Source of the DNA: an uncultured bacterium
GTDB taxonomy: Bacteria > Babelota > Babeliae > Babelales > Vermiphilaceae
Assembly (NCBI GenBank): GCA_963713925.1
Contig: OY970212.1
Location: forward strand, 448,001-512,000
Length of the DNA stretch: 64,000 nt
Direction: 5' to 3'
In this document: positions 1-64,000 of the stretch, one piece after another
Position numbering within the stretch: position 1 is the first letter of the stretch
Layout of the letters: every line of letters begins with the position of its first letter
Notes under the pieces: generated by a model
The model's input: only the letters and a program-made list of their open reading frames with translations
Databases searched by the model: none
What the model was told of the DNA's origin: nothing
Made by a program: the position numbers and the translations under genes

Positions 1-93
1 TCTTTGAAGAGTATATCTGGAAAGTTGTTTATCTGCTCCATGGCAGATCATTGATGCAAAGATCGGTATGACCTTTAAAAATGCTTTTTTCAT
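1..93 (-). CDS. 5' part of a secreted hypothetical protein running off the window edge (MKKAFLKVIPIFASMICHGADKQLSRY...)
   Basis: Manual translation from ATG at 93; signal-peptide-like N-terminus closely resembling the neighbour's MNKAFLKTVLMLASATCLAADK. Confidence 0.6.
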   Translation of the reverse strand, partial: MKKAFLKVIPIFASMICHGADKQLSRYTLQR

Positions 94-146
94 AAAAATC
101 TCATATGTGCGTTTACGTAGTTTGGAATAGGCGCTTCTAAAACTGT

Positions 147-557
147 TTATTCTGCTTTTCTATTTTTTTGGTGACGGTTCAAACTGCCCAAAGTAGCGCC
201 TTCAACAGCTGCATTGAGGGTGCCATATCCAGCAATACAAGTTCCGATTCCGGCTAGACAGAATCCGACGGTTTGCCATGCCATAGAGGGCTCATTGCAT
301 ATCAAGCAATTTGCTGCACCATAAAGACAACAACCACAACCGCAACAGGCTATTGCGCCATTTTTGTATATTTCATGAGTCGTTTGTTTAATATGTTGAG
401 AGACATCAAGACCAGGATTTGCACCTAAATAATCTTGGATCCTCTGAATTTTTGGAGAAGGTGGACGGTGTTCAATGACTTTGGTAAGGCCTTTGTCTGC
501 AGCTAAGCATGTCGCAGAGGCAAGCATCAGCACGGTCTTTAAAAATGCTTTATTCAT
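147..557 (-). CDS. Secreted Cys-rich two-TM-hairpin hypothetical protein
   Basis: Start reassigned to MNKAFLK; signal peptide, then ACCGCGCC-containing hydrophobic hairpin and basic tail. Confidence 0.65.
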   Translation of the reverse strand: MNKAFLKTVLMLASATCLAADKGLTKVIEHRPPSPKIQRIQDYLGANPGLDVSQHIKQTTHEIYKNGAIACCGCGCCLYGAANCLICNEPSMAWQTVGFCLAGIGTCIAGYGTLNAAVEGATLGSLNRHQKNRKAE

Positions 558-692
558 ATAAAACTCTTTAATAAAGGTGAATATATGCAAGTAGTATATC
601 CTACTTATTAAAAGGTGGAAAGCCACTCGGGAAGGATCATTTTGATCTGAGGTGAATATAGGCTCATCGCACTCTTTTTTATGAAAGATATT

Positions 693-1334
693 TCATTTGC
701 CGATTAAGACTTCTGCCTTCCAATCGATAAGTTCGATATCGATATCCACAGGACGCGTGGCCCTTGTTTTAATACCATCTAGCGTTATAGGTTGACTATG
801 AATTGTTTGTGCATTCAATTGCTCCAGCATCGCTACCATATGGAGATGGTCTGGATTCTTTTCATCTATATCAAATTGAGCATCAACGGTTTTTTTCGCT
901 TGCACTAGCTCTTGCTTGCGCGCAGCTAATTCAAGCAGCTGCAAGATTCTTTGAGGATTACTTGTAGCGTAATTTTCCACCAAGCTTATTGTTTTGAATA
1001 TTCCAAACGCAACAATAGCTATCCCCGGTACAGGAAATTGGGTTGCAAGAATAGTACCAACCGGTGGAAGTATGCTTGTTGTCAAATAGATAGAACGGCA
1101 TCGCCCCTTATTCTTTTTGTCCATTCGTTTCAATAAGGTGAAGGAAGGTTCAGTATCAAGTTGTTGATCTGGCATATTCAAGAGATCCCAGATTTGCTGA
1201 CGTTGTGTTGTTTCGGCGATGTTGTCGTCATTTTTAATAAGTTGTAAAAGATTTTCTGATGGATCTTGCGCGTTATCAGCGGCTTGAAATACTGTGCTTG
1301 CTGTTAGTAACAGTGCCAAGATGATTTTTTTCAT
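693..1334 (-). CDS. Secreted hypothetical protein with hydrophobic hairpin and coiled-coil
   Basis: MKKIILALLLTASTVFQAAD signal peptide; bilobed hydrophobic segment followed by helical region. Confidence 0.65.
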   Translation of the reverse strand: MKKIILALLLTASTVFQAADNAQDPSENLLQLIKNDDNIAETTQRQQIWDLLNMPDQQLDTEPSFTLLKRMDKKNKGRCRSIYLTTSILPPVGTILATQFPVPGIAIVAFGIFKTISLVENYATSNPQRILQLLELAARKQELVQAKKTVDAQFDIDEKNPDHLHMVAMLEQLNAQTIHSQPITLDGIKTRATRPVDIDIELIDWKAEVLIGK

Positions 1335-1353
1335 AAAAACCTTCGAATAAATG

Positions 1354-2043
1354 TTAATCTATTTTATGTGGACAATAGTGAAGTCCGGTCACTTTTCCGA
1401 TAATACCTTCAAGCTCAGTGACGACTGAGTCAACATGCTTTGCAGAATCATCAATAAAGATCACATGGATGTTTTCTTTATCGGGCCATTGCGATGCAAT
1501 TTGTCGAGCAATGGATCCTTTTGAACAGTTTCCACAAAATATAATTCCTTCTACATGCCCTGCCGGATAAGCTCCGATAAGTGGATGCTCATGAGAAACA
1601 GTGTCAAAACACAAGCCAACTTGCTTGCAATGTTTGTGAGTGATATCAGACAGATGTAATGAACGAGCAGTCAATCCATGGATAATGATATTCCTTTCTC
1701 TCAGTTCTTGTAACAGATCGCAAAGATGCGATTCCATTAATCGAAAATCAATAGTCTTATAAACTTCTCCAAGATCGCTAATGGCAGTCTGGAGCGCTTT
1801 ATGATCCTGATGACCCATTGATTTATATTCATTCCACTTTTCAACGAACCATTTTGTACTTCCAATATGTTCAATAGGGCGCAGAAGCGTGTCGTCAAGA
1901 TCAGTAAAAAGGTAGGTCGTTTTGTCTAACGTGACGTGTTTTTCAATATCAGTCCACGTGGAGATCGATTCTATAACGGAGTGCGGATATAGTGCAATGC
2001 TTGGAATAAAAATCGATGTTAAGAGTGCAACTTTAAATGACAT
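1354..2043 (-). CDS. HAD-superfamily hydrolase, DUF2608-like
   Basis: Motif I FTDLDDTL, motif II LTAR, K in CSKG, motif IV FIDD; signal peptide. Confidence 0.75.
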   Translation of the reverse strand: MSFKVALLTSIFIPSIALYPHSVIESISTWTDIEKHVTLDKTTYLFTDLDDTLLRPIEHIGSTKWFVEKWNEYKSMGHQDHKALQTAISDLGEVYKTIDFRLMESHLCDLLQELRERNIIIHGLTARSLHLSDITHKHCKQVGLCFDTVSHEHPLIGAYPAGHVEGIIFCGNCSKGSIARQIASQWPDKENIHVIFIDDSAKHVDSVVTELEGIIGKVTGLHYCPHKID

Positions 2044-2143
2044 GAGAATTCCTCCCTAATATAGTTTTTCAGTGAAAGATTTTATTAGAAAAGGAAGAAA
2101 ATCGCAAGAAAGCGCAATTTTTGAGGGTCATTTCTGTATAATT

Positions 2144-2572
2144 TTATACCGGAGGAGTTTGCTTTTGTTGAAGAAACAACAGAATGCGTCGAGCATTGAA
2201 AAAATTCTTAGCTTGTCCATGAACGAAGAGCCGTTCAGCTGATATAGCAAAAGCGCTTCCACTTCCTCTGTCGATAAATGTGGTCATATATGAATTATCA
2301 TTTAAATACGACCTGCTCATAAATCCTATAATTGGTAAAAAAACACATGCACATGTTCGCCAACATTTTTTTTCTGCGGAGCAATCGGCCAATCGAGCTT
2401 GGGAAATATGTTGATCAGTGATGGTCGGAGGATTTGTACAATTAAAAAGTTCGTTTACCGCCGGCCAATCATTATTTTTAATAAATAATGAGAGTGTATC
2501 CTGGGATTGCTCAGCGGCAATTAAAGCAATTGATTGTAACGCGTTGAAGCACAGACATAATATTTTTTTCAT
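2144..2572 (-). CDS. Small secreted TM-hairpin family protein (member 1)
   Basis: Signal peptide; FIKNND..V..LF helix, Cys patch, hydrophobic segment, ARRILLFL tail shared with 4009-9567 paralogues. Confidence 0.6.
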   Translation of the reverse strand: MKKILCLCFNALQSIALIAAEQSQDTLSLFIKNNDWPAVNELFNCTNPPTITDQHISQARLADCSAEKKCWRTCACVFLPIIGFMSRSYLNDNSYMTTFIDRGSGSAFAISAERLFVHGQAKNFFNARRILLFLQQKQTPPV

Positions 2573-2589
2573 ATATATCTCTCTCTAAT

Positions 2590-2619
2590 AAAAAAAGGGC
2601 AATCGAAAATCGATTGCCC
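2590..2619 (-). terminator. Rho-independent terminator
   Basis: GGGCAATCG-AAAAT-CGATTGCCC 9-bp perfect stem with A7 run (U-tract on minus strand), just downstream of the 2638-3831 gene. Confidence 0.8.
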
Positions 2620-2637
2620 CATTAAATATCTACTTTT

Positions 2638-3831
2638 TTACAATAACTCAATGGTAAAGAGCTGCTCAAACGAAGCAAATCGAGAACGGGTTTCAGCTGA
2701 ATGAAGCCATTGTGGGACTACGCGTTGTGCATAGTCCATAAAACTATTCAGTCCGACTCGATGTTCTACATTGCCAAGTGGATCTGTGTATTGTTCAGGA
2801 AATGCAAGGCCGATTCCAAACAATCCTGGCGCAATAATACCAGTTTTATCATCATAGGAGATTGGTTTGTCATCAATGAGAGGAAGATCATTTCTTTCAT
2901 ATCCAACAGCACAAATTTTTTTGTTGCAAATAGGGAGCCATGCTTCGCGAGCTTCCTTGCTGTTGTAGATGCGAATTAAGTTTGCCGGTGGATTTTTTTC
3001 GAGCACCTCGCGTGCCCACTCAGCGGTTATGCCTTTGAGGCCGGAAGCATTGTGAAGCAGCCAAGTGCCCATGTCGACTGCATATAATAATGGATTTTTG
3101 TAGAAGTTAATAATGCGTTTTACCTTCAATTCGGTCAGGTATTTGAGGATTAAGATTGCAGAATGAGAGCTGCCGATTACGGCAACCGAGTCATTTTCGC
3201 TCATTTGTTGTTCCAGGCGTTCTTTATCAAGAGCAATATCAAGTGGAATATCCATTTCGCATGGATAATCTAATGTTTTCGGATGACTTCCCGTTGCCAA
3301 GACAACATGCTTCGATTTAAGCTGACGCGATGCGTCTGAGCACAAGCAGTTAACAATCCAATGATCATCAAATGAGAGACCATGCAGTGTGCCGGTAATT
3401 GTTTTTATCTTTGTTTTTAAATATGCACTGATTTCTCGTAATGGATCGATAATCGTTTTAAGCGGGTATTCTTTTTCCAGTTCAAGCAGAGAGAGTGTTT
3501 CGATGGCTGTCGGAGCAGCAGTTAAAAATGTTTTGCAAGATTGCAAAAACGAAATGAACAGTTTGTTTTTTGTATTCGCGGGAACTGATTCGTAATATGC
3601 TCCAAGCCGCCCAACGTTAAATTCCGGATCGATCCACGTAATTTCATCGGGGCTAATTCCCAGATCGAGCAACAGGCCGACGGTAATAATGCCGGCAGGA
3701 CCGGCGCCAATAATAGTCCATTCGGCATCAATTTTGTCTGAGGAATTTTTGAGGAATAGGTATTTATCCTCGGTTGCACTGTTTGAAAAAAAATAAGAAA
3801 GGACTAGTGCCCATATGAATCTCAACTTCAT
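2638..3831 (-). CDS. FAD/NAD(P)-dependent oxidoreductase (pyridine nucleotide-disulfide oxidoreductase-like)
   Basis: IIGAGPAG dinucleotide motif, VLATGS, second Rossmann VIGSSHSA, AVGY, GLFGIG. Confidence 0.8.
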   Translation of the reverse strand: MKLRFIWALVLSYFFSNSATEDKYLFLKNSSDKIDAEWTIIGAGPAGIITVGLLLDLGISPDEITWIDPEFNVGRLGAYYESVPANTKNKLFISFLQSCKTFLTAAPTAIETLSLLELEKEYPLKTIIDPLREISAYLKTKIKTITGTLHGLSFDDHWIVNCLCSDASRQLKSKHVVLATGSHPKTLDYPCEMDIPLDIALDKERLEQQMSENDSVAVIGSSHSAILILKYLTELKVKRIINFYKNPLLYAVDMGTWLLHNASGLKGITAEWAREVLEKNPPANLIRIYNSKEAREAWLPICNKKICAVGYERNDLPLIDDKPISYDDKTGIIAPGLFGIGLAFPEQYTDPLGNVEHRVGLNSFMDYAQRVVPQWLHSAETRSRFASFEQLFTIELL

Positions 3832-4008
3832 TATGTCTCCTTAAAGATGGTTGTTTTTAACCGGCGATAAAATCAAAACCCCCAATTACACCATGGGCAC
3901 AATTGAGTATAAAAACTTTTGTCGGACGCGCAGCCTACGAAATGTTATATCAATATACTGTTTTCAAATATTGAAAATAAAGTGTTAGCAGAATTTAAAA
4001 GGAATGGT

Positions 4009-4494
4009 CTAAGGATTTTTCAGGTTCTTATTATGTTCTTCAAGCATGGTGACGATACTTTTTGAGCCAAAATAGCTGCGCCAATCTTTGCCTGTTTGCA
4101 CCCCATAATAACCGCCCGTTCCTGCTGAGCCGGCAGAAGAGATCCATAAACCAATACCGGTGAAACGACTATCTGGAGAATAAGTTATCCAAGCAAGGGT
4201 CGCGGAATAGAGTGTGCATGCTGTGAATCCAAGGGCAGGAAGCAAGTTGCTGCAACATTTTTTTTTCCTATATTCCTCTTTTCGGTGTGCCAGTTGTATT
4301 AGGTTTTCTGGAATGGGAAAGGAGGGATGATCGGTCAAGAGTTGAGAAAGACCATTTTTATCGTGATCCCGAATACATTGTGCTAGAGCATCTTTTTTGG
4401 GTTGTAAGAGTGGCGTTTTTTCATTTTTTTCAGCACCGAATACTACGTGCGCTAGTGACAATACCATGAATAGATACATGTTTGCATACTTCAT
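4009..4494 (-). CDS. Small secreted TM-hairpin family protein (member 2), EKTPLL motif
   Basis: AAGGAG RBS; signal peptide; KKKCC followed by two hydrophobic segments; clear paralogue of 4551 and 8426. Confidence 0.7.
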   Translation of the reverse strand: MKYANMYLFMVLSLAHVVFGAEKNEKTPLLQPKKDALAQCIRDHDKNGLSQLLTDHPSFPIPENLIQLAHRKEEYRKKKCCSNLLPALGFTACTLYSATLAWITYSPDSRFTGIGLWISSAGSAGTGGYYGVQTGKDWRSYFGSKSIVTMLEEHNKNLKNP

Positions 4495-4550
4495 CAAAGA
4501 CTCCTTGATAGCAGCGACAAATACTGCTTGTTTACGGTCAAATCTAGTTT

Positions 4551-5084
4551 CTACTCTTGGAGGGGTGAGAGATCCGACTGTTTCGCTTTATACTTTTCCA
4601 GCATTTCGACAATGTTTTTAGAGTAAAAATAGTTACCCCAATCTTTTTGCATTTCTCTTGCGCTATGGATAGCGTAAGCCCCTGTACCAACTGTCGATAC
4701 CCAACACATCCCGTCTCTTACATAACGAGTCGCATCCATTTCCCTACATTTAAATGGTTCTAAAGCAATAGAAATAGAATAGAGAGTACTTGCCATAGAT
4801 ATAAGTAAAGGAGGAAGGTTACGACAGCACTTTTTTTGATATTTTTTATCTTTTTCACGCGCCAGTTCAATTAAATCATCAACAGGAATTGTGGTGTCTG
4901 AAGCCAATACTAAAGCAAGTGCATCTTTTCTTTGCTCGCGAATATATTGTGCAATCGCTGTTTGTGGGTCTAAGCTGGGGGCACTTGCTGCCAATAAAGG
5001 TGTTTTTTCAGTCCGGTCTGCGCCGAGTAACGTGTGTGATGCTTGTAGTATGACAGGTAATAAAATGATTTTTGCGAAATTCAT
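4551..5084 (-). CDS. Small secreted TM-hairpin family protein (member 3), EKTPLL motif
   Basis: AAGGAG RBS; MNFAKIILLP signal; KKCCRNL + TM hairpin; GNYFYSKNIV tail identical to 8426 gene. Confidence 0.7.
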   Translation of the reverse strand: MNFAKIILLPVILQASHTLLGADRTEKTPLLAASAPSLDPQTAIAQYIREQRKDALALVLASDTTIPVDDLIELAREKDKKYQKKCCRNLPPLLISMASTLYSISIALEPFKCREMDATRYVRDGMCWVSTVGTGAYAIHSAREMQKDWGNYFYSKNIVEMLEKYKAKQSDLSPLQE

Positions 5085-5110
5085 AAAACTCCTTTTTTGT
5101 AATTAGGCTC

Positions 5111-5139
5111 ACTATATAATCTAAGAATTACGAAAACAA
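5111..5139 (-). promoter_or_regulatory. Sigma70-like promoter TTGTTT-N17-TATAGT
   Basis: Canonical spacing; homologous copies at 5716-5744 and 8983-9011 upstream of paralogues. Confidence 0.55.
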
Positions 5140-5172
5140 TAAGTAATGAAAACAGATTTTGTTTATGCCCCA

Positions 5173-5676
5173 TCACACTTGGGTATCTGAACTTGCATGT
5201 GCATTCAGTAAATCAGAAATATTTTCAGATTGTTTCCAAGAAGATTTATAAAAATGATTTTTGACCACATTTTTTACAGTTTTGAGTCCATAAAAAGTTG
5301 TAAAAATAATAGGTACTATCGCCAAATCTGGTGAATACGCTTTAACAGCAAAATAACATGCTGCGCTCCCAACACATACGCCAAAACATCCACCGACACG
5401 AGATAAGCGGAAACATTCTTGCGCTTGGACAGATTCTTTCTCCGCTTCGGCTTGAATTGCTAATGATTCGGGAATAAGAGCAGTGTTGGTTTTGAGAAAA
5501 GCAGATAGACGCTCTTCATTATGAGATGTTATACAAGATTGAATCAGTTTATAGTCATATAAAGGGACCATAGAAAGATCCACTACACAATCGTCTTGCC
5601 CATTCTGTTTTACCAGGTCTCCTCCGAAAACAAAATTCTGTACAGTGAGTAGTAAAAGAAATGCAACCGTTTTCAT
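5173..5676 (-). CDS. Small secreted TM-hairpin family protein (member 4)
   Basis: AAGGAG RBS; IQSCITSHNEERLSAFL helix; Cys-rich hydrophobic hairpin; SENISDLL tail. Confidence 0.65.
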   Translation of the reverse strand: MKTVAFLLLLTVQNFVFGGDLVKQNGQDDCVVDLSMVPLYDYKLIQSCITSHNEERLSAFLKTNTALIPESLAIQAEAEKESVQAQECFRLSRVGGCFGVCVGSAACYFAVKAYSPDLAIVPIIFTTFYGLKTVKNVVKNHFYKSSWKQSENISDLLNAHASSDTQV

Positions 5677-5715
5677 TAAAGCTCCTTAAAAAATCCTCTC
5701 TTGTAATTCGAGCTC

Positions 5716-5744
5716 ACTATACAATGGAAGGATCATGAAAGCAA
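5716..5744 (-). promoter_or_regulatory. Sigma70-like promoter TTGCTT-N17-TATAGT overlapping the stop of the upstream gene
   Basis: Homologous to 5111-5139 and 8983-9011. Confidence 0.5.
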
Positions 5745-8333
5745 TGAAACTATTGAGTTGCAATGTGTATTGGCTATAACTGCTTGCGGGTCCGATACTG
5801 TGCCATTCGCGCTTACGCCGACAAGATAATAGGTATCAATAACATTGGGATTTCTATTATGATCCAGAACCAGCAAAGAGCTACCAGCTGCAATGGTCGC
5901 GACAACTTGAGTGAGCGCGGCATCCCGATATAGTATGTACTCTGTCGGAGCGTTTGATGCTGGATTTTGCCAACTGATTTGATTGATAAAATCGGTCTGG
6001 GTCAAAAATTGGTTTTCAAACCGGCAGGCACGCAAGTTGGTTGGTCCACTCGCGCAACTTGTATTGACGGTAACGGTTTGTATTGGTGATCCTTTGTCAT
6101 TTGTGCTGACGCCGACGATATAATAGGTATCAAAAACATTGGGATTTCTATTAGGATCTAAAAACTGCAAGGGATTGGCAGTTGCCGCAATAGTTGCTGC
6201 AAGTTGTGTCAATGTGACATTGCGATAGATGTTGTATGTTGCCGGAACATTTGTAGAAGGATTTGACCAATTGATTTTATTGACAAAATCGGGTGGCATT
6301 GCAGAAAGATCTATAAACTGGCAACCGGTTATATTAGTTGGCGCACCGACACAACTCGTATTGACGGTAATGGTTTGTACCGGCGATGAGCCTTCGTCAT
6401 TCGTGACGCCGACAATATAATAGGTATCGATGGTCGGATTGTTATCTAAAAACTGCAAGGGACTGGCAGTGGCGGGAATAGTTGCGATAAGTTGTGTCAA
6501 TGTGGCATTGCGATAGATGTTATATGTTGTCGGAACATTTGTTGAAGGATTTGACCAACTGATTTGATTGACAAAATCGGGTGGCATTGCAGAAAGATCG
6601 ATAAACTGGCAGCTGGTTATATTGGTGGGCGCACCAACACAACTTGTATTTACGGTGACGGTTTGTACCGGCGAGCCTTCGTCATTCGTGACGCCGACAA
6701 TATAATAGGTATTGATGGTCGGATTGTTATCTAAAAACTGCAAAGGACTGGCAGTGGCGGGAACAGTTCCGGCCAATTGTGTCAATGCGGCATCGCGATA
6801 GATGTTATATGTCGCCGGAACATTTGTAGTAGGATTTGACCAGCTGATTTTATTTACAAAATCGGGTTGCATTACAGAAAGATCTATAAACTGGCAGCTG
6901 GTTATATTAGTTGGCGCACCAACACAACTTGTATTTACGGTAACGGTTTGTACTGGCGATATTGCACCATCTGCGGCGTTAACGCCGACAATGTAATAGG
7001 TATCAACAATACTCGGATTTCTATTAGGATCTGAAAACTCCAAGGGACTGGCGGTAGCGGGAATAGTTGCGGCAAGTTGTGTCAATGCGGCATCGCGATA
7101 GATTCTATATTCTGTCGGAGCCTCTGTTCCGGGAATTGTCGGAGGATTTGACCAACTGATTTGATTGACAAAATCGGGTGGCATTGCAGAAAGATCGATA
7201 AACTGGCAGCTGGTTATATTAGTGGGCGCACCAACACAGACCAGCTGAACTATGCTGACGGTATTATTATTATTTCCTACATACGCAAAGGTAGTACTAT
7301 TGATTGCTATAGGAATTGGCCCGGTAATGGTTGCTTTTGGATCACTGACCGTTCCAATGACCTGTGCATTGATTGGGTTGCTTATATCCACTATGCTCAC
7401 GCTATGATCGTTAAAATTCGTCACATACGCAAAGTTACCGCTGATTGCGATATCAGCTGGGGCATTGAAGGTTGATGATGGGTCACTAACCTTTGCCACA
7501 ACGAGATTAAGATTGATATCAATTACGCTTACGTTAAAGTGATTACTACTAATTCCGCTTGCCACATATGCATAGTTACCGCTGATCGCTATCGCAGTTG
7601 GCCCGAAAATGATTGATGATGGGTCATTGACCGTTGTCAAAACCTCGCCAAAACTCGGGTCGCTTGGATTTACATCGACTACACTCACGAGATTATTTAA
7701 TTCGTTCGTCACATAGGCACGAATACCGCCGCTGATTGCTATTGCGCTTGGTCCATCAAAGGTTTCTGTTGGATCACTAACCGTTTGAATGACATGTGCA
7801 TTGAGTGGGCTGCTTATATCAACGATGCTTACACTACCTAAGTTTTCACCATTTTGAAAAAAGTTTGTTACATATGCAAAATTACCATTTATTGCTATAG
7901 CATTTGGGCCTGAGAAGGTTCCCGGGAAAGGGAGGTCAGTAACCGTTCCCACAACCTGGTTAAAAGTTGGGCTGCTCGGATTTACATCAATTATGCTCAC
8001 GCTCCCGGGCAAAAAATCATTCGCCACATATGCAATGTTACCGCTGATTGCTATAGCGATTGGCGCTTCGAAGGTTGATGACGGGTCACTAACCTTTCCC
8101 ACAACTTGATTAAACGTTGGGCTGGTTGGATTTATATCAATTATGCTTACGCTATTGCCATGTGTATTCGTTACATATGCCAAGTTACCGTTGATTGCGA
8201 TGGCAGCTGGCACGTTGAAGGTGTGTGTTGGGTCGCTAACTATTCCTACAACGGTTGGTTGGCATGTGTATACAGTGCTGGGAAATTGTATTAATGAAAA
8301 AAACAGTGCAATGCGCGCATATTTCATTGGCAT
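5733..8333 (-). CDS. Secreted YVTN/LVIVD-type beta-propeller protein with five C-terminal FN3-like repeats (adhesin-like)
   Basis: About 7 blades of P.AIAI.G..AYV.N....VSIID; five units of APTNIT.C...NQISWSNP...YNIYR...TYYIVGV. Confidence 0.8.
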   Translation of the reverse strand: MPMKYARIALFFSLIQFPSTVYTCQPTVVGIVSDPTHTFNVPAAIAINGNLAYVTNTHGNSVSIIDINPTSPTFNQVVGKVSDPSSTFEAPIAIAISGNIAYVANDFLPGSVSIIDVNPSSPTFNQVVGTVTDLPFPGTFSGPNAIAINGNFAYVTNFFQNGENLGSVSIVDISSPLNAHVIQTVSDPTETFDGPSAIAISGGIRAYVTNELNNLVSVVDVNPSDPSFGEVLTTVNDPSSIIFGPTAIAISGNYAYVASGISSNHFNVSVIDINLNLVVAKVSDPSSTFNAPADIAISGNFAYVTNFNDHSVSIVDISNPINAQVIGTVSDPKATITGPIPIAINSTTFAYVGNNNNTVSIVQLVCVGAPTNITSCQFIDLSAMPPDFVNQISWSNPPTIPGTEAPTEYRIYRDAALTQLAATIPATASPLEFSDPNRNPSIVDTYYIVGVNAADGAISPVQTVTVNTSCVGAPTNITSCQFIDLSVMQPDFVNKISWSNPTTNVPATYNIYRDAALTQLAGTVPATASPLQFLDNNPTINTYYIVGVTNDEGSPVQTVTVNTSCVGAPTNITSCQFIDLSAMPPDFVNQISWSNPSTNVPTTYNIYRNATLTQLIATIPATASPLQFLDNNPTIDTYYIVGVTNDEGSSPVQTITVNTSCVGAPTNITGCQFIDLSAMPPDFVNKINWSNPSTNVPATYNIYRNVTLTQLAATIAATANPLQFLDPNRNPNVFDTYYIVGVSTNDKGSPIQTVTVNTSCASGPTNLRACRFENQFLTQTDFINQISWQNPASNAPTEYILYRDAALTQVVATIAAGSSLLVLDHNRNPNVIDTYYLVGVSANGTVSDPQAVIANTHCNSIVSLLS
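5760..7240 (-). repeat. Intragenic tandem array of five ~290-bp FN3-like units
   Basis: Near-identical DNA blocks (e.g. GCGCACCAACACAACTTGTATT, AAAATCGGGTGGCATTGCAGAAAGATC) recur at ~290-bp period. Confidence 0.85.
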
Positions 8334-8425
8334 CCTTGATCTGAAAGAAATTTTCTTTCTGATCCTATATAGCTAATCGCACTGAAATCAAGCCTCGCAA
8401 AAACAATAAACGCGGCTTTTAGAAA

Positions 8426-8956
8426 TTAGGCGTCGTTTGCTTGTTGTTTTGCTTTATATTCTTCAAGCATTCCAACAATGTTTTTAGAATAAAAATAGTT
8501 ACCCAAATCTTTTCCCAGTTCTTTTGCGCAGTAGAGAGCGTTGACTCCTGTGACAGGCGTTAACCACCAACCCAAAACACGAATTCCGCCCCTATTGCCA
8601 CATTCAACTGCATTTCTACAATAAGATGGTTCCATGGCGATATAAAGAGAAGAAAGGGCACAAGTCACAGATACAGCTAAGGGACGAAGGTTGCGGCAGC
8701 AATTTTTATTATATTTTTCATCTTTTCTGCGTGCGAGTTTGATTAAGTCATCAACAGGAATCGTGGCATCTTGAGCCAATAGGCAAGCGAGCTGACTTTT
8801 GTTTTGCTTTCGAATGCATTGTGCAATTATTGTTTTCTGATGTGAATGATCGCTACTTGTTGTCACAAGAGCGGTGTTTTCCCCCGGTTCTGCGCTGAGT
8901 AATGGATGTGATACTTGCAATATAAGAGGTAATAATATTATTTTTGCGAAATTCAT
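8426..8956 (-). CDS. Small secreted TM-hairpin family protein (member 5)
   Basis: Close paralogue of 4551-5084 (MNFAKIILLP, TIPVDDLI.LAR, CCRNL, GNYFYSKNIV). Confidence 0.7.
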   Translation of the reverse strand: MNFAKIILLPLILQVSHPLLSAEPGENTALVTTSSDHSHQKTIIAQCIRKQNKSQLACLLAQDATIPVDDLIKLARRKDEKYNKNCCRNLRPLAVSVTCALSSLYIAMEPSYCRNAVECGNRGGIRVLGWWLTPVTGVNALYCAKELGKDLGNYFYSKNIVGMLEEYKAKQQANDA

Positions 8957-8982
8957 AAAACTCCTTTTTTGTAGTTAAGTTC

Positions 8983-9011
8983 ACTATACAACGGAGGAAT
9001 TATGAAAACAA
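8983..9011 (-). promoter_or_regulatory. Sigma70-like promoter TTGTTT-N17-TATAGT
   Basis: Duplicated upstream region shared with the 4551-5084 gene. Confidence 0.55.
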
Positions 9012-9042
9012 TATCCACACGACTGTTGATGTATCGGTACAT

Positions 9043-9070
9043 AAAAATGAGAGGCTCCTAAAAGAGCCTC
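9043..9070 (-). terminator. Possible terminator hairpin
   Basis: GAGGCTC-N6-GAGCCTC with short A run, downstream of the 9082 gene. Confidence 0.45.
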
Positions 9071-9081
9071 CCCCGAGATCG

Positions 9082-9567
9082 TTAATTCAATTTTTTAGAT
9101 TTTTCTGCATTCATATTGTGTTGACGAAGTATTCTAAGAACTGATTGTGCATTAGAAGTACGCGTTGAGCCTTCCACTAATGTGGTGATTGGTTCATATA
9201 TATTAGGAATACTGAGCATTCCGGTTGCGGTGTGTAAGAGGCCGAAATCAGATTTTTTATTGAGGCATATAGACATAATTGAAAATGACAAAGAAAGAGT
9301 TGATATAAATAATTTCGATGTTGCAAGACAGCAATTTGGGCATTCACGAGCTTCCGCTTTTTCTTTTCGATCTGATGCGAATTCAATGAGATCGTTAGCG
9401 ACCTCATATTGGGGATGGCATTCAAGGAATGTTGCTAATCGAGTGCTATCTCCTTTCGCAATATATTGTTCAATTTTTTTGGAGACTTGAGAACTAGGAT
9501 TTTCAGCTGCCACTACATGGTTAGCCGCAGAGAATAAAAGCATGGTAAGAAGAACTTTTAGTTTCAT
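9082..9567 (-). CDS. Small secreted TM-hairpin family protein (member 6)
   Basis: Start MKLKVLL with AAGGA RBS; IEQYIAKGD..L..FL helix, CPNCC, TM hairpin, AQSVLRIL tail. Confidence 0.65.
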   Translation of the reverse strand: MKLKVLLTMLLFSAANHVVAAENPSSQVSKKIEQYIAKGDSTRLATFLECHPQYEVANDLIEFASDRKEKAEARECPNCCLATSKLFISTLSLSFSIMSICLNKKSDFGLLHTATGMLSIPNIYEPITTLVEGSTRTSNAQSVLRILRQHNMNAEKSKKLN

Positions 9568-9689
9568 AGAAACGTCCTTTAGTATTGAAATATTAATTAT
9601 TTGCAAGTCTAAACGAGTTCGAAAAAGATGATTAGTTCCCGAATTCACGTGTTAGAATATAAGACAGTTCAACTTTTTGCAATTTTTGA

Positions 9690-11036
9690 TCAATTAAATA
9701 ATGAAAGCAATTCATAAACGCTGCCAAAACGCCTAATTGCACATTTTGATTCATCAAGCTTTTGATTGCGCGCAACAAAAATGTTTTTGATTCCGAATTT
9801 TTCTGCTTCTTTGATAAAGACGTTCACCTGATTGATGGGCTTGATTTGTCCGGTTAGGCTGACTTCGCCCAAGATGATCGATTTTTCCGGAAGCGGTTGT
9901 TGAAAGTAGCTCGAGAGCAGCGCGAATGCAATGCCTAAATCAGCGGCACTTTCTTTAATTTTAAATCCGCCGCTTGTTTTGAAAAAGATATCATGGGCGC
10001 TCAAACGCACTTGTAAATATTTTTCCAAAATAGCAGCCACCAGCACCACTTGCTTGTGTTCAACGCCGGTCACCACTCGCTGTGGGATCCCGATTTTTGC
10101 TTCAATGGTGAGTGCTTGCAATTCAAGCAGCAGTGGACGAGAACCTTCAATAACGGAAGTTAAGGCTGATCCGCTCGAGTGAGAGACTTCATTAATAAGA
10201 TGTTCATTGATGTTGGGCACTTCATGCAAGCCTTGTTCGCCCATGTGAAAAAAACCGATTTCATTAATGGTCCCGAATCGATTTTTCACCGATCGAAGCA
10301 CTCGCGTTTGCCAGCGATCTTCGCCTTGCAAATAAAATACTGCGTCTACCATATGTTCAAGCGTTTTAGGGCCGGCAATGTTCCCTTCTTTGGTGATATG
10401 TCCACTGACGATGACGGTAATACCATTATCTTTTGCCAATCGCATAAGATGAAAAGCTGATTCGCGCAGTTGCCCAACGCTGCCCGGAATGGCTTGGCTA
10501 TTGTTGGTGTAACAATTTTGAATTGAATCGATGATGACAATATCAGGCTTGTGTTGCTGTGCAGTTGCAATAATTTCTTGTAGGTCTGCATGATCTGAAA
10601 ATAAAAGTCGGTCTTCAATGGTTCCCAACCGAGCGGCTCGTTGATGCACTTGTGCGAGCGATTCTTCGGTGGAGAAATAAAATACGGTGTGTCTTTTTGC
10701 CAGCTGGTTGCAGACTTGCAGCAAGAGAGTTGATTTCCCGATTCCTGGGTCGCCGGTCAAAATAATGAATGATTCGGGCATAATGCCCCCGCCAACAACG
10801 CGATCCCATTCATCAATTCCTGACTGCATACGTTGTTTTTCTGCCACGGGACGATTTTTGAGTGGCGTCATGACAACAGCGGCTCCGGTTGTACTTCGTG
10901 CTCCAGCAAAGGCGGATGGCTGCGTTACTTGCTCGGCAAATGTGTTCCACTCATTGCATTCCGGGCAACAGCCGAGCCATTTGACCGTTTTATAGCTGCA
11001 TCCGTTACAAATAAAAAGAGTTTTTGCTTTGCTCAT
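9690..11036 (-). CDS. radA: DNA repair protein RadA/Sms
   Basis: N-terminal C4 zinc finger, Walker A GDPGIGKS, KNRFG signature, Lon-like C-terminus. Confidence 0.97.
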   Translation of the reverse strand: MSKAKTLFICNGCSYKTVKWLGCCPECNEWNTFAEQVTQPSAFAGARSTTGAAVVMTPLKNRPVAEKQRMQSGIDEWDRVVGGGIMPESFIILTGDPGIGKSTLLLQVCNQLAKRHTVFYFSTEESLAQVHQRAARLGTIEDRLLFSDHADLQEIIATAQQHKPDIVIIDSIQNCYTNNSQAIPGSVGQLRESAFHLMRLAKDNGITVIVSGHITKEGNIAGPKTLEHMVDAVFYLQGEDRWQTRVLRSVKNRFGTINEIGFFHMGEQGLHEVPNINEHLINEVSHSSGSALTSVIEGSRPLLLELQALTIEAKIGIPQRVVTGVEHKQVVLVAAILEKYLQVRLSAHDIFFKTSGGFKIKESAADLGIAFALLSSYFQQPLPEKSIILGEVSLTGQIKPINQVNVFIKEAEKFGIKNIFVARNQKLDESKCAIRRFGSVYELLSLFN

Positions 11037-11111
11037 GAGACTTGCCTAGGGTTCGTTGAGTTTTTGAAACCATGAAAAATTGCATTCATTTCTACGCTTA
11101 ATTGATTTTTT

Positions 11112-11193
11112 ACTAGCCGTTCGTGGTGAGCGAAGTTTCGGGCCCCATGCGCAAAGCATGGGCAAAAGTGAAACGAAGTCGAACCATTCGAAC
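11112..11193 (+). repeat. Palindromic element family B (CCGTTCGTGGTGAGCG...GTCGAACCATTCGAAC) carrying a nested family-G hairpin (11140-11162)
   Basis: Near-identical to the reverse complement of 51324-51416; inner GGGCCCCATGC-GCAAA-GCATGGG. Confidence 0.75.
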
Positions 11194-11213
11194 AAAAAAA
11201 ATGGAATCTAGAA

Positions 11214-11798
11214 TTACCATTTTGGCAATTTATCAATCGTGTAACATCCGCGGCAGCGGGCTTGATATGCTTCTTGTGCGCCAATCATAATGATAGGGTC
11301 ATCAAAACGCGCAGGACATCCATTGACTAAACGTTGAGTAAAATGTGCATCTTTGCCACATTCAGTGCAGATCGAGCGCAATTTTGTCACCGAGTCAGCA
11401 AGTGCCATGAGCATCGGCATAACGCCAAAAGGAACGCCGCGAAAATCAAGATCAAGTCCGGCGGCGATCACTTTTTTGCCTGAATGCACAAGCGAAAAAA
11501 TGGTAGCAACAATTGATTGGTCAAAAAATTGCGCCTCATCAATACCGATGACACATGCATTTTTTTCAGCGACAACAGTTTCCAAGATATCAACTGAATC
11601 GATAGGAAGCGCTGCATGTTTTGTGCCGTTGTGTGAAACGACATATTCCGCCGCATATCGATTATCAAGTGACGGTTTAAAAGTGATGACCGTTTGCTTT
11701 GCGATTGCGGCGCGACGCAGCCTGCGCATGAGTTCTTCAGATTTTCCTGAAAACATAGGGCCGCAAATAACTTCCAGTGAACCATTGGTAGTGAGCAT
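11214..11798 (-). CDS. tdk: Thymidine kinase
   Basis: GPMFSGKS P-loop, IDEAQF, GLDLDFRG, C-terminal Zn motif CTEC/CRGC. Confidence 0.96.
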   Translation of the reverse strand: MLTTNGSLEVICGPMFSGKSEELMRRLRRAAIAKQTVITFKPSLDNRYAAEYVVSHNGTKHAALPIDSVDILETVVAEKNACVIGIDEAQFFDQSIVATIFSLVHSGKKVIAAGLDLDFRGVPFGVMPMLMALADSVTKLRSICTECGKDAHFTQRLVNGCPARFDDPIIMIGAQEAYQARCRGCYTIDKLPKW

Positions 11799-11957
11799 GA
11801 AATCCTCCTGTAGTAATCAATTGTCTATTAAATATACAGGATAAATCGGTTCATCTATTTTGCAACACTCATTTTTATTGCTATGAAAATTGCAAATGTT
11901 TAATCTGTTTATGCAGTGATGATTAAACATTTACAATTTTATGAGAAAGATGTTTGT

Positions 11958-13790
11958 ATGAACCGGATTTCAATAATTCTCTGCATACTCTTTTTTCCGC
12001 TTCAATCGGCAGATCTCAAAAAGGAGTTGGTCACAGTTGAATTTGATGACAAAACAACTCTTCAATTAGAAAAAAATGTTTTAACAGCTTCCAATGTTTT
12101 TAAAAATAAGTTTGATCGTTGGGGTGGGCAAACGCTTCAAATACACGATCTATCGCCGAAACTTTTTGGGAAGGTGTTGTATCCTCTCATGCGGTCTGTG
12201 AGTACAGAGGATAAAAAATTACAGAATGAGCAAGATGCTGATAAAGGCATACGTGCTCGTATTAAATTTTTAAGCTTTGATCAAATAAAAGAACTTGCAA
12301 TGGCGGCTGATTATTATGATATTCCGCAACTACTTCCCGTTTTTGTAAATCGATGTGCCGAACTTTTGACTAAACCGTCTTCTTTGAAAGATTTTGCGAT
12401 CGATCCGGAACTCATGCTTGTCAGATTAGACATGCCAACTGATTTGACGAATCAGATAGAAAACTCTCCCATCATAGAAAGTAAAGCGAGACAATTCTTT
12501 TTGCGATCCCCTTTGTATGAGTTGCCGGGCGAACATCTTCCCGTTTTTTCATCTACCGGAAAATTTCTTGCAACAGCATCAACTGATCAGGTATATGTGC
12601 GAAATCCCCAGACGGGTAAGTTGTTATATTCTTCTCCAAAATATGATAACAGGGTATGGGATCTTTCATTTGCATTTGATTCACTATTTATTACAGATCC
12701 TTACGGTCTTGTTAGGATCTGGACTCCTCCAACGGGCAGAGCATTTCCTGCTGCCGTTAATGTTGGGAGCATGGCAAAAGTGCAGAATATTGCATTTGCT
12801 CCCGATGGAACGTCGATGGCTGTTGATAAAGAAAAAGGGAAAATTGAAGTTTTTGGTACACACGGAAAATCGATCCCATATGTCATACCCAATTTGAGTG
12901 AGTATGGTGCGTATACCATTACATTTTCATTAGATGGAAAGAATCTTTTGGTTTTCGGAGATGGGAAAGCCCGATTTTTGAGCCTAAAGACAGGCCACTG
13001 GGATGATTCGCTTAATTTTTCACGTGATCTGCAGAGAATTCAAGTCTCACCCGATCAAAAGCGGTTTGCCGGTTCCTTTTTTAAGCACGATAATGTAAGG
13101 GGGGCCGATCTTTATAGCATGGAGGGACAAATAAGCCATTTAGATAGTAAATTTGGGGGAGGGAGAGATCCTTTTCTTTTGTTTTCTCCCAATGGAAAGA
13201 TAGTGGTTGCAGCTTTCGATTTTGAGACCGTAAAGTTGTATGATCCGCTTACGGGAGATAAGTTACGTGAGATTTCAAGTGACCAAAAAAAACATTTTGA
13301 TGTGAGCGAAATCGCAAATTCTCCTAATGGGGAATTAATTGCCATAGGATATAACAAGGATCCTTACAGGAATTCTGCTGACACAAGAGATGCCACGTGG
13401 AAGATCGACCTTTGGAATGTTCAAGATCGCCGTAATATCAGACTTATCGATACGATAACAGACTTGGAACAAAGCAGAGATAAAATGGCCGTCTATAAGC
13501 TTACATTTTCACCGGACAGTAGGTTGTTAGCAGCAGAAATTGATTCGGATCGTGCCTTCGCGAGGGGTGAAAGATATCAGGACCCGAAAAGCGTTAAAGT
13601 GTGGTTTTTGGGTGGTAAGATCCCGCTTGAATTATCACTGGCTCTTTTGGCCTTGGATGCCACTGTCCCTCGACCAGCCAATTTGAAGCCATTGCGTGAC
13701 TTTGTGAACCATGAGGTCAAACAACTTCCGAATCAATCAATGCGAGAGATATTACAGGCCTTTTTTGATAAAAAATTTGCAAGCGTGTAA
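11958..13790 (+). CDS. Secreted Skp1/BTB-like domain + WD40 beta-propeller protein
   Basis: Signal peptide; Skp1-like V.F.D...L...VL..S..F..., ELAMAADYYDIPQLL; multiple FSPDG/WD blades; C-terminal helices shared with 14708 paralogue. Confidence 0.75.
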   Translation: MNRISIILCILFFPLQSADLKKELVTVEFDDKTTLQLEKNVLTASNVFKNKFDRWGGQTLQIHDLSPKLFGKVLYPLMRSVSTEDKKLQNEQDADKGIRARIKFLSFDQIKELAMAADYYDIPQLLPVFVNRCAELLTKPSSLKDFAIDPELMLVRLDMPTDLTNQIENSPIIESKARQFFLRSPLYELPGEHLPVFSSTGKFLATASTDQVYVRNPQTGKLLYSSPKYDNRVWDLSFAFDSLFITDPYGLVRIWTPPTGRAFPAAVNVGSMAKVQNIAFAPDGTSMAVDKEKGKIEVFGTHGKSIPYVIPNLSEYGAYTITFSLDGKNLLVFGDGKARFLSLKTGHWDDSLNFSRDLQRIQVSPDQKRFAGSFFKHDNVRGADLYSMEGQISHLDSKFGGGRDPFLLFSPNGKIVVAAFDFETVKLYDPLTGDKLREISSDQKKHFDVSEIANSPNGELIAIGYNKDPYRNSADTRDATWKIDLWNVQDRRNIRLIDTITDLEQSRDKMAVYKLTFSPDSRLLAAEIDSDRAFARGERYQDPKSVKVWFLGGKIPLELSLALLALDATVPRPANLKPLRDFVNHEVKQLPNQSMREILQAFFDKKFASV

Positions 13791-13843
13791 GTTGGTATTT
13801 AAAGTTAGATTTTTTTATGTATAAGGCGGGTTTTAGGGGATTT

Positions 13844-14692
13844 ATGGATTCATTAAGTAAATATATTGCGCAATCAGGAGCGGCTTCACGGCGAATGGCT
13901 ACCGAGCTGATCAAAGAAGGAAAAGTAATGGTCAACGGCGTTGTCGTCAAAGAGCCGGGGCATAAGCTGGAGCCGGGAGCGGTAGTTAAAGTCGGCAAAA
14001 AGACGATTGTTCACCAAAAAAAGGTGTATATCGCGATGAACAAGCCAAAGGGATATATCACAACCGTTTCGGATGATAAAAACAGACAAACGGTTATGCA
14101 GCTTTTGGTTGGGGCACCAAAGGTGCGGTTGTATCCGATCGGGAGACTCGATCAAGACACGACCGGGATCTTATTATTCACCAATGACGGCGATTTTGCA
14201 CAAAAGTTGGCTCATCCCAAGTTTGAGGTGGTTAAAGAATATATTGTGACGTTGGATCGAGATTTTTCGGATGCTGATCGTGAACTCTTGTCAAAAACCA
14301 TACATCTCAAAGACGGTGCTGTAAAAGTGGATCATTTTGCGATCATACATCCGCGCAAAAAAAATGTGTTAAAGATTAAAATTCACAGCGGTAAGAACAG
14401 GGTAGTACGCAGAATTTTTGCTCATTTGGGGTATTTTGTGAACGCATTGGAACGAGTTTCATTTGGTGGTCTTTCAAAACGAGCAATTCCTATTGGCCGC
14501 TGGAGATATTTAACGAGCAGCGAAGTGCGTCGGTTGATTGGGTCCCAGGCATCGCCTGCGCATGGCTCAAGTGCAAAAGGGCAAGAGGTTTCAAGCAAGG
14601 CCGATAAACAACCGAAAAAAGCAACTAAGGCACGAGTGCGGACGAAAAAAGTGACCGGCGGCAGAAGAAAGCCAGCTTCAAGATTGCGTTAA
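13844..14692 (+). CDS. rluB: 23S rRNA pseudouridine synthase, RsuA/RluB family with S4 domain
   Basis: S4 domain (SRR...LI.EG.V.VNG), MNKPKG, catalytic GRLD, Lys/Arg-rich tail; exact paralogue name uncertain. Confidence 0.85.
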   Translation: MDSLSKYIAQSGAASRRMATELIKEGKVMVNGVVVKEPGHKLEPGAVVKVGKKTIVHQKKVYIAMNKPKGYITTVSDDKNRQTVMQLLVGAPKVRLYPIGRLDQDTTGILLFTNDGDFAQKLAHPKFEVVKEYIVTLDRDFSDADRELLSKTIHLKDGAVKVDHFAIIHPRKKNVLKIKIHSGKNRVVRRIFAHLGYFVNALERVSFGGLSKRAIPIGRWRYLTSSEVRRLIGSQASPAHGSSAKGQEVSSKADKQPKKATKARVRTKKVTGGRRKPASRLR

Positions 14693-14707
14693 TAGCCGGA
14701 GAACGGA

Positions 14708-16552
14708 ATGAAAAAAATAATACTTATTTTTTTTGTATGTTTGGTAGGTGCGAGCGACAAGCGGGTCAAGATTGAATTGAGCGATAAATCTACTTTTTTG
14801 GCTGACAGCGATGTATTACGGGTTTCCAAAATAATTGGAAACTGGTTGGCTGATTCGAAAGACTATTCAGAGACGATTCCGGTGAATCAGATTTCACCAG
14901 AGCTTTTTAAAAAGGTCTTATATCCTTTAATGCAATATGATCCAAATAAAGATGTCGATAAGCGGCAGGATATTAAAAATCGATATAAGAATCTGAACAT
15001 CAAGAGTCGAAGTTTCGACGCAAGGGCACATACCAATTTGTTGAATTTTGATCAAATTAAAGAGCTGACGTTAGCGTCCGATTATTATGATATTCCGACG
15101 CTGTTGCCGTTATTTTTAAATCGGTGTGTCGAGATTTTGACGTCTGAAGCACATTTAAAACGTTTTTCGCGTGATCCAGAACTATTTATGGCAGGTATGG
15201 ATATTCCCGATCATCTTGCGGATATGATAGCCAATTCACTGTTTATGAAAAATCGGATTCCGTATTTTTTTTCAACAAATCCGATTTATACCAATGACCG
15301 GTTTTCATATTCGATAATTCCCGCGTTTTCCCCTGATAATAATCATATTATTATGGGTAATAGTGAGAGTATCAGTGTTTTGAATTCCTATACCGGAGGA
15401 AAAGAGTATGCTTTTAGCGCAAAAAATGAGGGGCTGGATATAAAAGATGTCACATTTTCAACGGACGGAACTCGTTTTGCAGTCAAGTTAATTCATTTTG
15501 ATAAAACATCACCGAACGATAATGAAACATTCGTTGACATTTTAGATACTCATACCGGTGAGATCTTGGCGAGCTATGACTTTGGAAGAAGAGATGTTAG
15601 CCGCCGAATGCTGGGAATTACGTTTTCTTCCGACGGTAATAAAATTGCTTTTCGATTTCCTCGAGAAATCAATGTTTTTGATATGAACTCTCAGGCAAAA
15701 ATTTTTTCGTCCAATTTACCGAGTTACTCGAAGGATGCCGCATTCTCTCCCGATTCCAAGAGGCTTGTTGTAGCATTGGATGACACGCTGTTTAAAATTT
15801 TTGATTTCAATGGCGGTCAGGTTGAAGCGGATATGCCGAAAAAAAATAAATCAGAGATAGCCAGGATTAATAAAATAAGATTTGATTCCACGGGAAAACA
15901 TGTTGTCGGCTTGTCCAGAGGTGGGTGCTTTGTGTGGGATTCGCAAACGGGTCAATTGGATTGGTCGAAACCCTATCCAAAAGCCCCTGCGATACGTAAT
16001 TATCCATCAGGTGGCTACTTTTTCCCAGATGGATCAAAGATTGTTGCGGTAAGCGAGGAAGGTCTTTTTATTGCGTCCGTGTTTCCAAAAAGTCCATGGC
16101 AAGAAATTACTGAAAGCAAGCTGCCATACAAATATCCTAATACGCCGACTGCAATATCATTTTCATTCGATGGGAAGTTGCTGGCGGCAGGAAGTGATAT
16201 CGGTATTATAAAGCTTTGGAATACTAAAACAAATGAGCTGTTACGTACAATTGACAATCGCATTGAAGACCGTCCTTTGGATACTATCGAAATGTCTCCC
16301 TTTGGCGATTTGCTTGTTACTGTGTCGGGAAATCGTGTAATTCGTATGTGGCAGACCTTTATCAATCCGAAGCTATCACTTGAAACCGAGCTAACGTTTT
16401 TGGCATTGAGCGATAAGAAGTTGTTACCGAGAGATGTGGAGCAGTTACGTCAATTTGCAGATAAAAGTCTTGAGTCTATAAAAGATGAAGCAACAAAGAA
16501 AATATTGCGCGGTTATTTTGATGGAAGGTTTAAGGAGGTTGGCAAAAAGTAA
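14708..16552 (+). CDS. Secreted Skp1/BTB-like domain + WD40 beta-propeller protein (paralogue)
   Basis: VKIELSDKSTFLADSDVLRVSKIIGNWL, IPVNQISPELFKKVL, ELTLASDYYDIPTLL; WD40 blades (LAAGSDIGIIKLWN). Confidence 0.78.
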   Translation: MKKIILIFFVCLVGASDKRVKIELSDKSTFLADSDVLRVSKIIGNWLADSKDYSETIPVNQISPELFKKVLYPLMQYDPNKDVDKRQDIKNRYKNLNIKSRSFDARAHTNLLNFDQIKELTLASDYYDIPTLLPLFLNRCVEILTSEAHLKRFSRDPELFMAGMDIPDHLADMIANSLFMKNRIPYFFSTNPIYTNDRFSYSIIPAFSPDNNHIIMGNSESISVLNSYTGGKEYAFSAKNEGLDIKDVTFSTDGTRFAVKLIHFDKTSPNDNETFVDILDTHTGEILASYDFGRRDVSRRMLGITFSSDGNKIAFRFPREINVFDMNSQAKIFSSNLPSYSKDAAFSPDSKRLVVALDDTLFKIFDFNGGQVEADMPKKNKSEIARINKIRFDSTGKHVVGLSRGGCFVWDSQTGQLDWSKPYPKAPAIRNYPSGGYFFPDGSKIVAVSEEGLFIASVFPKSPWQEITESKLPYKYPNTPTAISFSFDGKLLAAGSDIGIIKLWNTKTNELLRTIDNRIEDRPLDTIEMSPFGDLLVTVSGNRVIRMWQTFINPKLSLETELTFLALSDKKLLPRDVEQLRQFADKSLESIKDEATKKILRGYFDGRFKEVGKK

Positions 16553-16593
16553 TGTCGTGAAATATCATCAGCGTGAGAAAAAGAAGGAACCGC

Positions 16594-18777
16594 ATGAAAA
16601 TCGTACGAATCATTTTGTGTGTGTCTATAATAATATCAAGTGTAATGAAAGCCCAAGAATACCATGGAGCATTTATGAGCAACGATCAAGTTGCCGGATA
16701 TCGTGCCGGTGAAATTTTTATCATTAAAAATGAATCGATAAAAAAACTGTTTGATTCGTTACAGCCGGAAGAACGGGTTGTTTGTTATTATTTGTATCGA
16801 GCACTATTGCCCGGAAATCGTATTGCTGCTGATCAGCTTCATCGACATTCGCTTTTAATTCAGGATATCTGCATTGCCTTGCTTGAGCAGAAGGAAATCT
16901 TGCGTAAATCGAAACAATTAAAACAGGGTGCCGATTTCGTTTCACAGCTTGAGATATACCTCACCTATCTGTTGGTTAATCATAGTCAGTATTTTGCCAA
17001 GGAACACACTAATGAAAAACGTACGCCGCAGCGATTAAAGTTACATGAACTGACCGTTGAAAATGTGACTGAGAGTTTAAAAATTATCGGAAGATCAGAT
17101 TTGCTAACCTTTCTTGCCCAGGTGAAGCAATCATGGTTTGATCAAGGTTATGAACCGACCAATTGCGTTGCCAATAGCATTAATGAAAGCTCAGTCAATT
17201 TTTACGCCCCCGAATTTACCGATGCGCATTTTGATGCGTTATCCGCTCGCGATCAATCATACTTGAATGCATATTATGCTGTTGATCGCATCGAAAAATA
17301 TAAAATCGACGGAAAATATAGCAAAGAGCTTTCGGTGGCGGCCTATTGGTTGACACAGGCGCGGGATTATGCAAAACAATATTCTGACGTATTTGATCAG
17401 CCATTTGTTGATAGTTTGACCTATTTGATTGATTTTCTTCACTCGGGTGACGAGGAAGATTTTCGTAAACATGCGATCACATGGATCAAAACAAATAACA
17501 GAATTGATTATACGTTTGGATTTATTGAGAATTATCAAGACCCTAAAGAATTTCGTGGGATGTTTGAAGCCGAAGTGACGATAAAATCAATAGAGTTGGA
17601 TAAGCTCAATAAAATTCTGCCCCATTTGGAAGCGCAATTGCCATTCAAGCTTGAACACAAAAGAGAACTTGGACAAAATTCAACGATGAATGCTTCTATA
17701 AACAGCATTGTCTATGCGTCGGGAGAGATGGGCCCAGCCGCAGTTTTGGCGGCCTATTGTTTGCCTAATTATGAAGACATTCGTGCGAAATATGGATCAA
17801 AGCAAATTATTTATGATTCACAAAAAGGATTGGCGGCTTATTTGAATCCCAAAATGTATCGCAAGCTCTTTTTTTCTCCTGAACGTGCGCGCTTTTTAGA
17901 TGAATATGACCAATCCGATAAGTTGAACTCACAATTCTGGAATACGCATTGCATTTTGCATGAAACGCTTGGCCACGGGAGCGGCAAACTTGATGAACAC
18001 ACCTTCGTTGACGGAGATCCGGCGGAGATTGATGGCCATTCATACAGAATCGGACAAACAGTTCCGCTCACTGAAAGCATGGCCAATCTGTTACTCAAAG
18101 GTGATGCACAAGCTTTGGAAGAATTGCGCGCTGAGATCATTGCCTTGTACACAAGTATTGCTCATTTTGATGAACTGGATGCAATTGGTTTGTATGGCGA
18201 ATGGCCCAAAGTTATCGGAAAAGAGAAATGTATTGAATGGCTCATTTTTGGCATGGCAAACACAGGATTGCGCAGATTGTTATCTCAACCGATTGATACG
18301 TATGAAATTGCCGGTGCACATGCGCAGGCAAATACCATTATTCTGAATTATTTGATTGATGCGGGTGGGCTGACACTTGCTCAAAAAAAGGTCGAATATG
18401 AGCAAAAAGCACACGAAGTTTTCTGCATTGATCGAATCGATGCGCACAAAGCGATACAAGCAGTGAATGATCTGGTTGTTCTCGTGCAGACAATAAAATC
18501 AACTGCGGACGGTGTTGGATTTAGAGCCCTCAAAGATCAATATGGTGCTCGGGTGCGCTCGATGGTGCAGGTGAAATTGTTGCAAGACAACTTTAAATCA
18601 GTCGTCGGCGACGTGCAAATGCTTGCACATATTTTCCCTGAGCTTGTGCCCGTTGTTGAACATGAAGGAAAACTCATTGATTGCGCTCTTCACTGGCAGG
18701 ACTCGCTTTTAGAGCATTATAATAAGGTAAAGCCTCTGATTCTCTCAATCGAAAAACCTAAACATTCGCATCAATAA
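16594..18777 (+). CDS. Peptidase M49 / dipeptidyl peptidase III
   Basis: Hexapeptide HETLGH zinc motif, EELRAE second motif, GFIENYQDP, AHAQA; N-terminal signal peptide. Confidence 0.9.
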   Translation: MKIVRIILCVSIIISSVMKAQEYHGAFMSNDQVAGYRAGEIFIIKNESIKKLFDSLQPEERVVCYYLYRALLPGNRIAADQLHRHSLLIQDICIALLEQKEILRKSKQLKQGADFVSQLEIYLTYLLVNHSQYFAKEHTNEKRTPQRLKLHELTVENVTESLKIIGRSDLLTFLAQVKQSWFDQGYEPTNCVANSINESSVNFYAPEFTDAHFDALSARDQSYLNAYYAVDRIEKYKIDGKYSKELSVAAYWLTQARDYAKQYSDVFDQPFVDSLTYLIDFLHSGDEEDFRKHAITWIKTNNRIDYTFGFIENYQDPKEFRGMFEAEVTIKSIELDKLNKILPHLEAQLPFKLEHKRELGQNSTMNASINSIVYASGEMGPAAVLAAYCLPNYEDIRAKYGSKQIIYDSQKGLAAYLNPKMYRKLFFSPERARFLDEYDQSDKLNSQFWNTHCILHETLGHGSGKLDEHTFVDGDPAEIDGHSYRIGQTVPLTESMANLLLKGDAQALEELRAEIIALYTSIAHFDELDAIGLYGEWPKVIGKEKCIEWLIFGMANTGLRRLLSQPIDTYEIAGAHAQANTIILNYLIDAGGLTLAQKKVEYEQKAHEVFCIDRIDAHKAIQAVNDLVVLVQTIKSTADGVGFRALKDQYGARVRSMVQVKLLQDNFKSVVGDVQMLAHIFPELVPVVEHEGKLIDCALHWQDSLLEHYNKVKPLILSIEKPKHSHQ

Positions 18778-20107
18778 TGCTGATCATTGCCAAATACTGA
18801 TTATTGATCGCTTGTCCGGTTGTTAAGATATGCATCAATTGATTGGCAACTGATTTTTTGCATATGTGAGCATGTGCAGTTGTAATTGGTGTGTTGATCC
18901 ATCCTCCATATACAACTAAATCATCTTTGATATATTGCGTAGTTAAAGATGCGGGAATTTGATCGTGAGTGCAGAGGTGAATCCATTCGGCTTGAGCTTT
19001 TTTTAGATCAATCAGTGCCTGTTCGAGCATATCGGGTGAAATCGTTTTTTGGAGTGCGTTTCTGTGCACGATAACGACGTACTCGTCAGTAAGATGGGCA
19101 AGTGCATGTGCAACTGACTGCGCTTCCTCTTGAGTCGTTATCATGTTAAAAAGCGTTGATTGTGAATTTTCTTTTAAATGAAGATTATTTGTGAAATGCG
19201 CTTGATTATCTTCGGTTGTCAGCAACACAGAAACAATCGGCTCAGATTTTTCTCTGCGCACCGGTGAGCGCAGCGGTTGATAGCGTTGTCTGCCCTTCAC
19301 TTCCGTTGCTGATTGGACTTGTAATGTTCGTTCGATTTTAAATCCATTGATGGGCGACCCAGCATTATATAAATAGACAAGCTGGTCATTGAAAAAGAGG
19401 TGCGATCCAGCCATTTCAAGCATTGGATAGATGTTGGCGTAGTCATCACATTGCGGATAAAATTTGCCTTTAAATCCCGGCACATTGAGCACCAATAAAT
19501 CGCGCAGTTGTATGTTTTTGTAAAGCCATGCTCTGAATGCACGAATATGCATATAGATCCAACCTTTGTTACGGAAATCATTTTTTCTAATAGTCTCCGC
19601 ATCTGTCGGCGCACACAAATGTCCTGTTGAAACTCCCCAGTGACGCGCTTCTTGCTCAGGGAATGCTTTATCGTTACCATACATAAACCAGACAGAATCG
19701 TTGCTCATGATATTGGCAACTCGTTCAAGTGCGCGAGTGTGAGCCAATCTATCATCACAATCGATAAAAACAACAATATCATCGTCAGAACACAAATAAT
19801 GAAGTGCATAATAAATGTTGCGTAATTTTCGTTGGCGCACCGGATTTTGGATGGCAATCATTTTGTCATGCCAACCATGTTGATTAATGTAATTTTGCAC
19901 AACCGTAAAGCTGCCATCGGTAGAACAATCATCAATGTAAATGATGCGATAATTTTGATATGTTTGCCTTCTAATCGATTCTAATGTGTCAATGACATAC
20001 GATTTGTTGTTGTAAGACGGAATGAGGATAGTCAAGAAAGGTTGAGCCGCGTAAGTGAAATAAATAAAAGACACACTCAATAGATAGAGTATATTTCGCT
20101 TCATCAT
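18758..20107 (-). CDS. Glycosyltransferase family 2 protein
   Basis: ILIPSYN, IDDCSTDGS, DxDD (IDCDD); start reassigned to MMKRN. Confidence 0.85.
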   Translation of the reverse strand: MMKRNILYLLSVSFIYFTYAAQPFLTILIPSYNNKSYVIDTLESIRRQTYQNYRIIYIDDCSTDGSFTVVQNYINQHGWHDKMIAIQNPVRQRKLRNIYYALHYLCSDDDIVVFIDCDDRLAHTRALERVANIMSNDSVWFMYGNDKAFPEQEARHWGVSTGHLCAPTDAETIRKNDFRNKGWIYMHIRAFRAWLYKNIQLRDLLVLNVPGFKGKFYPQCDDYANIYPMLEMAGSHLFFNDQLVYLYNAGSPINGFKIERTLQVQSATEVKGRQRYQPLRSPVRREKSEPIVSVLLTTEDNQAHFTNNLHLKENSQSTLFNMITTQEEAQSVAHALAHLTDEYVVIVHRNALQKTISPDMLEQALIDLKKAQAEWIHLCTHDQIPASLTTQYIKDDLVVYGGWINTPITTAHAHICKKSVANQLMHILTTGQAINNQYLAMISIIDANV

Positions 20108-20175
20108 TAAAAACTCCTTGAATATGTAGTACAGTATTGAAATAGTTTTCATGTTCGTCAAGTAAAAGGGATTGA

Positions 20176-21489
20176 ATGCAAGAATATCTTGTTGTTGAAA
20201 AATCAGGCCCCCTTTCGGGAGAAGTGTCGTTATGCGGCGCAAAAAATGCGGTGTTGGTTATTATGACATCGCTGATTCTCACTCGAGGGAGATCAGTTTT
20301 GCATAATGTGCCTGCGATAGAAGATGTGTATGTCATGATGACCGTCTTGCAAGAGTTAGGAGCGGTTGTTGTGTTTGACAAAGAGCATCATATGCTCACG
20401 GTTGATACCACGGAGCTTTCAGCAACATCAGTGCGTCCTGAGCTTATGAAAAAAATGCGCGCATCAGTGCTGGTCATGGGGCCATTGCTTGCAAGAATTG
20501 GGCATGTAATGATTTCATTACCCGGTGGCGATGCAATTGGGGCTCGCCCGATCGACTATCATTTGAAAAATCTGGCAAAGCTTGGAGCTGTTGTTACCCA
20601 GACACAAGAAGCAATTGAAGCGCATTGCACCAAATTGACTGCTGCACATATTGTTCTTGAGTATCCAAGCGTCGGCGCAACTGAAAATATTTTGATGGCT
20701 GCTACTATGGCCCGAGGCATCACCAAGATTGTCAATGCCGCGCTTGAGCCGGAAGTGTATGATCTCATTACAGTGTTGAAAAAAATGGGAGCAAAAATTT
20801 CACTCGGTGAGTCGGCAACTATCATTGTGGAAGGCGTGCAGCGATTGTATTCCGTTGAACATACCATCATTCCTGATCGGCTTGAGGCCGGATCATTGCT
20901 CATTGCATCGGCAATAACTGGCGGAGAAATTCTTTTGCCCAATGCGCGTCATGACCACCTTGATTTAGTGCTTGCCAAGTTGGAAGAGATGGGGCATATC
21001 GTCCATCGAATGTCAGCGCAAACCGGTGTTCGGCTTGTTTCGATGAAAAATCCGAATGCGGTTTCAATCAAGACGACTCCGTATCCAGGATTTCCAACCG
21101 ATTTACAAGCGCCGATGATGGCAGCGCAGGCGGTTGCTCGCGGCACATGTACGGTCGAAGAGACGGTATTTGAAAACAGATTTCAGCACGTGCAAGAGTT
21201 GAATGCCATGGGAGCTCAAATAGAAATCGTTACAAGCAAGGCCATTGTTAAAGGAATGACTCGTCTTGATGGAAAATTCGTCAAAGCGACTGATATTCGC
21301 GCCTCATGCGCGTTAGTATTGGCAGGTCTTGTAGCCGATGGACAGACTATTATTGATGGCGTGAATCATTGGCGTCGTGGGTATGATGAGCTTGAAAAAA
21401 AGCTGTCCGCTTTAGGTGCAAACATTGCCTGCAAGCCAATGGATATAATTCCAAATCAACGATTTGGAATTGCTGAAAGAGCGATATAA
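20176..21489 (+). CDS. murA: UDP-N-acetylglucosamine 1-carboxyvinyltransferase
   Basis: GAKNA, MRAS, LPGGDAIGARPID loop, SVGATEN, PYPGFPTDLQ, FENRF. Confidence 0.97.
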   Translation: MQEYLVVEKSGPLSGEVSLCGAKNAVLVIMTSLILTRGRSVLHNVPAIEDVYVMMTVLQELGAVVVFDKEHHMLTVDTTELSATSVRPELMKKMRASVLVMGPLLARIGHVMISLPGGDAIGARPIDYHLKNLAKLGAVVTQTQEAIEAHCTKLTAAHIVLEYPSVGATENILMAATMARGITKIVNAALEPEVYDLITVLKKMGAKISLGESATIIVEGVQRLYSVEHTIIPDRLEAGSLLIASAITGGEILLPNARHDHLDLVLAKLEEMGHIVHRMSAQTGVRLVSMKNPNAVSIKTTPYPGFPTDLQAPMMAAQAVARGTCTVEETVFENRFQHVQELNAMGAQIEIVTSKAIVKGMTRLDGKFVKATDIRASCALVLAGLVADGQTIIDGVNHWRRGYDELEKKLSALGANIACKPMDIIPNQRFGIAERAI

Positions 21490-21521
21490 AAAGAGAAGGG
21501 CGAGTTATTCGCTCTTTTTTT
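21488..21521. terminator. Bidirectional terminator between convergent genes
   Basis: AAGGGCGAG-TTA-TTCGCTCTT stem flanked by A-rich and T7 tracts. Confidence 0.6.
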
Positions 21522-21975
21522 GTACAGTTTGATTCAGGTGCTCGAATGCATGAAGAAAATTCAGATAAGAAAGCATTTGTTTGCCTAATTCATGCTTCTC
21601 TTCTAGGGCTATTTCCTCTTCACTGCGAGAAAAGCAACAGGAGCAATTGTTTTTAAGATCTTGCCAAACAGAATCTTCTCGGGTCAGGTCGCGAGCATCA
21701 TTGAAAATTTCATTAAAACGATTGTTATCTAGGGAACCATTTTGGATAAGATGTTTTTCGAGTAATTGATAAGGATGCTGTTGTTTAATTTCAAGAATTG
21801 TCCGGTGTGGGTCTGTAAAATCGGTAGGGAAAACGCGAGGTTTCTCTTGTTGTCCGGAAGACCAATCCAATGATGGTGGATTTTGTTGAGTTGCTTCAGT
21901 GAGTTGTATAAAAAAATCACTCGAATATGAATGATAAACGGATGTTATAACGAAAAAAAATAAAAAAAACTTCAT
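21505..21975 (-). CDS. Secreted hypothetical protein
   Basis: Phe-rich signal peptide; CSCC cluster. Confidence 0.6.
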   Translation of the reverse strand: MKFFLFFFVITSVYHSYSSDFFIQLTEATQQNPPSLDWSSGQQEKPRVFPTDFTDPHRTILEIKQQHPYQLLEKHLIQNGSLDNNRFNEIFNDARDLTREDSVWQDLKNNCSCCFSRSEEEIALEEKHELGKQMLSYLNFLHAFEHLNQTVQKKSE

Positions 21976-21992
21976 GTAATTTCCTTTTTTAT

Positions 21993-22841
21993 TTATTGCA
22001 GGTTTCCAGATCCTGTTAACTCTGCAAGTTCTTTGGTGATAATTGCTTGACGCAATTTATTATAGGTTAATCGAGTTTGATCAAGCAAGTTATCTGCATT
22101 ACGAGTTGCACTATCCATTGAAACAAAGCGTGCCGCTTGCTCGGCGCTGAGCGATTGGAAGATAAGTTGTTCAATGGTGAACTTGAGTAACTTGTCTGAA
22201 ATAAAGTTGATCATGTGCTCACGATCTTGCTCAAAAGCAATATCCGGGGAGACTTTTGCTGGTTGCGATTCGTTTGTTTGCGCAACAAATGGGATAAGTT
22301 GCGTAACAGTCGGCTTTTGGTTAAAAAAGGTGAGCCCAATGGTGCTGATAACGGTCACTGTCTGAAACTGTTTGTTTTCTACGATAAAAGCATACAATTT
22401 TTCTGCAATAGCATGATAGCGCGTTGTTGTTAACTGATCAAAAGCTACCAAAGGAGTGATCTTCTTTTTGCCAGTCACATATTCATGCGCCTTTTTGCCG
22501 ACGGTAATAACTTCAAAGGGATAGTTGATCTGTTTTATATGCTCTTCAAAAAGGTAGTGGAGTGGAAGGTTAAAATTGCCACATAATCCCTTTTGAGAAC
22601 CGATAAGGATAACAAGCTCTGTTTTTTGAACTGACTCGTCTGAAATGGACTGTTTCTCTGTTGGCTCTGGGTGAACTGCTGAAAGCAAAGAGGTCAACGT
22701 TTTTTTGTAATGGACGAGAGCACCCTCTTTTGCCTTGAGTTGGGCATGGGCAGACATCGAGATGAGCCGCATAGCGTGGGCAATTTTTTTGATGGTTTCA
22801 ACCGCTTTTATACGTTGCTTGATGGAAATAAGAAGTGACAT
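21993..22841 (-). CDS. atpG: F0F1 ATP synthase gamma subunit
   Basis: IKKIAHAMRLIS, KGLCGNFN, SEQAARF.SMD.ATRNA-like and YNKLRQAIITKEL signatures. Confidence 0.93.
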   Translation of the reverse strand: MSLLISIKQRIKAVETIKKIAHAMRLISMSAHAQLKAKEGALVHYKKTLTSLLSAVHPEPTEKQSISDESVQKTELVILIGSQKGLCGNFNLPLHYLFEEHIKQINYPFEVITVGKKAHEYVTGKKKITPLVAFDQLTTTRYHAIAEKLYAFIVENKQFQTVTVISTIGLTFFNQKPTVTQLIPFVAQTNESQPAKVSPDIAFEQDREHMINFISDKLLKFTIEQLIFQSLSAEQAARFVSMDSATRNADNLLDQTRLTYNKLRQAIITKELAELTGSGNLQ

Positions 22842-22887
22842 GATCACATCCTGTTAAAATAATGCTGATTTCTAAAAAAATGGCTTT

Positions 22888-22922
22888 ATTCTACTTCGCT
22901 GCCTTATGGCAGCTTCGAAGAA
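22888..22922 (-). repeat. Family-A-like palindrome (CTTCGCTGCC-TTAT-GGCAGCTTCG)
   Basis: Same CTTCGCT...AGCTTCG bulged-hairpin core as 29127-29180 and 63347-63372. Confidence 0.5.
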
Positions 22923-23022
22923 CTACGCGCTCAATGGCTTTTAAGGCTGAGCGCTTCATACCAACAGTAATCGGTTCCTGACATCTTTGCAACTAAATCG
23001 ATATTTTTAAGGGTGCCTTGGA

Positions 23023-23526
23023 TTACTTATAGCGAGCTTCAATAGCTACGCGGGCTGCGGCAGCTGATTTGGCTTGTTCGGCTTTTTGTATTGCTTGTGC
23101 GCGATCCCATGCAGGGGTCAGTGCTGTGTCTATGACGGTCATTTCTTCTTTGTAGAGAGCATAATTATCGTCCATTAATATCTGAACTTCTTGTTCTATC
23201 TTTTGAGTAAAATAGGGCTTAAAATCATAAATAATCTGGGGAAGAAAGATGGCTTTTGCATAATATCTTTTTAGGGAGCCCGCTTTTTCACTGGCATCTA
23301 AATCCTCAAATAGTTGTTGCAAAGTCGATTCAACTCGATCACATGAAGATCGTGTTGTGCTATCGTAGCCAAACAAGCCAGTCCTGCGAGGCTCTTTGTT
23401 ATGAATAAGTCTTACTGATGAATTTTTAGGTAAGAGCTTGTTGATAAGATCTTCTTTTTTATCGGTGTCAGCTGCATTTAAAAAGGTAGCTGATATAAAA
23501 GTGGCTAATAAAAGATTTAATTTCAT
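23023..23526 (-). CDS. Secreted hypothetical protein, tandem paralogue 1
   Basis: MKLNLLLATFISATFLNAAD; shares N- and C-termini with 23547-24107. Confidence 0.7.
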   Translation of the reverse strand: MKLNLLLATFISATFLNAADTDKKEDLINKLLPKNSSVRLIHNKEPRRTGLFGYDSTTRSSCDRVESTLQQLFEDLDASEKAGSLKRYYAKAIFLPQIIYDFKPYFTQKIEQEVQILMDDNYALYKEEMTVIDTALTPAWDRAQAIQKAEQAKSAAAARVAIEARYK

Positions 23527-23546
23527 AGAAAATTTCCTCAATTGGA

Positions 23547-24107
23547 TCACTTGTTGTATTGAGCTAAGATTGCTGCGCGAGCTGCGGCAGCGGATTCAGC
23601 TTGCTTTTTTTCTCGCTCTGTTTTGCTTATTTCTTTATATGAACGATCGATTTCTTTTAGTTGAGTCAAAGCGGAATTAATTATTCTATTTATAAATTGG
23701 AACTCTTCCAGGGTCAAATCCATATTATTGGTCAATGATTGAATTTGTTTCTGAAATGTGTGCGCAAAATACTCCTGAAAGCCCCAATGTAGGCTATAAT
23801 CGCTAACATCAGAACACGATGTATAGATCGGATATTGAACATAGGGATACTGTGGCAAATAATGAGTTTTTTTATAGCACTCCAAATCTTCAAATAGTTG
23901 TTTGAGTGTTGACTCAATTGCATCGCAAGCAACTCGCATGTTCCTATCGGAGCCAAACCAAGCAGTTTTGCGAGGTACTTTGTTGTGAATAAGTTTTACG
24001 ACTGAATCATTAGGCAAGAGCTTGTTGATAAGGTCTTCTTTTTCTATATCAGCTGCATTTAAAAAGGTAGCTGATATAAAAGCGGCTAATAAAAGATTTA
24101 ATTTCAT
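23547..24107 (-). CDS. Secreted hypothetical protein, tandem paralogue 2
   Basis: MKLNLLLAAFISATFLNAAD...SAAAAR tail; ~65 bp nearly identical DNA around the start codon. Confidence 0.7.
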   Translation of the reverse strand: MKLNLLLAAFISATFLNAADIEKEDLINKLLPNDSVVKLIHNKVPRKTAWFGSDRNMRVACDAIESTLKQLFEDLECYKKTHYLPQYPYVQYPIYTSCSDVSDYSLHWGFQEYFAHTFQKQIQSLTNNMDLTLEEFQFINRIINSALTQLKEIDRSYKEISKTEREKKQAESAAAARAAILAQYNK

Positions 24108-24205
24108 AGAAAATTCCCTTTAACAAAAATTATCATGACCAACTTTGTATGGTACAATGACTTTATAATATCAGCATACCATTTGTCAAAAGAGCATTGG
24201 TTCAT

Positions 24206-24784
24206 ATGATCTTACTTATTGATGCATATAACGTTTTAAAAAGACACTATTCCGATCAAGAAATTTCTGAGCATATCAGAAATCAGTTTATCGCACGGTT
24301 GCGACAATATTCAAAAATCAAACAGCACTCAATTATTTTGGTGTTTGATGGGGGCGACTCTCCATGGCCGATTGTCAGTGATAAGGGCGTTGTTGAGATA
24401 GTATATTCCGGATACAACAAATCTGCAGATGATGTGATCAAATCATATCTTGATGAGTATAAACAGAAAGATATTGTTTTGGTCAGTTCTGACAATCAGC
24501 TCAATCAGTATGCGCAGAATTATTCAATTGTATCGGTTGACGCTGATGCATTTTATATGCTTTTTAAAGCCGCGCTTGAAAAAAAGCGATCTACCCAAAT
24601 CAACAAACCACAGAAAGCAGTTAAAACATCGCAAGAAAGCAATTCGGAGCTCGATCTGCTCATGATGCAAACTGGACCTGTGTATGATGATGAACATATC
24701 ATTGCTGAGCATATGGCAATGGCGCATGCTCAGAAAGATGACCGATCTGTGAGACGATTAAAACAAGTTATTCGAAAGTTGTGA
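24206..24784 (+). CDS. NYN-domain RNase, YacP/Rae1-like
   Basis: LIDAYN, VFDG, VYS...SADD, LVSSD motifs. Confidence 0.85.
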   Translation: MILLIDAYNVLKRHYSDQEISEHIRNQFIARLRQYSKIKQHSIILVFDGGDSPWPIVSDKGVVEIVYSGYNKSADDVIKSYLDEYKQKDIVLVSSDNQLNQYAQNYSIVSVDADAFYMLFKAALEKKRSTQINKPQKAVKTSQESNSELDLLMMQTGPVYDDEHIIAEHMAMAHAQKDDRSVRRLKQVIRKL

Positions 24785-25218
24785 TGGAACAGATATATTC
24801 AGGGTCCTATACTCTTGAAACGATATCGACTGTGATTGATATTGTAAAACGATATGTGGACAAAGTAGCGGTGATAACTCTTACGGGGGATTTAGGTGCC
24901 GGCAAAACGACGCTCACTCGGGCATTGCTTGAATCCTTAGGGGTGACATCCGACATTGTGAGTCCAACATACACCTATGTAGTGACCTATCGATTGCCAG
25001 ATGGCAGAATCGTGCATCACTTTGATTTGTATCGTATCGCAACGGTCGATGATTTTTTGCAGATGGGCTTTGGCGAGTATCTCTATGCTCCGAATGCATT
25101 GTGCATTATTGAGTGGCCGGAAGTTATTAAAGAATTGCTCACCCACGATCTGCTTGATATTCGGCTTACATATCGCCGACATGATCGGGCAATAGAAATG
25201 TATTATAAACAACTTTGA
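24784..25218 (+). CDS. tsaE: tRNA threonylcarbamoyladenosine biosynthesis ATPase
   Basis: GDLGAGKTT, SPTY, HFDLYR, IEWPE. Confidence 0.96.
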   Translation: MEQIYSGSYTLETISTVIDIVKRYVDKVAVITLTGDLGAGKTTLTRALLESLGVTSDIVSPTYTYVVTYRLPDGRIVHHFDLYRIATVDDFLQMGFGEYLYAPNALCIIEWPEVIKELLTHDLLDIRLTYRRHDRAIEMYYKQL

Positions 25219-25226
25219 AGGATTTC

Positions 25227-26441
25227 ATGAGCAAAATAGTTCTTATATTAGGTGCGGTTTTTATGGTAGCCCATGCAAGTGATGACGACAAGCAACCGAA
25301 AATATCATTTGAATCGGTTCCCATTGATATGTGGCGATTGATTGCAGCACAGGCTGTACATGCTCAACCGGCAGATCGATACGGCGTTTTCCAATTCAGT
25401 GCGGATTTGACCAAGCTAAGTATGGCAAATAGAGGAATGCGGGGATTGATCAGTGATGAGAACAGCACGAATCTTTTTATAGAGGTTGCGCAAAAACATA
25501 CCGGATTTTTTGAGGGACAGATCCTTGGATTGTTGAAAACGAAGGGTGCGGTGCTGCTCATTGAAAAATTAAAGAAAGAGATTAAAAATAGTGATCAACG
25601 CTTGGTTGATTTGGTAAAGGCTCACATAGCTTATAGTGAAAGTGAAAAACAGACATTGGTATATTCCCATCTTCCAAGCCTTCGAGCCATGCACGATGCC
25701 TTGCTTCCTTTGAAAAATGTTGGTATGTCTATTGCGCCGCAAATTGCTTGTGATGGTGATGAAGTCGACCCGGCTGCGATGCTCAGTGCGCCAGTGGTTT
25801 TGACATCAGATGATCTTATCTATTGGTTAAGCAATAAGCAAAAAGATATGATGCTTCGTACACTTCGATTGAAAAGACGGGGCGAGACATTTGATGTGCT
25901 CTCGGAAAGATCAGGCCTTGCGTGCAAACATAATTTTAATTCTTGTTGCAACAACATTTCTAATTTTTGTTTAAAATCAAAAGAAGGCAAGCCTCATTCA
26001 CTTCTGTTTGGTAGACAAGGCCAAGAAGTGGGCTTCGGATTGAAACCATTGTTTAATTGCGATACAAAATCAGTCACGCGTGCGTTTCGCACTCGTTCGG
26101 TTGGGAATTGCACAATAGAGCAACTCAAGATTATTAACGCTCTTGCTTATCAAGACTACATCTTTGCACATTTGCTGGCGCCTTGCAAAGATGCGCCGGA
26201 TAAAAATATGAACATTCTTTTTAGGCTTAATTTGAATGACTGTAAAAATGATCCTCGGGTATCGGCGAATACTATGGTTGGATGGGCGAAGATGATTGGC
26301 ACATGGAGAGACATCGACAACGAAAAAGATGTTTCATGCATGACCGTTGATCAATCGGGCAGATTGTTAATCGGAAGTGTGAAAGGTCCGAAGTTTTCTT
26401 ATCAGATCGATGAAGATAAGGATACTGTAAATAATCAATAA
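25227..26441 (+). CDS. Secreted F-box-like protein, paralogue 1
   Basis: Signal peptide, then FESVPIDMWRLI...DLTKLSMANRGMRGLI resembling an F-box; C-terminal beta-rich region. Confidence 0.55.
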   Translation: MSKIVLILGAVFMVAHASDDDKQPKISFESVPIDMWRLIAAQAVHAQPADRYGVFQFSADLTKLSMANRGMRGLISDENSTNLFIEVAQKHTGFFEGQILGLLKTKGAVLLIEKLKKEIKNSDQRLVDLVKAHIAYSESEKQTLVYSHLPSLRAMHDALLPLKNVGMSIAPQIACDGDEVDPAAMLSAPVVLTSDDLIYWLSNKQKDMMLRTLRLKRRGETFDVLSERSGLACKHNFNSCCNNISNFCLKSKEGKPHSLLFGRQGQEVGFGLKPLFNCDTKSVTRAFRTRSVGNCTIEQLKIINALAYQDYIFAHLLAPCKDAPDKNMNILFRLNLNDCKNDPRVSANTMVGWAKMIGTWRDIDNEKDVSCMTVDQSGRLLIGSVKGPKFSYQIDEDKDTVNNQ

Positions 26442-26500
26442 AACTTTTTATATTGGATTTTTTGCTGACATGATCGCGGGATAGAGCGTTTAGGAATTTT

Positions 26501-27628
26501 ATGAAAAAATCATTTCTTCTTTGTTTCATATCTATAGTTTTGCAAGCGAGTGACGATGCTCAATTGAAAATATCATTTGAATCGGTTCCCACTGATGTTT
26601 GGTGGGAGCTTTTTTCCAGTCACGTAACGACTGAGCCGGCCGATCAAGAAGGCGTACATCGAGCAGGCAGGCATTTAGCAAGGCTTGGTATGACAAGTAA
26701 AGTATTACATCGCTCGATTAATGATCCACGCAGCTCATTTCATTTCGGCGAAATTGCAGGAGGTCATGCGCATGTTTCGCATCTGCTCGCAATGGGGCTA
26801 TTAAACATGAAGAACGCAACCGATCTTTTTGATTTAAAGAAGCCGTTTTTTGATTATACACAACGAAAAACTATGGGTGATAAGATTCGAAATCTTGTGG
26901 CGCTTATGATTGCCAAGCAGGAAAGCGAAGAACGTGCATTGCAAACAGGATCAGCTCAGAATATTTATTTTATGAATTCATTGCGTTGTTTATATCATGC
27001 AACCGTTGGTTTTAGAAAGAGTATAGATGAGCATGTGCGGGCAAAGACAGGTCTGAGCGCTTTCGAAGATTGCAAACATGCGATTTCGTTAGATGAGGGG
27101 TCAGCTTTATTGTACAGTAAACGAGATCAAAAGTATAAATCGAAAGATTTAAAAGTATGGAAGTATGAAAAATTGACGTTAGAGCCGATAGCGATTTCGT
27201 TGCCATGCGCCACCGGTTATTATCCGGGATCAGTAGCAATGATAAAAGGATTGGAAAATGACTTGTATTGTGTGTGTATTTTGTCAAAAGAAGATTGTAA
27301 AAACGACCAAGTGGTATTTGTGGGCAAATTAGATTTTGAAGTGAGAGTAGTGCGTAAGTGTTTTAGTAAAACACAACATGATTGCACTCTGATGAACGTA
27401 AAACGTTATGGAGATAATTTATTTATACAGCAATGGTGGCATCCGGGTCGAGGTAAGGGTTATTGTAATTTGATGAAATTTTCCTTGTCGAATGGAGATT
27501 TGATTGGAATTGATTTGGGTAGGAAATGTATTGAACCTAAAAATCTCACGCATATGACCATTGATCAGACAGGCAAGCTGCTAATGGGAAAAGATGGGAA
27601 AGCGATATTTTCTTATCAGATTGAGTGA
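26501..27628 (+). CDS. Secreted F-box-like protein, paralogue 2
   Basis: KISFESVPTDVWWELF...LARLGMTSKVLHRSIND; C-terminal MT(V/I)DQ.G.LL.G...FSYQI shared with paralogue 1. Confidence 0.55.
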   Translation: MKKSFLLCFISIVLQASDDAQLKISFESVPTDVWWELFSSHVTTEPADQEGVHRAGRHLARLGMTSKVLHRSINDPRSSFHFGEIAGGHAHVSHLLAMGLLNMKNATDLFDLKKPFFDYTQRKTMGDKIRNLVALMIAKQESEERALQTGSAQNIYFMNSLRCLYHATVGFRKSIDEHVRAKTGLSAFEDCKHAISLDEGSALLYSKRDQKYKSKDLKVWKYEKLTLEPIAISLPCATGYYPGSVAMIKGLENDLYCVCILSKEDCKNDQVVFVGKLDFEVRVVRKCFSKTQHDCTLMNVKRYGDNLFIQQWWHPGRGKGYCNLMKFSLSNGDLIGIDLGRKCIEPKNLTHMTIDQTGKLLMGKDGKAIFSYQIE

Positions 27629-27701
27629 TATCTGATTATTCAGCTTGAATAGCGCTGACACGGCAGGATAGAATAGAAATATATTAAAAAGGAGATCAGT
27701 A

Positions 27702-27842
27702 ATGTTAAATCGTAAATCAATAGTGTGGTTATTAATTATATCCATAGCGAGCGCGCTTGTATTTGCATATGCATATAGAGTGAGATCTTGTGGAGTGAGC
27801 AATGGTCAACTGAATGTAAATAATGTGAAGGCGGTAAAATAA
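27702..27842 (+). CDS. 46-aa single-TM small protein (not in the ORF track)
   Basis: Strong AAAAGGAGA RBS; MLNRKSIVWLLIISIASALVFAYAYRVRSCGVSNGQLNVNNVKAVK; stop 5 nt before the next gene. Confidence 0.55.
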   Translation: MLNRKSIVWLLIISIASALVFAYAYRVRSCGVSNGQLNVNNVKAVK

Positions 27843-27847
27843 GTTAT

Positions 27848-28051
27848 ATGAACAAAAGCCCTTTATTACAACGTCCCGATTATGTCGTGTGCACCTGCAT
27901 GGGTGTGATGTACTCAGAAATTTGCCAAGCTATTGAAGAGGGATCAGACTCACTTGAAAAGTTGTCTGATCTGCTCATGACGGGCACCGGATGCACTAGT
28001 TGCGTTCCTGAAGTGCAGATGATTCTCAAGGAGTATGGTAAAAAATCCTGA
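27848..28051 (+). CDS. BFD-like [2Fe-2S]-binding protein
   Basis: VVCTCMGV...I..AI..G......GTGCTSC pattern. Confidence 0.85.
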   Translation: MNKSPLLQRPDYVVCTCMGVMYSEICQAIEEGSDSLEKLSDLLMTGTGCTSCVPEVQMILKEYGKKS

Positions 28052-28133
28052 GCCATCCACGATATTTTTGCAAAATTCAGTTGAAATCTCAGATAAAAAC
28101 GTTAATATAGTGAAGCTGAGTTTGACATTTTTC

Positions 28134-28219
28134 GGCGAGATTCCCGAGCGGTCAAAGGGGACGGACTGTAAATCCGTTGGCTTATGTCTTCGAAGGTTCG
28201 AATCCTTCTCTCGCCACCA
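28134..28219 (+). tRNA. tRNA-Tyr(GTA)
   Basis: GGCGAGA/TCTCGCC acceptor stem, anticodon loop CTGTAAA, long variable arm, GGTTCGAATCC, encoded CCA. Confidence 0.96.
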
Positions 28220-28356
28220 GGCTTTGCCCAAAGGGCTACGCCTGGCGCAGCCAGTGGTTAAGGTAGAATAGCTAATATTGATAGCAGGAATGCGAAGCCT
28301 GTCCGGCGAAGTTTATGAGGTTTTACTTCGGAGTAAGAACGTAGCCTGGACTGGAA
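28220..28356 (+). repeat. tRNA-trailer inverted doublet of family-A palindromes, copy 1
   Basis: Aligns over ~140 nt with 28637-28783. Confidence 0.85.
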
Positions 28357-28398
28357 AAATAAATTCCTCTATTATAAAAGCTTATCCGGGGCTTTTCA

Positions 28399-28476
28399 CC
28401 CAAGTTACGCTTTGCTTCACTTGGGACCCGATTTTCGCCTCGGCTGCGTGCGCCATAGCTCTTCGAGCGACGACGG
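28399..28476. repeat. Family-G element (minus strand, 28399-28430) followed by a family-A element (28443-28476)
   Basis: CCCAAGTTACGCTTTGCTTCACTTGGGACCCG; GCTGCGTGCGCCATAGCTCTTCGAGCGACGACGG. Confidence 0.65.
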
Positions 28477-28560
28477 GCCAGACTTCGCTATAAAGCGACG
28501 GGATTCCCATAGCTTTGATTTGAAAATTGCCAAGTATAAATGGAACTTGGGTATAAATAT

Positions 28561-28636
28561 GCGGGAATAGCTCAATTGGTAGAGCGGCAGCCTTCCAAGC
28601 TGTAGGTTGCGGGTTCGAGTCCCGTTTCCCGCTCCA
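28561..28636 (+). tRNA. tRNA-Gly(TCC)
   Basis: GCGGGAA/TTCCCGC acceptor stem, loop CTTCCAA, TTCGAG T-loop, CCA. Confidence 0.96.
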
Positions 28637-28783
28637 GGCTTCACCCATAAAGGGTTACGCCTGGCGCAGCCAGTTGCTAAGGTAGAGCGGTCTATATTGA
28701 TAGAACAAGCGTGAAGCCTGTCCGGCGAAGTTTAAAGCTTCCTGAGGTCTTACTTCGGAGTAAGAACGTAGCCCGGACTGGAA
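28637..28783 (+). repeat. tRNA-trailer inverted doublet of family-A palindromes, copy 2
   Basis: Aligns with 28220-28356. Confidence 0.85.
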
Positions 28784-28811
28784 CAACAACCCGCTCATTT
28801 CCTTTAGAAAT

Positions 28812-28909
28812 GGCTGGGCAGGCCAGCAAAAAAGGTTTTGAAATTTTGTTAATATTGAGAGTGCAATAGCGTAGGCTGTCACGCCATAGCTCTTTGAGCG
28901 ACGGTTGAC
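28812..28909 (+). repeat. Family-A doublet homologous to the tRNA-Thr(TGT) trailer but with no tRNA upstream
   Basis: GGCTGGGCAGGCCAGCAAAAAAGGTTTTGA matches 29176-29205; right arm GGCTGTCACGCCATAGC. Confidence 0.7.
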
Positions 28910-29050
28910 TATGTTGTTAGGCGTCTTCATTTTTAGCCTGTACGAGTAAAGAAATCCGGATATTTATTCCGGTCTGCATTTGAAAATTTTTTAAGAAACC
29001 AGGATTTATCGATTAATGAATACCTGGTTTCTGTTTGAAATTCTAGGAGC

Positions 29051-29126
29051 GCCGGTGTAGCTCAGCTGGTAGAGCAACTGATTTGTAATCAGTAGGTCGT
29101 TGGTTCAAGTCCAATCACCGGCTCCA
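29051..29126 (+). tRNA. tRNA-Thr(TGT)
   Basis: GCCGGTG/CACCGGC acceptor stem, CTGAT-TTGTAA..ATCAG anticodon arm, CCA. Confidence 0.96.
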
Positions 29127-29312
29127 GCCTTCGCTATATCACCCAAGCAGTACTGCTTGGGTCCGATAGAGCTTCGGCTGGGCAGGCCAGCAAAAAAGAT
29201 TTTGAGATATTATCGATTGCTGGCAGTAAAAAGCGATGGCTGGGTCCCAAAATGTAGTGAAACGAAATTTTGGGTTATATGCTGTCTCGCCATGGCCTTG
29301 GCGGACGCGGAC
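29127..29312 (+). repeat. tRNA-trailer family-A doublet with two nested family-G hairpins (29142-29164, 29242-29274)
   Basis: CCAGCC...GGCTGG stem using the tRNA CCA; perfect inner palindrome CCCAAGCAGTACTGCTTGGG. Confidence 0.75.
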
Positions 29313-29415
29313 AATCTTTTTGTATAACAAAAGGCTCTTAGACTTGTAAAAACAGGCAGAATTAGTTGTTTTTTTCTTATTTTTCTTTAATCTAGGAAAA
29401 TAAAGAGCGAGTGGT

Positions 29416-29491
29416 GCCCACGTAGCTCAGTTGGTAGAGCACTTCCTTGGTAAGGGAGAGGTCACCGGTTCAATCCCGGTCGCGGGCTCCA
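29416..29491 (+). tRNA. tRNA-Thr(GGT)
   Basis: Cloverleaf with loop TTGGTAA and encoded CCA; one A-C mismatch in the acceptor stem. Confidence 0.93.
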
Positions 29492-29545
29492 GATCTTAGG
29501 AACGGCAGTTTTCAGTTTACACCATAAATCAATGGCTTTTATAAC

Positions 29546-29704
29546 ATGGCAAAGAATAGAGTGACCACACATTTATCGTGTGAACAATGCAAAGAACGTA
29601 ATTACACCCAGGTTTTAACAAAAAAACGTACAATGGGTTCTTTGAGTCTTAGTAAGTTTTGTTCTCGTTGTCGCTTGCATACAAAGCATAAAGAGACAAA
29701 GTAA
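29546..29704 (+). CDS. rpmG: 50S ribosomal protein L33, zinc-binding form (not in the ORF track)
   Basis: MAKNRVTTHLSCEQCKERNY...KFCSRCRLHTKHKETK; canonical position before tRNA-Trp/secE. Confidence 0.93.
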   Translation: MAKNRVTTHLSCEQCKERNYTQVLTKKRTMGSLSLSKFCSRCRLHTKHKETK

Positions 29705-29725
29705 GATAGCGAGAATGGTATTTGA

Positions 29726-29802
29726 AGGCCAGTAGCTCGAATTGGTAGAGCGGCAGACTCCAAATCTGCGGGTTGGGGGTTCGAATCCCTCCTGGCCTGC
29801 CA
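29726..29802 (+). tRNA. tRNA-Trp(CCA)
   Basis: AGGCCAG/CTGGCCT acceptor stem, loop CTCCAAA, G discriminator, CCA. Confidence 0.96.
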
Positions 29803-29848
29803 AACAGGCGAGCAGTAATTGATACAATTTTTTCAGATAGGCAAATCA

Positions 29849-30043
29849 ATGAAGGATATTATCCAATTTTTGCAAGAAGTTAGGCTTGAGTTTTCAAAGG
29901 TCGTTTGGCCCAAGTCCGATGAGTTTGTAGGTTCGGTTTTGGTCGTCCTTTTATTGGTGGCCTTTTTTGCTATCTTCCTCTTAGTGGTTGATTCTTTTTT
30001 GGCTAAAGTTGTCGACATGGTCTTTGGGGCGTTTGGCTTCTAA
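29849..30043 (+). CDS. secE: Preprotein translocase subunit SecE
   Basis: FLQEVRLEFSKVVWP signature + single TM; synteny. Confidence 0.93.
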   Translation: MKDIIQFLQEVRLEFSKVVWPKSDEFVGSVLVVLLLVAFFAIFLLVVDSFLAKVVDMVFGAFGF

Positions 30044-30072
30044 GTTGCATCGCAGATGTGTGGGAAAAATCA

Positions 30073-30594
30073 ATGAAACGATGGTATGTAGTTCAATTGT
30101 ATGCGGGGTATGAAGAAGCAGTAAAAGCAGATGTGCAGCGACGCATGCATGACCAGGGTCTTGAGGATTCGTTTGGTGAGATATTAATCCCGTCTGCAAA
30201 AATGAAACAGTTTTTCGATATCCAGGAAGAGAAAGATGAACAGCTCTTTCCCGGATATATGCTTATTGAAATGGTTGCTAACACTCAGACAATGCGCTTG
30301 GTTCTTTCTAATCCAAGGGTTGTTCGCTTCTTGGGTGGAATGGAGCCGATTCCATTGAGTCAGAAAGAAATAGATCGCATTATTTCTCAGATGAGGGGGG
30401 ATGTAAAAGTCGCCGTCTCTGAAAAGGCAGATTTTGTGGTTGGTACCGAAGTTGAAATCAAGGACGGACCATTTGCGGGATTTGTTGGGATAATCGATAG
30501 GGTTGAGAAAGAAAATGAGCGCTTGGTTGTTATGGTGAGCATTTTCGGAAGAATGACTCCCGTTGAGCTAGGGTTTAATCAGGTAAAGCAATAG
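30073..30594 (+). CDS. nusG: Transcription termination/antitermination factor NusG
   Basis: WYVV, LFPGY, KOW DGPFAGFVG, SIFGRMTPVEL. Confidence 0.97.
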   Translation: MKRWYVVQLYAGYEEAVKADVQRRMHDQGLEDSFGEILIPSAKMKQFFDIQEEKDEQLFPGYMLIEMVANTQTMRLVLSNPRVVRFLGGMEPIPLSQKEIDRIISQMRGDVKVAVSEKADFVVGTEVEIKDGPFAGFVGIIDRVEKENERLVVMVSIFGRMTPVELGFNQVKQ

Positions 30595-30614
30595 GCTGAA
30601 AGTAGGTTTTTTCG

Positions 30615-31037
30615 ATGTCAAAAACAATAAAAGCTAAAATTAAGCTTCAGTTGGCCGGTGGAGCAGCGACTCCTGCACCGCCAGTGGGTTCCGCGCTCGG
30701 TCAACAGCAAGTAAATATTATGGATTTTTGTAAGCAATTTAACGCGGCAACAGCAAACCGTAAAGGTCAAACTGTTCCAGTTCAAATTACCGTTTATACG
30801 GATAAAACGTTTACATTTGTCACAAAAACACCTCCTGCTTCGGAGCTTATCAAAAAAGCAATCGGTCTTTCAAAAGGTTCATCTCGTCCGCAAGACAAAG
30901 TTGCAAAAATAACGTGGAAAGCAGTTGAAGAGATTGCTCGCGCTAAGTTTGAAGATTTGAATGCGGTTGATGTTGAACAAGCAAAAAAAATTATTGCCGG
31001 CAGCGCACGTAGTATGGGCGTTGAGGTTGTTGAATAG
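30615..31037 (+). CDS. rplK: 50S ribosomal protein L11
   Basis: [32 protein letters not shown]. Confidence 0.98.
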
Positions 31038-31048
31038 GTAGGTTGCAC

Positions 31049-31747
31049 ATGGCAAAGCATGGAAAAAAATATATAAAAGCTTCAGAAGCTTTGGGCGCTA
31101 AAGAGGTGTTGCCTCTTCAAGTTGCTCTTTCAAAGATTAAAGAATTGGCCTACGCAAAATTCGATGAGTCGGTTGATGTTCATGTCAACTTGGGCATTGA
31201 TGCGAGCAAGGGTGAGCAAACAGTGCGAGGTTCTTTGGTTCTTCCAAATGCTCGTGCGGCAGCTCCCCGCGTGATAGTTTTTGCAAAAGGCGATCATGCC
31301 ACCGAAGCTGAAAAAGCCGGGGCTGATTTCGTTGGAACAGATGATCTTGTTGAAAAGATTAACAAGGGCTGGATGGATTTTGAATACGCTGTGGCAACTC
31401 CCGATATGATGGGTCTTGTCGGTAAGCTTGCAAAACTCCTTGGTCCTCGTGGATTGCTCCCTAATAAAAAGCTTGGCACGGTGACCACTGATGTTGGCGC
31501 AGTTGTCAATGATTTGAAGGGCGGTCGAGTTTTCTTCAAGAATGATAAGAGTGGATTGGTTCACTTTTCTTTCGGTAAGCGTTCATTTGATGTACAAAAA
31601 TTGCAAGATAACCTTGCAACATTTGTGAAGGCTTTGGCTGCTGCCAAACCTGCGTCATCAAAAGGTAAGTTCTTAAAGAAAATGACGATTGCTACAACCA
31701 TGGGTGTTGGAGTTCAAATCAATCCTGACGAATTATTGCGTTCATAA
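31049..31747 (+). CDS. rplA: 50S ribosomal protein L1
   Basis: KFDESVD, LGPRGLLPN, TTMGVG. Confidence 0.98.
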   Translation: MAKHGKKYIKASEALGAKEVLPLQVALSKIKELAYAKFDESVDVHVNLGIDASKGEQTVRGSLVLPNARAAAPRVIVFAKGDHATEAEKAGADFVGTDDLVEKINKGWMDFEYAVATPDMMGLVGKLAKLLGPRGLLPNKKLGTVTTDVGAVVNDLKGGRVFFKNDKSGLVHFSFGKRSFDVQKLQDNLATFVKALAAAKPASSKGKFLKKMTIATTMGVGVQINPDELLRS

Positions 31748-31764
31748 ATTGCAAGGAATAGATC

Positions 31765-32262
31765 ATGAATCGTCAAGAAAAAGAACAAGTTATCCAATCG
31801 CTCAAAAATGATTTTAATTCAAGCGGAGCATCTTTTGTAGTTGGTGTTAAGGGATTGACCGTTTCCCAACTTCAAAACTTGCGCAAGGGGCTTCGTGCTC
31901 AAGGCGGTAAGCTCAAAATAACGAAACCGCGCCTTATGAAGCTTGCTGTTCAAGATAATGCTGATGTTTCAGCCTTGGATCCGTTTTTTAAAAATCAAAT
32001 AGGGGTAGTTTTTGCAGGTAAAGAGCCTTCGAAAATTGCAAAAATCCTTAATGATTTTGCAAAAAATAATGGAGCTTTAGAGTTAGTTGCGGGATGCGTT
32101 GAAAAGCAACTATACGATAAGCCTCTCATTAAGCGCATTGCAGAGCTTCCATCTCGTGAGGTGTTGCTCGCTCGTCTCTGTGGTGTTCTCGCTGGACCTA
32201 TTACAAAATTGGCCGTAGTGGTAGACATGATTGCCAAGAAGAAGGCTGAACAGGCTAGTTAA
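31765..32262 (+). CDS. rplJ: 50S ribosomal protein L10
   Basis: KGLTVSQLQNLR, LPSREVLLA; synteny. Confidence 0.95.
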   Translation: MNRQEKEQVIQSLKNDFNSSGASFVVGVKGLTVSQLQNLRKGLRAQGGKLKITKPRLMKLAVQDNADVSALDPFFKNQIGVVFAGKEPSKIAKILNDFAKNNGALELVAGCVEKQLYDKPLIKRIAELPSREVLLARLCGVLAGPITKLAVVVDMIAKKKAEQAS

Positions 32263-32314
32263 TAATAATTATTTTTTATCATAAGAATTTATTTATAATT
32301 TGTGGAGAAAGCGC

Positions 32315-32713
32315 ATGGCTTCAAAATCATTTGATTCAATCATTAAAGAAATCGGTAGCATGTCCGTTATTGATCTTGCGGATTTGGTTAAAGCATTAGA
32401 AACAGAATTTGGTGTGTCAGCAGCAATGCCTGTTGCTTCAGGTGCCGGTGCTTCAGCCGAAGCTGCTCCAGCTGCTAAAGAAGAGAAGAATGCATTCAAG
32501 GTAGTGTTGACCAACGGTGGCGCTGAAAAATTGAAAACAATCAAAGCTCTTCGTCAAGTTGTAACAACACTCGGTCTTGCTGAAGCTAAAAAAGCAGTTG
32601 AAGATGCATCAGATGCAACTCCATTTGTTATAGCGGAATCAGCTCCTAAAGCAGATGCTCAAAAAATGAAAGAAGTTTTAGAAGCTGCAGGCGCTAAGGT
32701 TGTTCTTCAATAA
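32315..32713 (+). CDS. rplL: 50S ribosomal protein L7/L12
   Basis: LVKALETEFGVSAA, hinge, LGLAEAKKAVE, LEAAGAKV. Confidence 0.97.
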   Translation: MASKSFDSIIKEIGSMSVIDLADLVKALETEFGVSAAMPVASGAGASAEAAPAAKEEKNAFKVVLTNGGAEKLKTIKALRQVVTTLGLAEAKKAVEDASDATPFVIAESAPKADAQKMKEVLEAAGAKVVLQ

Positions 32714-32757
32714 TCGAGCCTTTGCATTCACCTGTATTTTTTGTTTTGAGAGGTTTC

Positions 32758-32784
32758 AGCTTTGCCATTTTATATGGCAAAGCT
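32758..32784 (+). terminator. Perfect 11-bp hairpin in the rplL-rpoB spacer (attenuator/terminator candidate)
   Basis: AGCTTTGCCAT-TTTAT-ATGGCAAAGCT; only a weak U-tract. Confidence 0.55.
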
Positions 32785-32824
32785 TTAGTATTGGAATGTT
32801 TTGCAATTCGTGAGGAGCGACTTA

Positions 32825-35800
32825 ATGTCTCAATTGCACATGGGTAGAACAAATATTCGCAGGTCCTTTGGTAGCATCAAGGATATAGCGCCTGTTCCGG
32901 ATTTAATCGAAATTCAATCATCATCCTTTAATGATTTTGTGCAATTAGATTACTTGCCTGAAGAACGGCAGCTCATTGGCCTTGAAAAGGTACTTCGAGA
33001 TATATTCCCGATCGAATACAATGATAAAATGTCATTGGAGTATGTCAGTTATGAGCTTGGTCATTGGAAATGTACCTGTGGTAAAATAACAGGCATTGAG
33101 AGTAGGTATCAATGGAGTTGCTCTTCGTGTAAGAAGTCAGGCACGTCTCGACTCAATAGCGAGTTGCAATGTCCTCATTGCAGCAAAAAAACAGCTCGTT
33201 ATAAAACATGTTCCAACTGTTTGACACGCGTTGAGCTTAAGTTAACTATGACACTTGATGAGTGCCGTTCAAGTGGTCAAACATTTGCAATGCCTCTCAA
33301 GATCAAAGTGCAATTAATAAGCTGGTCTTTGGATAATAACGGAAAGAAAGTTGTTCACGATATTAAGGAACAAGATATCTTCTTTGCCGATGTTCCTGTG
33401 ATGGCAGACTTGTATGAAGATAACGGAAAATTCAAAGTTGGTAATCTTGGCACATTTCTCATCAATGGTGTCGACCGCGTTATCGTAAGTCAGTTGCATC
33501 GTTCCCCAGGTGTTGTGTTTGCTCAAAGCAAAAAAGTAAAAGATCTTCGCGATAAGCCATATTATGTTGCTCGTATTATTCCAATGCGTGGATCATGGCT
33601 TGATTTCGAATTTGATAGCAATGACTACCTGTATGCTCGCATAGATAAAAAGAAAAAATTATATGTTACCACATTGTTGCAAGCGTTAGGTTTCAGCCGC
33701 GACTCAATCATGCCGTTGTTCTATGATTTCGAGACGGTATATTCTGACAAAGGTTCTTTCTATGCAAAAGTAGATTCTTCGATGATTGGTCGACGTATCG
33801 AAAAAGATATGTTGCCTGAAAAAGAAGAAAAGTCTCTTTTGGGTAAGCGTATTACAAAAGATGTCATAGCCAAATTGCTTAAAGAAGGTATCGATCGTTT
33901 CACTATTCGTCCATCCAGTCTTGTCAATCGTGTGTTTGCAAAAGATGTTATTGATGCAAAGACAGGTGAGATTCTTGTCGAGCAAGGAACTATTTTTACA
34001 GAAGAACATCAATCTCTTTTCAACAATCTCAAAGCAATTGAATTTCAACTGATTCAATCATCTGGATATGTGCTACAACCAACTATCGCATTAACTCTCA
34101 ACCAAGATAAAGTGACGACAGAAGAAGATGCATTGCGTGAAATCCATGCAAAAGTATGGCCTGGTGATAGTGCGACATTGCAAGAAATTAAAGAGCGTCT
34201 CCATTCGCTTTTCTTCAATAGCAAGTTTTATGATTTGACTAAAGTTGGTCGTATCAGAATGAATCGTAAACTTGGTCTTTCATTCCCTGCCGATTTGGCC
34301 GTGTTGACCAAGGAAGATATCGTTGCAACGGTTAAATACTTAGTTAATTTACGTGAACGTGGCGAAGGTGAACTTGATGATATTGATCATCTTGGAAATC
34401 GACGCGTCCGTTTGGTGGGTGAATTGCTCACAAACCAAGTATATCTTGGATTCTTACGCATCGAACGCATTGTTCGCGAGCGATTCAGAATGCAGGAGCC
34501 GCATGGAGCATTGATGCCGCAAGACTTCCTCAATGTAAAACCATTGAGTGCTGTGTTGAGAGAATTCTTTGGAATGGGACAGCTTTCCCAATTTATGGAT
34601 CAAACAAATCCATTGTCAGAAATTGCACATAAGCGTAGACTTTCCGCTCTCGGGCCCGGCGGTGTGTTAAAAGACAGAGCAACCTATGAAATTCGTGACG
34701 TTCATACTTCACACTATGGAAGAATCTGTCCTATCGAAACACCTGAAGGTCAAACGATCGGTTTGATTTCATCTCTTGCAACCTATGCTTTGGTAAATGA
34801 TCTTGGATTCATCGAAACAGGATATAGACCAGTCGAAAATTGCAAAATTAAAGAAGAAGTTGTTTTCCTTGATGCGTTTGAAGAATCAAATCAATATATT
34901 GCACAGGCCGATACGGTAAAAGAACATACCAAAAACGGAGTGTTGGAAGGGAAAATCTTTGCGCGTCACCAAGGTAACTTTATGTACGTTGACGCGGACA
35001 AGATCACCTATATCGATCTTTCCCCAAAACAACTCGTTTCTGTATCATCAGCATTGATACCATTCCTTGAACATGACGACGCATCGCGTGCGCTCATGGG
35101 TGCCAACATGCAACGCCAAGCTGTTCCCCTTATTCGTACCGAGGCTCCTATTGTTGGAACTGGTATGGAGCAAGAAATCGTGAAAGCATCTGGCGCTGTT
35201 GTTCTGGCAAAGCGTGCTGGAACCGTTGTATTTGTTTCTGCAGATAAAATTATCGTTCAATCGGATGAAAACAGTTTCGTTAATCAGGAAGATTGGATTG
35301 CCCACAGCATCGACACCTATTATCTCAGAAAATTTGAACGATCAAGCTACCGCACCTGGATACATCAAACTCCTATCGTACAAACCGGTGATAAGGTGAA
35401 TGCGGGAGATATTCTTTCCAATGGTCAAGCAGTGGATACCGGTGAATTGTCATTGGGAACCAACTTGCTTGTTGCATTCATGCCATGGAATGGGTACAAC
35501 TTTGAAGATGCTATCGTATTAAGCAAGAGATTGGTTGCGGATGATACATTGACTTCTGTTCATATCGAAGAATTCATTGTTGATGCACGCGATACCAAGC
35601 TCGGGCCTGAAGAAATTACCCGTGACATTCCAAATGTGAGTGAAGCGGCACTTTCAGGGCTCGATGAAGACGGTATCGTTAAGATCGGTACTCGAGTAAA
35701 GCCGGGCGATATTCTTGTCGGTAAAGTGACACTCAAGGGAGATATTCAATTCTCTCCTGAAGAGAAATTATTGCGAGCAATTTTCGGTGAAAAATCTCGT

Positions 35801-37153
35801 GAAGTTCGTGATACTTCTTTGCGTGTACCACCGGGGATTGAAGGAACCGTTATTGACGTGAAAATATTTTCACGAAGCGGTATCAGAAAAGATAAGCGAT
35901 ATAAAGAAGAAGTTGCGCTTCAAGTTACAAAGATCGAAAAAGATTATACAGATCATTTGAACTATTTTGATCGAATGATTGCACATAAAATGGTTTCGAT
36001 TCTTGATGGGCAAAAAGCGGCAGCTGCTACACCAAAAAAATATGTAGAATCTGGCGTTTTTGTAAAAGATAAGTTGTCTGGCTTGCCAGTTCAAGAGCTT
36101 TTTGATCTAAAAGCAACTGATAAGGCAAAACAAGCCGAATTGGAACAGCTCAAAGAAGCACATGAAATTCAAGTGCGAGTGTTGAACGGCTTGAAAGAAG
36201 AACACATTGATCGCATGAAGAAGGGTGACGTGTTGCCATCTGGTGTGATCAAGATGGTGAAATTGTATGTTGCAATGAAACGTTCGATTTCGATCGGTGA
36301 TAAATTAGCTGGCCGACATGGTAACAAAGGTGTCGTGTCAACTATTGTGCCTCGTGAAGACATGCCATACATGCAAGATGGAACTCCAGTTGATATCGTG
36401 TTGAATCCGCTTGGTGTACCTTCTCGTATGAACGTGGGTCAAATTCTTGAGACAGCGCTTGGTCTTGCAGGTAAAAAACTTGGTGATCAGTTGCAAGAAG
36501 TGATAGCCACACAAGGTTATAAAGAAATTAAAAACTTTATGATCGAATCGTATGGCAAAGAGCTTGTAAATTCTTATGAATCTGAATATGGCAAAGATGG
36601 TCTTATGGAATTTGCTCGACGCTCTGCCAAAGAGGGTGTTCGCTTTAGAACTCCGGTTTTTGATAGTGCGCAGCTAGATACCGATATTAAACCATTGCTT
36701 GAAAAGCTTGATTTGCCAGCCTCAGGATCGTTCAAACTTCTTGATGGAAGAACTGGTGAATCTTTCGATCAGCCCGTGACAGTTGGAAGTATTTATATGA
36801 TGAAACTGTATCACATGGTTGATGATAAATTGCATGCGCGTTCTGTCGGGCCATACTCACTTGTTACTCAGCAGCCATTGGGCGGTAAAGCTCAATTGGG
36901 CGGACAAAGACTTGGTGAAATGGAAGTATGGGCCTTGGAAGCATATGGAGCCGCATATACATTGCAAGAAATGTTGACGTATAAGTCAGATGACGTCAGT
37001 GGACGACATAAAGTGTATGAGGCGATAGTTCGTGGTGAGGATGTTCCTGAGCCAGGCGTTCCAGAATCATTCAACGTATTGATTAAGGAATTGCAAAGTT
37101 TAGGTTTACAAGTTGACCTGTTCAAGAGTGGCAAGGAGAAAGTCGGTGAATAA
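32825..37153 (+). CDS. rpoB: RNA polymerase beta subunit with an N-terminal Cys-rich insertion
   Basis: SQFMDQTNPLSEIAHKRRLSALGPGG, GDKLAGRHGNKG, GGQRLGEMEVWALEAYGAA. Confidence 0.99.
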   Translation: MSQLHMGRTNIRRSFGSIKDIAPVPDLIEIQSSSFNDFVQLDYLPEERQLIGLEKVLRDIFPIEYNDKMSLEYVSYELGHWKCTCGKITGIESRYQWSCSSCKKSGTSRLNSELQCPHCSKKTARYKTCSNCLTRVELKLTMTLDECRSSGQTFAMPLKIKVQLISWSLDNNGKKVVHDIKEQDIFFADVPVMADLYEDNGKFKVGNLGTFLINGVDRVIVSQLHRSPGVVFAQSKKVKDLRDKPYYVARIIPMRGSWLDFEFDSNDYLYARIDKKKKLYVTTLLQALGFSRDSIMPLFYDFETVYSDKGSFYAKVDSSMIGRRIEKDMLPEKEEKSLLGKRITKDVIAKLLKEGIDRFTIRPSSLVNRVFAKDVIDAKTGEILVEQGTIFTEEHQSLFNNLKAIEFQLIQSSGYVLQPTIALTLNQDKVTTEEDALREIHAKVWPGDSATLQEIKERLHSLFFNSKFYDLTKVGRIRMNRKLGLSFPADLAVLTKEDIVATVKYLVNLRERGEGELDDIDHLGNRRVRLVGELLTNQVYLGFLRIERIVRERFRMQEPHGALMPQDFLNVKPLSAVLREFFGMGQLSQFMDQTNPLSEIAHKRRLSALGPGGVLKDRATYEIRDVHTSHYGRICPIETPEGQTIGLISSLATYALVNDLGFIETGYRPVENCKIKEEVVFLDAFEESNQYIAQADTVKEHTKNGVLEGKIFARHQGNFMYVDADKITYIDLSPKQLVSVSSALIPFLEHDDASRALMGANMQRQAVPLIRTEAPIVGTGMEQEIVKASGAVVLAKRAGTVVFVSADKIIVQSDENSFVNQEDWIAHSIDTYYLRKFERSSYRTWIHQTPIVQTGDKVNAGDILSNGQAVDTGELSLGTNLLVAFMPWNGYNFEDAIVLSKRLVADDTLTSVHIEEFIVDARDTKLGPEEITRDIPNVSEAALSGLDEDGIVKIGTRVKPGDILVGKVTLKGDIQFSPEEKLLRAIFGEKSREVRDTSLRVPPGIEGTVIDVKIFSRSGIRKDKRYKEEVALQVTKIEKDYTDHLNYFDRMIAHKMVSILDGQKAAAATPKKYVESGVFVKDKLSGLPVQELFDLKATDKAKQAELEQLKEAHEIQVRVLNGLKEEHIDRMKKGDVLPSGVIKMVKLYVAMKRSISIGDKLAGRHGNKGVVSTIVPREDMPYMQDGTPVDIVLNPLGVPSRMNVGQILETALGLAGKKLGDQLQEVIATQGYKEIKNFMIESYGKELVNSYESEYGKDGLMEFARRSAKEGVRFRTPVFDSAQLDTDIKPLLEKLDLPASGSFKLLDGRTGESFDQPVTVGSIYMMKLYHMVDDKLHARSVGPYSLVTQQPLGGKAQLGGQRLGEMEVWALEAYGAAYTLQEMLTYKSDDVSGRHKVYEAIVRGEDVPEPGVPESFNVLIKELQSLGLQVDLFKSGKEKVGE

Positions 37154-40100
37154 TCGAATGCTAGACCGCTTTAAAGAATATATAAGTGTGACCCAATTCA
37201 ATGCGGTAAAAATTGGGATTGCTTCACCTGATAAAATTAGATCTCTTTCCTATGGTGAAGTCAAAAAAATTGAGACAATTAACTATCGTACTTTAAAACC
37301 TGAACGTGACGGTTTGTTCTGCGCACGCATTTTCGGTCCGGTTAAGGATTGGGAGTGTAACTGCGGAAAATATAAACGCATGAAACACCGTGGCGTAACT
37401 TGTGAAAAGTGTGGCGTCGAGGTGATTCAATCACGCGTTCGTCGTGAGCGAATGGGGCATATTGAGCTTGTTGCTCCGGTGTGTCACATTTGGTATCTCA
37501 AGGGTATCCCAAGCTATCTTGGGCTTGTCCTTGAAATGCCGGTGAAAGATTTGGAACGCGTAATTTACTTTGACGCGTACATGGTTGTTCATCAAGGTCG
37601 TTCACCATATCCCCGCAAAACGCTTTTGAGCAATGCAGAGTATGAAAATTACAAGATGGCTCACCCTGAGGATCTCGATTTTCATGCTGAGACGGGTGCT
37701 GAAGCTGTGCGACAAGTTCTTTCTATGCTTGATTTCAAACTTGAGATCGTAAAGCTCAAAGATGAATACGGCCGCAATAGTTCAGTTGCTATTCGACATA
37801 AGATTATGCGTCGCATTAAGGTTCTCAGCAGCTTAGAAGATGCTGGGTTAAGGCCGGAATGGATGATTATGTCTATACTTCCGGTGCTTCCACCTGATTT
37901 ACGACCACTTGTTCCTTTAGAAGGTGGACGATTTGCGAGCTCAGACCTCAATGAATTGTATCGACGCGTTTTGAATAGAAACATTCGTTTACAGCGCTTA
38001 ATGGAAATTGAAGCTCCTTCAGTGATTATTAAAAACGAAAAGCGCATGTTGCAAGAAGCGGTCGACGCTCTCATTGACAATGGCCGCCGTGGTCAGCCGG
38101 TTCGCGGGTCAAACAAACGTCCTCTCAAATCATTGAGCGAAATGCTTCGTGGTAAACAAGGTCGTTTCCGTCAGAACTTGCTTGGTCGTCGTGTTGACTA
38201 TTCAGCTCGTTCTGTGATCGTTGTTGATCCGGAACTTCGCATGAATCAATGCGGATTGCCGAAAGCTATGGCGCTTGAGCTATTCAAATCATATGTCTAT
38301 GCCGGATTGCTTGAACGAGAATTGGCGGCAAACCTTCGTGTTGCAAAGCGTATGGTTGAAGAATTTGATCCTGTTATTTGGGACGTTCTTGAAGACGTGG
38401 TAAAAAACAGACCGGTACTTTTAAACCGTGCTCCAACATTGCACAGGCTTGGTATTCAGGCGTTTTATCCGATCTTGGTTGACGGTAAAGCTATTAAGAT
38501 TCACCCGTTGGTTTGTTCCGCGTTTAACGCAGACTTCGACGGTGACCAAATGGCAGTTCACTTGCCACTAAGCCGAAAAGCGCAAGAAGAGAGCAAAAAT
38601 CTCATTCTATCAACACGTAATATTCTCTCGCCTTCAAACGGTCGTCCCGTTGCTGTTCCTTCTCAAGACATGATTCTTGGTCTCTACTACATGACTAAGA
38701 TTCGTATGAATACTGCGGGAGAAGGTATTACATTTTCCAATATTGGCGAAGTGGTTAACGCTTTCCAATGTAATCGTATTAATATTCATGCTCGCATCAA
38801 CTTACGCATGGACAATGGCGAAATGGTTGAAACAACCGTTGGCCGTGTACTCTTGTATGAAGCATTGCCAACAGGATCTGATCTGCAATGGGTCAACAAG
38901 ATCATGAAACGAAGCGATGTCACCAAGTTAATTGAGAAAGTGTATTACCGTTTTGGGGCAGAAGCCACTATCGAAACACTTGATAAAATTAAGAAACTTG
39001 GGTTCTCATATTCGACTCGTGGTGGGATCTCTATCTCTATTGATAATCTCGTTATTCCGCAAAAGAAAGATGAGATTGTTCATAAAGCTGAAGATCAAGT
39101 TGAAAACGTTGAGCAGCTTTATATGGATGGTGTTATCACCAATGGTGAGCGCTATAACAAAGTTATTAGTCTTTGGTATCAAGCAACGGCAGATGTCGCA
39201 CAAGAGATGAGTAAAGAACTTGAAAGTCAAGATCGTGCAAGTTATGCCAACGAATCCCATGCAAATAACCCATTCAACCCAATCTTTATGATGCTTGACT
39301 CCGGAGCTCGTGGATCAAAAGACCAAATCAAGCAGTTGGTGGGTATGCGTGGTATGATGGCAAAACCGTCCGGTGAAGTTATGGAAACTCCGGTCAAGAC
39401 CAACTTTAAGTCTGGCTTGAGCGTGTTTGAATACTTTATTTCTACCCACGGTGCTCGTAAAGGGCAGGCCGATACTGCTCTTAAGACCGCAAACTCAGGT
39501 TATTTGACCAGAAGACTCGTTGATGTCGCGCAAGATGTCGTAATAACGACAGATGATTGTAAGACACTCGGATATATTGAAGTTGAATCCTTGAAAGAAT
39601 CTGGGGATATTATTTATCCACTTTCTGAAAGAACATTCGGTCGCGTTGCTGCAATGGATATCAAGGATCCTGTTTCAGGTGAATTGATTATCAAGCAAGG
39701 TCAGGTCATCGATCGTGATGAAGTTGCAAAATTGACTGAGTCGGCTGTCACCAAGATGCCTCTTCGCTCCGTGTTAACGTGCCAGGCACGTCATGGGGTA
39801 TGTAGCGCATGCTACGGTTTTGACCTTTCAAAAGGCTCTATCGTTGATGTTGGGACAACAACTGGTATTATTGCAGCACAGTCGATCGGTGAGCCGGGAA
39901 CACAGCTTACGATGAGAACCTTCCACATCGGGGGTACCGCAAGTGGTCTTGCTGAACAGCCATACTTTGTTGCAAAACAGGATGGTATCGTTGAGTGGCG
40001 TGGCATTAGAACTGTTAAAAATCGTGCCGGACAGTCAGTGGTCATGACTCGTAAAGCGAAATTGCTTATCTTGTCACCCGACGGAAGAGAATTGCAACGA

Positions 40101-41270
40101 CACGATTTAGAATATGGTTCAACCATTTTGGTCGAAGACAAACAAGCGGTTAAAACTGGTACAAAACTTGCTGAATGGGATCCAAACAGCAAAGTATTGA
40201 TCACTGAAAAAGCAGGACGAATTAAGTTCATTGATCTTGTTGAAAACGTTACCTTGCGTGAACGCTATGACGAAGCAACAAACAAATCAAATCTCATTGT
40301 TCTTGAACATAGAGGTGAACAGTATCAACCGGCAATAGCGATTCTTGATGGTGATGAAGAGGAAGCGGTCTACTTCTTGCCTGCAGGGTCATACTTAGGT
40401 GTTCATGACGGTCAAAAGGTACAAGTCGGCGATATCTTGCTTAAGATTCCTCGAGAAGTTTCCAAGACAAAAGATATTACCGGTGGTCTTCCTCGTATTG
40501 CTGAGCTCTTTGAAGCTCGTTCGCCGAAAGACCCTGCGATTATCGCTGATATTGATGGAGAAATCGTTGTTGGTGGGTTGCAACGAGGCTTACGTAAAGT
40601 GAGCGTTGTTAATGGAAGCCAATCAGTTGATTACTTCATTCCGCGTGGCCGTCAAATGACAGTCGTCAATGGCGACCGTGTGAGTGCGGGTGATCGTCTG
40701 ACAACAGGTTCTCCAGTGCTTCATGACATGCTCAGAATTATGGGCTCTGATGTAGTTCAAAAATATCTCGTTGATCAAATTCAGCAGATTTATCGTTTGC
40801 AGGGAATCAATATCAACGATAAGCATATTGAACTTATTGTCAGACAGATGATGAGAAAAGTTCGTGTGGTTGATTCTGGAGATTCAGAATTCCTTATCGG
40901 TGACCGTGTGGACAGAATTCACTTCCAAACCGTTAATTCCGTTATTAAGGCCCAAGGTAAAAAGGGTGCGATAGCAAAGCCTGTCTTAATGGGTATTACC
41001 CAGGCATCTCTTGGTACCGAAAGCTTTATATCGGCTGCATCATTCCAAGAAACGACAAGAATCTTGGCGGAAGCTGCTATTAGTGGACAAGTTGATCACT
41101 TGTATGGATTGAAAGAGAACGTAATCGTTGGTAAATTAATCCCGGCAGGAACTGGATTGGCCAATTTCAAAGAGAAATACCTCGGGCAAACTGCCAGTGA
41201 TCTTGAAAAACAGGTTCACCAAGAAGAAATGTACGAACGATCAATAACACAGTATACTGATAGTAAATAA
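37146..41270 (+). CDS. rpoC: RNA polymerase beta' subunit
   Basis: Zn finger, NADFDGD catalytic motif, AQSIGEPGTQLTMRTFH; GTG start with AAGGAG RBS overlapping the rpoB stop. Confidence 0.99.
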   Translation: MNNRMLDRFKEYISVTQFNAVKIGIASPDKIRSLSYGEVKKIETINYRTLKPERDGLFCARIFGPVKDWECNCGKYKRMKHRGVTCEKCGVEVIQSRVRRERMGHIELVAPVCHIWYLKGIPSYLGLVLEMPVKDLERVIYFDAYMVVHQGRSPYPRKTLLSNAEYENYKMAHPEDLDFHAETGAEAVRQVLSMLDFKLEIVKLKDEYGRNSSVAIRHKIMRRIKVLSSLEDAGLRPEWMIMSILPVLPPDLRPLVPLEGGRFASSDLNELYRRVLNRNIRLQRLMEIEAPSVIIKNEKRMLQEAVDALIDNGRRGQPVRGSNKRPLKSLSEMLRGKQGRFRQNLLGRRVDYSARSVIVVDPELRMNQCGLPKAMALELFKSYVYAGLLERELAANLRVAKRMVEEFDPVIWDVLEDVVKNRPVLLNRAPTLHRLGIQAFYPILVDGKAIKIHPLVCSAFNADFDGDQMAVHLPLSRKAQEESKNLILSTRNILSPSNGRPVAVPSQDMILGLYYMTKIRMNTAGEGITFSNIGEVVNAFQCNRINIHARINLRMDNGEMVETTVGRVLLYEALPTGSDLQWVNKIMKRSDVTKLIEKVYYRFGAEATIETLDKIKKLGFSYSTRGGISISIDNLVIPQKKDEIVHKAEDQVENVEQLYMDGVITNGERYNKVISLWYQATADVAQEMSKELESQDRASYANESHANNPFNPIFMMLDSGARGSKDQIKQLVGMRGMMAKPSGEVMETPVKTNFKSGLSVFEYFISTHGARKGQADTALKTANSGYLTRRLVDVAQDVVITTDDCKTLGYIEVESLKESGDIIYPLSERTFGRVAAMDIKDPVSGELIIKQGQVIDRDEVAKLTESAVTKMPLRSVLTCQARHGVCSACYGFDLSKGSIVDVGTTTGIIAAQSIGEPGTQLTMRTFHIGGTASGLAEQPYFVAKQDGIVEWRGIRTVKNRAGQSVVMTRKAKLLILSPDGRELQRHDLEYGSTILVEDKQAVKTGTKLAEWDPNSKVLITEKAGRIKFIDLVENVTLRERYDEATNKSNLIVLEHRGEQYQPAIAILDGDEEEAVYFLPAGSYLGVHDGQKVQVGDILLKIPREVSKTKDITGGLPRIAELFEARSPKDPAIIADIDGEIVVGGLQRGLRKVSVVNGSQSVDYFIPRGRQMTVVNGDRVSAGDRLTTGSPVLHDMLRIMGSDVVQKYLVDQIQQIYRLQGININDKHIELIVRQMMRKVRVVDSGDSEFLIGDRVDRIHFQTVNSVIKAQGKKGAIAKPVLMGITQASLGTESFISAASFQETTRILAEAAISGQVDHLYGLKENVIVGKLIPAGTGLANFKEKYLGQTASDLEKQVHQEEMYERSITQYTDSK

Positions 41271-41279
41271 GTATTGTGT

Positions 41280-41354
41280 AGGCGCGTAGCTCAGTGGTAG
41301 AGCATTGCTTTGACGTAGCAAGGGTCAGCGGTTCAATCCCGCTCGCGCCTACCA
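41280..41354 (+). tRNA. tRNA-Val(GAC)
   Basis: AGGCGCG/CGCGCCT acceptor stem, TTGCT-TTGACGT-AGCAA anticodon arm, CCA. Confidence 0.95.
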
Positions 41355-41370
41355 TAAACAAGATACAGAA

Positions 41371-41463
41371 CCCCATGCTTTGTATGGGGATTAATTAGGG
41401 TCCCAAGCGGCCTGTCACGCCAGAGCCTAAATGGCAAAGGCGGAAAATGAAATGGAGCTTGGG
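41371..41463 (+). repeat. Family-G hairpin (41371-41389) plus family-G element (41398-41463) containing a nested family-A element (41409-41444)
   Basis: GGGTCCCAAGC[GGCCTGTCACGCCAGAGCC..GGCAAAGGCGGA]AAATGAAATGGAGCTTGGG. Confidence 0.75.
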
Positions 41464-41502
41464 TGAAAATAATGTTAAAACCATAATGAGGTTTATATTC
41501 AA

Positions 41503-41772
41503 ATGGCTGTAACTCTAGACATGAAGAAGCAGATGGTAAGCACCTTTGGTTCATCAGCAAATGACACGGGATCAACCCAAGTTCAAATAGCGCTTTTGAC
41601 CCAAAGAATCAGTTCAGTAACCGAGCACTTAAAGGCAAATAAGCACGATTATTCTTCAAAGCGTGGCCTTTTGAAAATGGTTGCAAAGCGCCGTTGTTTA
41701 GTGCGATATTTGGAGCAAACAAATCCTGAGGTATATTCCCAGGTTATTGTGAAGCTTGGTTTAAAAAAATAA
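41503..41772 (+). CDS. rpsO: 30S ribosomal protein S15
   Basis: DTGSTQVQIALLT, KHDYSSKRGLLKMV. Confidence 0.97.
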   Translation: MAVTLDMKKQMVSTFGSSANDTGSTQVQIALLTQRISSVTEHLKANKHDYSSKRGLLKMVAKRRCLVRYLEQTNPEVYSQVIVKLGLKK

Positions 41773-41799
41773 ATGTTAGACGAGAAAGATTAGGGTTAT

Positions 41800-43881
41800 A
41801 TGGTAAAAAGGTATTCCTTGCCGGAGTTTGGTTATAGCGTAGAAATCGGTAAGTTTGCTCAACAAGCAGACGGCGCCGTTTGGTTGCAACAGGGGGGAAC
41901 AGTTGTACTTGCAACGGTTGTCTCAGCTCCATCCAAGGAGTTTCCTGGTTTTTTACCATTAACTGTTGAGTATCGCGAATTATTTTCAGCTGCCGGCAAA
42001 ATTCCGGGGGGTTACTTCAAACGTGAAGGAAAACCCACCGATAAAGAAGTTCTGACTGGACGCATCATCGATAGATCAATTCGTCCACTCTTTCCTTACG
42101 ACTATTTCAATCAAATTCAAGTTGTAGCGACAGTTTATTCCGTTGATAAGCTGTATGAGCCGAACTCATTAGCGCTTATTGCTTCATCACTTGCGCTCTC
42201 CATTTCTAAGATCCCATTTTTAGGACCGGTTGGTGTTATTGACATTGCGCGTGTGAATGGAGAATGGATTTTTTGCCCAACTCATCCCCAAGCACTTGCC
42301 TCAGATGTTCGCTTAGTAATTGCAGGTACCAAAGAAGGTATTTGCATGATCGAAGGATCAGCAAAAGAAATATCAGAAGATGATATTGTTGACCTTATGT
42401 TCAAGGCGCATGACAAAATTAAGCAGCAAATTGCATGGCAAGAACAGATCAAAGCTGAAGTCGGCGTTGCACCTGAAGTGACAGCCTTCGATTTTGATTG
42501 GAATGAATGGCAAAAACGTATTGCCGATTTTGTCGGTGCAGATCAAATCACTTCTATCTATAAAGCAGATAAATTAGAAAGAAGTGCCGCTCTTGATGCA
42601 TTGCGAGATTCTTTCCTTGAAAAATACAAAGAAGAGATTGAGCAAACGCAAGTTCCGGTTAAAGTGTTTGATTACATGCTTGATCAAACAATTCAGAAAA
42701 AAATTACCGAGCGTATCTTTGAATTAAATAAGCGTATTGATGGAAGAGATTTCAATAAAATTCGTCAGATCTCAACCGAAGTTGGTCTATTGCCATCAGT
42801 GCATGGTTCTTCATTGTTTACTCGTGGCAGAACGCAAGCATTAACCAGCGTCACTTTGGGCGGTGGTTCCGATGAGCAAAAAATTGAAGGAATTATGGAA
42901 GATGCCGCTAATACCGGAACTTTCATGCTTCATTATAACTTTCCTCCGTTTTCAGCCGGTGAAGCTCGTCCAATGCGTGGCCCTGGTCGTCGTGAAATCG
43001 GTCATGGATATTTAGCTGCATCGGCAATTCGCCCCGTGTTACCATCAAAAGAAGCATTCCCATACACCATTCGTGTTGTTACGGATATTCTGGAAGTTGA
43101 CGGCTCAAGTTCAATGGCTACCACTTGCGGGAGCACGATGGCACTTATGCACGCAGGCGTACCGATTTCAAATATGGTCGGTGGTATTGCTATGGGTCTT
43201 TTAAAGAGCGCCTCAGGAGAATTCCGTGTGTTGTCTGACATTTCCGGATTTGAAGACGCATTTGGATTGATGGACTTTAAAGTGACTGGAACTGATCGAG
43301 GCGTGACTGCAATTCAGATGGACATCAAATATAAAGGTGGATTCACCCGAGAAGTGTTCCAGAAGGCATTGCAACAAGCTCGTGAAGGTCGCATGTTCAT
43401 TCTCAATGAAATGCGCAAAGTCATGAGTGAACCAAATAAAGAGCTTTCAAATCTTGTTCCAAAATTAATTTCTTTCAAAGTGCCAACGGAAAAAATTGGT
43501 GCGATCATTGGAACAGGCGGTAAAGTTATTAAAGAGATTATCGAAAAAACAAAGACCAGCATTGATATTGAAGATGATGGGTTGGTCAAAATATTTGGCG
43601 GTCCGGATTCTCAGCTTGAGACAGCAGTCAATTGGGTTAAAACCATTGGCGGGCATATTCAAGCAGGTGCGAGATATCAAGGTCCTATTCGCAAGATCGC
43701 TGAATTTGGCTTGTTTGTTGAACTTGTTCCGGGAGTTGATGGTCTCGTGCATGTGTCCAATATCCCAAGAGAAAAACAAAGAACATTTGCAAGAGATTAC
43801 AAGCAGGGCGATATCGTCAATGTTGAGGTCGTTGAATACGATGAATCAACAGGAAGAGTTCGCTTGAGATTGATTGAGTAA
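41800..43881 (+). CDS. pnp: Polyribonucleotide nucleotidyltransferase (PNPase)
   Basis: Two RNase PH domains (IPGGYFKREG, GRREIGHG, MDFKV), KH (IIGTGG), S1. Confidence 0.98.
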   Translation: MVKRYSLPEFGYSVEIGKFAQQADGAVWLQQGGTVVLATVVSAPSKEFPGFLPLTVEYRELFSAAGKIPGGYFKREGKPTDKEVLTGRIIDRSIRPLFPYDYFNQIQVVATVYSVDKLYEPNSLALIASSLALSISKIPFLGPVGVIDIARVNGEWIFCPTHPQALASDVRLVIAGTKEGICMIEGSAKEISEDDIVDLMFKAHDKIKQQIAWQEQIKAEVGVAPEVTAFDFDWNEWQKRIADFVGADQITSIYKADKLERSAALDALRDSFLEKYKEEIEQTQVPVKVFDYMLDQTIQKKITERIFELNKRIDGRDFNKIRQISTEVGLLPSVHGSSLFTRGRTQALTSVTLGGGSDEQKIEGIMEDAANTGTFMLHYNFPPFSAGEARPMRGPGRREIGHGYLAASAIRPVLPSKEAFPYTIRVVTDILEVDGSSSMATTCGSTMALMHAGVPISNMVGGIAMGLLKSASGEFRVLSDISGFEDAFGLMDFKVTGTDRGVTAIQMDIKYKGGFTREVFQKALQQAREGRMFILNEMRKVMSEPNKELSNLVPKLISFKVPTEKIGAIIGTGGKVIKEIIEKTKTSIDIEDDGLVKIFGGPDSQLETAVNWVKTIGGHIQAGARYQGPIRKIAEFGLFVELVPGVDGLVHVSNIPREKQRTFARDYKQGDIVNVEVVEYDESTGRVRLRLIE

Positions 43882-43885
43882 TTGC

Positions 43886-44737
43886 ATGACTGTTTCAGAA
43901 AAAAAATATGCGCGTCCGTCAGGGCGCGCTTTTCATGTCCCTCGCACAATAAAAATAACGATTAATCCATTTGGCTATGCCGATAGTTCAGTTTTGTATG
44001 AATCAGGCAATACAAAAGTGCTTTGCGCCGTGAGTTTGTCTCAAGGAGTGCCACATTTTTTAAAGGGAAGCCGTAAAGGCTGGTTGTCTGCGGAATACTC
44101 CTTACTTCCTATGGCAACTCAAAGCCGCAATCAGCGGGATGCTTTCGGTTCAAAACCAAATGGAAGATCGATCGAGATTTCACGCTTTATCGGACGTTCT
44201 TTGCGTGCGATGGTTGATCTTGATCGCCTTGGTGAGCGCACGATTCAGATTGATTGTGACGTGCTCCAAGCTGATGGGGGAACCCGCACTGCCTGTGTCA
44301 CTGGAGCATCCATTGCTTTGCAGATTGCGCAAGAAAAATGGATTGAGCGCGGCGATATGAAACATTCAATTATCACCGACAGCCTTGCCTCACTTTCAGT
44401 GGGGGTCACTAACGGCACCGTTTTGGTTGATCTTGATTATCAAGAAGATGTTGCCATTGACGCAGATTACAACGTGGTTATGAGTAAATCAGGTTCTGTC
44501 GTTGAGGTGCAAGGAACGCTTGAGCATGGGACAGTCGATTGGAAAACATTCCAGGCAATTGTTGAGAATGCGCGAGCTGGAATTCAAGAGGTATTTGCTC
44601 AAATTGATGCATGCACCAAAATACAGCCGTCATTTGCCCAAGAAGATGTTCGCAGCAACTCTCAAAAATCTGAAGACACAAAGCCTGCTGTCGGTATGTT
44701 CAGTCTAAAAAATCGCTTGGATAGTTTGTCAAAGTAG
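43886..44737 (+). CDS. rph: Ribonuclease PH
   Basis: GWLSAEYSLLP, GRSIEISRFIGRSLR, DCDVLQADGGTRTA. Confidence 0.96.
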   Translation: MTVSEKKYARPSGRAFHVPRTIKITINPFGYADSSVLYESGNTKVLCAVSLSQGVPHFLKGSRKGWLSAEYSLLPMATQSRNQRDAFGSKPNGRSIEISRFIGRSLRAMVDLDRLGERTIQIDCDVLQADGGTRTACVTGASIALQIAQEKWIERGDMKHSIITDSLASLSVGVTNGTVLVDLDYQEDVAIDADYNVVMSKSGSVVEVQGTLEHGTVDWKTFQAIVENARAGIQEVFAQIDACTKIQPSFAQEDVRSNSQKSEDTKPAVGMFSLKNRLDSLSK

Positions 44738-44744
44738 ATTCTAC

Positions 44745-45677
44745 ATGCTTTCATTTTCTTATCTTTTATCAGGGACACTTTTTCAGTCAACTCCATCGGC
44801 GAGTGTAGTTGCCATACGCTATGCCGATGTATATCCCATTTTTCTCTCTCAATTGCTTTGTTCGCGCGTGCGTGAGCAGGTACAATTGCAACGGATTGAT
44901 CTACCAACATATGATCTTGACGCATTTATACTTGCAGCACAAACAACCTTTTTGGGGCAAACGTTTTGGTATTGGATTACGGGAGTCGATGAATTGTCGG
45001 AAAAAAAACGAGCATTGTTTTTCCGATTTCTTCAAAGCTATTCCGGGCCCCACACATTAATTGTTTGGACTTCAAGTCCTGTTTCCGGGGTAGATTCCGT
45101 CGAGATTCCTGAGCAAGTTCAGAAAGATCATATCGAGCATTTGCTTTCGCTGGTAGTTATTGATGGCAATCCGGCCAAAACATTAGTCACTCAAGCGCAA
45201 CGAATGTTACTTCAGTACAAAAAGCTTTCCATTGAACAAGCGCTGCAATTATTAGTCTATGTAGTTGTTGCCGCGTCCGATCGAGAACAAGTTTTTAAGG
45301 AATGGGGAAATGCGCTTGTCCATGTTGATCAATCGCTGTTTACTTTGAGCCAGCATTTACTTGCAAAAAACCGGAACAAATTCCGTGAGCTGTATGACAC
45401 AATGACAGCATCATTTCAAGATACCTTTTGGATATCCTTCTGGGCCGATCAAATCTGGCGCGCTATTCATGTCATCGATGCATATGCAGTCAAAGATTTT
45501 GCAACTGCAAAGGCGCATGGCGCACGACTTCCCTTTTCTTTCATGAATACCGATTGGCGTAAATATACGGCCAAAGAGCTTACAACGCTGCATGATTTGC
45601 TCTATACGTTCGATTATCAATTAAAAAACGGCGTCGAACCGCAGTTGGATTTATTTTATTTGAGCTTTTTCAAATAA
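44745..45677 (+). CDS. Divergent DNA polymerase III delta subunit (HolA-like)
   Basis: About 310 aa; TTFLGQ pseudo-P-loop position; C-terminal L...DYQLKNG motif typical of HolA. Confidence 0.55.
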   Translation: MLSFSYLLSGTLFQSTPSASVVAIRYADVYPIFLSQLLCSRVREQVQLQRIDLPTYDLDAFILAAQTTFLGQTFWYWITGVDELSEKKRALFFRFLQSYSGPHTLIVWTSSPVSGVDSVEIPEQVQKDHIEHLLSLVVIDGNPAKTLVTQAQRMLLQYKKLSIEQALQLLVYVVVAASDREQVFKEWGNALVHVDQSLFTLSQHLLAKNRNKFRELYDTMTASFQDTFWISFWADQIWRAIHVIDAYAVKDFATAKAHGARLPFSFMNTDWRKYTAKELTTLHDLLYTFDYQLKNGVEPQLDLFYLSFFK

Positions 45678-45771
45678 AAGACAAAGACCAACAGATTTCA
45701 TTGTGCGCCATAAAAACCCTCGAGCGTAAGGTGTTCATGATTCAGAAACCACGGCTTTCAAACCGTTTAGG

Positions 45772-46602
45772 TCATTGAACTTTTTTCAAGTCACGCGAAA
45801 AAGCTATTATTTCTTCTATCGTGGCTGGATCTGACGGTGGTTCATTGCGAGCTATATGATCCTTTAAATATCGATTAAGAATTGATATTTTTCTGCGAAA
45901 ATCAAGGTTATGATCTTCAAGTGCATTATCGCTGAAAGCTAATAATGACCCATGTAGCATATCGAAAAAAGTTCTTCTTTGGTTGATATCCGATTCGATC
46001 TCAGAGAGTTTATTAATCAGGTTGAGACTGTTTTGAGGAAATCTAGATAGTTTAATTGAAAGGAAGCAGAGAGCTTTCAGTGAACTATCCCGGGGAAACC
46101 AGCCCCTATCAATGAGTGAACCGCTCTCTTTATTTTTGATGTCACGATACAAACCAATTATGGTTTCCTCATCAATTTCTTTTGCCAATTCATAACCATA
46201 CTTTGAGCTCAAAAAATTAGAAAAAGGTTTTTTAAAATCTACGTATTTTTTTTCCATCATTTCATTCAGGATAGCAACCAAGGTCTCGTTTTCATTTCTA
46301 GATGAGGACTCTTTGAAATAAGTGCCGAGCCATTGTTTGGTTGCAGATGTTCCAAGTGCATATGCAATGAATGATGCAGGAGCATCTAACTGTTTGGACA
46401 CATCTTTAAGCACAGAATCAATAATGTGAGGAGGCAGCTCCATTCTCTTTAGAGCATCGATCGATGCATCGAAATTATCTTTAACAATTATAGATTTAAG
46501 ATTTTCTGGCAGACTATAGGTAGATTCCTGAGGATGATCTGCTCCTGATGTTGGTGTGACAATCCAAAAAGAAATTGTCACGAGCAATAGATTGTTTTTC
46601 AT
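45772..46602 (-). CDS. Secreted helical hypothetical protein
   Basis: MKNNLLLVTISFWIV signal; ALGT..TK.WL..Y helical motif. Confidence 0.6.
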   Translation of the reverse strand: MKNNLLLVTISFWIVTPTSGADHPQESTYSLPENLKSIIVKDNFDASIDALKRMELPPHIIDSVLKDVSKQLDAPASFIAYALGTSATKQWLGTYFKESSSRNENETLVAILNEMMEKKYVDFKKPFSNFLSSKYGYELAKEIDEETIIGLYRDIKNKESGSLIDRGWFPRDSSLKALCFLSIKLSRFPQNSLNLINKLSEIESDINQRRTFFDMLHGSLLAFSDNALEDHNLDFRRKISILNRYLKDHIARNEPPSDPATIEEIIAFSRDLKKVQ

Positions 46603-46638
46603 AAAGTAGATTCCTTTCAAGCCAATAAATCGACAATT

Positions 46639-47286
46639 TCAAAAATGGCGCAATGATGTTGGCTGTTCCTTGAAGCGCTCTGGTTTGATAATTCCCCCTG
46701 AGATAATAAGTGCCATGGCTTCTTGGCGGGTCAAATCGATATGCGAAATATCATCTGCGGAAACAATAATATAATAACCGGTGGTTGGGTTGGGAGTCGT
46801 CGGAATGAAAACATTGTAATATTTCTTGCCCGGGCGTGGTGCCAAAATAGCCGGCAACTCGCTTGTTAGAAAGCCAATGCAATAAAGCCCTTCGCGCGGA
46901 AATTCAACGGCAACAACTTGCTTGAAACTTTCATCATCTTGGGGGCTGAATGCGTGGACGAGTTGTTTGATTCCCGAATATAACGGACGAATCAACGGAA
47001 TTTTGAATAGAAGTTGTTCAACAGCGTGCAAAATCCATTTTAAGAAAAATAAATTAATAAGAAATCCGGTAAAAAAGATAATTGCAATGGCAATCAGTAT
47101 TTCAGCATAAGGGATTCGATGTAAAAATTCGGGTTCAAATACCTTTAGCGGGGCGAGCCAACTGACGAGCCCTTTAAAAATAAGATTAAGCAGTCCCAAC
47201 GTGATTGCGATGGGTAAAATCGTTAACAGGCCTTTCACAAAAAGCGTTGAAAAAAATTTACTTATTTTTTTTGTTGATTGTTTCAT
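46639..47286 (-). CDS. DUF502 family membrane protein
   Basis: GLLTILPIAIT, IPLIRPLYSGIKQ, VEFPR, FIPTTPNPTTGY, IISGG. Confidence 0.9.
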   Translation of the reverse strand: MKQSTKKISKFFSTLFVKGLLTILPIAITLGLLNLIFKGLVSWLAPLKVFEPEFLHRIPYAEILIAIAIIFFTGFLINLFFLKWILHAVEQLLFKIPLIRPLYSGIKQLVHAFSPQDDESFKQVVAVEFPREGLYCIGFLTSELPAILAPRPGKKYYNVFIPTTPNPTTGYYIIVSADDISHIDLTRQEAMALIISGGIIKPERFKEQPTSLRHF

Positions 47287-47290
47287 AATT

Positions 47291-48640
47291 TTAAAGTTCC
47301 TTTTCGATACATTTTTTAATTTCATGCGATAAGTATGCCATCGCTGTTTCAAGTTTCTCAAGCGACGCGGCTTCGACCATGATTCTGACGCACTGTTCCG
47401 TACCCGAGTTGCGAACGATGATTCTTCCAGTTTCAAGCATATCGTGTGCGGTGTCTACGATGGTTTTTATTGCCGAATGTGTAGTGTCAAGCGGATGCTT
47501 GGTCTTTATATTACGTATTTTTTGCGGGAATCGTTGATAACCGATAGCAATGTCACTTGTTGCCAAAAATAGAGTCAGAAAAAGTGCTGTAAAAATGGCA
47601 TCACTGCTTGCAAGATGATCTTTCATGATGATGTGTCCGGATGGTTCACCACCCAAGAGTGCGTTGTGTTCTGCCATTCGGGCGATAACATGTTTGTCGC
47701 CGACTTGAGTGCGCAGTAATTGTTTACCCTGTTGGATAAGCCAGTGTTCAAAACCAATATTGCTCATCAGCGTTCCGACGATCAGTGTTTCGTCGCGGTA
47801 TCGGGGGTGTTGTGACAAAATCGAAAGAATTTCATCTCCTGTATACAGGAGTCCTGTTGCATCAGCCATGACAATGCGATCGCCGTCGCCATCAAAACTA
47901 AATCCAAGAAACGCACCTTCTGTTATAACCGTATCAATCATTGATTGGGGATGCGTTGCTCCACATTGCTCGTTAATGTTGGTGCCGGTCGGCCTGTTGT
48001 TCACATGGATCGCTTCAATGCCAAAGGCATTAAAAACCAGAGCAGCTAAAGATGAACAGGCGCCATTACCCGCATCAATAATCACTTTCTGAACAATAGG
48101 TTGTGATGTGATTTCTATTTTTTCTCGCACTAGTTGAATATAATCGAGTTCGGCTTGAGTATATCGGTTATACGTTCCCCGTGGTTTGAAGCTGACCGCC
48201 AGCTCTTGACCCATATAATGAGAATACAGTTCAGAAATCAATTGTTCTGCACTCGAGTTGATTTTACCGGTTTGTGCGTCAATAATTTTGATTCCATTGT
48301 CTTGATAGGGATTGTGTGAAGCTGAAAAAACAATGGAACAATGAAAGTTATTTTTTTTTATGAGGCTATGAGCTGCCGGAGTTGGAAGCATTCCCGCGTC
48401 GTGGAAAGCGATCGGATATTGCAAACATTGGCCAACAAAATTCATCATAAGCAGCTGTGCCGACTGTCGAGAATCGTGGCATATGAGCACATGAGCATGA
48501 GGCCCATAGGTCGTCACGATCCAGTCTGCAAGAGCATTGCTTAATGCCCGAAATGATTCATTAGTGAAGGGTTCCATGCCAACGGTAGCACGAATGCCGT
48601 CTGTTCCAAAAAGAGTTTTGTTTTCAAGGGTGTTGGTCAT
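47291..48640 (-). CDS. glmM: Phosphoglucosamine mutase
   Basis: FGTDGIR, SASHNP, FDGDGDR, GGEPSGH, RNSGTE. Confidence 0.92.
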   Translation of the reverse strand: MTNTLENKTLFGTDGIRATVGMEPFTNESFRALSNALADWIVTTYGPHAHVLICHDSRQSAQLLMMNFVGQCLQYPIAFHDAGMLPTPAAHSLIKKNNFHCSIVFSASHNPYQDNGIKIIDAQTGKINSSAEQLISELYSHYMGQELAVSFKPRGTYNRYTQAELDYIQLVREKIEITSQPIVQKVIIDAGNGACSSLAALVFNAFGIEAIHVNNRPTGTNINEQCGATHPQSMIDTVITEGAFLGFSFDGDGDRIVMADATGLLYTGDEILSILSQHPRYRDETLIVGTLMSNIGFEHWLIQQGKQLLRTQVGDKHVIARMAEHNALLGGEPSGHIIMKDHLASSDAIFTALFLTLFLATSDIAIGYQRFPQKIRNIKTKHPLDTTHSAIKTIVDTAHDMLETGRIIVRNSGTEQCVRIMVEAASLEKLETAMAYLSHEIKKCIEKEL

Positions 48641-48832
48641 GCCGTTTTCTAACAAAAAAAGGTTAATTCCCAAAAACCGGTGGTTTTTATATATATCCAA
48701 ATTTTGGGCCCACGCTATTAGCATTGGTTGAAATATAAGAAATAGCGTAAGTATGCATTTTAGTTTACCAGGTTCAGCTTCTGAGGTAAAAATAAATTTT
48801 TAATCAAAATGGATTAGAGAGGCCTTTCCATC

Positions 48833-50005
48833 TTATTGAGCCCGATACGTTTTTATTTTATTCTCAATGTCTTGATCAAAGAGCTTTCTGAATTCAGATT
48901 TTGTTTGGGTTTCATAGGCTTTATAAACAGGAAACTGCGCTATAAACGCGGGGACAAGGCTATCGATGAATGAGTTAACATTGGCCGAGTATGTATTTGG
49001 GAATTTAATTGTTGCCGGAATGATGTTATTGTAGGCACGGGTTTTGCCACTTGCGTAATTTTTCTCGAAATAGTCAAACACTACAGGTTTGAGTTCGTTT
49101 GGCAATTCATTCTTTGGTTGTTTTTGAATGGCCGAAGGAGCTATTTCTTCGGCTCCGTTTTTCTGCTTTGATTGTTGTGCTTTCAATAGAAATCTGTTTT
49201 TAATATCTTGTTCGATTAATTTTTTAAGTTCATTTTTAAGAATCAGTTTACTTGGGTTATCGCTGCTTATTAATGGTTTTATGGCGTTATCAACGAATGC
49301 ATCAATTTTAGCATAAGCACCTTTTGGTATTATAATGCCTGTTTTAATATCGCTTACACTTCTTCGCGTCATTCTTACTGTTCGCAAGAACACTGCATAA
49401 GACAACCACTGTTTTGAATCATTTTTAGAAGCAAAATAAGTGTTAAAATGATCAAGAGCAATCTGTTTTGCCAAGTCTGCAGATGTCATGCTGAAAATAT
49501 CATTTATTTTCGCTGAAAATTCGCTGTCATATTCTGTGAACTCTTTGTAAAGAGGATCATACAAATAAGTGCCAACGTTTTCTTTTTGATCGGGCAGATT
49601 CAATATTTGTTTTAGATAATAAACATCTTCCGACTTCGTCTTTTTAAAAATGTCATCTTTCACCAGGTTGACAATCGCTAATCCGACTAATGTTTCTCTA
49701 TTTGTATCATCAGGTTTTTCAAAATGCATGATACGTATTTTTTGCAATAATTGTTTTTTCTTTGCTCCATCTGTTCTATATTCAGTTTTTACTGCATTTT
49801 GAAATTGCTGAAGAACTGTTTTGATCGAAGAGGCGGCGGGAGATATGGAAGGCAATCCAGGGCCCGATACTTCCGGATTGCTGTACATGCGAGCAATTTC
49901 GCGTATTCTTTGCCACCAAGATTTATTTGTGGAGCCATTTCCAGATTCTATGGTCAACGCTGTTGTGCACGTAATAATGAGAACTATTTTTTTGCAATGT
50001 TTCAT
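48833..50005 (-). CDS. Secreted helical hypothetical protein with an internal duplication
   Basis: Signal peptide; two similar units (Y.A.I.AFVD.....K.E.K.L..QDI.N). Confidence 0.6.
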   Translation of the reverse strand: MKHCKKIVLIITCTTALTIESGNGSTNKSWWQRIREIARMYSNPEVSGPGLPSISPAASSIKTVLQQFQNAVKTEYRTDGAKKKQLLQKIRIMHFEKPDDTNRETLVGLAIVNLVKDDIFKKTKSEDVYYLKQILNLPDQKENVGTYLYDPLYKEFTEYDSEFSAKINDIFSMTSADLAKQIALDHFNTYFASKNDSKQWLSYAVFLRTVRMTRRSVSDIKTGIIIPKGAYAKIDAFVDNAIKPLISSDNPSKLILKNELKKLIEQDIKNRFLLKAQQSKQKNGAEEIAPSAIQKQPKNELPNELKPVVFDYFEKNYASGKTRAYNNIIPATIKFPNTYSANVNSFIDSLVPAFIAQFPVYKAYETQTKSEFRKLFDQDIENKIKTYRAQ

Positions 50006-50085
50006 ATACATTCCTTCTCTTTGGTTATCCATATTGGACAGTATCACGTGTTGTACTTGGGAATCAATGCTCTGTTGTTTCGTAG

Positions 50086-51168
<1,083 letters not shown>

Positions 51169-51323
51169 AAAAGTTGTATCGCGATTTTCAAATAAAACAT
51201 CTCCAGTTTTCGCCATTCGAATGGATTTTGTCCATGCTTACGCTGCGCTCACATTGGCTTCTTATCGGGATCCCAAAATAGCACGATCTACTGTGTCAAA
51301 CTGTCCGAATGTTAAATTTTGTC

Positions 51324-51541
51324 CGTTCGAATGGATTCGACTGCGTTTATACCCCAATTTCGCTTACGCTCTATCGGGGACCCCAAAATTAACTCCGCTC
51401 ATCACGAACGGCTAGTTGCTTTCACCCGCTACGAGCGGAACTTTTTTAGGTTATATTCATTTATTCACTCTACAGTCAAACAAAAAACTTCACCCGCGCT
51501 CGTGGTGAGCGCAATGTAATGGAGTCGAATCCATTCGAACG
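51324..51541. mobile_element. MITE/REPIN-like inverted doublet of family-B elements; left arm carries a nested family-G element (51352-51384)
   Basis: Perfect 19-bp terminal inverted repeat CGTTCGAATGGATTCGACT (51324-51342 / 51523-51541) and 12/14 inner IR; degenerate extra arm near 51215. Confidence 0.7.
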
Positions 51542-51625
51542 CAGATTCTCAAAACTCAGCGCACCTAATTCTTGCTATTTTTCAAGCGATCATGATATCT
51601 CTTTAAAATGGTTGAAGGAGATATC

Positions 51626-52141
51626 ATGATTAACAAATTGTCATCGAGATCGATTCTATTTGCGATCATTTTATTGGTTTTTCTTATCTTTACTATTTTT
51701 TTCACGTGGTTTCAATATAAAGACGATCTGGGCAGCAAGATGGTTTCCGATATAGCCCGATTAGCAGCGATCATGAAAAAGATTGATGCAACTGCCGGCA
51801 TATTGAATTTTGATTTTGACAAAAATCCGATTAATTTTCTTACTATCAAGAAAGGTGGCTTTGTCGGCTCTGAGGTTGGTGCACTCAATTTAAAACACGC
51901 AAAACGATGGGATGGGCCCTATCTGCCAGTCACACCAACGATCGAAGGCCAAGAGTATATTGTGCTCAAAAATAAAAATGGCCTCTACGTAACGCTTGCA
52001 GATGGCGTCAATTTGCCCAATAAGAAGCAGATTGGAAAAGACATTATACTTGATTACAATGCCAACGTTGAAGATCTTATCCGTGACCCGAATGGATTAT
52101 CATACAAAGGTCAGCCGCTGGCGATTAAAATTATTGAATGA
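51626..52141 (+). CDS. GspG/pseudopilin-like single-TM protein
   Basis: AAGGAG RBS; N-terminal TM, SDI..L..I helix, RWDGPYL motif of GspG; no G|F prepilin cleavage site. Confidence 0.55.
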   Translation: MINKLSSRSILFAIILLVFLIFTIFFTWFQYKDDLGSKMVSDIARLAAIMKKIDATAGILNFDFDKNPINFLTIKKGGFVGSEVGALNLKHAKRWDGPYLPVTPTIEGQEYIVLKNKNGLYVTLADGVNLPNKKQIGKDIILDYNANVEDLIRDPNGLSYKGQPLAIKIIE

Positions 52142-52682
52142 GTTGATCCGATTTCGCGGGAAGTTGACTTTTGAGCGCAGCAACTTCGTCTTTTAGGTCT
52201 AGTATAGAGCGCAGTTTGCTGATTTCGCTAATACGCAACATGCGACAGTCTTTATTTTTTACGGCATTATTAGTCAAAAAGCAACCTGTGAATGATAACA
52301 ATGTACCAGCAAGCGAACCAAACAAAGCCTCATAAGCGGAAGTACTCAATGAGACAAAAGATCCTCCAGTGCATAAGATGCCTGTGACTGCGCATGTTCC
52401 CTGAATTGTCAAAAGGGTATCATATGATGCGTTTTGTGTATCTTCTTGAGTGATAAGATTGTTGTAATGATCCGTAATTAACTTCTTTATTGAGAGAATA
52501 TCTGCTGTTTGTCCAGATAATCTTTTCGTATCTATAATATCGGTTATTTCTTTTGTTTCATAATAATCAATTGGAACTCTGGTAGGTTTTTCCAGAATTT
52601 GCTGAATTCGCGCAATTTCATTTGCCTGAACACAAATCGATATGAGTGCAACCGTTAAGGTTATAACATTCTTTATTTTCAT
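52131..52682 (-). CDS. Secreted hypothetical protein with a bilobed hydrophobic hairpin
   Basis: Signal peptide; Gly/Cys-rich two-TM segment followed by coiled-coil. Confidence 0.6.
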   Translation of the reverse strand: MKIKNVITLTVALISICVQANEIARIQQILEKPTRVPIDYYETKEITDIIDTKRLSGQTADILSIKKLITDHYNNLITQEDTQNASYDTLLTIQGTCAVTGILCTGGSFVSLSTSAYEALFGSLAGTLLSFTGCFLTNNAVKNKDCRMLRISEISKLRSILDLKDEVAALKSQLPAKSDQLIQ

Positions 52683-52773
52683 GATTTTTACCTCATTTAA
52701 AAAAACGTAATCATCCTAACCTTAGCATAGAGTTATGAGGTATAGCAAACGGTGAGTTTTCTATTTGAAAACC

Positions 52774-55026
52774 CTAAACCTTATTCACAAACGCTGCCGA
52801 CACCTTTTTAACACCGACGCCTTTAAAAGCAATAGTCAAAATGGTCGCCGATCCTTTGACTTCAACCTCGGTGATAAGTCCGCTGCCAAAGGTGGGATGT
52901 TGCACCGGTTGGTGTTTTTTCCATTCTGAAGATTCCTGCGCTTTTTGCGCCTGTGAAGAACTAACCACTTTTTTTGCCGGTTTGATTGACCGATCCGACG
53001 GCACAGCTGACTTTTTTTGCTCTGTGTATGCTATTTGCGCAGGCTTTCCCGAAAGCCAATGGTTGAAAGTCAGAGGAAGTCCACCCATGGTTTGTTGGGT
53101 GATTTCGTGGGTAGTGGCCAAAGAGTTTGGAATTTCTCTTAAAAAGCGGGACGGCTTTTGATCATTCATCGACCCAAAGCTGTAGCGATAGCGGCTGTTG
53201 GTGATCAATAAATATTCTCGCGCCCGAGTGATGCCTACATAGAGCAGGCGCCGCTCTTCTTCGACCGCATCCGCATCAGTCAGTGATCGAGAGCTCGGCA
53301 ACAATCCTTCCTCAAGCCCTGAAAGAATGACAAAATCAAATTCAAGCCCTTTGGCGGCATGAAGCGTCATGAGTAAAACGGTGACGCCGGAAGTGTCTTG
53401 CGTTTGTTTGTAGTTTTCCTGCATAAGCGCAATATCATCAAGAAGTTCGCCAAGTTTGAGCTCTTTTGTTTGTTGCATGTAATCGATTGCGCGCGATAAT
53501 TCTTTGATGTTTGCCAATCGGTCAGCTGATTCAGGACCCGGATATTCTTCTGTGATGTAGCTCTTGTATTTGGTGCGTGCGATAATCATCTCGAGTGCTT
53601 TTCCAGGAGCCATTTCAGAAGTGATTCCTTCAAAGACTGTCAAAAATGAGATAATAGCATCTTTTTTAGTTTTTGGTTGCTCTTCTCTGAGCAATTTCAA
53701 AATATCTTGAAACTGGAGCAGTGGTTCTCGTGCCCACGCATCAAGCAGTTGCTCTTCAAATTTTGCTCCCAAACCCCGGCCGGGTGTGTTAATGACGCGC
53801 AGCAAGCTCGTGCGATCAAACGGATTGACCACCAGTTTGAGATAGGCGAGCAAATCTTTAATTTCTTTTCGCTCATAGAATTGCACGCCGCCGATCATTT
53901 TGTATGAAATGCCCTGTTTGACAAGCACTTCTTCGATTGATCGTGATTGAAAGTGAGTGCGATACAAAACGGCAATCGTATTGTTTTTATGAGCTGTGCG
54001 CGAGGCCTTAATTGCACATGCAATCGTATCAGCCTCGTTATAATCAGAAAGACAGGTCATCACCTTGATGCGATGTTGTCCGGCTTTGGTCGACCATAAT
54101 TTTTTTGGGTTGCGCTTGCTATTGTTGATGATGACATGGTTTGCTGCATTCAATATAGGTTGCGCGGAACGATAGTTTTGTTCGATGGTGATGGTGCGTG
54201 CCTGAGGAAAATCTTTTTTAAATTCAACAATATTGGCAATCGTTGCCCCGCGCCAGGAATAAATCGACTGGTCTTCATCGCCCACAACGCAGAGTGAATC
54301 GATAGCAAGTGCTTTGTTTTGATCAAGCGCGATACATTTGAGCAGTTCATGTTGTACGACGTTGGTATCTTGATATTCATCGACGAGCATGTGGCGAATT
54401 TTATGTTGAAACTGAGTTCGAAATCCGGGATTGTTTTTAAACAAAGCCACCGTTTCGAGCAACAAATCATCAAAATCAAGGCATTTGCTCAAGCGTTTTT
54501 CATGCTCATACAGACGATATATGCTCAAGAGCTGCTCGTTATCAATGCCACTTTCAATCTGCGTTATTCGAGTATTTTTAATTTGTGAAAGGGCATAGGC
54601 AACTTGCTTGGCGGTCAACTGTTTTTGCAGATTGGCGCGAGCAATGATCGATTGAATAAGCTTTATTTGATCATCTTCATCCATGATTGATTCAAAAGGA
54701 TGTGTAAGCAGATGTTTATTTTGTTTGAGCAAGCGCAGACAATAGGCATGAAACGTGCCGACAAACGGGAGCTCAACGGCATTGTTGCTCATGTGTCCAA
54801 TGCGCTCTTTCATTTCTTGTGCCGCTTTGTTGGTAAAGGTAAGCGCAACGATCGATGAAGCAGGAATTGCATGATTCATCAGAAGATTTGCAATGCGCGA
54901 AGTGATGACGCGCGTTTTTCCCGATCCGGCACCGGCAATCACCAAAGAAACTCCATTGATTTCAACAACCGCTTGCTTTTGCGACGGGTTCAAATGTTCA
55001 AGACTAAAAGCGGAACTGTTGTTCAT
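52774..55026 (-). CDS. pcrA: ATP-dependent DNA helicase PcrA/UvrD
   Basis: AGAGSGKT, TFTNKAA, DEYQDTN, GDEDQSIYSWRGA, TLHAAKGLEF, EERRLLYVGITRA, C-terminal Tudor. Confidence 0.96.
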   Translation of the reverse strand: MNNSSAFSLEHLNPSQKQAVVEINGVSLVIAGAGSGKTRVITSRIANLLMNHAIPASSIVALTFTNKAAQEMKERIGHMSNNAVELPFVGTFHAYCLRLLKQNKHLLTHPFESIMDEDDQIKLIQSIIARANLQKQLTAKQVAYALSQIKNTRITQIESGIDNEQLLSIYRLYEHEKRLSKCLDFDDLLLETVALFKNNPGFRTQFQHKIRHMLVDEYQDTNVVQHELLKCIALDQNKALAIDSLCVVGDEDQSIYSWRGATIANIVEFKKDFPQARTITIEQNYRSAQPILNAANHVIINNSKRNPKKLWSTKAGQHRIKVMTCLSDYNEADTIACAIKASRTAHKNNTIAVLYRTHFQSRSIEEVLVKQGISYKMIGGVQFYERKEIKDLLAYLKLVVNPFDRTSLLRVINTPGRGLGAKFEEQLLDAWAREPLLQFQDILKLLREEQPKTKKDAIISFLTVFEGITSEMAPGKALEMIIARTKYKSYITEEYPGPESADRLANIKELSRAIDYMQQTKELKLGELLDDIALMQENYKQTQDTSGVTVLLMTLHAAKGLEFDFVILSGLEEGLLPSSRSLTDADAVEEERRLLYVGITRAREYLLITNSRYRYSFGSMNDQKPSRFLREIPNSLATTHEITQQTMGGLPLTFNHWLSGKPAQIAYTEQKKSAVPSDRSIKPAKKVVSSSQAQKAQESSEWKKHQPVQHPTFGSGLITEVEVKGSATILTIAFKGVGVKKVSAAFVNKV

Positions 55027-55116
55027 GGAGAATCCTTTACAGATGAAAGAAACGATCTTCTCAAGTGTAACGAAAAGTTATTAAGTTGCCATTAAAATTC
55101 GGAGCCTTCAAAGCTC

Positions 55117-55146
55117 TTGTCCCGACATAGCCTTGGCGACGTCGGA
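55117..55146 (+). repeat. Solo family-A palindrome
   Basis: TTGTCCCGACATAGCCTTGGCGACGTCGGA has the same bulged architecture as 63310-63342. Confidence 0.6.
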
Positions 55147-55183
55147 TTCGCATCTCTCCTGCTCGATTGAGTATGTAATCTTA

Positions 55184-55786
55184 TCAAAAGCCAAACCTGT
55201 CATTTTTGTCAAATGCTCTTGTGCAAGTAATAATGCCTTCGAGATCGGTACTTTTTGTCACTGTTATTTTACCGGGTGTTGGATCAATGGGTTCGGCGGA
55301 ATCAAGAATGGTTTGAAGATATAGCTTTCTTCGAGCTTTTTGTACATCGAGATAATATGTCTTTGCGTCGGATAATCTTTTTGCGTCGCGTACTCCATTT
55401 GTTGATTCGGTCGCTTTACCGGTTACTTTTTTTAAGTTTTTTGCCGAATCGGGGTTAATTTTTTTTAAAGTAGGGATATAGTTTGCTTTTACGGGTGCGG
55501 GAATTTGTTGCAGGTATTGTTCTCGCGCGTCTGTTTTCTTTTTTTCCATGATTTCTTGCGCAGCTTTGTTTTTTTTGTGTTCGGCAAGTTTAATTGCTGA
55601 TGCTAATGCTTGATTTCGCAATTCTTTTTGCACATCCGGCATTACCTGTCTTTTTAATTTTTCTCGCGCATCTTCAATTTCATCTTGAAGAAAAACTGAC
55701 ATAGTCATGGAATTTTGGCTACAGAAAATTGCTTGAGATGATAAGGCTGAGAAAAGAAGCAATAATGAAATTTTAATATGTGACAT
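55184..55786 (-). CDS. Secreted basic coiled-coil hypothetical protein
   Basis: AAGGAG RBS, signal peptide, Lys-rich helices. Confidence 0.6.
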   Translation of the reverse strand: MSHIKISLLLLFSALSSQAIFCSQNSMTMSVFLQDEIEDAREKLKRQVMPDVQKELRNQALASAIKLAEHKKNKAAQEIMEKKKTDAREQYLQQIPAPVKANYIPTLKKINPDSAKNLKKVTGKATESTNGVRDAKRLSDAKTYYLDVQKARRKLYLQTILDSAEPIDPTPGKITVTKSTDLEGIITCTRAFDKNDRFGF

Positions 55787-55839
55787 AAGAACTCCTTTGT
55801 GGCTCTTTGCTGGTGGAAAACAACTCCATCCATTTTAAC

Positions 55840-55867
55840 AAAAAGGAGATGCTTTCGCATCTCCTTT
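55840..55867 (-). terminator. Rho-independent terminator
   Basis: AAAGGAGATGC-TTTC-GCATCTCCTTT (GAAA loop on minus strand) with A run. Confidence 0.8.
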
Positions 55868-55892
55868 AAAAAGTCTGATGACTTTTGAAGAT

Positions 55893-56414
55893 TTATTTCG
55901 AGCCGAAAATTCTTGCGAAAACACCCTTTGCTGCCTCTTCTTGTTTTCCTACAGCGACACCATGTTCATATATAGCGGTAAATTCTTTTGCGGAGTATTC
56001 ATTGGTTCCCTTGACACCCATTCTTGCATCCAACTCTTTTTCAAAGCGTCTCAATACTCTTTTGCTTATTTTTGGTATCTGAGAATATGAGTCGGTGAAT
56101 TCATTTAAAAGCGCTTGTTTATTTCTTTTTACATCTTTTATGGCCGTTAGAATTTCTGCTGTTGTGATTTCTGAAATTTTGCCATCTTTTTTCTTATATT
56201 CTCTCTGAGTGTCCTTTATGATTTGTTCATTATAATGGTCATTTATTATTTCTGATGCTCTGCTGTGTTTGTAGAGTTCTGCGGCGGTTGAAACATATTC
56301 TTCTTCCAGCCTGAGTGTGGTGCTCAAGCAAGCGCTTGTATCCCAAGCGTTTTCGGAAGCGGTTATTCTAAGAGATACAAGTGACAACAGGGAAAGATAC
56401 ATAATTTTCGACAT
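55893..56414 (-). CDS. Secreted helical protein with amphipathic C-terminus (KGVFARIFGSK)
   Basis: Start MSKIMYL with AAGGAG RBS; signal peptide. Confidence 0.6.
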   Translation of the reverse strand: MSKIMYLSLLSLVSLRITASENAWDTSACLSTTLRLEEEYVSTAAELYKHSRASEIINDHYNEQIIKDTQREYKKKDGKISEITTAEILTAIKDVKRNKQALLNEFTDSYSQIPKISKRVLRRFEKELDARMGVKGTNEYSAKEFTAIYEHGVAVGKQEEAAKGVFARIFGSK

Positions 56415-56565
56415 AGGCACTCCTTCATACAGTAGTCGAAATTGAAACTTCATGAGTTGAGCATGGTTATACCATGCAAAAACATTTTCATCATATGCAT
56501 AAGATTTTAGAAATTTCAAGGAAGTTTTTTTTAAGAGACGCGAGAGCAAAATGAGGCCGCGCAGA

Positions 56566-56976
56566 TTATTTAACAGGGAGAAGGTCCTCCAAGTCGGTGA
56601 TTTTCATGATAAGTTTTGTTCGAACCTTTTTGCCAGTTGTAAGATATCGAACGGTTCCATCATAGTCGCAAATGAGCCTTCCTCGGGTCGGGTTGGGCGT
56701 GTCTTTGTAATAGCAATAGAGCATAAGAGTTCCGTCCCAATCGTAGACCGATTCCCTATATATTTTTGCATTCGCGGTGAGATATGGGGCAGCCGACACA
56801 TTACGATTTCGTTCACGATGTTGCTCCTCGCCGCTCTTTACGGGGAGCGCGGCATATTTGTCGGCGCATCCTGTTTTGATAGCGGCTATGTGCGGCAGCC
56901 TTCGGCGCGGCGTTTGGGCACAAAAAATTTTTCCCCCCAGCAATAGAAAGAATGAAAAAAGAATAATACGCTTCAT
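56566..56976 (-). CDS. Secreted hypothetical protein
   Basis: GAGG RBS; MKRIILFSFFLLLGGKIFCA signal. Confidence 0.55.
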   Translation of the reverse strand: MKRIILFSFFLLLGGKIFCAQTPRRRLPHIAAIKTGCADKYAALPVKSGEEQHRERNRNVSAAPYLTANAKIYRESVYDWDGTLMLYCYYKDTPNPTRGRLICDYDGTVRYLTTGKKVRTKLIMKITDLEDLLPVK

Positions 56977-56988
56977 TACTATCCTCTC

Positions 56989-57357
56989 TTACTCATTTAT
57001 ATGCCAGCTCTTCAAAGATCCGTCAGGTATGCCATTGTATCCACGATTGTCTTGCGACTTTGTGTTCGGATTGTTGTGTTGAGTTTGAGCAAATGATCGA
57101 TTTACCGAGCTATCGAGTAATACTACTATTGCATCATCATCGCATGAATGTACTGACTGATACAAGTTTTCCAGAGATCCCTCATAGTTAATGAACAAAA
57201 CTTTTTGATTATTATAAAAAAAATATTTTCCCGGCATAAAAGGAGCGGGCTTGGGTTGTTGGGAACTGGGTTCAATGGGAGGTGTTTGGTGTTGGTCCAT
57301 GCAGAGAACACTTTGGGCAGCAGAACAGATCAACAAGGAAATAATATGTTTTATCAT
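56989..57357 (-). CDS. Secreted hypothetical protein
   Basis: AGGAG RBS; MIKHIISLLICSAAQSVLCMD signal. Confidence 0.55.
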   Translation of the reverse strand: MIKHIISLLICSAAQSVLCMDQHQTPPIEPSSQQPKPAPFMPGKYFFYNNQKVLFINYEGSLENLYQSVHSCDDDAIVVLLDSSVNRSFAQTQHNNPNTKSQDNRGYNGIPDGSLKSWHINE

Positions 57358-57428
57358 TTTGAAACTCCTGTATAGGTGTGTTTTTAATGCCATATAGTGT
57401 ATCGACAAAGCGTTCAAATTCAAGAAAT

Positions 57429-57464
57429 AAAAAAGAGGAGACTCATACGAGTATCTCCTCTTTT
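57429..57464 (-). terminator. Rho-independent terminator
   Basis: AAAAGAGGAGA..CTC-ATAC-GAG..TCTCCTCTTTT long stem with A run. Confidence 0.75.
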
Positions 57465-57489
57465 AAATATTCGCTTGCGACTTTAAAAA

Positions 57490-58689
57490 TTACTTTTGTC
57501 CCCACAAGTTCAACGGATTAAGCTTACTCAGCGAGCTCAGCAAACTGGTGGCTTGTGCAGGTACAGTTGGTATGACAATGTCTGTTTTTTCAGGCAATGG
57601 TGGCCGTATTAAAAACTGACCTTGATTTGGTCCACCCGCAACAATTGCCCGTCCGGAAGCGCTTACGTTGTAATACATGACGCCCTTCATGATGTGGGCG
57701 ATCGGAGTATCTTGTTCAAGTAAGGTGTTCCATATGTTGATGCCGTCCATACCGACGCCGATAACGTATTGAGTTCCGATTCCCGAAAAGCAACAATCTT
57801 CCATCGAGTAAAACCAATTTTTATAAATATTTGATGGAACTGCATTGAGGCTTTTGAGGCAATTTCCCGTTTGCAGATCCCAAACGCGCACGTTCAAATC
57901 GGCGCAACTCACTGCTCGGGGGACGCCGTTTGTGAGCTTAACGCTTGAGGCATGGGAGGTGTGTCCTTTCAGTGTCGGCAAAAAAGATTGTATCGACGGA
58001 TCATATATTTGTATGTTGTGAGCATCATCGGTGAATGCGGCTTTGATCCATCCGGAATAATGTAAAAGAGACAAAAATTGTGCTTGAGTCGGGATATCGG
58101 TTGTCTTTTCCCTTTTGTGAGAAACGATTGCTATGCCGTCTTGCGATTTTGTCGCATAATGGAGCGTGTTTTCGGGGTCGAAAAGAGCAAAGGATCTTCC
58201 AATATTTTTGGTGGTTATTTTTTCATTCGTGATTGGTTGTACTGAACCTTGCGACCATTCATAGAGCAAAATACCAAGGGTATGTTCCTTGTCTTGCGGG
58301 AGAGAGACTGCGGCATGGAGCTTATCGTTCGAAAGGGTAACGTCCCACTGTTCTTTGTTGAAGATCATACCTTCATCAACATCGATATCAGCCCATCGAA
58401 TAGGATTTCCTATTCCGAATTTGCATATATTGAGGCGATTTCCGACCCAAGCGATAAAATGATTTTCATTGCATGCGCTTGGTCCGCTATTTATGCGATT
58501 GTCCTGATAAGGCCACGGTATCACAGCATCGGAATACGTTGTATCAGCAATCAACTGTGGAAGCATATTTTCATGGAGCTTCTTTCCGCGGGACGCTTGA
58601 GGCGTCATATCCGTTTGATTGTCTGCACACATAACAGATGCACCATAAAACGACAGGAACAGTATTAATCTTGTTTTCAAAAACTTCAT
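57490..58689 (-). CDS. Secreted WD40-repeat protein, paralogue 1
   Basis: LKGHTSHASSV...VRVWDLQTGNCLKSL canonical WD40; signal peptide. Confidence 0.8.
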   Translation of the reverse strand: MKFLKTRLILFLSFYGASVMCADNQTDMTPQASRGKKLHENMLPQLIADTTYSDAVIPWPYQDNRINSGPSACNENHFIAWVGNRLNICKFGIGNPIRWADIDVDEGMIFNKEQWDVTLSNDKLHAAVSLPQDKEHTLGILLYEWSQGSVQPITNEKITTKNIGRSFALFDPENTLHYATKSQDGIAIVSHKREKTTDIPTQAQFLSLLHYSGWIKAAFTDDAHNIQIYDPSIQSFLPTLKGHTSHASSVKLTNGVPRAVSCADLNVRVWDLQTGNCLKSLNAVPSNIYKNWFYSMEDCCFSGIGTQYVIGVGMDGINIWNTLLEQDTPIAHIMKGVMYYNVSASGRAIVAGGPNQGQFLIRPPLPEKTDIVIPTVPAQATSLLSSLSKLNPLNLWGQK

Positions 58690-58722
58690 AGAATATCCTC
58701 TTTTATCAAGATGATTTTAAAA

Positions 58723-60015
58723 TTATTTTTGTCCTCTCAACCAACTCAACCAACCGGCTTTTTGTGTCGCGCTCGCTTTATCGGCTTCTTGAAGTTGATA
58801 AAGCGAATTGGTCGGGTTAGTTTGTTTTGTATTCGCCGGTATGGTCTCACTTGTTTGCTCAGTATTTGATTTTTCTTTCGGAATCCAAAATTGTTCCTGG
58901 TTTCCTCCGCCTGCAGCGATTAATCTGCCCTGTGCACACCCATTTTGAAATGCTCTTCCGGGGAAAAAATGATATGCCGGCGTATCATTGCTGGAACGTG
59001 TATCCCACACATTAACGCCGTCAAATCCGAATCCTACAATATATTCACTATTGTCACCGGCAAAGCAGCAATCCGTCGTTAAACACGGGGTATGATCGCC
59101 TAATACATTCGACGAGATCGCTTTAAAACTTCTCAGACATGTCCCGGTCGAAAGGTCCCACAGGCGCGTGTTTGTAAAAGAAGAACTTATAATGCGAGAT
59201 GCATCATTGGGGTGTGTGTTTACACGTACAACCGGTTCAGTGTGGCCTTGCAATGGAAGCAAGAATGAGCGCGTGTATTGATTGTAAATCCATACATTAT
59301 AGTCTGTGTCATAAGTGAACGCGGCGGTTATTTTTTCTTTTTGCTTTATGAGAGAAAGAAAGAATGCACTTGTTGCAATAGAGGTTCTTTCTTTTGTGTC
59401 ATGATTAACGAGATCAAATCCGTTTTCTCCCTTTTCCGCGTAATGTAATTGGTTTTGCGCATCAAATATAATTGAAGGTGTTGCCACCCCGATAATATTG
59501 TCCTTTCGACCGGACCATGAACCCGGCCATTTGATTTCAAATGTTTCTACAATCTTTCTTTCGTTTTCTGCCAGTGAACAAATAGAAACATCGACGGCTT
59601 CTCCGGATTCGGCAAAGCCACCATATGCGCAAACGGCAGCTCTTTTACTGTCTGGCGACAAAGCAGCTTGCCAATTGCTTCTGATCCATATTGGAGTCGT
59701 ACCCATGTCGAAATATATTTCTTTGCGTGCCGGGCCGGTTCCCCATTCACATGTCTGTAAGTGATGTCCAGTCCACTTAAGAAAATAGGATCCATTGTAT
59801 GAGCTTGGCCCGCAATTGGTAAAATCCAGTTGATATGGCCATGGAATTATGGCGTCGGTCGCACTATTTGCCATGGCCGATAGGATCTTTTTTTGATGAT
59901 CCATTTTTTTTGCAAGAGCATCGGATGCAGCTTTCGTGTCTGCGCTGTCTGCGCATATGGCTAATGAGGAAGAAAATAGTAGGCAGAGTATGAAACTTCT
60001 TTTTGAATAGTTCAT
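58723..60015 (-). CDS. Secreted WD40-repeat protein, paralogue 2
   Basis: LQGHTEPV...TRLWDLSTGTCLRSF; shares IPWPYQ, DCCF, DG.N.W and GQK end with paralogue 1. Confidence 0.8.
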   Translation of the reverse strand: MNYSKRSFILCLLFSSSLAICADSADTKAASDALAKKMDHQKKILSAMANSATDAIIPWPYQLDFTNCGPSSYNGSYFLKWTGHHLQTCEWGTGPARKEIYFDMGTTPIWIRSNWQAALSPDSKRAAVCAYGGFAESGEAVDVSICSLAENERKIVETFEIKWPGSWSGRKDNIIGVATPSIIFDAQNQLHYAEKGENGFDLVNHDTKERTSIATSAFFLSLIKQKEKITAAFTYDTDYNVWIYNQYTRSFLLPLQGHTEPVVRVNTHPNDASRIISSSFTNTRLWDLSTGTCLRSFKAISSNVLGDHTPCLTTDCCFAGDNSEYIVGFGFDGVNVWDTRSSNDTPAYHFFPGRAFQNGCAQGRLIAAGGGNQEQFWIPKEKSNTEQTSETIPANTKQTNPTNSLYQLQEADKASATQKAGWLSWLRGQK

Positions 60016-60126
60016 GACGAGTCCTCTTTTTAAGAAATGGAAAAGTTGTCATGAGTCTAGCAAAAAAGATTTTTGGGGCAACATGAACATGCTCCCCCAG
60101 TCGAGTGTAAATCGATTTGGAATTTC

Positions 60127-61230
60127 TTATTTTTCCCAATTGCGCAAGAAATCAATCAGCTGATCAAGACCACCTTCGGTTATTATCGAGCTGATGACAA
60201 ATGGCTCATATTTTTCAAACGCAGGGATTTGAAACTCAATCATTGAAACCTTATCTGCTTTGTTAAACACATAAAGCATTGGTTTATCAACATTCAAATC
60301 TTCCAAGATGTCGTCAACGACTTCTATATGGTTTGGCCAGTTTGGGTCTGACACATCAATGATCTGAATGAGCAGATGAGCATATTGAAGTTCAGAAAGA
60401 GTAGATTTGAAAGCTTCAATCAAGTGGTGGGGCAATTGTTGCACAAATCCAACGGTGTCGGAAATGAGGGCTTTCTTTTTGCCATCAATAAACAGTTCGC
60501 GGGTTGTCGTATCAAGAGTTGCAAAGAGCTTATCTTCTGCCAAAACATTACTTTTGGTCAGAGCATTTAAAATTGATGATTTGCCTGCGTTGGTGTATCC
60601 GATTAAGCAAAAGAGCGGGATTTCACTCGATAAGCGCTTTTTACGCTGCGTTTCACGAGCTTGAGCAAGCTTTTCTAGCTGTCGCTTGAGTTTGAGAATG
60701 GTGTTCTCAATATGTCGCGTATCTTTTTCTTTTTGCGTTTCTCCCGGGCCTTTGCTTCCGATGCGTCCGGCTTGTTGGGAGAGATATTGCCCACGTCCGG
60801 CAAGACGGGTTTTGGAGTATTGGAGCATGGCTATTTCAACCTGAATTTTACCTTCGGCTGAATGTGCACCTTTTTCAAAAATTTCCAAGATCAAACGAGT
60901 TCGATCAAATATTCTGCAGTTTAAGAAATCGCGCAAGTTGCGTTCTTGGTTGCTGGTCAGTTGTTCGGAGATAATAACTTCTTCAACATTATTAGTATCG
61001 CAAAACTCTTTGAGCTCTTGAAGTTTGCCATGGGTGATAAAGTAAGCACTATCTATTTCGCGCAACTTAATAAACTGCTCAAAGTTTGGCGTGACGCCGT
61101 TTGAGGAGATGAGATTAGCAAACTCTTCAAGGTATGAATCGATGTTTTTGTTTGGGTTAAAAGGGGTTTGAATGCCCAATGCTAAGATGACAGGTTCATG
61201 ATGTTCGTAAAAACGTGGTTCTTGAGCCAT
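60127..61230 (-). CDS. hflX: Ribosome-splitting GTPase HflX
   Basis: GPGETQKE, GYTNAGKSS, LFATLDTT, DTVGF, NKAD. Confidence 0.97.
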   Translation of the reverse strand: MAQEPRFYEHHEPVILALGIQTPFNPNKNIDSYLEEFANLISSNGVTPNFEQFIKLREIDSAYFITHGKLQELKEFCDTNNVEEVIISEQLTSNQERNLRDFLNCRIFDRTRLILEIFEKGAHSAEGKIQVEIAMLQYSKTRLAGRGQYLSQQAGRIGSKGPGETQKEKDTRHIENTILKLKRQLEKLAQARETQRKKRLSSEIPLFCLIGYTNAGKSSILNALTKSNVLAEDKLFATLDTTTRELFIDGKKKALISDTVGFVQQLPHHLIEAFKSTLSELQYAHLLIQIIDVSDPNWPNHIEVVDDILEDLNVDKPMLYVFNKADKVSMIEFQIPAFEKYEPFVISSIITEGGLDQLIDFLRNWEK

Positions 61231-61320
61231 ACTGATTTTTCTTTAATTTTTGATCAACTTTTTCAACTATCTATGCTATAGTAACATAAAATTTCAAAAA
61301 ACCTTACTATTAAAAAAGAC

Positions 61321-62652
61321 ATGTTTGATTTTATTTCTCAAAAAATGGCGGCCCTTTTTGAAGGGTTCCGCGGCAATTCTATTACGAACGCCCAATTAGA
61401 CACCTTTTTACAGGGGCTGCGGGAAACATTGCTTGAGGCAGATGTCCCCTATCAGCTGGCCGTTGAATTCACTGAGCAGTTGCGCACTGAGCTTTCTGGG
61501 CAAAAAATTACCCAATCATTGAAAGCAAACGAATATTTGGCAAAAGCAGTGTATGACAAGCTCGTCGGCTTTTTATCAGGTGGCAGCAAGTCGGTTGGCT
61601 TTAACCTTCCCATCCCTTCAACCATGATGGTTCTTGGACTGCAAGGTTCGGGTAAAACAACCTCGCTTGGCAAACTTGCCCATTGGATTATGCAAGAGGC
61701 GCAAGCTAAGGGTAAAAAAAGAAGAATATTGCTTGCTTCAGTTGACTACTATCGTCCGGCAGCAATCGACCAACTTGAAATCGTTGCCAAGCAGGCAGGG
61801 GTTGATTTTTATCGAGCCCAAGCAACCGATCCAGTTGTCGCCGCGCGAGAAATATATAAAAAATTCCAAACCGACTCCTATGAATATTTGATGCTCGATA
61901 CCGCCGGCCGCTTGCACGTTGATAATGCGATGTTGCAAGAGCTTCGTGAGATTGAGACGATCATTAAACCAAAATATAAGCTCATTGTTCTGGACTCAAT
62001 GACCGGTCAAGAATCGTTAGCCATTGGTAAGGCCTTTGATCAAGCGATTGGCTTTGACGGGGCCCTGATGAGCAAAATGGATTCTGACACTCGCGGAGGA
62101 GCCGTCTTTTCGTTTCGTTATTCCTTAAAAAAGCCTATTGTTTTTGTGGGAATGGGTGAAAAGGTTGCCGATCTTGATCCGTTTAATGCTGAACGCATGG
62201 CAGGGCGCATGCTGGGCATGGGGGATATTGTTACCCTGGCTGAAAAGGCAAAGCAAAAAATTACCCAGGCAGAACAGGATTCGGCGCTCAAATCGTTGCA
62301 AAGCGGTCAATTTACCCTCAAAGATTTTGCTGACCAGCTTGAAATGATGAACCGACTGGGTTCATTAAGCCAAATAGCAGGTTATTTACCAGCTATGGGG
62401 GGCATGCGATTGAACTCAGATCAGCTTGAAAAAGGTGAGCAAGAACTTAAAAAATGTAAGGTTATCATCAACTCAATGACCCCGAAAGAGCGCATTATGC
62501 CGGCTATTCTTGATGGATCTCGCAAGAAAAGAGTCGCAAACGGTGCTGGGGTGAGTGTAGAAGATGTAAATCTTTTACTTTCTCGGTTTGAAGAAAGTAA
62601 GCAATATGTTAAACTGTTTAAAAAACTCGGAAAATTTAATTTCTTTAAATAA
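61321..62652 (+). CDS. ffh: Signal recognition particle protein
   Basis: LLEADV, GLQGSGKTT, DTAGR, RMLGMGD, M domain INSMTPKER. Confidence 0.97.
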   Translation: MFDFISQKMAALFEGFRGNSITNAQLDTFLQGLRETLLEADVPYQLAVEFTEQLRTELSGQKITQSLKANEYLAKAVYDKLVGFLSGGSKSVGFNLPIPSTMMVLGLQGSGKTTSLGKLAHWIMQEAQAKGKKRRILLASVDYYRPAAIDQLEIVAKQAGVDFYRAQATDPVVAAREIYKKFQTDSYEYLMLDTAGRLHVDNAMLQELREIETIIKPKYKLIVLDSMTGQESLAIGKAFDQAIGFDGALMSKMDSDTRGGAVFSFRYSLKKPIVFVGMGEKVADLDPFNAERMAGRMLGMGDIVTLAEKAKQKITQAEQDSALKSLQSGQFTLKDFADQLEMMNRLGSLSQIAGYLPAMGGMRLNSDQLEKGEQELKKCKVIINSMTPKERIMPAILDGSRKKRVANGAGVSVEDVNLLLSRFEESKQYVKLFKKLGKFNFFK

Positions 62653-62664
62653 TATACCACTATA

Positions 62665-62686
62665 GGGTCCCATACTTTTGTATGGG
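62665..62686 (+). repeat. Solo family-G hairpin
   Basis: GGGTCCCATAC-TTTT-GTATGGG. Confidence 0.65.
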
Positions 62687-62705
62687 TAGATTATAAGGAT
62701 GTTAC

Positions 62706-62951
62706 ATGGCGGTTAAGATTCGCTTGGCCCGTATCGGCAAAAAAAATGCTCCTTTCTATCGTATCGTTGCTATCGACAGCAGAAAAGCACGTAACGGCGC
62801 ATTTTTAGAAAATCTCGGCACTTATGACCCAATCAAGGAAACCTTGGTACAATATCATGCTGATAGAGTGCAAGATTGGATTTCCAAAGGCGCTATTGCT
62901 TCTGATGCAGTTAAAAAATTGCAAAAGATGCATAAATCAGTAGCAGCGTAA
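62706..62951 (+). CDS. rpsP: 30S ribosomal protein S16
   Basis: MAVKIRLAR.G, PFYRIVA.DSR, LGTYDP. Confidence 0.97.
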   Translation: MAVKIRLARIGKKNAPFYRIVAIDSRKARNGAFLENLGTYDPIKETLVQYHADRVQDWISKGAIASDAVKKLQKMHKSVAA

Positions 62952-63045
62952 TACGGGGTCCCCACGGTTGTGGGGGTATAAATACGGGGTCCCCGCAGTG
63001 TATGTGGGGTTTAATAAGGGTCCCCGCATGACGTGCGGGGTGTAA
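62950..63045 (+). repeat. Three tandem family-G hairpin units
   Basis: AATA(C/A)GGG(G)TCCCC-RC..GYGGGG units of ~30-33 nt with variable loops. Confidence 0.8.
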
Positions 63046-63050
63046 TAAAT

Positions 63051-63281
63051 ATGCTAAAAGATGTTCTAGAATTCATGGTTAAATCACTGGTCAACGAGCC
63101 TGAAAAAGTGACGATTGATCAAGTTGATACTGATGAAAAAATAAACATTTCCGTTGCCGTCGATCAACAAGATATTGGCAAGGTAATTGGTAAGGAAGGC
63201 AGAACTATCAAGGCGCTTCGTGTGTATGTCGCTTCTCTTGGTTCTCCCGAACGACCGGTCTATATTGAGTTAAAAAAATAG
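63051..63281 (+). CDS. khpA: KH-domain RNA-binding protein KhpA
   Basis: DIGKVIGKEGRTIKALR; position after rpsP. Confidence 0.92.
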   Translation: MLKDVLEFMVKSLVNEPEKVTIDQVDTDEKINISVAVDQQDIGKVIGKEGRTIKALRVYVASLGSPERPVYIELKK

Positions 63282-63298
63282 TTTTCATACTTTGTTAT

Positions 63299-63387
63299 GG
63301 GCCCCAAATGGCCTGTCGCGCCATAGCTTTAGCGAAGGCGGAAGCGTACTGCTTCGTTGAAGCTTCGTAGTATAGGCGTAATTTGGG
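63299..63387 (+). repeat. Family-G element containing two nested family-A-type palindromes (63310-63342, 63347-63372)
   Basis: GGGCCCCAAAT[GGCCTGTCGCGCCATAGCTTTAGCGAAGGCGGA]AGCG[TACTGCTTCGTTGAAGCTTCGTAGTA]TAGGCGTAATTTGGG. Confidence 0.75.
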
Positions 63388-63394
63388 TAAATTA

Positions 63395-64000
63395 ATGAAG
63401 GTTTCGATTCTTTCAGTTTTTCCTGATCTATTTTCTTCATTTTTGCAGACAAGCCTCATAAAAAGAGCTCAAGACTCTGGCAAGGTAGATATACTGACCC
63501 AGAGTTATTTTGCGTATGTTGAGCCCAAAGAACGGATCGATGCCCCAACCTTTGGTCACGGGGCAGGCATGCTCATTCGGCCTGACGTTGTGCAATCTGC
63601 GCTTGAGGATATTCAGTCCAAAAGAGGCAATGGTCTGCGCATATTTTTTTCTCCGGCAGGGCGTGTTCTTGATCAATCATACTTGCAAGAGCTGGCACAA
63701 AAGGTGCAGGCGTCGAGCCACCTCATTCTGGTCTCAGCTCGCTATGAAGGTATGGATGCGCGCGTTGAGCAAGAATATGCCGATGAGATTGTTTCCATTG
63801 GAGACTATGTTTTAATGGGAGGCGATCTTCCGGCAATGGTATTGCTTGAGGGTCTGCTGCGGCATGTTCCGGGAATTGTTGGCAAAACTGAGTCGGTAGA
63901 ACACGATTCATTCACTGGGCCTTATGTTGATCACCCTGAATATACAGCTCCGGTGGTTTGGAAAGAGAAAGAAGTGCCTGAGGTGCTGAGATCAGGCAAT
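63395..64000 (+). CDS. trmD: tRNA (guanine-N1)-methyltransferase, 5' part, runs off the window edge
   Basis: Manual translation MKVSILSVFPDLF...DAPTFGHGAGML...RYEGMDARV...SIGDYVLMGGD...PEYTAP. Confidence 0.95.
   Translation, partial: MKVSILSVFPDLFSSFLQTSLIKRAQDSGKVDILTQSYFAYVEPKERIDAPTFGHGAGMLIRPDVVQSALEDIQSKRGNGLRIFFSPAGRVLDQSYLQELAQKVQASSHLILVSARYEGMDARVEQEYADEIVSIGDYVLMGGDLPAMVLLEGLLRHVPGIVGKTESVEHDSFTGPYVDHPEYTAPVVWKEKEVPEVLRSGN

Follow-up and report, generated by a model that had tools for sequence, protein, structure and literature searches.

The window analysed here is a 64,000-nt stretch of contig OY970212.1 (assembly GCA_963713925.1, positions 448,001-512,000, forward strand). It belongs to a 1.32 Mb genome of Candidatus Babelota (Dependentiae-type), a host-dependent lineage. 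Spacers in the window, including that between tdk and radA and several beside tRNA genes, hold short palindromes of three families: A, B and G (Table 1). The foot tags are YTGTC-like in A, GTTCG in B and GGNCCC in G. An earlier note on this DNA described at least 20 intergenic palindromes in three families, present in filled and empty versions, and took them to be non-autonomous. Our data support this. By catalogue and reading by eye, the window holds at least 25 copies (3 B, 11 G and 11 A), every position listed in the note contains the element named, and empty forms of all three families are confirmed.

The families extend across the genome, with about 184 G, 85 A and 81 B intergenic copies. 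Because guests interrupt host loops, our finders were regex and stack parsers, run with Markov controls. Genome-wide parser totals were 224 G, 84 B and 44 for a fourth family, C; three 4th-order Markov control genomes gave 4-7 G, 0 B and 0-1 A. The A finder returned 90 intergenic matches, compared with 8-11 in control genomes. Left out before counting were 14 A-finder matches (alternative pairings or chance) and three G parses, at genome positions 820777, 225738 and 384666. The first, the sole opposite-strand G-in-G parse, falls between tandem copies; the second, a B-in-G parse, was discarded as chance pairing.

Table 1. Palindromic elements and cassette remnants in the window (positions within the 64,000-nt stretch)
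Feature	Positions	Strand	Basis or remark
Outer flank	11043..11118	+	common to right arm of B-bracketed GIY-YIG cassette, genome 141602-142059; 83.5% identity over 79 nt
B hairpin, host of G	11117..11193	+	catalogue
G in B loop	11140..11165	+	filled/empty alignments
Gene-less A-type cassette, tRNA-Tyr 3' end	28217..28355	.	A(-) overlapping CCA, spacer, A(+)
G with (GNA)2 loop	28399..28428	-	catalogue
Gene-less A-type cassette, tRNA-Gly 3' end	28634..28785	.	79% identity to L001 upstream cassette
A, short form, degenerate	28876..28908	+	catalogue
A overlapping CCA end of tRNA-Thr, host of G	29124..29188	-	catalogue
G in A loop, same strand	29142..29164	-	catalogue
G in 5' arm of A copy	29242..29279	+	imperfect duplication TGGCTG/TGCTG (sequence)
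A, short form	29282..29310	+	catalogue
G, host of A, tRNA-Val 3' spacer	41398..41468	+	catalogue
A in G loop, same strand, near-blunt junction	41409..41444	+	catalogue
B, host of G	51323..51411	-	head-to-head pair with B 51496-51541
G in B loop, same strand	51352..51384	-	catalogue
Empty B	51496..51541	+	catalogue
Empty A, short form	55117..55146	+	catalogue
Empty G	62665..62686	+	flanks TATAG/TATAA
Tandem array, three G copies	62955..63040	+	catalogue
G, host of two A-type copies	63299..63392	+	catalogue
A in G, same strand	63311..63342	+	catalogue
A-type variant in G, opposite strand	63345..63378	-	exception to polarity rule; missed by parser

In most nestings reported in the window, the guest truly lies within the loop and has the strand of its host. 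These are G in B (11140-11162 and 51352-51384), G in A (29142-29164) and A in G (41409-41444 and 63311-63342). A second reported G in A (29242-29274) is present, but occupies the 5' arm directly ahead of A 29282-29310, not a loop. Similarly, two A copies do lie within the G at 63299-63387, although the second (63345-63378) is on the opposite strand, a rare exception. One example is in the tdk-radA spacer. Here, the flank at 11043..11118 is colinear with the B copy, marking a gene-less cassette remnant. Relative to the empty cassette arm, the G at 11140..11165 accounts for a 33-nt insert, with AAGT duplicated (11133-11136 and 11166-11169) and a 3-nt filler (11137-11139). Among relatives, 0 of 24 orthologous tdk-radA spacers carry A, B or G; positions are not conserved. 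The cassette at 28217..28355 has 76% identity to the upstream cassette of L001, an 80-aa GIY-YIG gene.

The earlier note placed the mobilising enzymes outside the window, and candidates are indeed found there. The genome encodes four stand-alone GIY-YIG genes (L001-L004), each bracketed by one repeat type. Two UPF0213-like genes, L002 (genome 353976-354260) and L003 (141602-141934), are bracketed by B. Family A flanks L001 (1102679-1102921), from a second small GIY-YIG clade, and is often at tRNA 3' ends (as at 18 of 39 tRNA/tmRNA genes). Family C, with L004, is of the Ssn/SRM type. In a tree of 53 GIY-YIG proteins, which leaves out 17 of 70 loci for want of a parsed protein and has bootstrap values not fully settled, the four genes fall in three well-supported clades. 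Flanks were tabulated by clade for 74 of 96 loci, using proteins from Babelota genomes. B flanks 20 of 26 UPF0213-like genes, and 0/41 and 0/7 in the other clades. A flanks 31/41 in its own clade, 0/26 UPF0213-like genes and 1/7 in the SRM-like clade, while SRM-like repeats flank 6/7 of their own clade and none elsewhere (controls, 1-3/240). The expectation that each family would flank such genes therefore holds for A and B but fails for G, found at only one of the 74, and there beside a B-type arm.

Partner proteins conserve the catalytic Tyr, Tyr-Gly, Arg and Glu positions. L002 matches solved UPF0213 structures (1ZG2, E=7e-17; 1YWL, 7e-13); L001 and L004 reach only 2e-6. NCBIfam had no family for the partner proteins. 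The CDD labels concerned are cd10456 and cd10449, which we take to be UPF0213 and SLX1-like, respectively. Both cassettes have gene-less derivatives: B doublets, and A cassettes at tRNA ends. Among 84 B copies, there are 30 inverted neighbour pairs (13 tail-to-tail and 17 head-to-head). Inverted doublets are rare for G.

Nesting was counted against random expectation and exceeds chance. There are 51 nested intergenic copies, compared with 17.1 expected from uniform placement, an excess of about 3-fold. The excess is 13-fold for A in G (11 distinct events vs 0.85, P=2e-9) and 2.6- to 4.7-fold for G in B, A and G. Guests lie on the host's strand in 51 of 53 nestings, and in 33 of 35 distinct ones (P=4e-8); opposite-strand A guests do occur (two parsed, one by eye). 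Visual inspection puts about 17 of the 26 short A copies within G loops, all on the same strand. By a strict test, 9/27 are, compared with 0.6% of random points. For B, there is no credible case as guest genome-wide; it is a host only. G copies are found inside B on the same strand (22), at the B 5' foot on the opposite strand (10) and at the 3' foot on the same strand (3). One further G, in genome G256, is at a B 5' foot with a 9-bp duplication. Some nested copies derive from a single event by replication; the 17 G-in-B copies, for instance, represent 8 junction types. Composites have also been copied as units, as in a stepwise series at genome positions 905246, 726322, 626847 and 1224845. 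Around three quarters or more of G copies are not nested (at least 147 of 184 intergenic copies; 37 nested). Outside this genome, we saw no heavy cross-family nesting; a single genome of 261 has the A-in-G pattern, and five B-rich relatives gave one weak G-near-B match.

The junctions differ between families. Those of A are near-blunt. At G, there is often an imperfect direct duplication of 4-8 bp, with lengths varying overall from 4 to 10 bp. This tends to begin with AA, beside the TAA(A) tail of G, with 0-5 filler bases at the 5' side. For 113 non-tandem G copies, we found 20 5-mer duplications (8.6 expected) and 11 6-mers (2.3 expected); 0 of 400 shuffles reach either value. A clear duplication was present in 22 of the 113 by strict search; most have none. 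Metagenomic G copies also carry duplications (6/42 vs 1.5), though a 4-mer test was not significant (6 vs 4.4). Some elements are within coding genes, and there are many distinct insertion points in unrelated sequence. We saw no strong replichore bias, with 12/25 A, 37/80 B and 95/155 G on the leading strand. In one sequencing run with this genome's sequence (share 0.11; low-depth contigs identical, not independent), there were no joints at elements.

Several rules for G target choice were considered and rejected. Structure at the reconstructed empty sites of solo G did not exceed that of random spacers (n=97, p=0.22), as judged by standard folding energies, which do not score GNA motifs. This rules out G as a general hairpin seeker for non-nested copies. 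YGAA is not a sufficient target; it is weak before solo G (17/84 vs 11%, p=0.02) and not significant before 61 G sites from other genomes. A guide, or inverted-duplication, model for G flanks was suggested by the B-loop cases but fails genome-wide. Inverted matches between flanks were at the null level for k=3-6 (n=146; 5-mer, 5 vs 4.9 expected). The earlier proposal that the hairpins target each other as safe sites is only partly true. A strongly favours G loops, and G favours all three families to the degrees given above. Conversely, most G are solo, the solo empty sites are unstructured and B is never a guest.

The hairpins themselves are polar. Stems covary, and GNA caps and (GNA)2 motifs occur on one strand only. 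Counts of YGNAR on the element and opposite strands, respectively, are 185 and 18 for G, 107 and 5 for B, and 32 and 5 for A. The (GNA)2 architecture is present in 46 of 183 distinct G; the opposite strand has 0, and shuffles give about 3. In other genomes, 22 of 84 G have it, and again 0 on the opposite strand. GNA mini-hairpins are reported to be far stabler in DNA than in RNA, with Tm values of 76.5 and 39 C (PMC13037366). Hence, DNA-stable motifs confined to one strand of A, B and G point to a single-stranded DNA form.

G is an orphan, with no partner enzyme found. It is present in diverse metagenomic contigs, and its distribution, like that of B, is patchy (G pattern in 26 of 261 genomes; B pattern in 11 of 41). 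Genome G244 has 37 G-pattern matches, no small GIY-YIG gene and no Y1 match. DUF559 and reverse transcriptase had no match in the Babelota genome studied here. In five G-rich genomes, PDDEXK_3, four-helix-bundle and HNH gave none, and DDE_Tnp_1 was in one. No gene family recurred beside G in 100 loci, and 15 genes with G on both sides are mutually unrelated. Viral contigs were rejected as G carriers; their 16 G-pattern matches lie mostly within ORFs and seem to be chance hits.

Our preferred reading, which we consider on balance probable, is that these are non-autonomous hairpins, nested mostly on the same strand, of which A and B are likely cut as single-stranded DNA by the nucleases they bracket. 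Copies likely arise through nick repair, and orphan G probably rides the nicks. By analogy with SsnA, the GIY-YIG nucleases bracketed by A and B would recognise and cleave their cognate hairpins in single-stranded form. Host repair synthesis may then copy new elements into nicks. At G, a T-ended 3' end of the target could anneal to the A tail and prime copying. G, as an orphan, would probably use nicks at A and B hairpins. Loops may be insertion hot spots because they would expose single-stranded, A-rich sequence on one strand, and survival in harmless sites may add to the nesting excess. As a separate observation, G polarity could follow from an AA requirement alone, without structure recognition (B loops contain AA 147 times and TT 22 times).

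Insertion could instead be blind to structure. If elements enter at AA sites, survive in junk (safe sites) and are then copied as composites, nesting reflects selection and base composition. We regard this as doubtful, but worth serious attention. It fits the many solo G at unstructured sites, the modest excess of G in B, A and G, the inflation of nesting by replicas (17 copies, 8 junction types) and G polarity, which the AA asymmetry of B loops predicts. It does not fit A in G, where the 13-fold excess is on distinct events. Short A copies in G loops are, moreover, all on the host's strand, though those loops contain both AA (378) and TT (131). Inert MITE and D interiors (3.2 kb) also hold no direct G, with about 1.8 expected, though numbers are small; three G there sit in A guests. 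Alternatively, composites could arise mainly when pre-existing repeats recombine, undergo gene conversion or switch templates at stalled forks, a route that needs no dedicated nuclease. Tandem G arrays, variable fillers, imperfect duplications, the same G on both arms of the G256 cassette, and abundant G where no candidate enzyme was found, are all consistent with this. We think it very unlikely as the main route, since it leaves unexplained both the strict pairing of repeats with nuclease clades and the many distinct insertion points in unrelated sequence, coding genes included.

The earlier note invoked REP-like mobilisation by HUH enzymes (RAYT or IS200-type). In the fuller version weighed here, hairpin-foot pairing would act as guide and the GIY-YIG genes would be cargo. 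B inverted pairs resemble REPINs, and A inserts near-bluntly, as HUH products do. However, the idea is largely refuted, and we give it little credence. The genome's sole Y1 match covers just 30 positions, a fragment without A, B or G flanks, and among 12 G-rich relatives 9 lack any such match. The REP foot tetranucleotide GTAG is absent, the A tag only loosely resembles CGTC, and G flanks lack guide-like complementarity. Furthermore, HUH insertion does not make target duplications, which are frequent at G, and repeats pair with GIY-YIG genes by clade. The least probable account, slightly below even these last two, is of host-maintained RNA elements (terminators, mRNA stabilisers or processing signals), with nesting as tolerated loop elaboration. 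Between co-oriented genes, sense copies of top-level G outnumber antisense ones (67 vs 38), G frequently lies some 20 nt upstream of a start codon, A is on many tRNA ends, and GNRA loops are also RNA motifs. Yet Rfam matched only tRNAs, for the window at gathering score and for 10 loci at E up to 0.5. B, A and C have no sense bias, positions are not conserved in relatives, distribution is patchy and the GNA motifs are DNA-stable.

The closest published system is Ssn/SRM. SsnA binds and cuts its own hairpin only as single-stranded DNA, and on only one strand; the authors themselves suggest an IS-like origin (Chenal et al. 2025, PMC11893778). As in that account, a small single-domain GIY-YIG gene is bracketed by inverted hairpins with many solo copies besides, and the hairpins are oriented with a 5' tag (PMC11893778). 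Such bracketing applies to A and B, not to G. Family membership requires blastp against SsnA at E<1e-10 over at least 75% of length, and criteria include assignment to CDD cd10448 and site-specific cutting of single-stranded DNA close to the hairpin. As stand-in for SsnA, we searched this genome's proteome with an NTS-flanked 94-aa homologue from Neisseria gonorrhoeae. L003 (4e-7), L002 (3e-6) and L001 (0.1) fail and L004 passes (7e-28, 91% cover), placing the A and B partners outside the family by the PMC11893778 criterion. The degenerate SRM motif, allowing 2 mismatches or fewer, matched 0/37 A, 0/81 B, 1/186 G and 0/44 C; the Neisseria locus, as control, had 6 exact matches. Both partner clades fail the Ssn test. 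Therefore, the A and B nuclease-hairpin pairs extend the Ssn/SRM system. We found no mention of nesting, target duplications or an orphan family in that account (PMC11893778), and searches of open full text did not turn up A, B or G, or the way they nest.

Tentatively, we can imagine that bacterial genomes harbour a community of 20-60-nt single-stranded DNA hairpin replicators. Each GIY-YIG clade (Ssn, UPF0213-like and tRNA-linked) might move its own hairpin by nick-primed copy-in, without transposase or reverse transcriptase, and G might be a cross-phylum hyperparasite that has no enzyme of its own and hijacks the nicks made at hairpins of the other families. Two nuclease clades that have not been studied, one of them UPF0213-like, gain candidate substrates from this work, which predicts new sequence-specific single-stranded DNA cutters beyond Ssn. 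The junction rules (duplication, tail, filler and polarity) and filled/empty pairs within one genome also bear on the spread of short palindromes that lack a transposase, CGTC REPs and RPE-like elements among them.

Other systems share individual traits. Target-primed insertion of non-LTR and Penelope-like elements yields an A-rich 3' tail that meets an A-starting duplication of variable length, and leaves the 5' junction untidy. The endonuclease of Penelope elements is of the GIY-YIG type. G has the same tail, duplication and untidy 5' junction. It differs in that the genome has no reverse transcriptase match, its motifs point to a DNA template and the element is 20-40 nt. REPs and REPINs are likewise oriented palindromes of 20-60 nt with inverted doublets (as for B) and non-autonomous spread (PMC3733652, PMC6006769). 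Some REP families are reported within other palindromes, namely T. roseum GTAG-23 and H. neapolitanus CGTC-1 (Di Nocera et al. 2013, PMC3733652; Quentin et al. 2018, PMC6006769), and REPs are known IS insertion targets (PMC10969869, PMC3184786). Here, unlike in REP/REPIN-RAYT systems, there is no RAYT, the partners are GIY-YIG proteins, A-G nesting is reciprocal and strand-polar, and G duplicates its target. RPEs are also selfish palindromes in a small genome, some inside coding genes (PMC10969869, PMC3184786). Unlike RPEs and MITEs, two families here (A and B) have named candidate enzymes. A, B and G lack IS-type terminal inverted repeats, are far shorter than most MITEs and make no fixed-length duplication; those of G are variable and imperfect, and A is near-blunt. 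A different element, present in 14 copies and acting as host to family C, does resemble a MITE.

A genome-wide parse (stack parser) of the three intergenic hairpin families found 224 G and 84 B copies, plus 44 of a further family, C; Markov controls gave 4–7 G and no B. A structural finder gave 90 intergenic A matches (8–11 in controls). The source, a Candidatus Babelota genome, is a single contig of 1,318,721 bp (40.8% GC, 95.75% complete), of which the window is bases 448001–512000. Manual curation took out 14 A matches and 3 G parses, leaving 221 G, 91 A and 84 B, of which 184, 85 and 81 are intergenic. In the window and in 10 loci, Rfam matched tRNAs only, and none of A, B or G. Every element that the earlier note placed in the window is present, with two amendments. 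G at 29242–29274, said to lie in A, occupies the 5' arm rather than the loop, and of two A copies assigned to G at 63299–63387, both are inside but the second is on the opposite strand.

Copies inside another copy number 53. Of these, 51 are intergenic, compared with 17.1 expected under uniform placement, so nesting exceeds random expectation. Note that nested counts are lower bounds, because some copies overlapping gene calls, such as A at 41409 and its G host, are absent from the catalogue. On distinct junctions, A in G is 13-fold in excess (11 versus 0.85, P=2e-9). The excess for G as guest is 4.7-fold in B, 3.2-fold in A and 2.6-fold in G; for A it is 4.3-fold in A and 1.3-fold in B. B is never a guest among nested copies genome-wide. 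Composites have multiplied as whole units, enlarging stepwise (see table). Guest and host share a strand in 51 of 53 nestings (33 of 35 distinct; P=4e-8). The parser gave two exceptions, each an A guest in an A host, and a third, in the window, was found by eye. Genome-wide strand bias is not the cause: neighbouring B copies can point in opposite directions, and the families show only a weak replichore bias. We conclude that the nested hairpin system of A, B and G is real.

The enzymes suggested earlier were HUH or GIY-YIG proteins encoded outside the window. The former idea is not supported: the sole Y1 match in the genome is a fragment with unrelated flanks. The latter holds for A and B. The genome encodes four stand-alone GIY-YIG proteins, not counting a 417-aa match. 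L001, downstream of a tRNA, has A copies on its flanks; L002 and L003 each lie between inverted B copies; L004 is flanked by C. A tree of 53 Babelota GIY-YIG proteins has three clades. Among 74 proteins, B flanks 20 of 26 genes of the UPF0213-like clade and no gene outside it, A flanks 31 of 41 genes of the 80-aa clade (tRNA end upstream in 27), and SRM-like repeats flank 6 of 7 genes of the Ssn clade; controls gave 1–3 of 240. Since the patterns were adjusted after inspecting flanks, within-clade rates are optimistic, and the zeros across clades are stronger evidence. The nearest solved structures to L002 are UPF0213 proteins, and B-type repeats have a covarying 3-bp stem (TGG/CCA, TCC/GGA, CCC/GGG). 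Only L004 was recovered by the Ssn blastp criterion; it is a true Ssn homologue, with Arg replacing the His of the HN/HQ/HR motif present in others. For G, no enzyme was found among GIY-YIG clades, Y1, other enzyme families or genes beside G. Another Babelota genome, with 37 G matches, lacks both small GIY-YIG and Y1 genes.

YGNAR motifs favour the element strand over its opposite (G, 185 versus 18; B, 107 versus 5; A, 32 versus 5). The arrangement stem-(GNA)-pairs-loop-pairs-(GNA)-stem, with covarying stems, occurs in 46 of 183 distinct G copies, none on the opposite strand and about 3 after shuffling. We take this paired-GNA motif to be a (GNA)2 zipper. Filled and empty pairs within the genome define the G insert as GGNCCC through GGGT(A/G)(A/T). 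Its junctions have a direct duplication, often imperfect and tending to begin AA, with 0–5 filler bases 5' of the element. Among 113 non-tandem copies, 20 have 5-mer and 11 have 6-mer duplications (8.6 and 2.3 expected; reached by 0 of 400 shuffles). The signal is weaker in 42 metagenomic copies (5-mer, 6 versus 1.5; 4-mer not significant), and most G copies have no clear duplication. An inverted or guide relation between G flanks was rejected by a genome-wide test. By eye, A junctions are blunt to within about 1 bp. G takes only three positions with respect to B: 22 copies share its strand and sit within it, 10 are at its 5' foot in opposite orientation, and 3 share its strand at the 3' foot. 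In each of these positions the strand of G reads AA.

Mini-hairpins of GCGNAGC and GCGNNAGC are far more stable as DNA than as RNA (PMC13037366), and SsnA acts solely on ssDNA, on one strand of its hairpin (PMC11893778). From the anatomy, repeat–nuclease pairing, polarity and junctions, we infer nuclease recognition and nick-primed copy-in with loop hot spots, a mechanism we think somewhat probable. Each small nuclease would recognise its own hairpin in ssDNA and cut beside it. A T-ended target end would anneal to the A tail of G; host synthesis would copy the hairpin and rejoin a few bases back, leaving both the duplication and the filler bases. Insertion would favour the loops of other elements, since A-rich sequence is exposed there as a single strand on one side. 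Persistence in harmless sites may add to the nesting excess. The main rival, insertion blind to structure followed by safe-site survival, fits G well. The earlier proposal that hairpins target each other stands only in part: nesting exceeds chance, but just 37 of some 184 G copies sit inside another element. Solo G shows no such targeting: the empty sites reconstructed for 97 non-nested copies do not exceed random spacers in structure (p=0.22). Blind insertion fits A-in-G poorly, and we consider it unlikely.

Of 261 Babelota genomes, 26 contain the G pattern, some with single matches close to control level; it is also present in metagenomic contigs of 31–65% GC, where the hairpin forms at 63 of 80 loci. 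Of 48 distinct metagenomic copies, 14 have another repeat type no farther than 60 nt away (24 of 318 control windows), using motifs picked after data inspection. Of 41 genomes scanned for the B pattern, 11 have it. A in G was found in 1 of 261 genomes, the source, and G was near B once in five B-rich relatives; hence, dense nesting reflects the heavy repeat load of the source genome. As the earlier note proposed, orthologous tdk-radA spacers were compared: 0 of 24 carry A, B or G, and 2 have SRM-type repeats by eye. Sequencing reads (low-depth, non-independent contigs) yielded no filled/empty alleles. Partnership of nuclease and hairpin is already published for Ssn (PMC11893778), and REPs inside other palindromes are mentioned in passing in section 7 of PMC3733652. 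The openly accessible full texts searched do not describe A, B or G, partners that are UPF0213-like or linked to tRNAs, or nesting that is both reciprocal and polar.

Both cassette types, A and B, have gene-less derivatives (see table), and an A copy overlaps CCA in 18 of 39 tRNA/tmRNA genes. In the cassette of genome G256, a 9-bp duplication is retained on one side only, which suggests that one arm is a copy of its counterpart. The C copies, mainly inverted doublets, lie within a 150–200-bp element bearing AGAGCTTAT-type terminal inverted repeats. Family D is a long multi-hairpin composite (13 core copies) with A in the loop of five; no partner gene was identified. In the manner of RPEs, about 30 G/A copies lie within predicted genes; the gene calls give 33 G, 6 A and 3 B, where chance would predict about 5–7 G. 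Many G copies genome-wide end some 15–22 nt upstream of a same-strand start codon, the tail being TATAAT-like and followed by a ribosome-binding site; a promoter effect or an open-complex target is possible.

Coordinates of repeats, cassettes and neighbouring features
Feature	Coordinates	Strand	Remark
B[G]	genome 905246		stepwise composite
B[G[G]]	genome 726322		next step
B with three G	genome 626847		next step
B with four G	genome 1224845		next step
Third polarity exception	window 63345-63378
L003 arm copy	window 11043-11193		filled with G, gene absent
B pair	genome 315957		both inner flanks retained, gene gone
L001 upstream module	window 28217, 28634		among seven further long copies
UPF0213-like cassette (L106 / L284)	G256:C3:141500-142200		each inverted arm with G at B-type 5' foot
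L004	genome 104330-104823		C family's gene
MITE-like hosts of C	e.g. genome 187340-187510		14 copies
D, examples	genome 299050-299470, 401400-401800, 977690-978160, 1144570-1144900
G/A within predicted genes, examples and others	genome 145970, 147008, 269171-269243, 330114, 589632, 631362, 939951, 992569, 1240802, 1257257
G before start codons	window 62686-62705, 41463-41502
Back-to-back G doublets	genome 713916-713965; L134, L157, L183, L189, L194		common palindromic GGGG-N-CCCC core
G variant in CCCCTCTCC-type repeat	L140, L145, L156, L167, L172, L198, L200		ATTAAG duplication; recurrent in these metagenomic contigs
Degenerate B-like remnant	window 51200-51260		with G-like palindrome on the minus strand; upstream of B 51323-51411
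L006	genome 735700-736050		truncated IS200-type transposase fragment behind IS200-like left-end hairpin
866-aa protein	window 5733-8333	-	repeats of ~47 and ~96 aa; no NCBIfam match
Short paralogous ORFs	window 4009-5676, 8426-8956		beside the 866-aa repeat protein

Follow-up and report, generated by a model that had tools for sequence, protein, structure and literature searches.

Three tRNA genes of the window (the whole 64,000-nt stretch analysed here) are followed, from their encoded CCA onwards, by hairpin trailers that are probably gene-less leader copies of a small selfish element whose nuclease is predicted to recognize and nick the hairpins as ssDNA, upon which host repair would copy or swap the cassette. 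The cassette consists of the CCA end of a tRNA gene, a leader of ~100–200 nt and a standalone GIY-YIG gene of ~80 aa. It is specific to tRNA ends, has the orientation of the tRNA, is patchily present and exists in two types that have been exchanged at one site. The initial annotation had offered, as the first of two alternatives, an element for which the 3' end of the tRNA is both a target and a part of its own terminus. This proposal is supported by the genome-wide enrichment of the hairpins at tRNA ends, by a nuclease gene behind a leader of identical layout, by the patchy occupancy of orthologous tRNAs and by a replacement in Rhizobium.

Hairpin trailers in the window and in the genome

The tRNA cluster of the window has the order Tyr-Gly-Thr-Thr-Trp (ARAGORN; the tRNAs are also recognized by Rfam RF00005) and lies entirely on the + strand. 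The tRNA-Tyr(GTA) gene (28134..28219, encoded CCA at 28217-28219) is the host site of a long (~145-nt) leader devoid of gene (28217..28359; nhmmer E 3.7e-42, this copy being itself in the profile). This leader begins with arm 1 (28217..28245), a hairpin closed by CCA-GG-C / G-CC-TGG that includes a conserved 3x3 internal loop. Arm 1 is followed on its 3' side by a conserved tail mini-hairpin, TGGC-N3-GCCAG (28243..28254), then by a half-arm (28292..28301) that is the reverse complement of the first part of arm 1 and could pair instead with CA-NN-CTTCGC over ~10 bp, and by the inverted arm 2 (28301..28351), whose GAA/GTA internal loop is on the + strand. The tRNA-Gly(TCC) gene (28561..28636, CCA at 28634-28636) is followed by a similar long leader (28634..28786; nhmmer E 7.9e-49, the copy again being in the profile), with arm 1 at 28634-28664, the tail at 28662-28673, the half-arm at 28711-28720 and arm 2 at 28720-28778. 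As had been noted at the outset, these two trailers are homologues built from two inverted arms (86% identity over 145 columns), and they share one layout: arm 1, small tail hairpin, AT-rich spacer, a half-arm able to pair with the beginning of arm 1, and inverted arm 2. A short form follows tRNA-Thr(TGT) (29051..29126, CCA at 29124-29126). It covers 29124..29190 and comprises only a GC-type arm 1 (29124-29181), whose loop holds a nested CCCAA..TTGGG palindrome (29142-29164), and then the tail (29179-29190). The presence of the encoded CCA in the stem of all three arms was thus confirmed at 28217-28245, 28634-28664 and 29124-29181. The other two genes of the cluster, tRNA-Thr(GGT) (29416..29491) and tRNA-Trp(CCA) (29726..29802), are devoid of trailer and constitute internal negatives.

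Related sequences are found between the tRNA genes, also on the + strand. A secondary mosaic of related hairpins (28382..28500) includes a nested CCCAA..TTGGG palindrome (28399-28429) and a hairpin at 28452-28472, and a partial further copy made of tail, spacer, half-arm and hairpin (28814..28903) is recognized by its motifs and by a weak nhmmer match (E 0.5). The CCCAA..TTGGG palindrome belongs to a family with 104 matches in the genome that nests inside other families and for which no partner gene was identified. In the region 28134-30058, the tRNA cluster is followed only by short genes. A tuf gene often adjoins Tyr-Gly-Thr tRNA clusters on their 3' side; this cluster lacks it, since no ORF of at least 100 aa is found until 30058. 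Elsewhere in the window, an 866-aa ORF (5733-8333, minus strand) made of internal repeats of ~285-300 nt and ~150 nt perhaps encodes a repetitive surface protein.

In predicted RNA ensembles of the tRNA plus 150 nt, the probability that the CCA pairs with the trailer is 0.99 for Tyr, 0.91 for Gly and 1.00 for Thr(TGT), and the acceptor stem stays intact in the predicted folds. A CCA pairing above 0.5 is predicted for 13/18 tRNAs carrying this hairpin family (family A) vs 6/15 tRNAs not parsed as such, a group that includes variant arms. The trailer does not correspond to any Rfam family, only tRNA and tmRNA reaching the gathering score in the window region and 14 loci. An intrinsic terminator was also considered and rejected, as no terminator-like site was found on the + strand in 27900-29900.

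The genome is a single 1.32-Mb contig (G000; 95.75% complete) with 39 tRNA/tmRNA genes, 19 of which have an arm directly after the CCA (CCA-NN-arm parse). A stricter pattern of the full unit gave 17 matches, one of them a nested duplicate. Among the 16 distinct units, 15 start exactly at a tRNA CCA, out of 34,216 CCA sites in the 1.32-Mb genome, and the same search in five shuffled genomes found 0, 1, 0, 0 and 0 units. The enrichment of the family at tRNA 3' ends, on which the initial annotation had made its proposal depend, is therefore present. Eight long copies (~150 nt, 76-86% identical) follow eight different tRNAs; as these differ in their acceptor stems, the junction lies at the CCA. 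Partial copies are also found away from tRNAs (for example at G000:569246, 881248 and 1075823), so that targeting of tRNA ends is strong and not absolute. When the CCA was omitted from the pattern, 20 places were found in several phyla. In 19 of them a CCA is in register one base upstream; 12 of these 19 are tRNA/tmRNA ends called by ARAGORN. A nuclease gene lies downstream in 6/20, within the downstream DNA covered.

Several individual sites deserve mention. The arms found off tRNAs at G000:1318668, 39350 and 610285 sit behind strings resembling tRNA tails, and the string at 1318668 matches 7 nt of the end of a tRNA-Glu located ~10 kb upstream, which suggests displacement by an integrated island. 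At G000:569210, a unit starts at the CCA that ends another palindromic repeat and not a tRNA, hinting that a stem followed by CCA may suffice as target. A variant arm with CATT/AATG instead of the mismatch loop is parsed at tRNA-Gln (G000:840074-840148, minus strand) with its start at an internal CCA, four bases ahead of the end of the tRNA; the first bases of the element could therefore supply the last four nucleotides of the tRNA. The same variant follows tRNA-Ser(GCT) and is found in the loci L092, L123 and L142. Two tRNA-Arg(CCT) calls located 1.5 kb apart (G000:703766 and 705276) both lack an encoded CCA.

The GIY-YIG gene and the occupancy of its sites

Outside the window, a long leader copy follows tRNA-Thr(CGT) (G000:1103083-1103158, minus strand) and leads straight into an intact ORF of 80 aa encoding a GIY-YIG protein. 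This leader (G000:1102933-1103085) is 79% identical to the Tyr leader of the window. The ORF starts 161 nt after the CCA, and a further arm in the same orientation is located 3' of it. The search for a nuclease ORF lying between or beside arms at other loci, which had been suggested from the window, was thus successful. The protein is made of a single domain (PF01541, E 7.7e-18); among solved structures, it is closest to the UPF0213 protein 1zg2 (E 2e-6), with a weak match to Slx1 (E 0.03). Tyr, Arg, His and Glu positions, which are presumably the catalytic residues of the GIY-YIG nuclease, are conserved in at least 90% of its clade. No NCBIfam family covers the four small GIY-YIG proteins of the genome, and a query with a single protein found no relative in viral contigs.

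Relatives of the nuclease were collected together with a control GIY-YIG clade, and the loci with more than 400 nt of upstream DNA were retained (74/80 and 75/80, respectively). A tRNA or tmRNA gene lies on the same strand within 400 nt upstream in 64/74 loci of the relatives vs 0/75 of the control clade, the former set being dominated by non-independent tRNA-Ala loci of Alphaproteobacteria. The other hosts are tRNAs for Leu, Val, Met, Tyr, Ser, Arg, Asp, Glu, Lys, Ile and Gly as well as tmRNA, in several phyla. In the order to which the window belongs, the gene was found in 118/201 genomes, and it follows a tRNA or tmRNA gene in 18/26 other loci with enough upstream DNA (own locus removed). 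Arms and gene tend to occur together among 28 order-mates, which are kin and not independent. With a strict pattern whose reversed control gave 0 in all genomes, arms were found in 14/16 genomes with the gene (13 with at least 3 arms) vs 4/12 without it (1 with at least 3). Two of the 16 gene-bearing order-mates have no arm by this pattern.

In a phylogenetic tree, 112 proteins of the tRNA type are placed apart from 22 Ssn-like ones (support 0.77 and 0.91), each set having been gathered by likeness to its own query. The label Ssn-like was deduced from the repeat layout, the set including no SsnA sequence. The 80-aa nuclease and the Ssn-like protein of the same genome share 30% identity (E 3e-6). 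Mapping of the leader type on the nuclease tree requires 31 changes vs a shuffle mean of 43.8; as kin share labels, this fit was not counted as co-evolution.

Each of the other three small GIY-YIG genes of the genome (L002 and L003 at G000:353985 and 141659, L004 at G000:104377) is flanked on both sides by a palindromic repeat family of its own; patterns of such families matched 66 and 26 times genome-wide. The L004 gene and its GTCAT-headed repeat resemble an Ssn/SRM pair, yet miss the published pattern. The loci L138, L139 and L142 carry, 3' of the nuclease gene, a duplicate of ~18 nt of the tRNA 3' tail and a second arm. In L138 and L139 a hairpin interrupts the duplicated T-loop, and L138 has two tandem copies of the nuclease gene.

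The trailers of the window occupy sites that are often empty in relatives. The spacing between the Tyr and Gly tRNA genes is 1-23 nt in 14/28 relatives that have the same cluster vs 341 nt here. A loose parse, which includes the own locus and suffers from some misses and false calls, found an arm at Tyr in 10/29 loci, at Gly in 5/29 and at Thr(TGT) in 5/29. A further case is provided by the orthologous tRNA-Ala(GGC) end in the genus to which a Rhizobium record belongs (the best 30 of its 81 genomes). Among these 30, 14 have no cassette after the CCA; the leader is of the CG type in 12 and of the GC type in 4, the latter with a different nuclease (about 50-53% identity to the query vs 54-61% for the CG-type nuclease). 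The 14 empty loci were covered over only ~1.5 kb downstream, so that any cassette pushed further away by an island would have escaped detection. The CG-type loci include 10 with the gene or part of it and 2 with the leader alone. In two loci of the CG type, 24 nt of the GC-type gene, comprising its final codons and stop, survive downstream in front of the same flank, indicating that one type was overwritten or displaced by the other. In 5/16 of the cassette-bearing loci, the trailer is kept and the gene is broken or lost. Purifying selection acts on both gene and leader: the 7 CG-type ORFs (21 pairs) show a pN of 0.037 vs a pS of 0.306, and the 101-nt CG-type leader, with a divergence of 0.025, is ~12-fold more conserved than synonymous sites.

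The boundaries of the element are not those of a classical transposon. At the full copy of this genome, no terminal inverted repeats surround the gene, no tRNA-tail or target duplication is found and the arm after the gene is in direct orientation. Duplications of the tRNA tail were seen by eye at 3/29 other loci.

Pairing, strand and competing explanations

The pairing within arm 1 was studied on 301 tRNA/tmRNA genes, 115 of which were parsed, giving 78 unique arms; the shuffles used for comparison ignore relatedness. Covariation with CCA-NN, which the initial annotation had proposed to seek in this genome and its relatives, was found: the two bases after the CCA are Watson-Crick partners of the two bases before TGG in 48/78 arms (shuffle mean 7.2, max 17), with 13 paired types. 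The signal persists without the CG type (34/64, shuffle mean 5.8) and in the own genome (13/19, shuffle mean 5.7, max 11), two of the misses in the latter being mis-parses of nested inserts. The half-arm also covaries with NN (33/51 arms, shuffle mean 7.6). The earlier statement that the partner strand changes in step with the bases after CCA, so that pairing is kept, holds for the covariation itself, but both sides lie within the trailer, and 30/78 unique arms have a broken pair at one or both of the covarying positions, mostly those of the GT type (second position, 22 arms). Pairing into the variable bases of the tRNA was rejected, the discriminator base (N73) pairing at chance with the base after TGG (11/78, shuffle mean 9.8). 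As N73 is at chance, pairing is maintained inside the element, and the host contributes nothing to it but the invariant CCA.

On the tRNA strand, the internal loop of arm 1 is T[TA]C x T[TA]C in 70/77 arms and is almost never repaired to Watson-Crick pairs. The opposite strand carries G[AT]A x G[AT]A, presumably sheared G.A pairs, and folds better in 66/77 arms as DNA and in 62/77 as RNA. In arm 2, the purine loop is on the tRNA strand (GTA/GAA in 15/32 and ATA/GAC in 6/32 unique hairpins, from 46/80 loci parsed). One motif per strand is easier to reconcile with ssDNA hairpins recognized as inverted pairs than with a signal in the pre-tRNA. Taken alone, the GAA/GTA loop of arm 2, which is on the transcribed strand, presumably fits an RNA loop-E-like motif as well as ssDNA. 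A literature search, which reached few of the subscription papers, found no paper on a DNA motif bracketed by G.A pairs.

Taken as a whole, the spread of the cassette could be viewed as follows. The TGG of the element would pair with the CCA of the target, which would thereby complete arm 1, in a manner analogous to the guide/target pairing of IS200/IS605 elements. By analogy with SsnA, the GIY-YIG nuclease would cut ssDNA at or near the hairpin. Joining or copying at the ends of tRNA genes would be carried out by host repair; this step is assigned to the host because GIY-YIG enzymes hydrolyse and are not known to do strand transfer. The nuclease gene would be expressed by read-through from the tRNA promoter, and the single intact gene of this genome may mobilize the gene-less copies in trans. 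A RAYT or a reverse transcriptase was rejected as mobilizer, none having been found intact in the genome (95.75% complete), which has only a 30-aa piece of Y1_Tnp. Some observations count against a selfish element. Some arms lie off tRNA ends, 4/12 genomes without the gene have arms and 2/16 genomes with the gene have none. The full copy has neither terminal inverted repeats around its gene nor a target duplication, and neither a reverse transcriptase nor an intact RAYT was found that might provide the joining step. Long residence and strong purifying selection at one Rhizobium site also fit a domesticated host function.

Such a function, which we consider unlikely, would be that of a guard: tRNA 3' ends are integration hot spots, and the nuclease would protect them by cutting incoming or recombining ssDNA carrying the hairpin, as SsnA limits transformation in Neisseria (PMC11893778). 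Besides this precedent and the selection and apparent long residence just mentioned, the presence of the gene in 118/201 genomes of the order speaks for it. However, arms are found behind apparent displaced tRNA tails (at G000:1318668, with its 7 nt of the tRNA-Glu end, and at several loci seen by eye), so that the cassette does not seem to keep islands from integrating ahead of it, and the overwriting of one cassette type by another resembles competition between elements. It is also improbable that the cassette acts at the RNA level, either because the trailer hides the CCA and the nuclease cuts the hairpin to free the tRNA, as in a poison-antidote pair, or because the tRNA-leader transcript is a cofactor of the nuclease. 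Such an action would account for a CCA predicted to be paired in the pre-tRNA in either of two helices that both covary with NN, for the ~12-fold higher conservation of the leader relative to synonymous sites and for the location of the cassette 3' of the tRNA on the same strand. It would also account for the double change from G.A to A.C in arm 2 (6/32 unique hairpins), which presumably matches an isosteric swap of sheared pairs. Nevertheless, trailers persist where the gene is broken or lost (5/16 cassette loci of Rhizobium) and in 4/12 genomes where no gene was found, it is the antisense strand that carries the purine-rich loop of arm 1, and SsnA, which belongs to a sister clade, neither binds nor cuts RNA (PMC11893778).

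The second alternative of the initial annotation, a host device that modulates pre-tRNA maturation, is not supported as an explanation of origin: Tyr and Gly are separated by 1-23 nt in 14/28 relatives and the purine-rich motif of arm 1 is opposite to the pre-tRNA strand. A processing signal evolved by the host, tuning 3' maturation and unrelated in origin to the nuclease gene, is very doubtful. Already weakened by the empty orthologous sites (the trailer is absent from the same tRNAs in most relatives, with 10/29, 5/29 and 5/29 loci parsed for Tyr, Gly and Thr-TGT, own locus included), it is difficult to reconcile with trailers that occur behind unrelated tRNAs and tmRNA, have a layout identical to that of the nuclease leader and do not covary with N73. 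It would agree with the stable predicted sequestration of the CCA and with the enzymes of the genome, which encodes RNase E/G, RNase PH-domain exonucleases and a protein of the PolyA_pol family, but in which no RNase Z reaches the family cut-off. A 3' hairpin could therefore slow trimming, and a side effect of the trailer on tRNA processing is possible. In the window, two RNase PH-domain genes, likely PNPase and RNase PH, are located directly 3' of tRNA-Val(GAC) (41800-44737; a 695-aa frame with two domains and a 287-aa frame with one). Among public reads, no run had half of the words of the stretch, the best being a DNA run with a share of 0.21; 4/22 runs were aligned to it, all as contigs, and in the one RNA run among them depth fell only in bins overlapping tRNA bodies. 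Finally, an ordinary REP-like repeat that starts with CCA by coincidence, without any targeting, is hardly credible. A few arms do lie off tRNAs and are nested with other palindromic families, but the counts of 15/16 full units at a tRNA CCA among 34,216 sites and of 19/20 independent matches with CCA in register refute it, unless they are artefacts of the patterns used. The selfish cassette thus remains the preferred reading.

Relation to known systems and significance

The cassette works like two known kinds of systems, Ssn/SRM and REP/RAYT, yet lacks some features of both. The Ssn nucleases (cd10448, SsnA) are associated with NTS/SRM hairpin repeats (Chenal et al. 2025, PMC11893778). SsnA nicks ssDNA beside its NTS and was found not to bind or cut RNA. 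As in the present case (80 aa), a single-domain GIY-YIG protein of less than 150 aa is involved: those of the Ssn system have ~80-100 aa, adjoin imperfect palindromic repeats and coexist with gene-less copies of these repeats elsewhere in the genome, and the system was likened by its authors to a mobile element (PMC11893778). However, the degenerate SRM pattern was found within 500 nt in 0/74 loci of the cassette, the sensitivity of this pattern being limited (only 8/75 loci in the control clade). Furthermore, the repeats described here are anchored at the CCA ends of tRNA/tmRNA genes, whereas the word tRNA is absent from the main text of PMC11893778, and the nuclease clade is apart from the Ssn-like set (sets chosen by query). 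Among the 12/14 supplementary files of that paper covered here, one of the peer-review type calls the SLX1-like sister clade sparsely characterized.

The resemblance to REP, BIME and REPIN repeats, which are linked to RAYT (TnpA-REP) proteins and to the ends of IS200/IS605 elements, concerns imperfect hairpins with conserved mismatches, inverted pairs, nested mosaics and a GTAG-containing motif (PMC3479197, PMC3733652). The choice of the target by IS200/IS605 through base pairing with a guide encoded by the element (PMC3479197) is a model for CCA:TGG pairing. Short imperfect palindromes in inverted pairs and mosaics are indeed found here, but the partner is a GIY-YIG and not an HUH/Y1 protein, the sole 30-aa PF01797 (Y1_Tnp) piece not being beside the arms, and GTAG is inside the 3x3 internal loop, where it alternates with GAAG, instead of at the 5' foot. 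The survey of GTAG/CGTC repeats contains no reference to GIY-YIG and refers to tRNA only for enzyme genes. The lack of terminal inverted repeats and of target-site duplication at the full copy also distinguishes the cassette from MITEs and classical IS.

Phage T4 SegB, a free-standing GIY-YIG homing endonuclease, is encoded in tRNA gene regions and spreads by cutting and gene conversion (PMC2330249), a process that would explain allele replacement at one tRNA. The replacement in Rhizobium is compatible, by analogy, with such homing, in which both DNA strands of an allele free of the element would be cut before gene conversion. The cassette differs from SegB in that it encodes only the catalytic domain of ~80 aa, has a conserved hairpin leader, occurs as gene-less copies on many different tRNAs and gave no relative in viral contigs (one query). 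Its closest structures, 1zg2 and weakly Slx1, relate the nuclease to the standalone Slx1-like/UPF0213 proteins, minimal domains devoid of accessory parts. Links of these proteins with repair or restriction-modification were predicted, and the portion of PMC1564403 available reports neither adjacency to tRNA genes nor a hairpin leader. Within the literature reached by the search, which excluded most subscription papers, no account was found of a hairpin cassette at tRNA ends that carries a GIY-YIG gene. The present analysis contributes a control clade, a test of N73, a comparison of the two strands and the replacement of alleles in Rhizobium.

It is conceivable, although only tentatively so, that these cassettes represent a widespread class of minimal mobile elements, in which a GIY-YIG protein of ~80 aa and its leader would insert precisely at the CCA, whichever the tRNA or tmRNA gene, through TGG:CCA pairing, without transposase, integrase or reverse transcriptase, and in which matched subtypes of leader and nuclease would overwrite each other at a given tRNA end. 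About half of the pre-tRNAs of the genome are predicted to have their CCA inside a hairpin, which raises the question of their 3' maturation, no RNase Z being found above the family cut-off. These data give the large and sparsely characterized clade of tiny Slx1-like GIY-YIG proteins a concrete and testable candidate substrate, and Rhizobium, Bradyrhizobium and Rhodopseudomonas offer culturable hosts of the cassette. They extend the logic of a hairpin combined with a nuclease, known from Ssn and REP/RAYT, to a strict target, the CCA end of tRNA/tmRNA genes, which is a transcribed safe harbour. If mobile, the cassettes, at ~350-450 bp, would rank with the smallest known site-specific elements and might yield new ssDNA nucleases.
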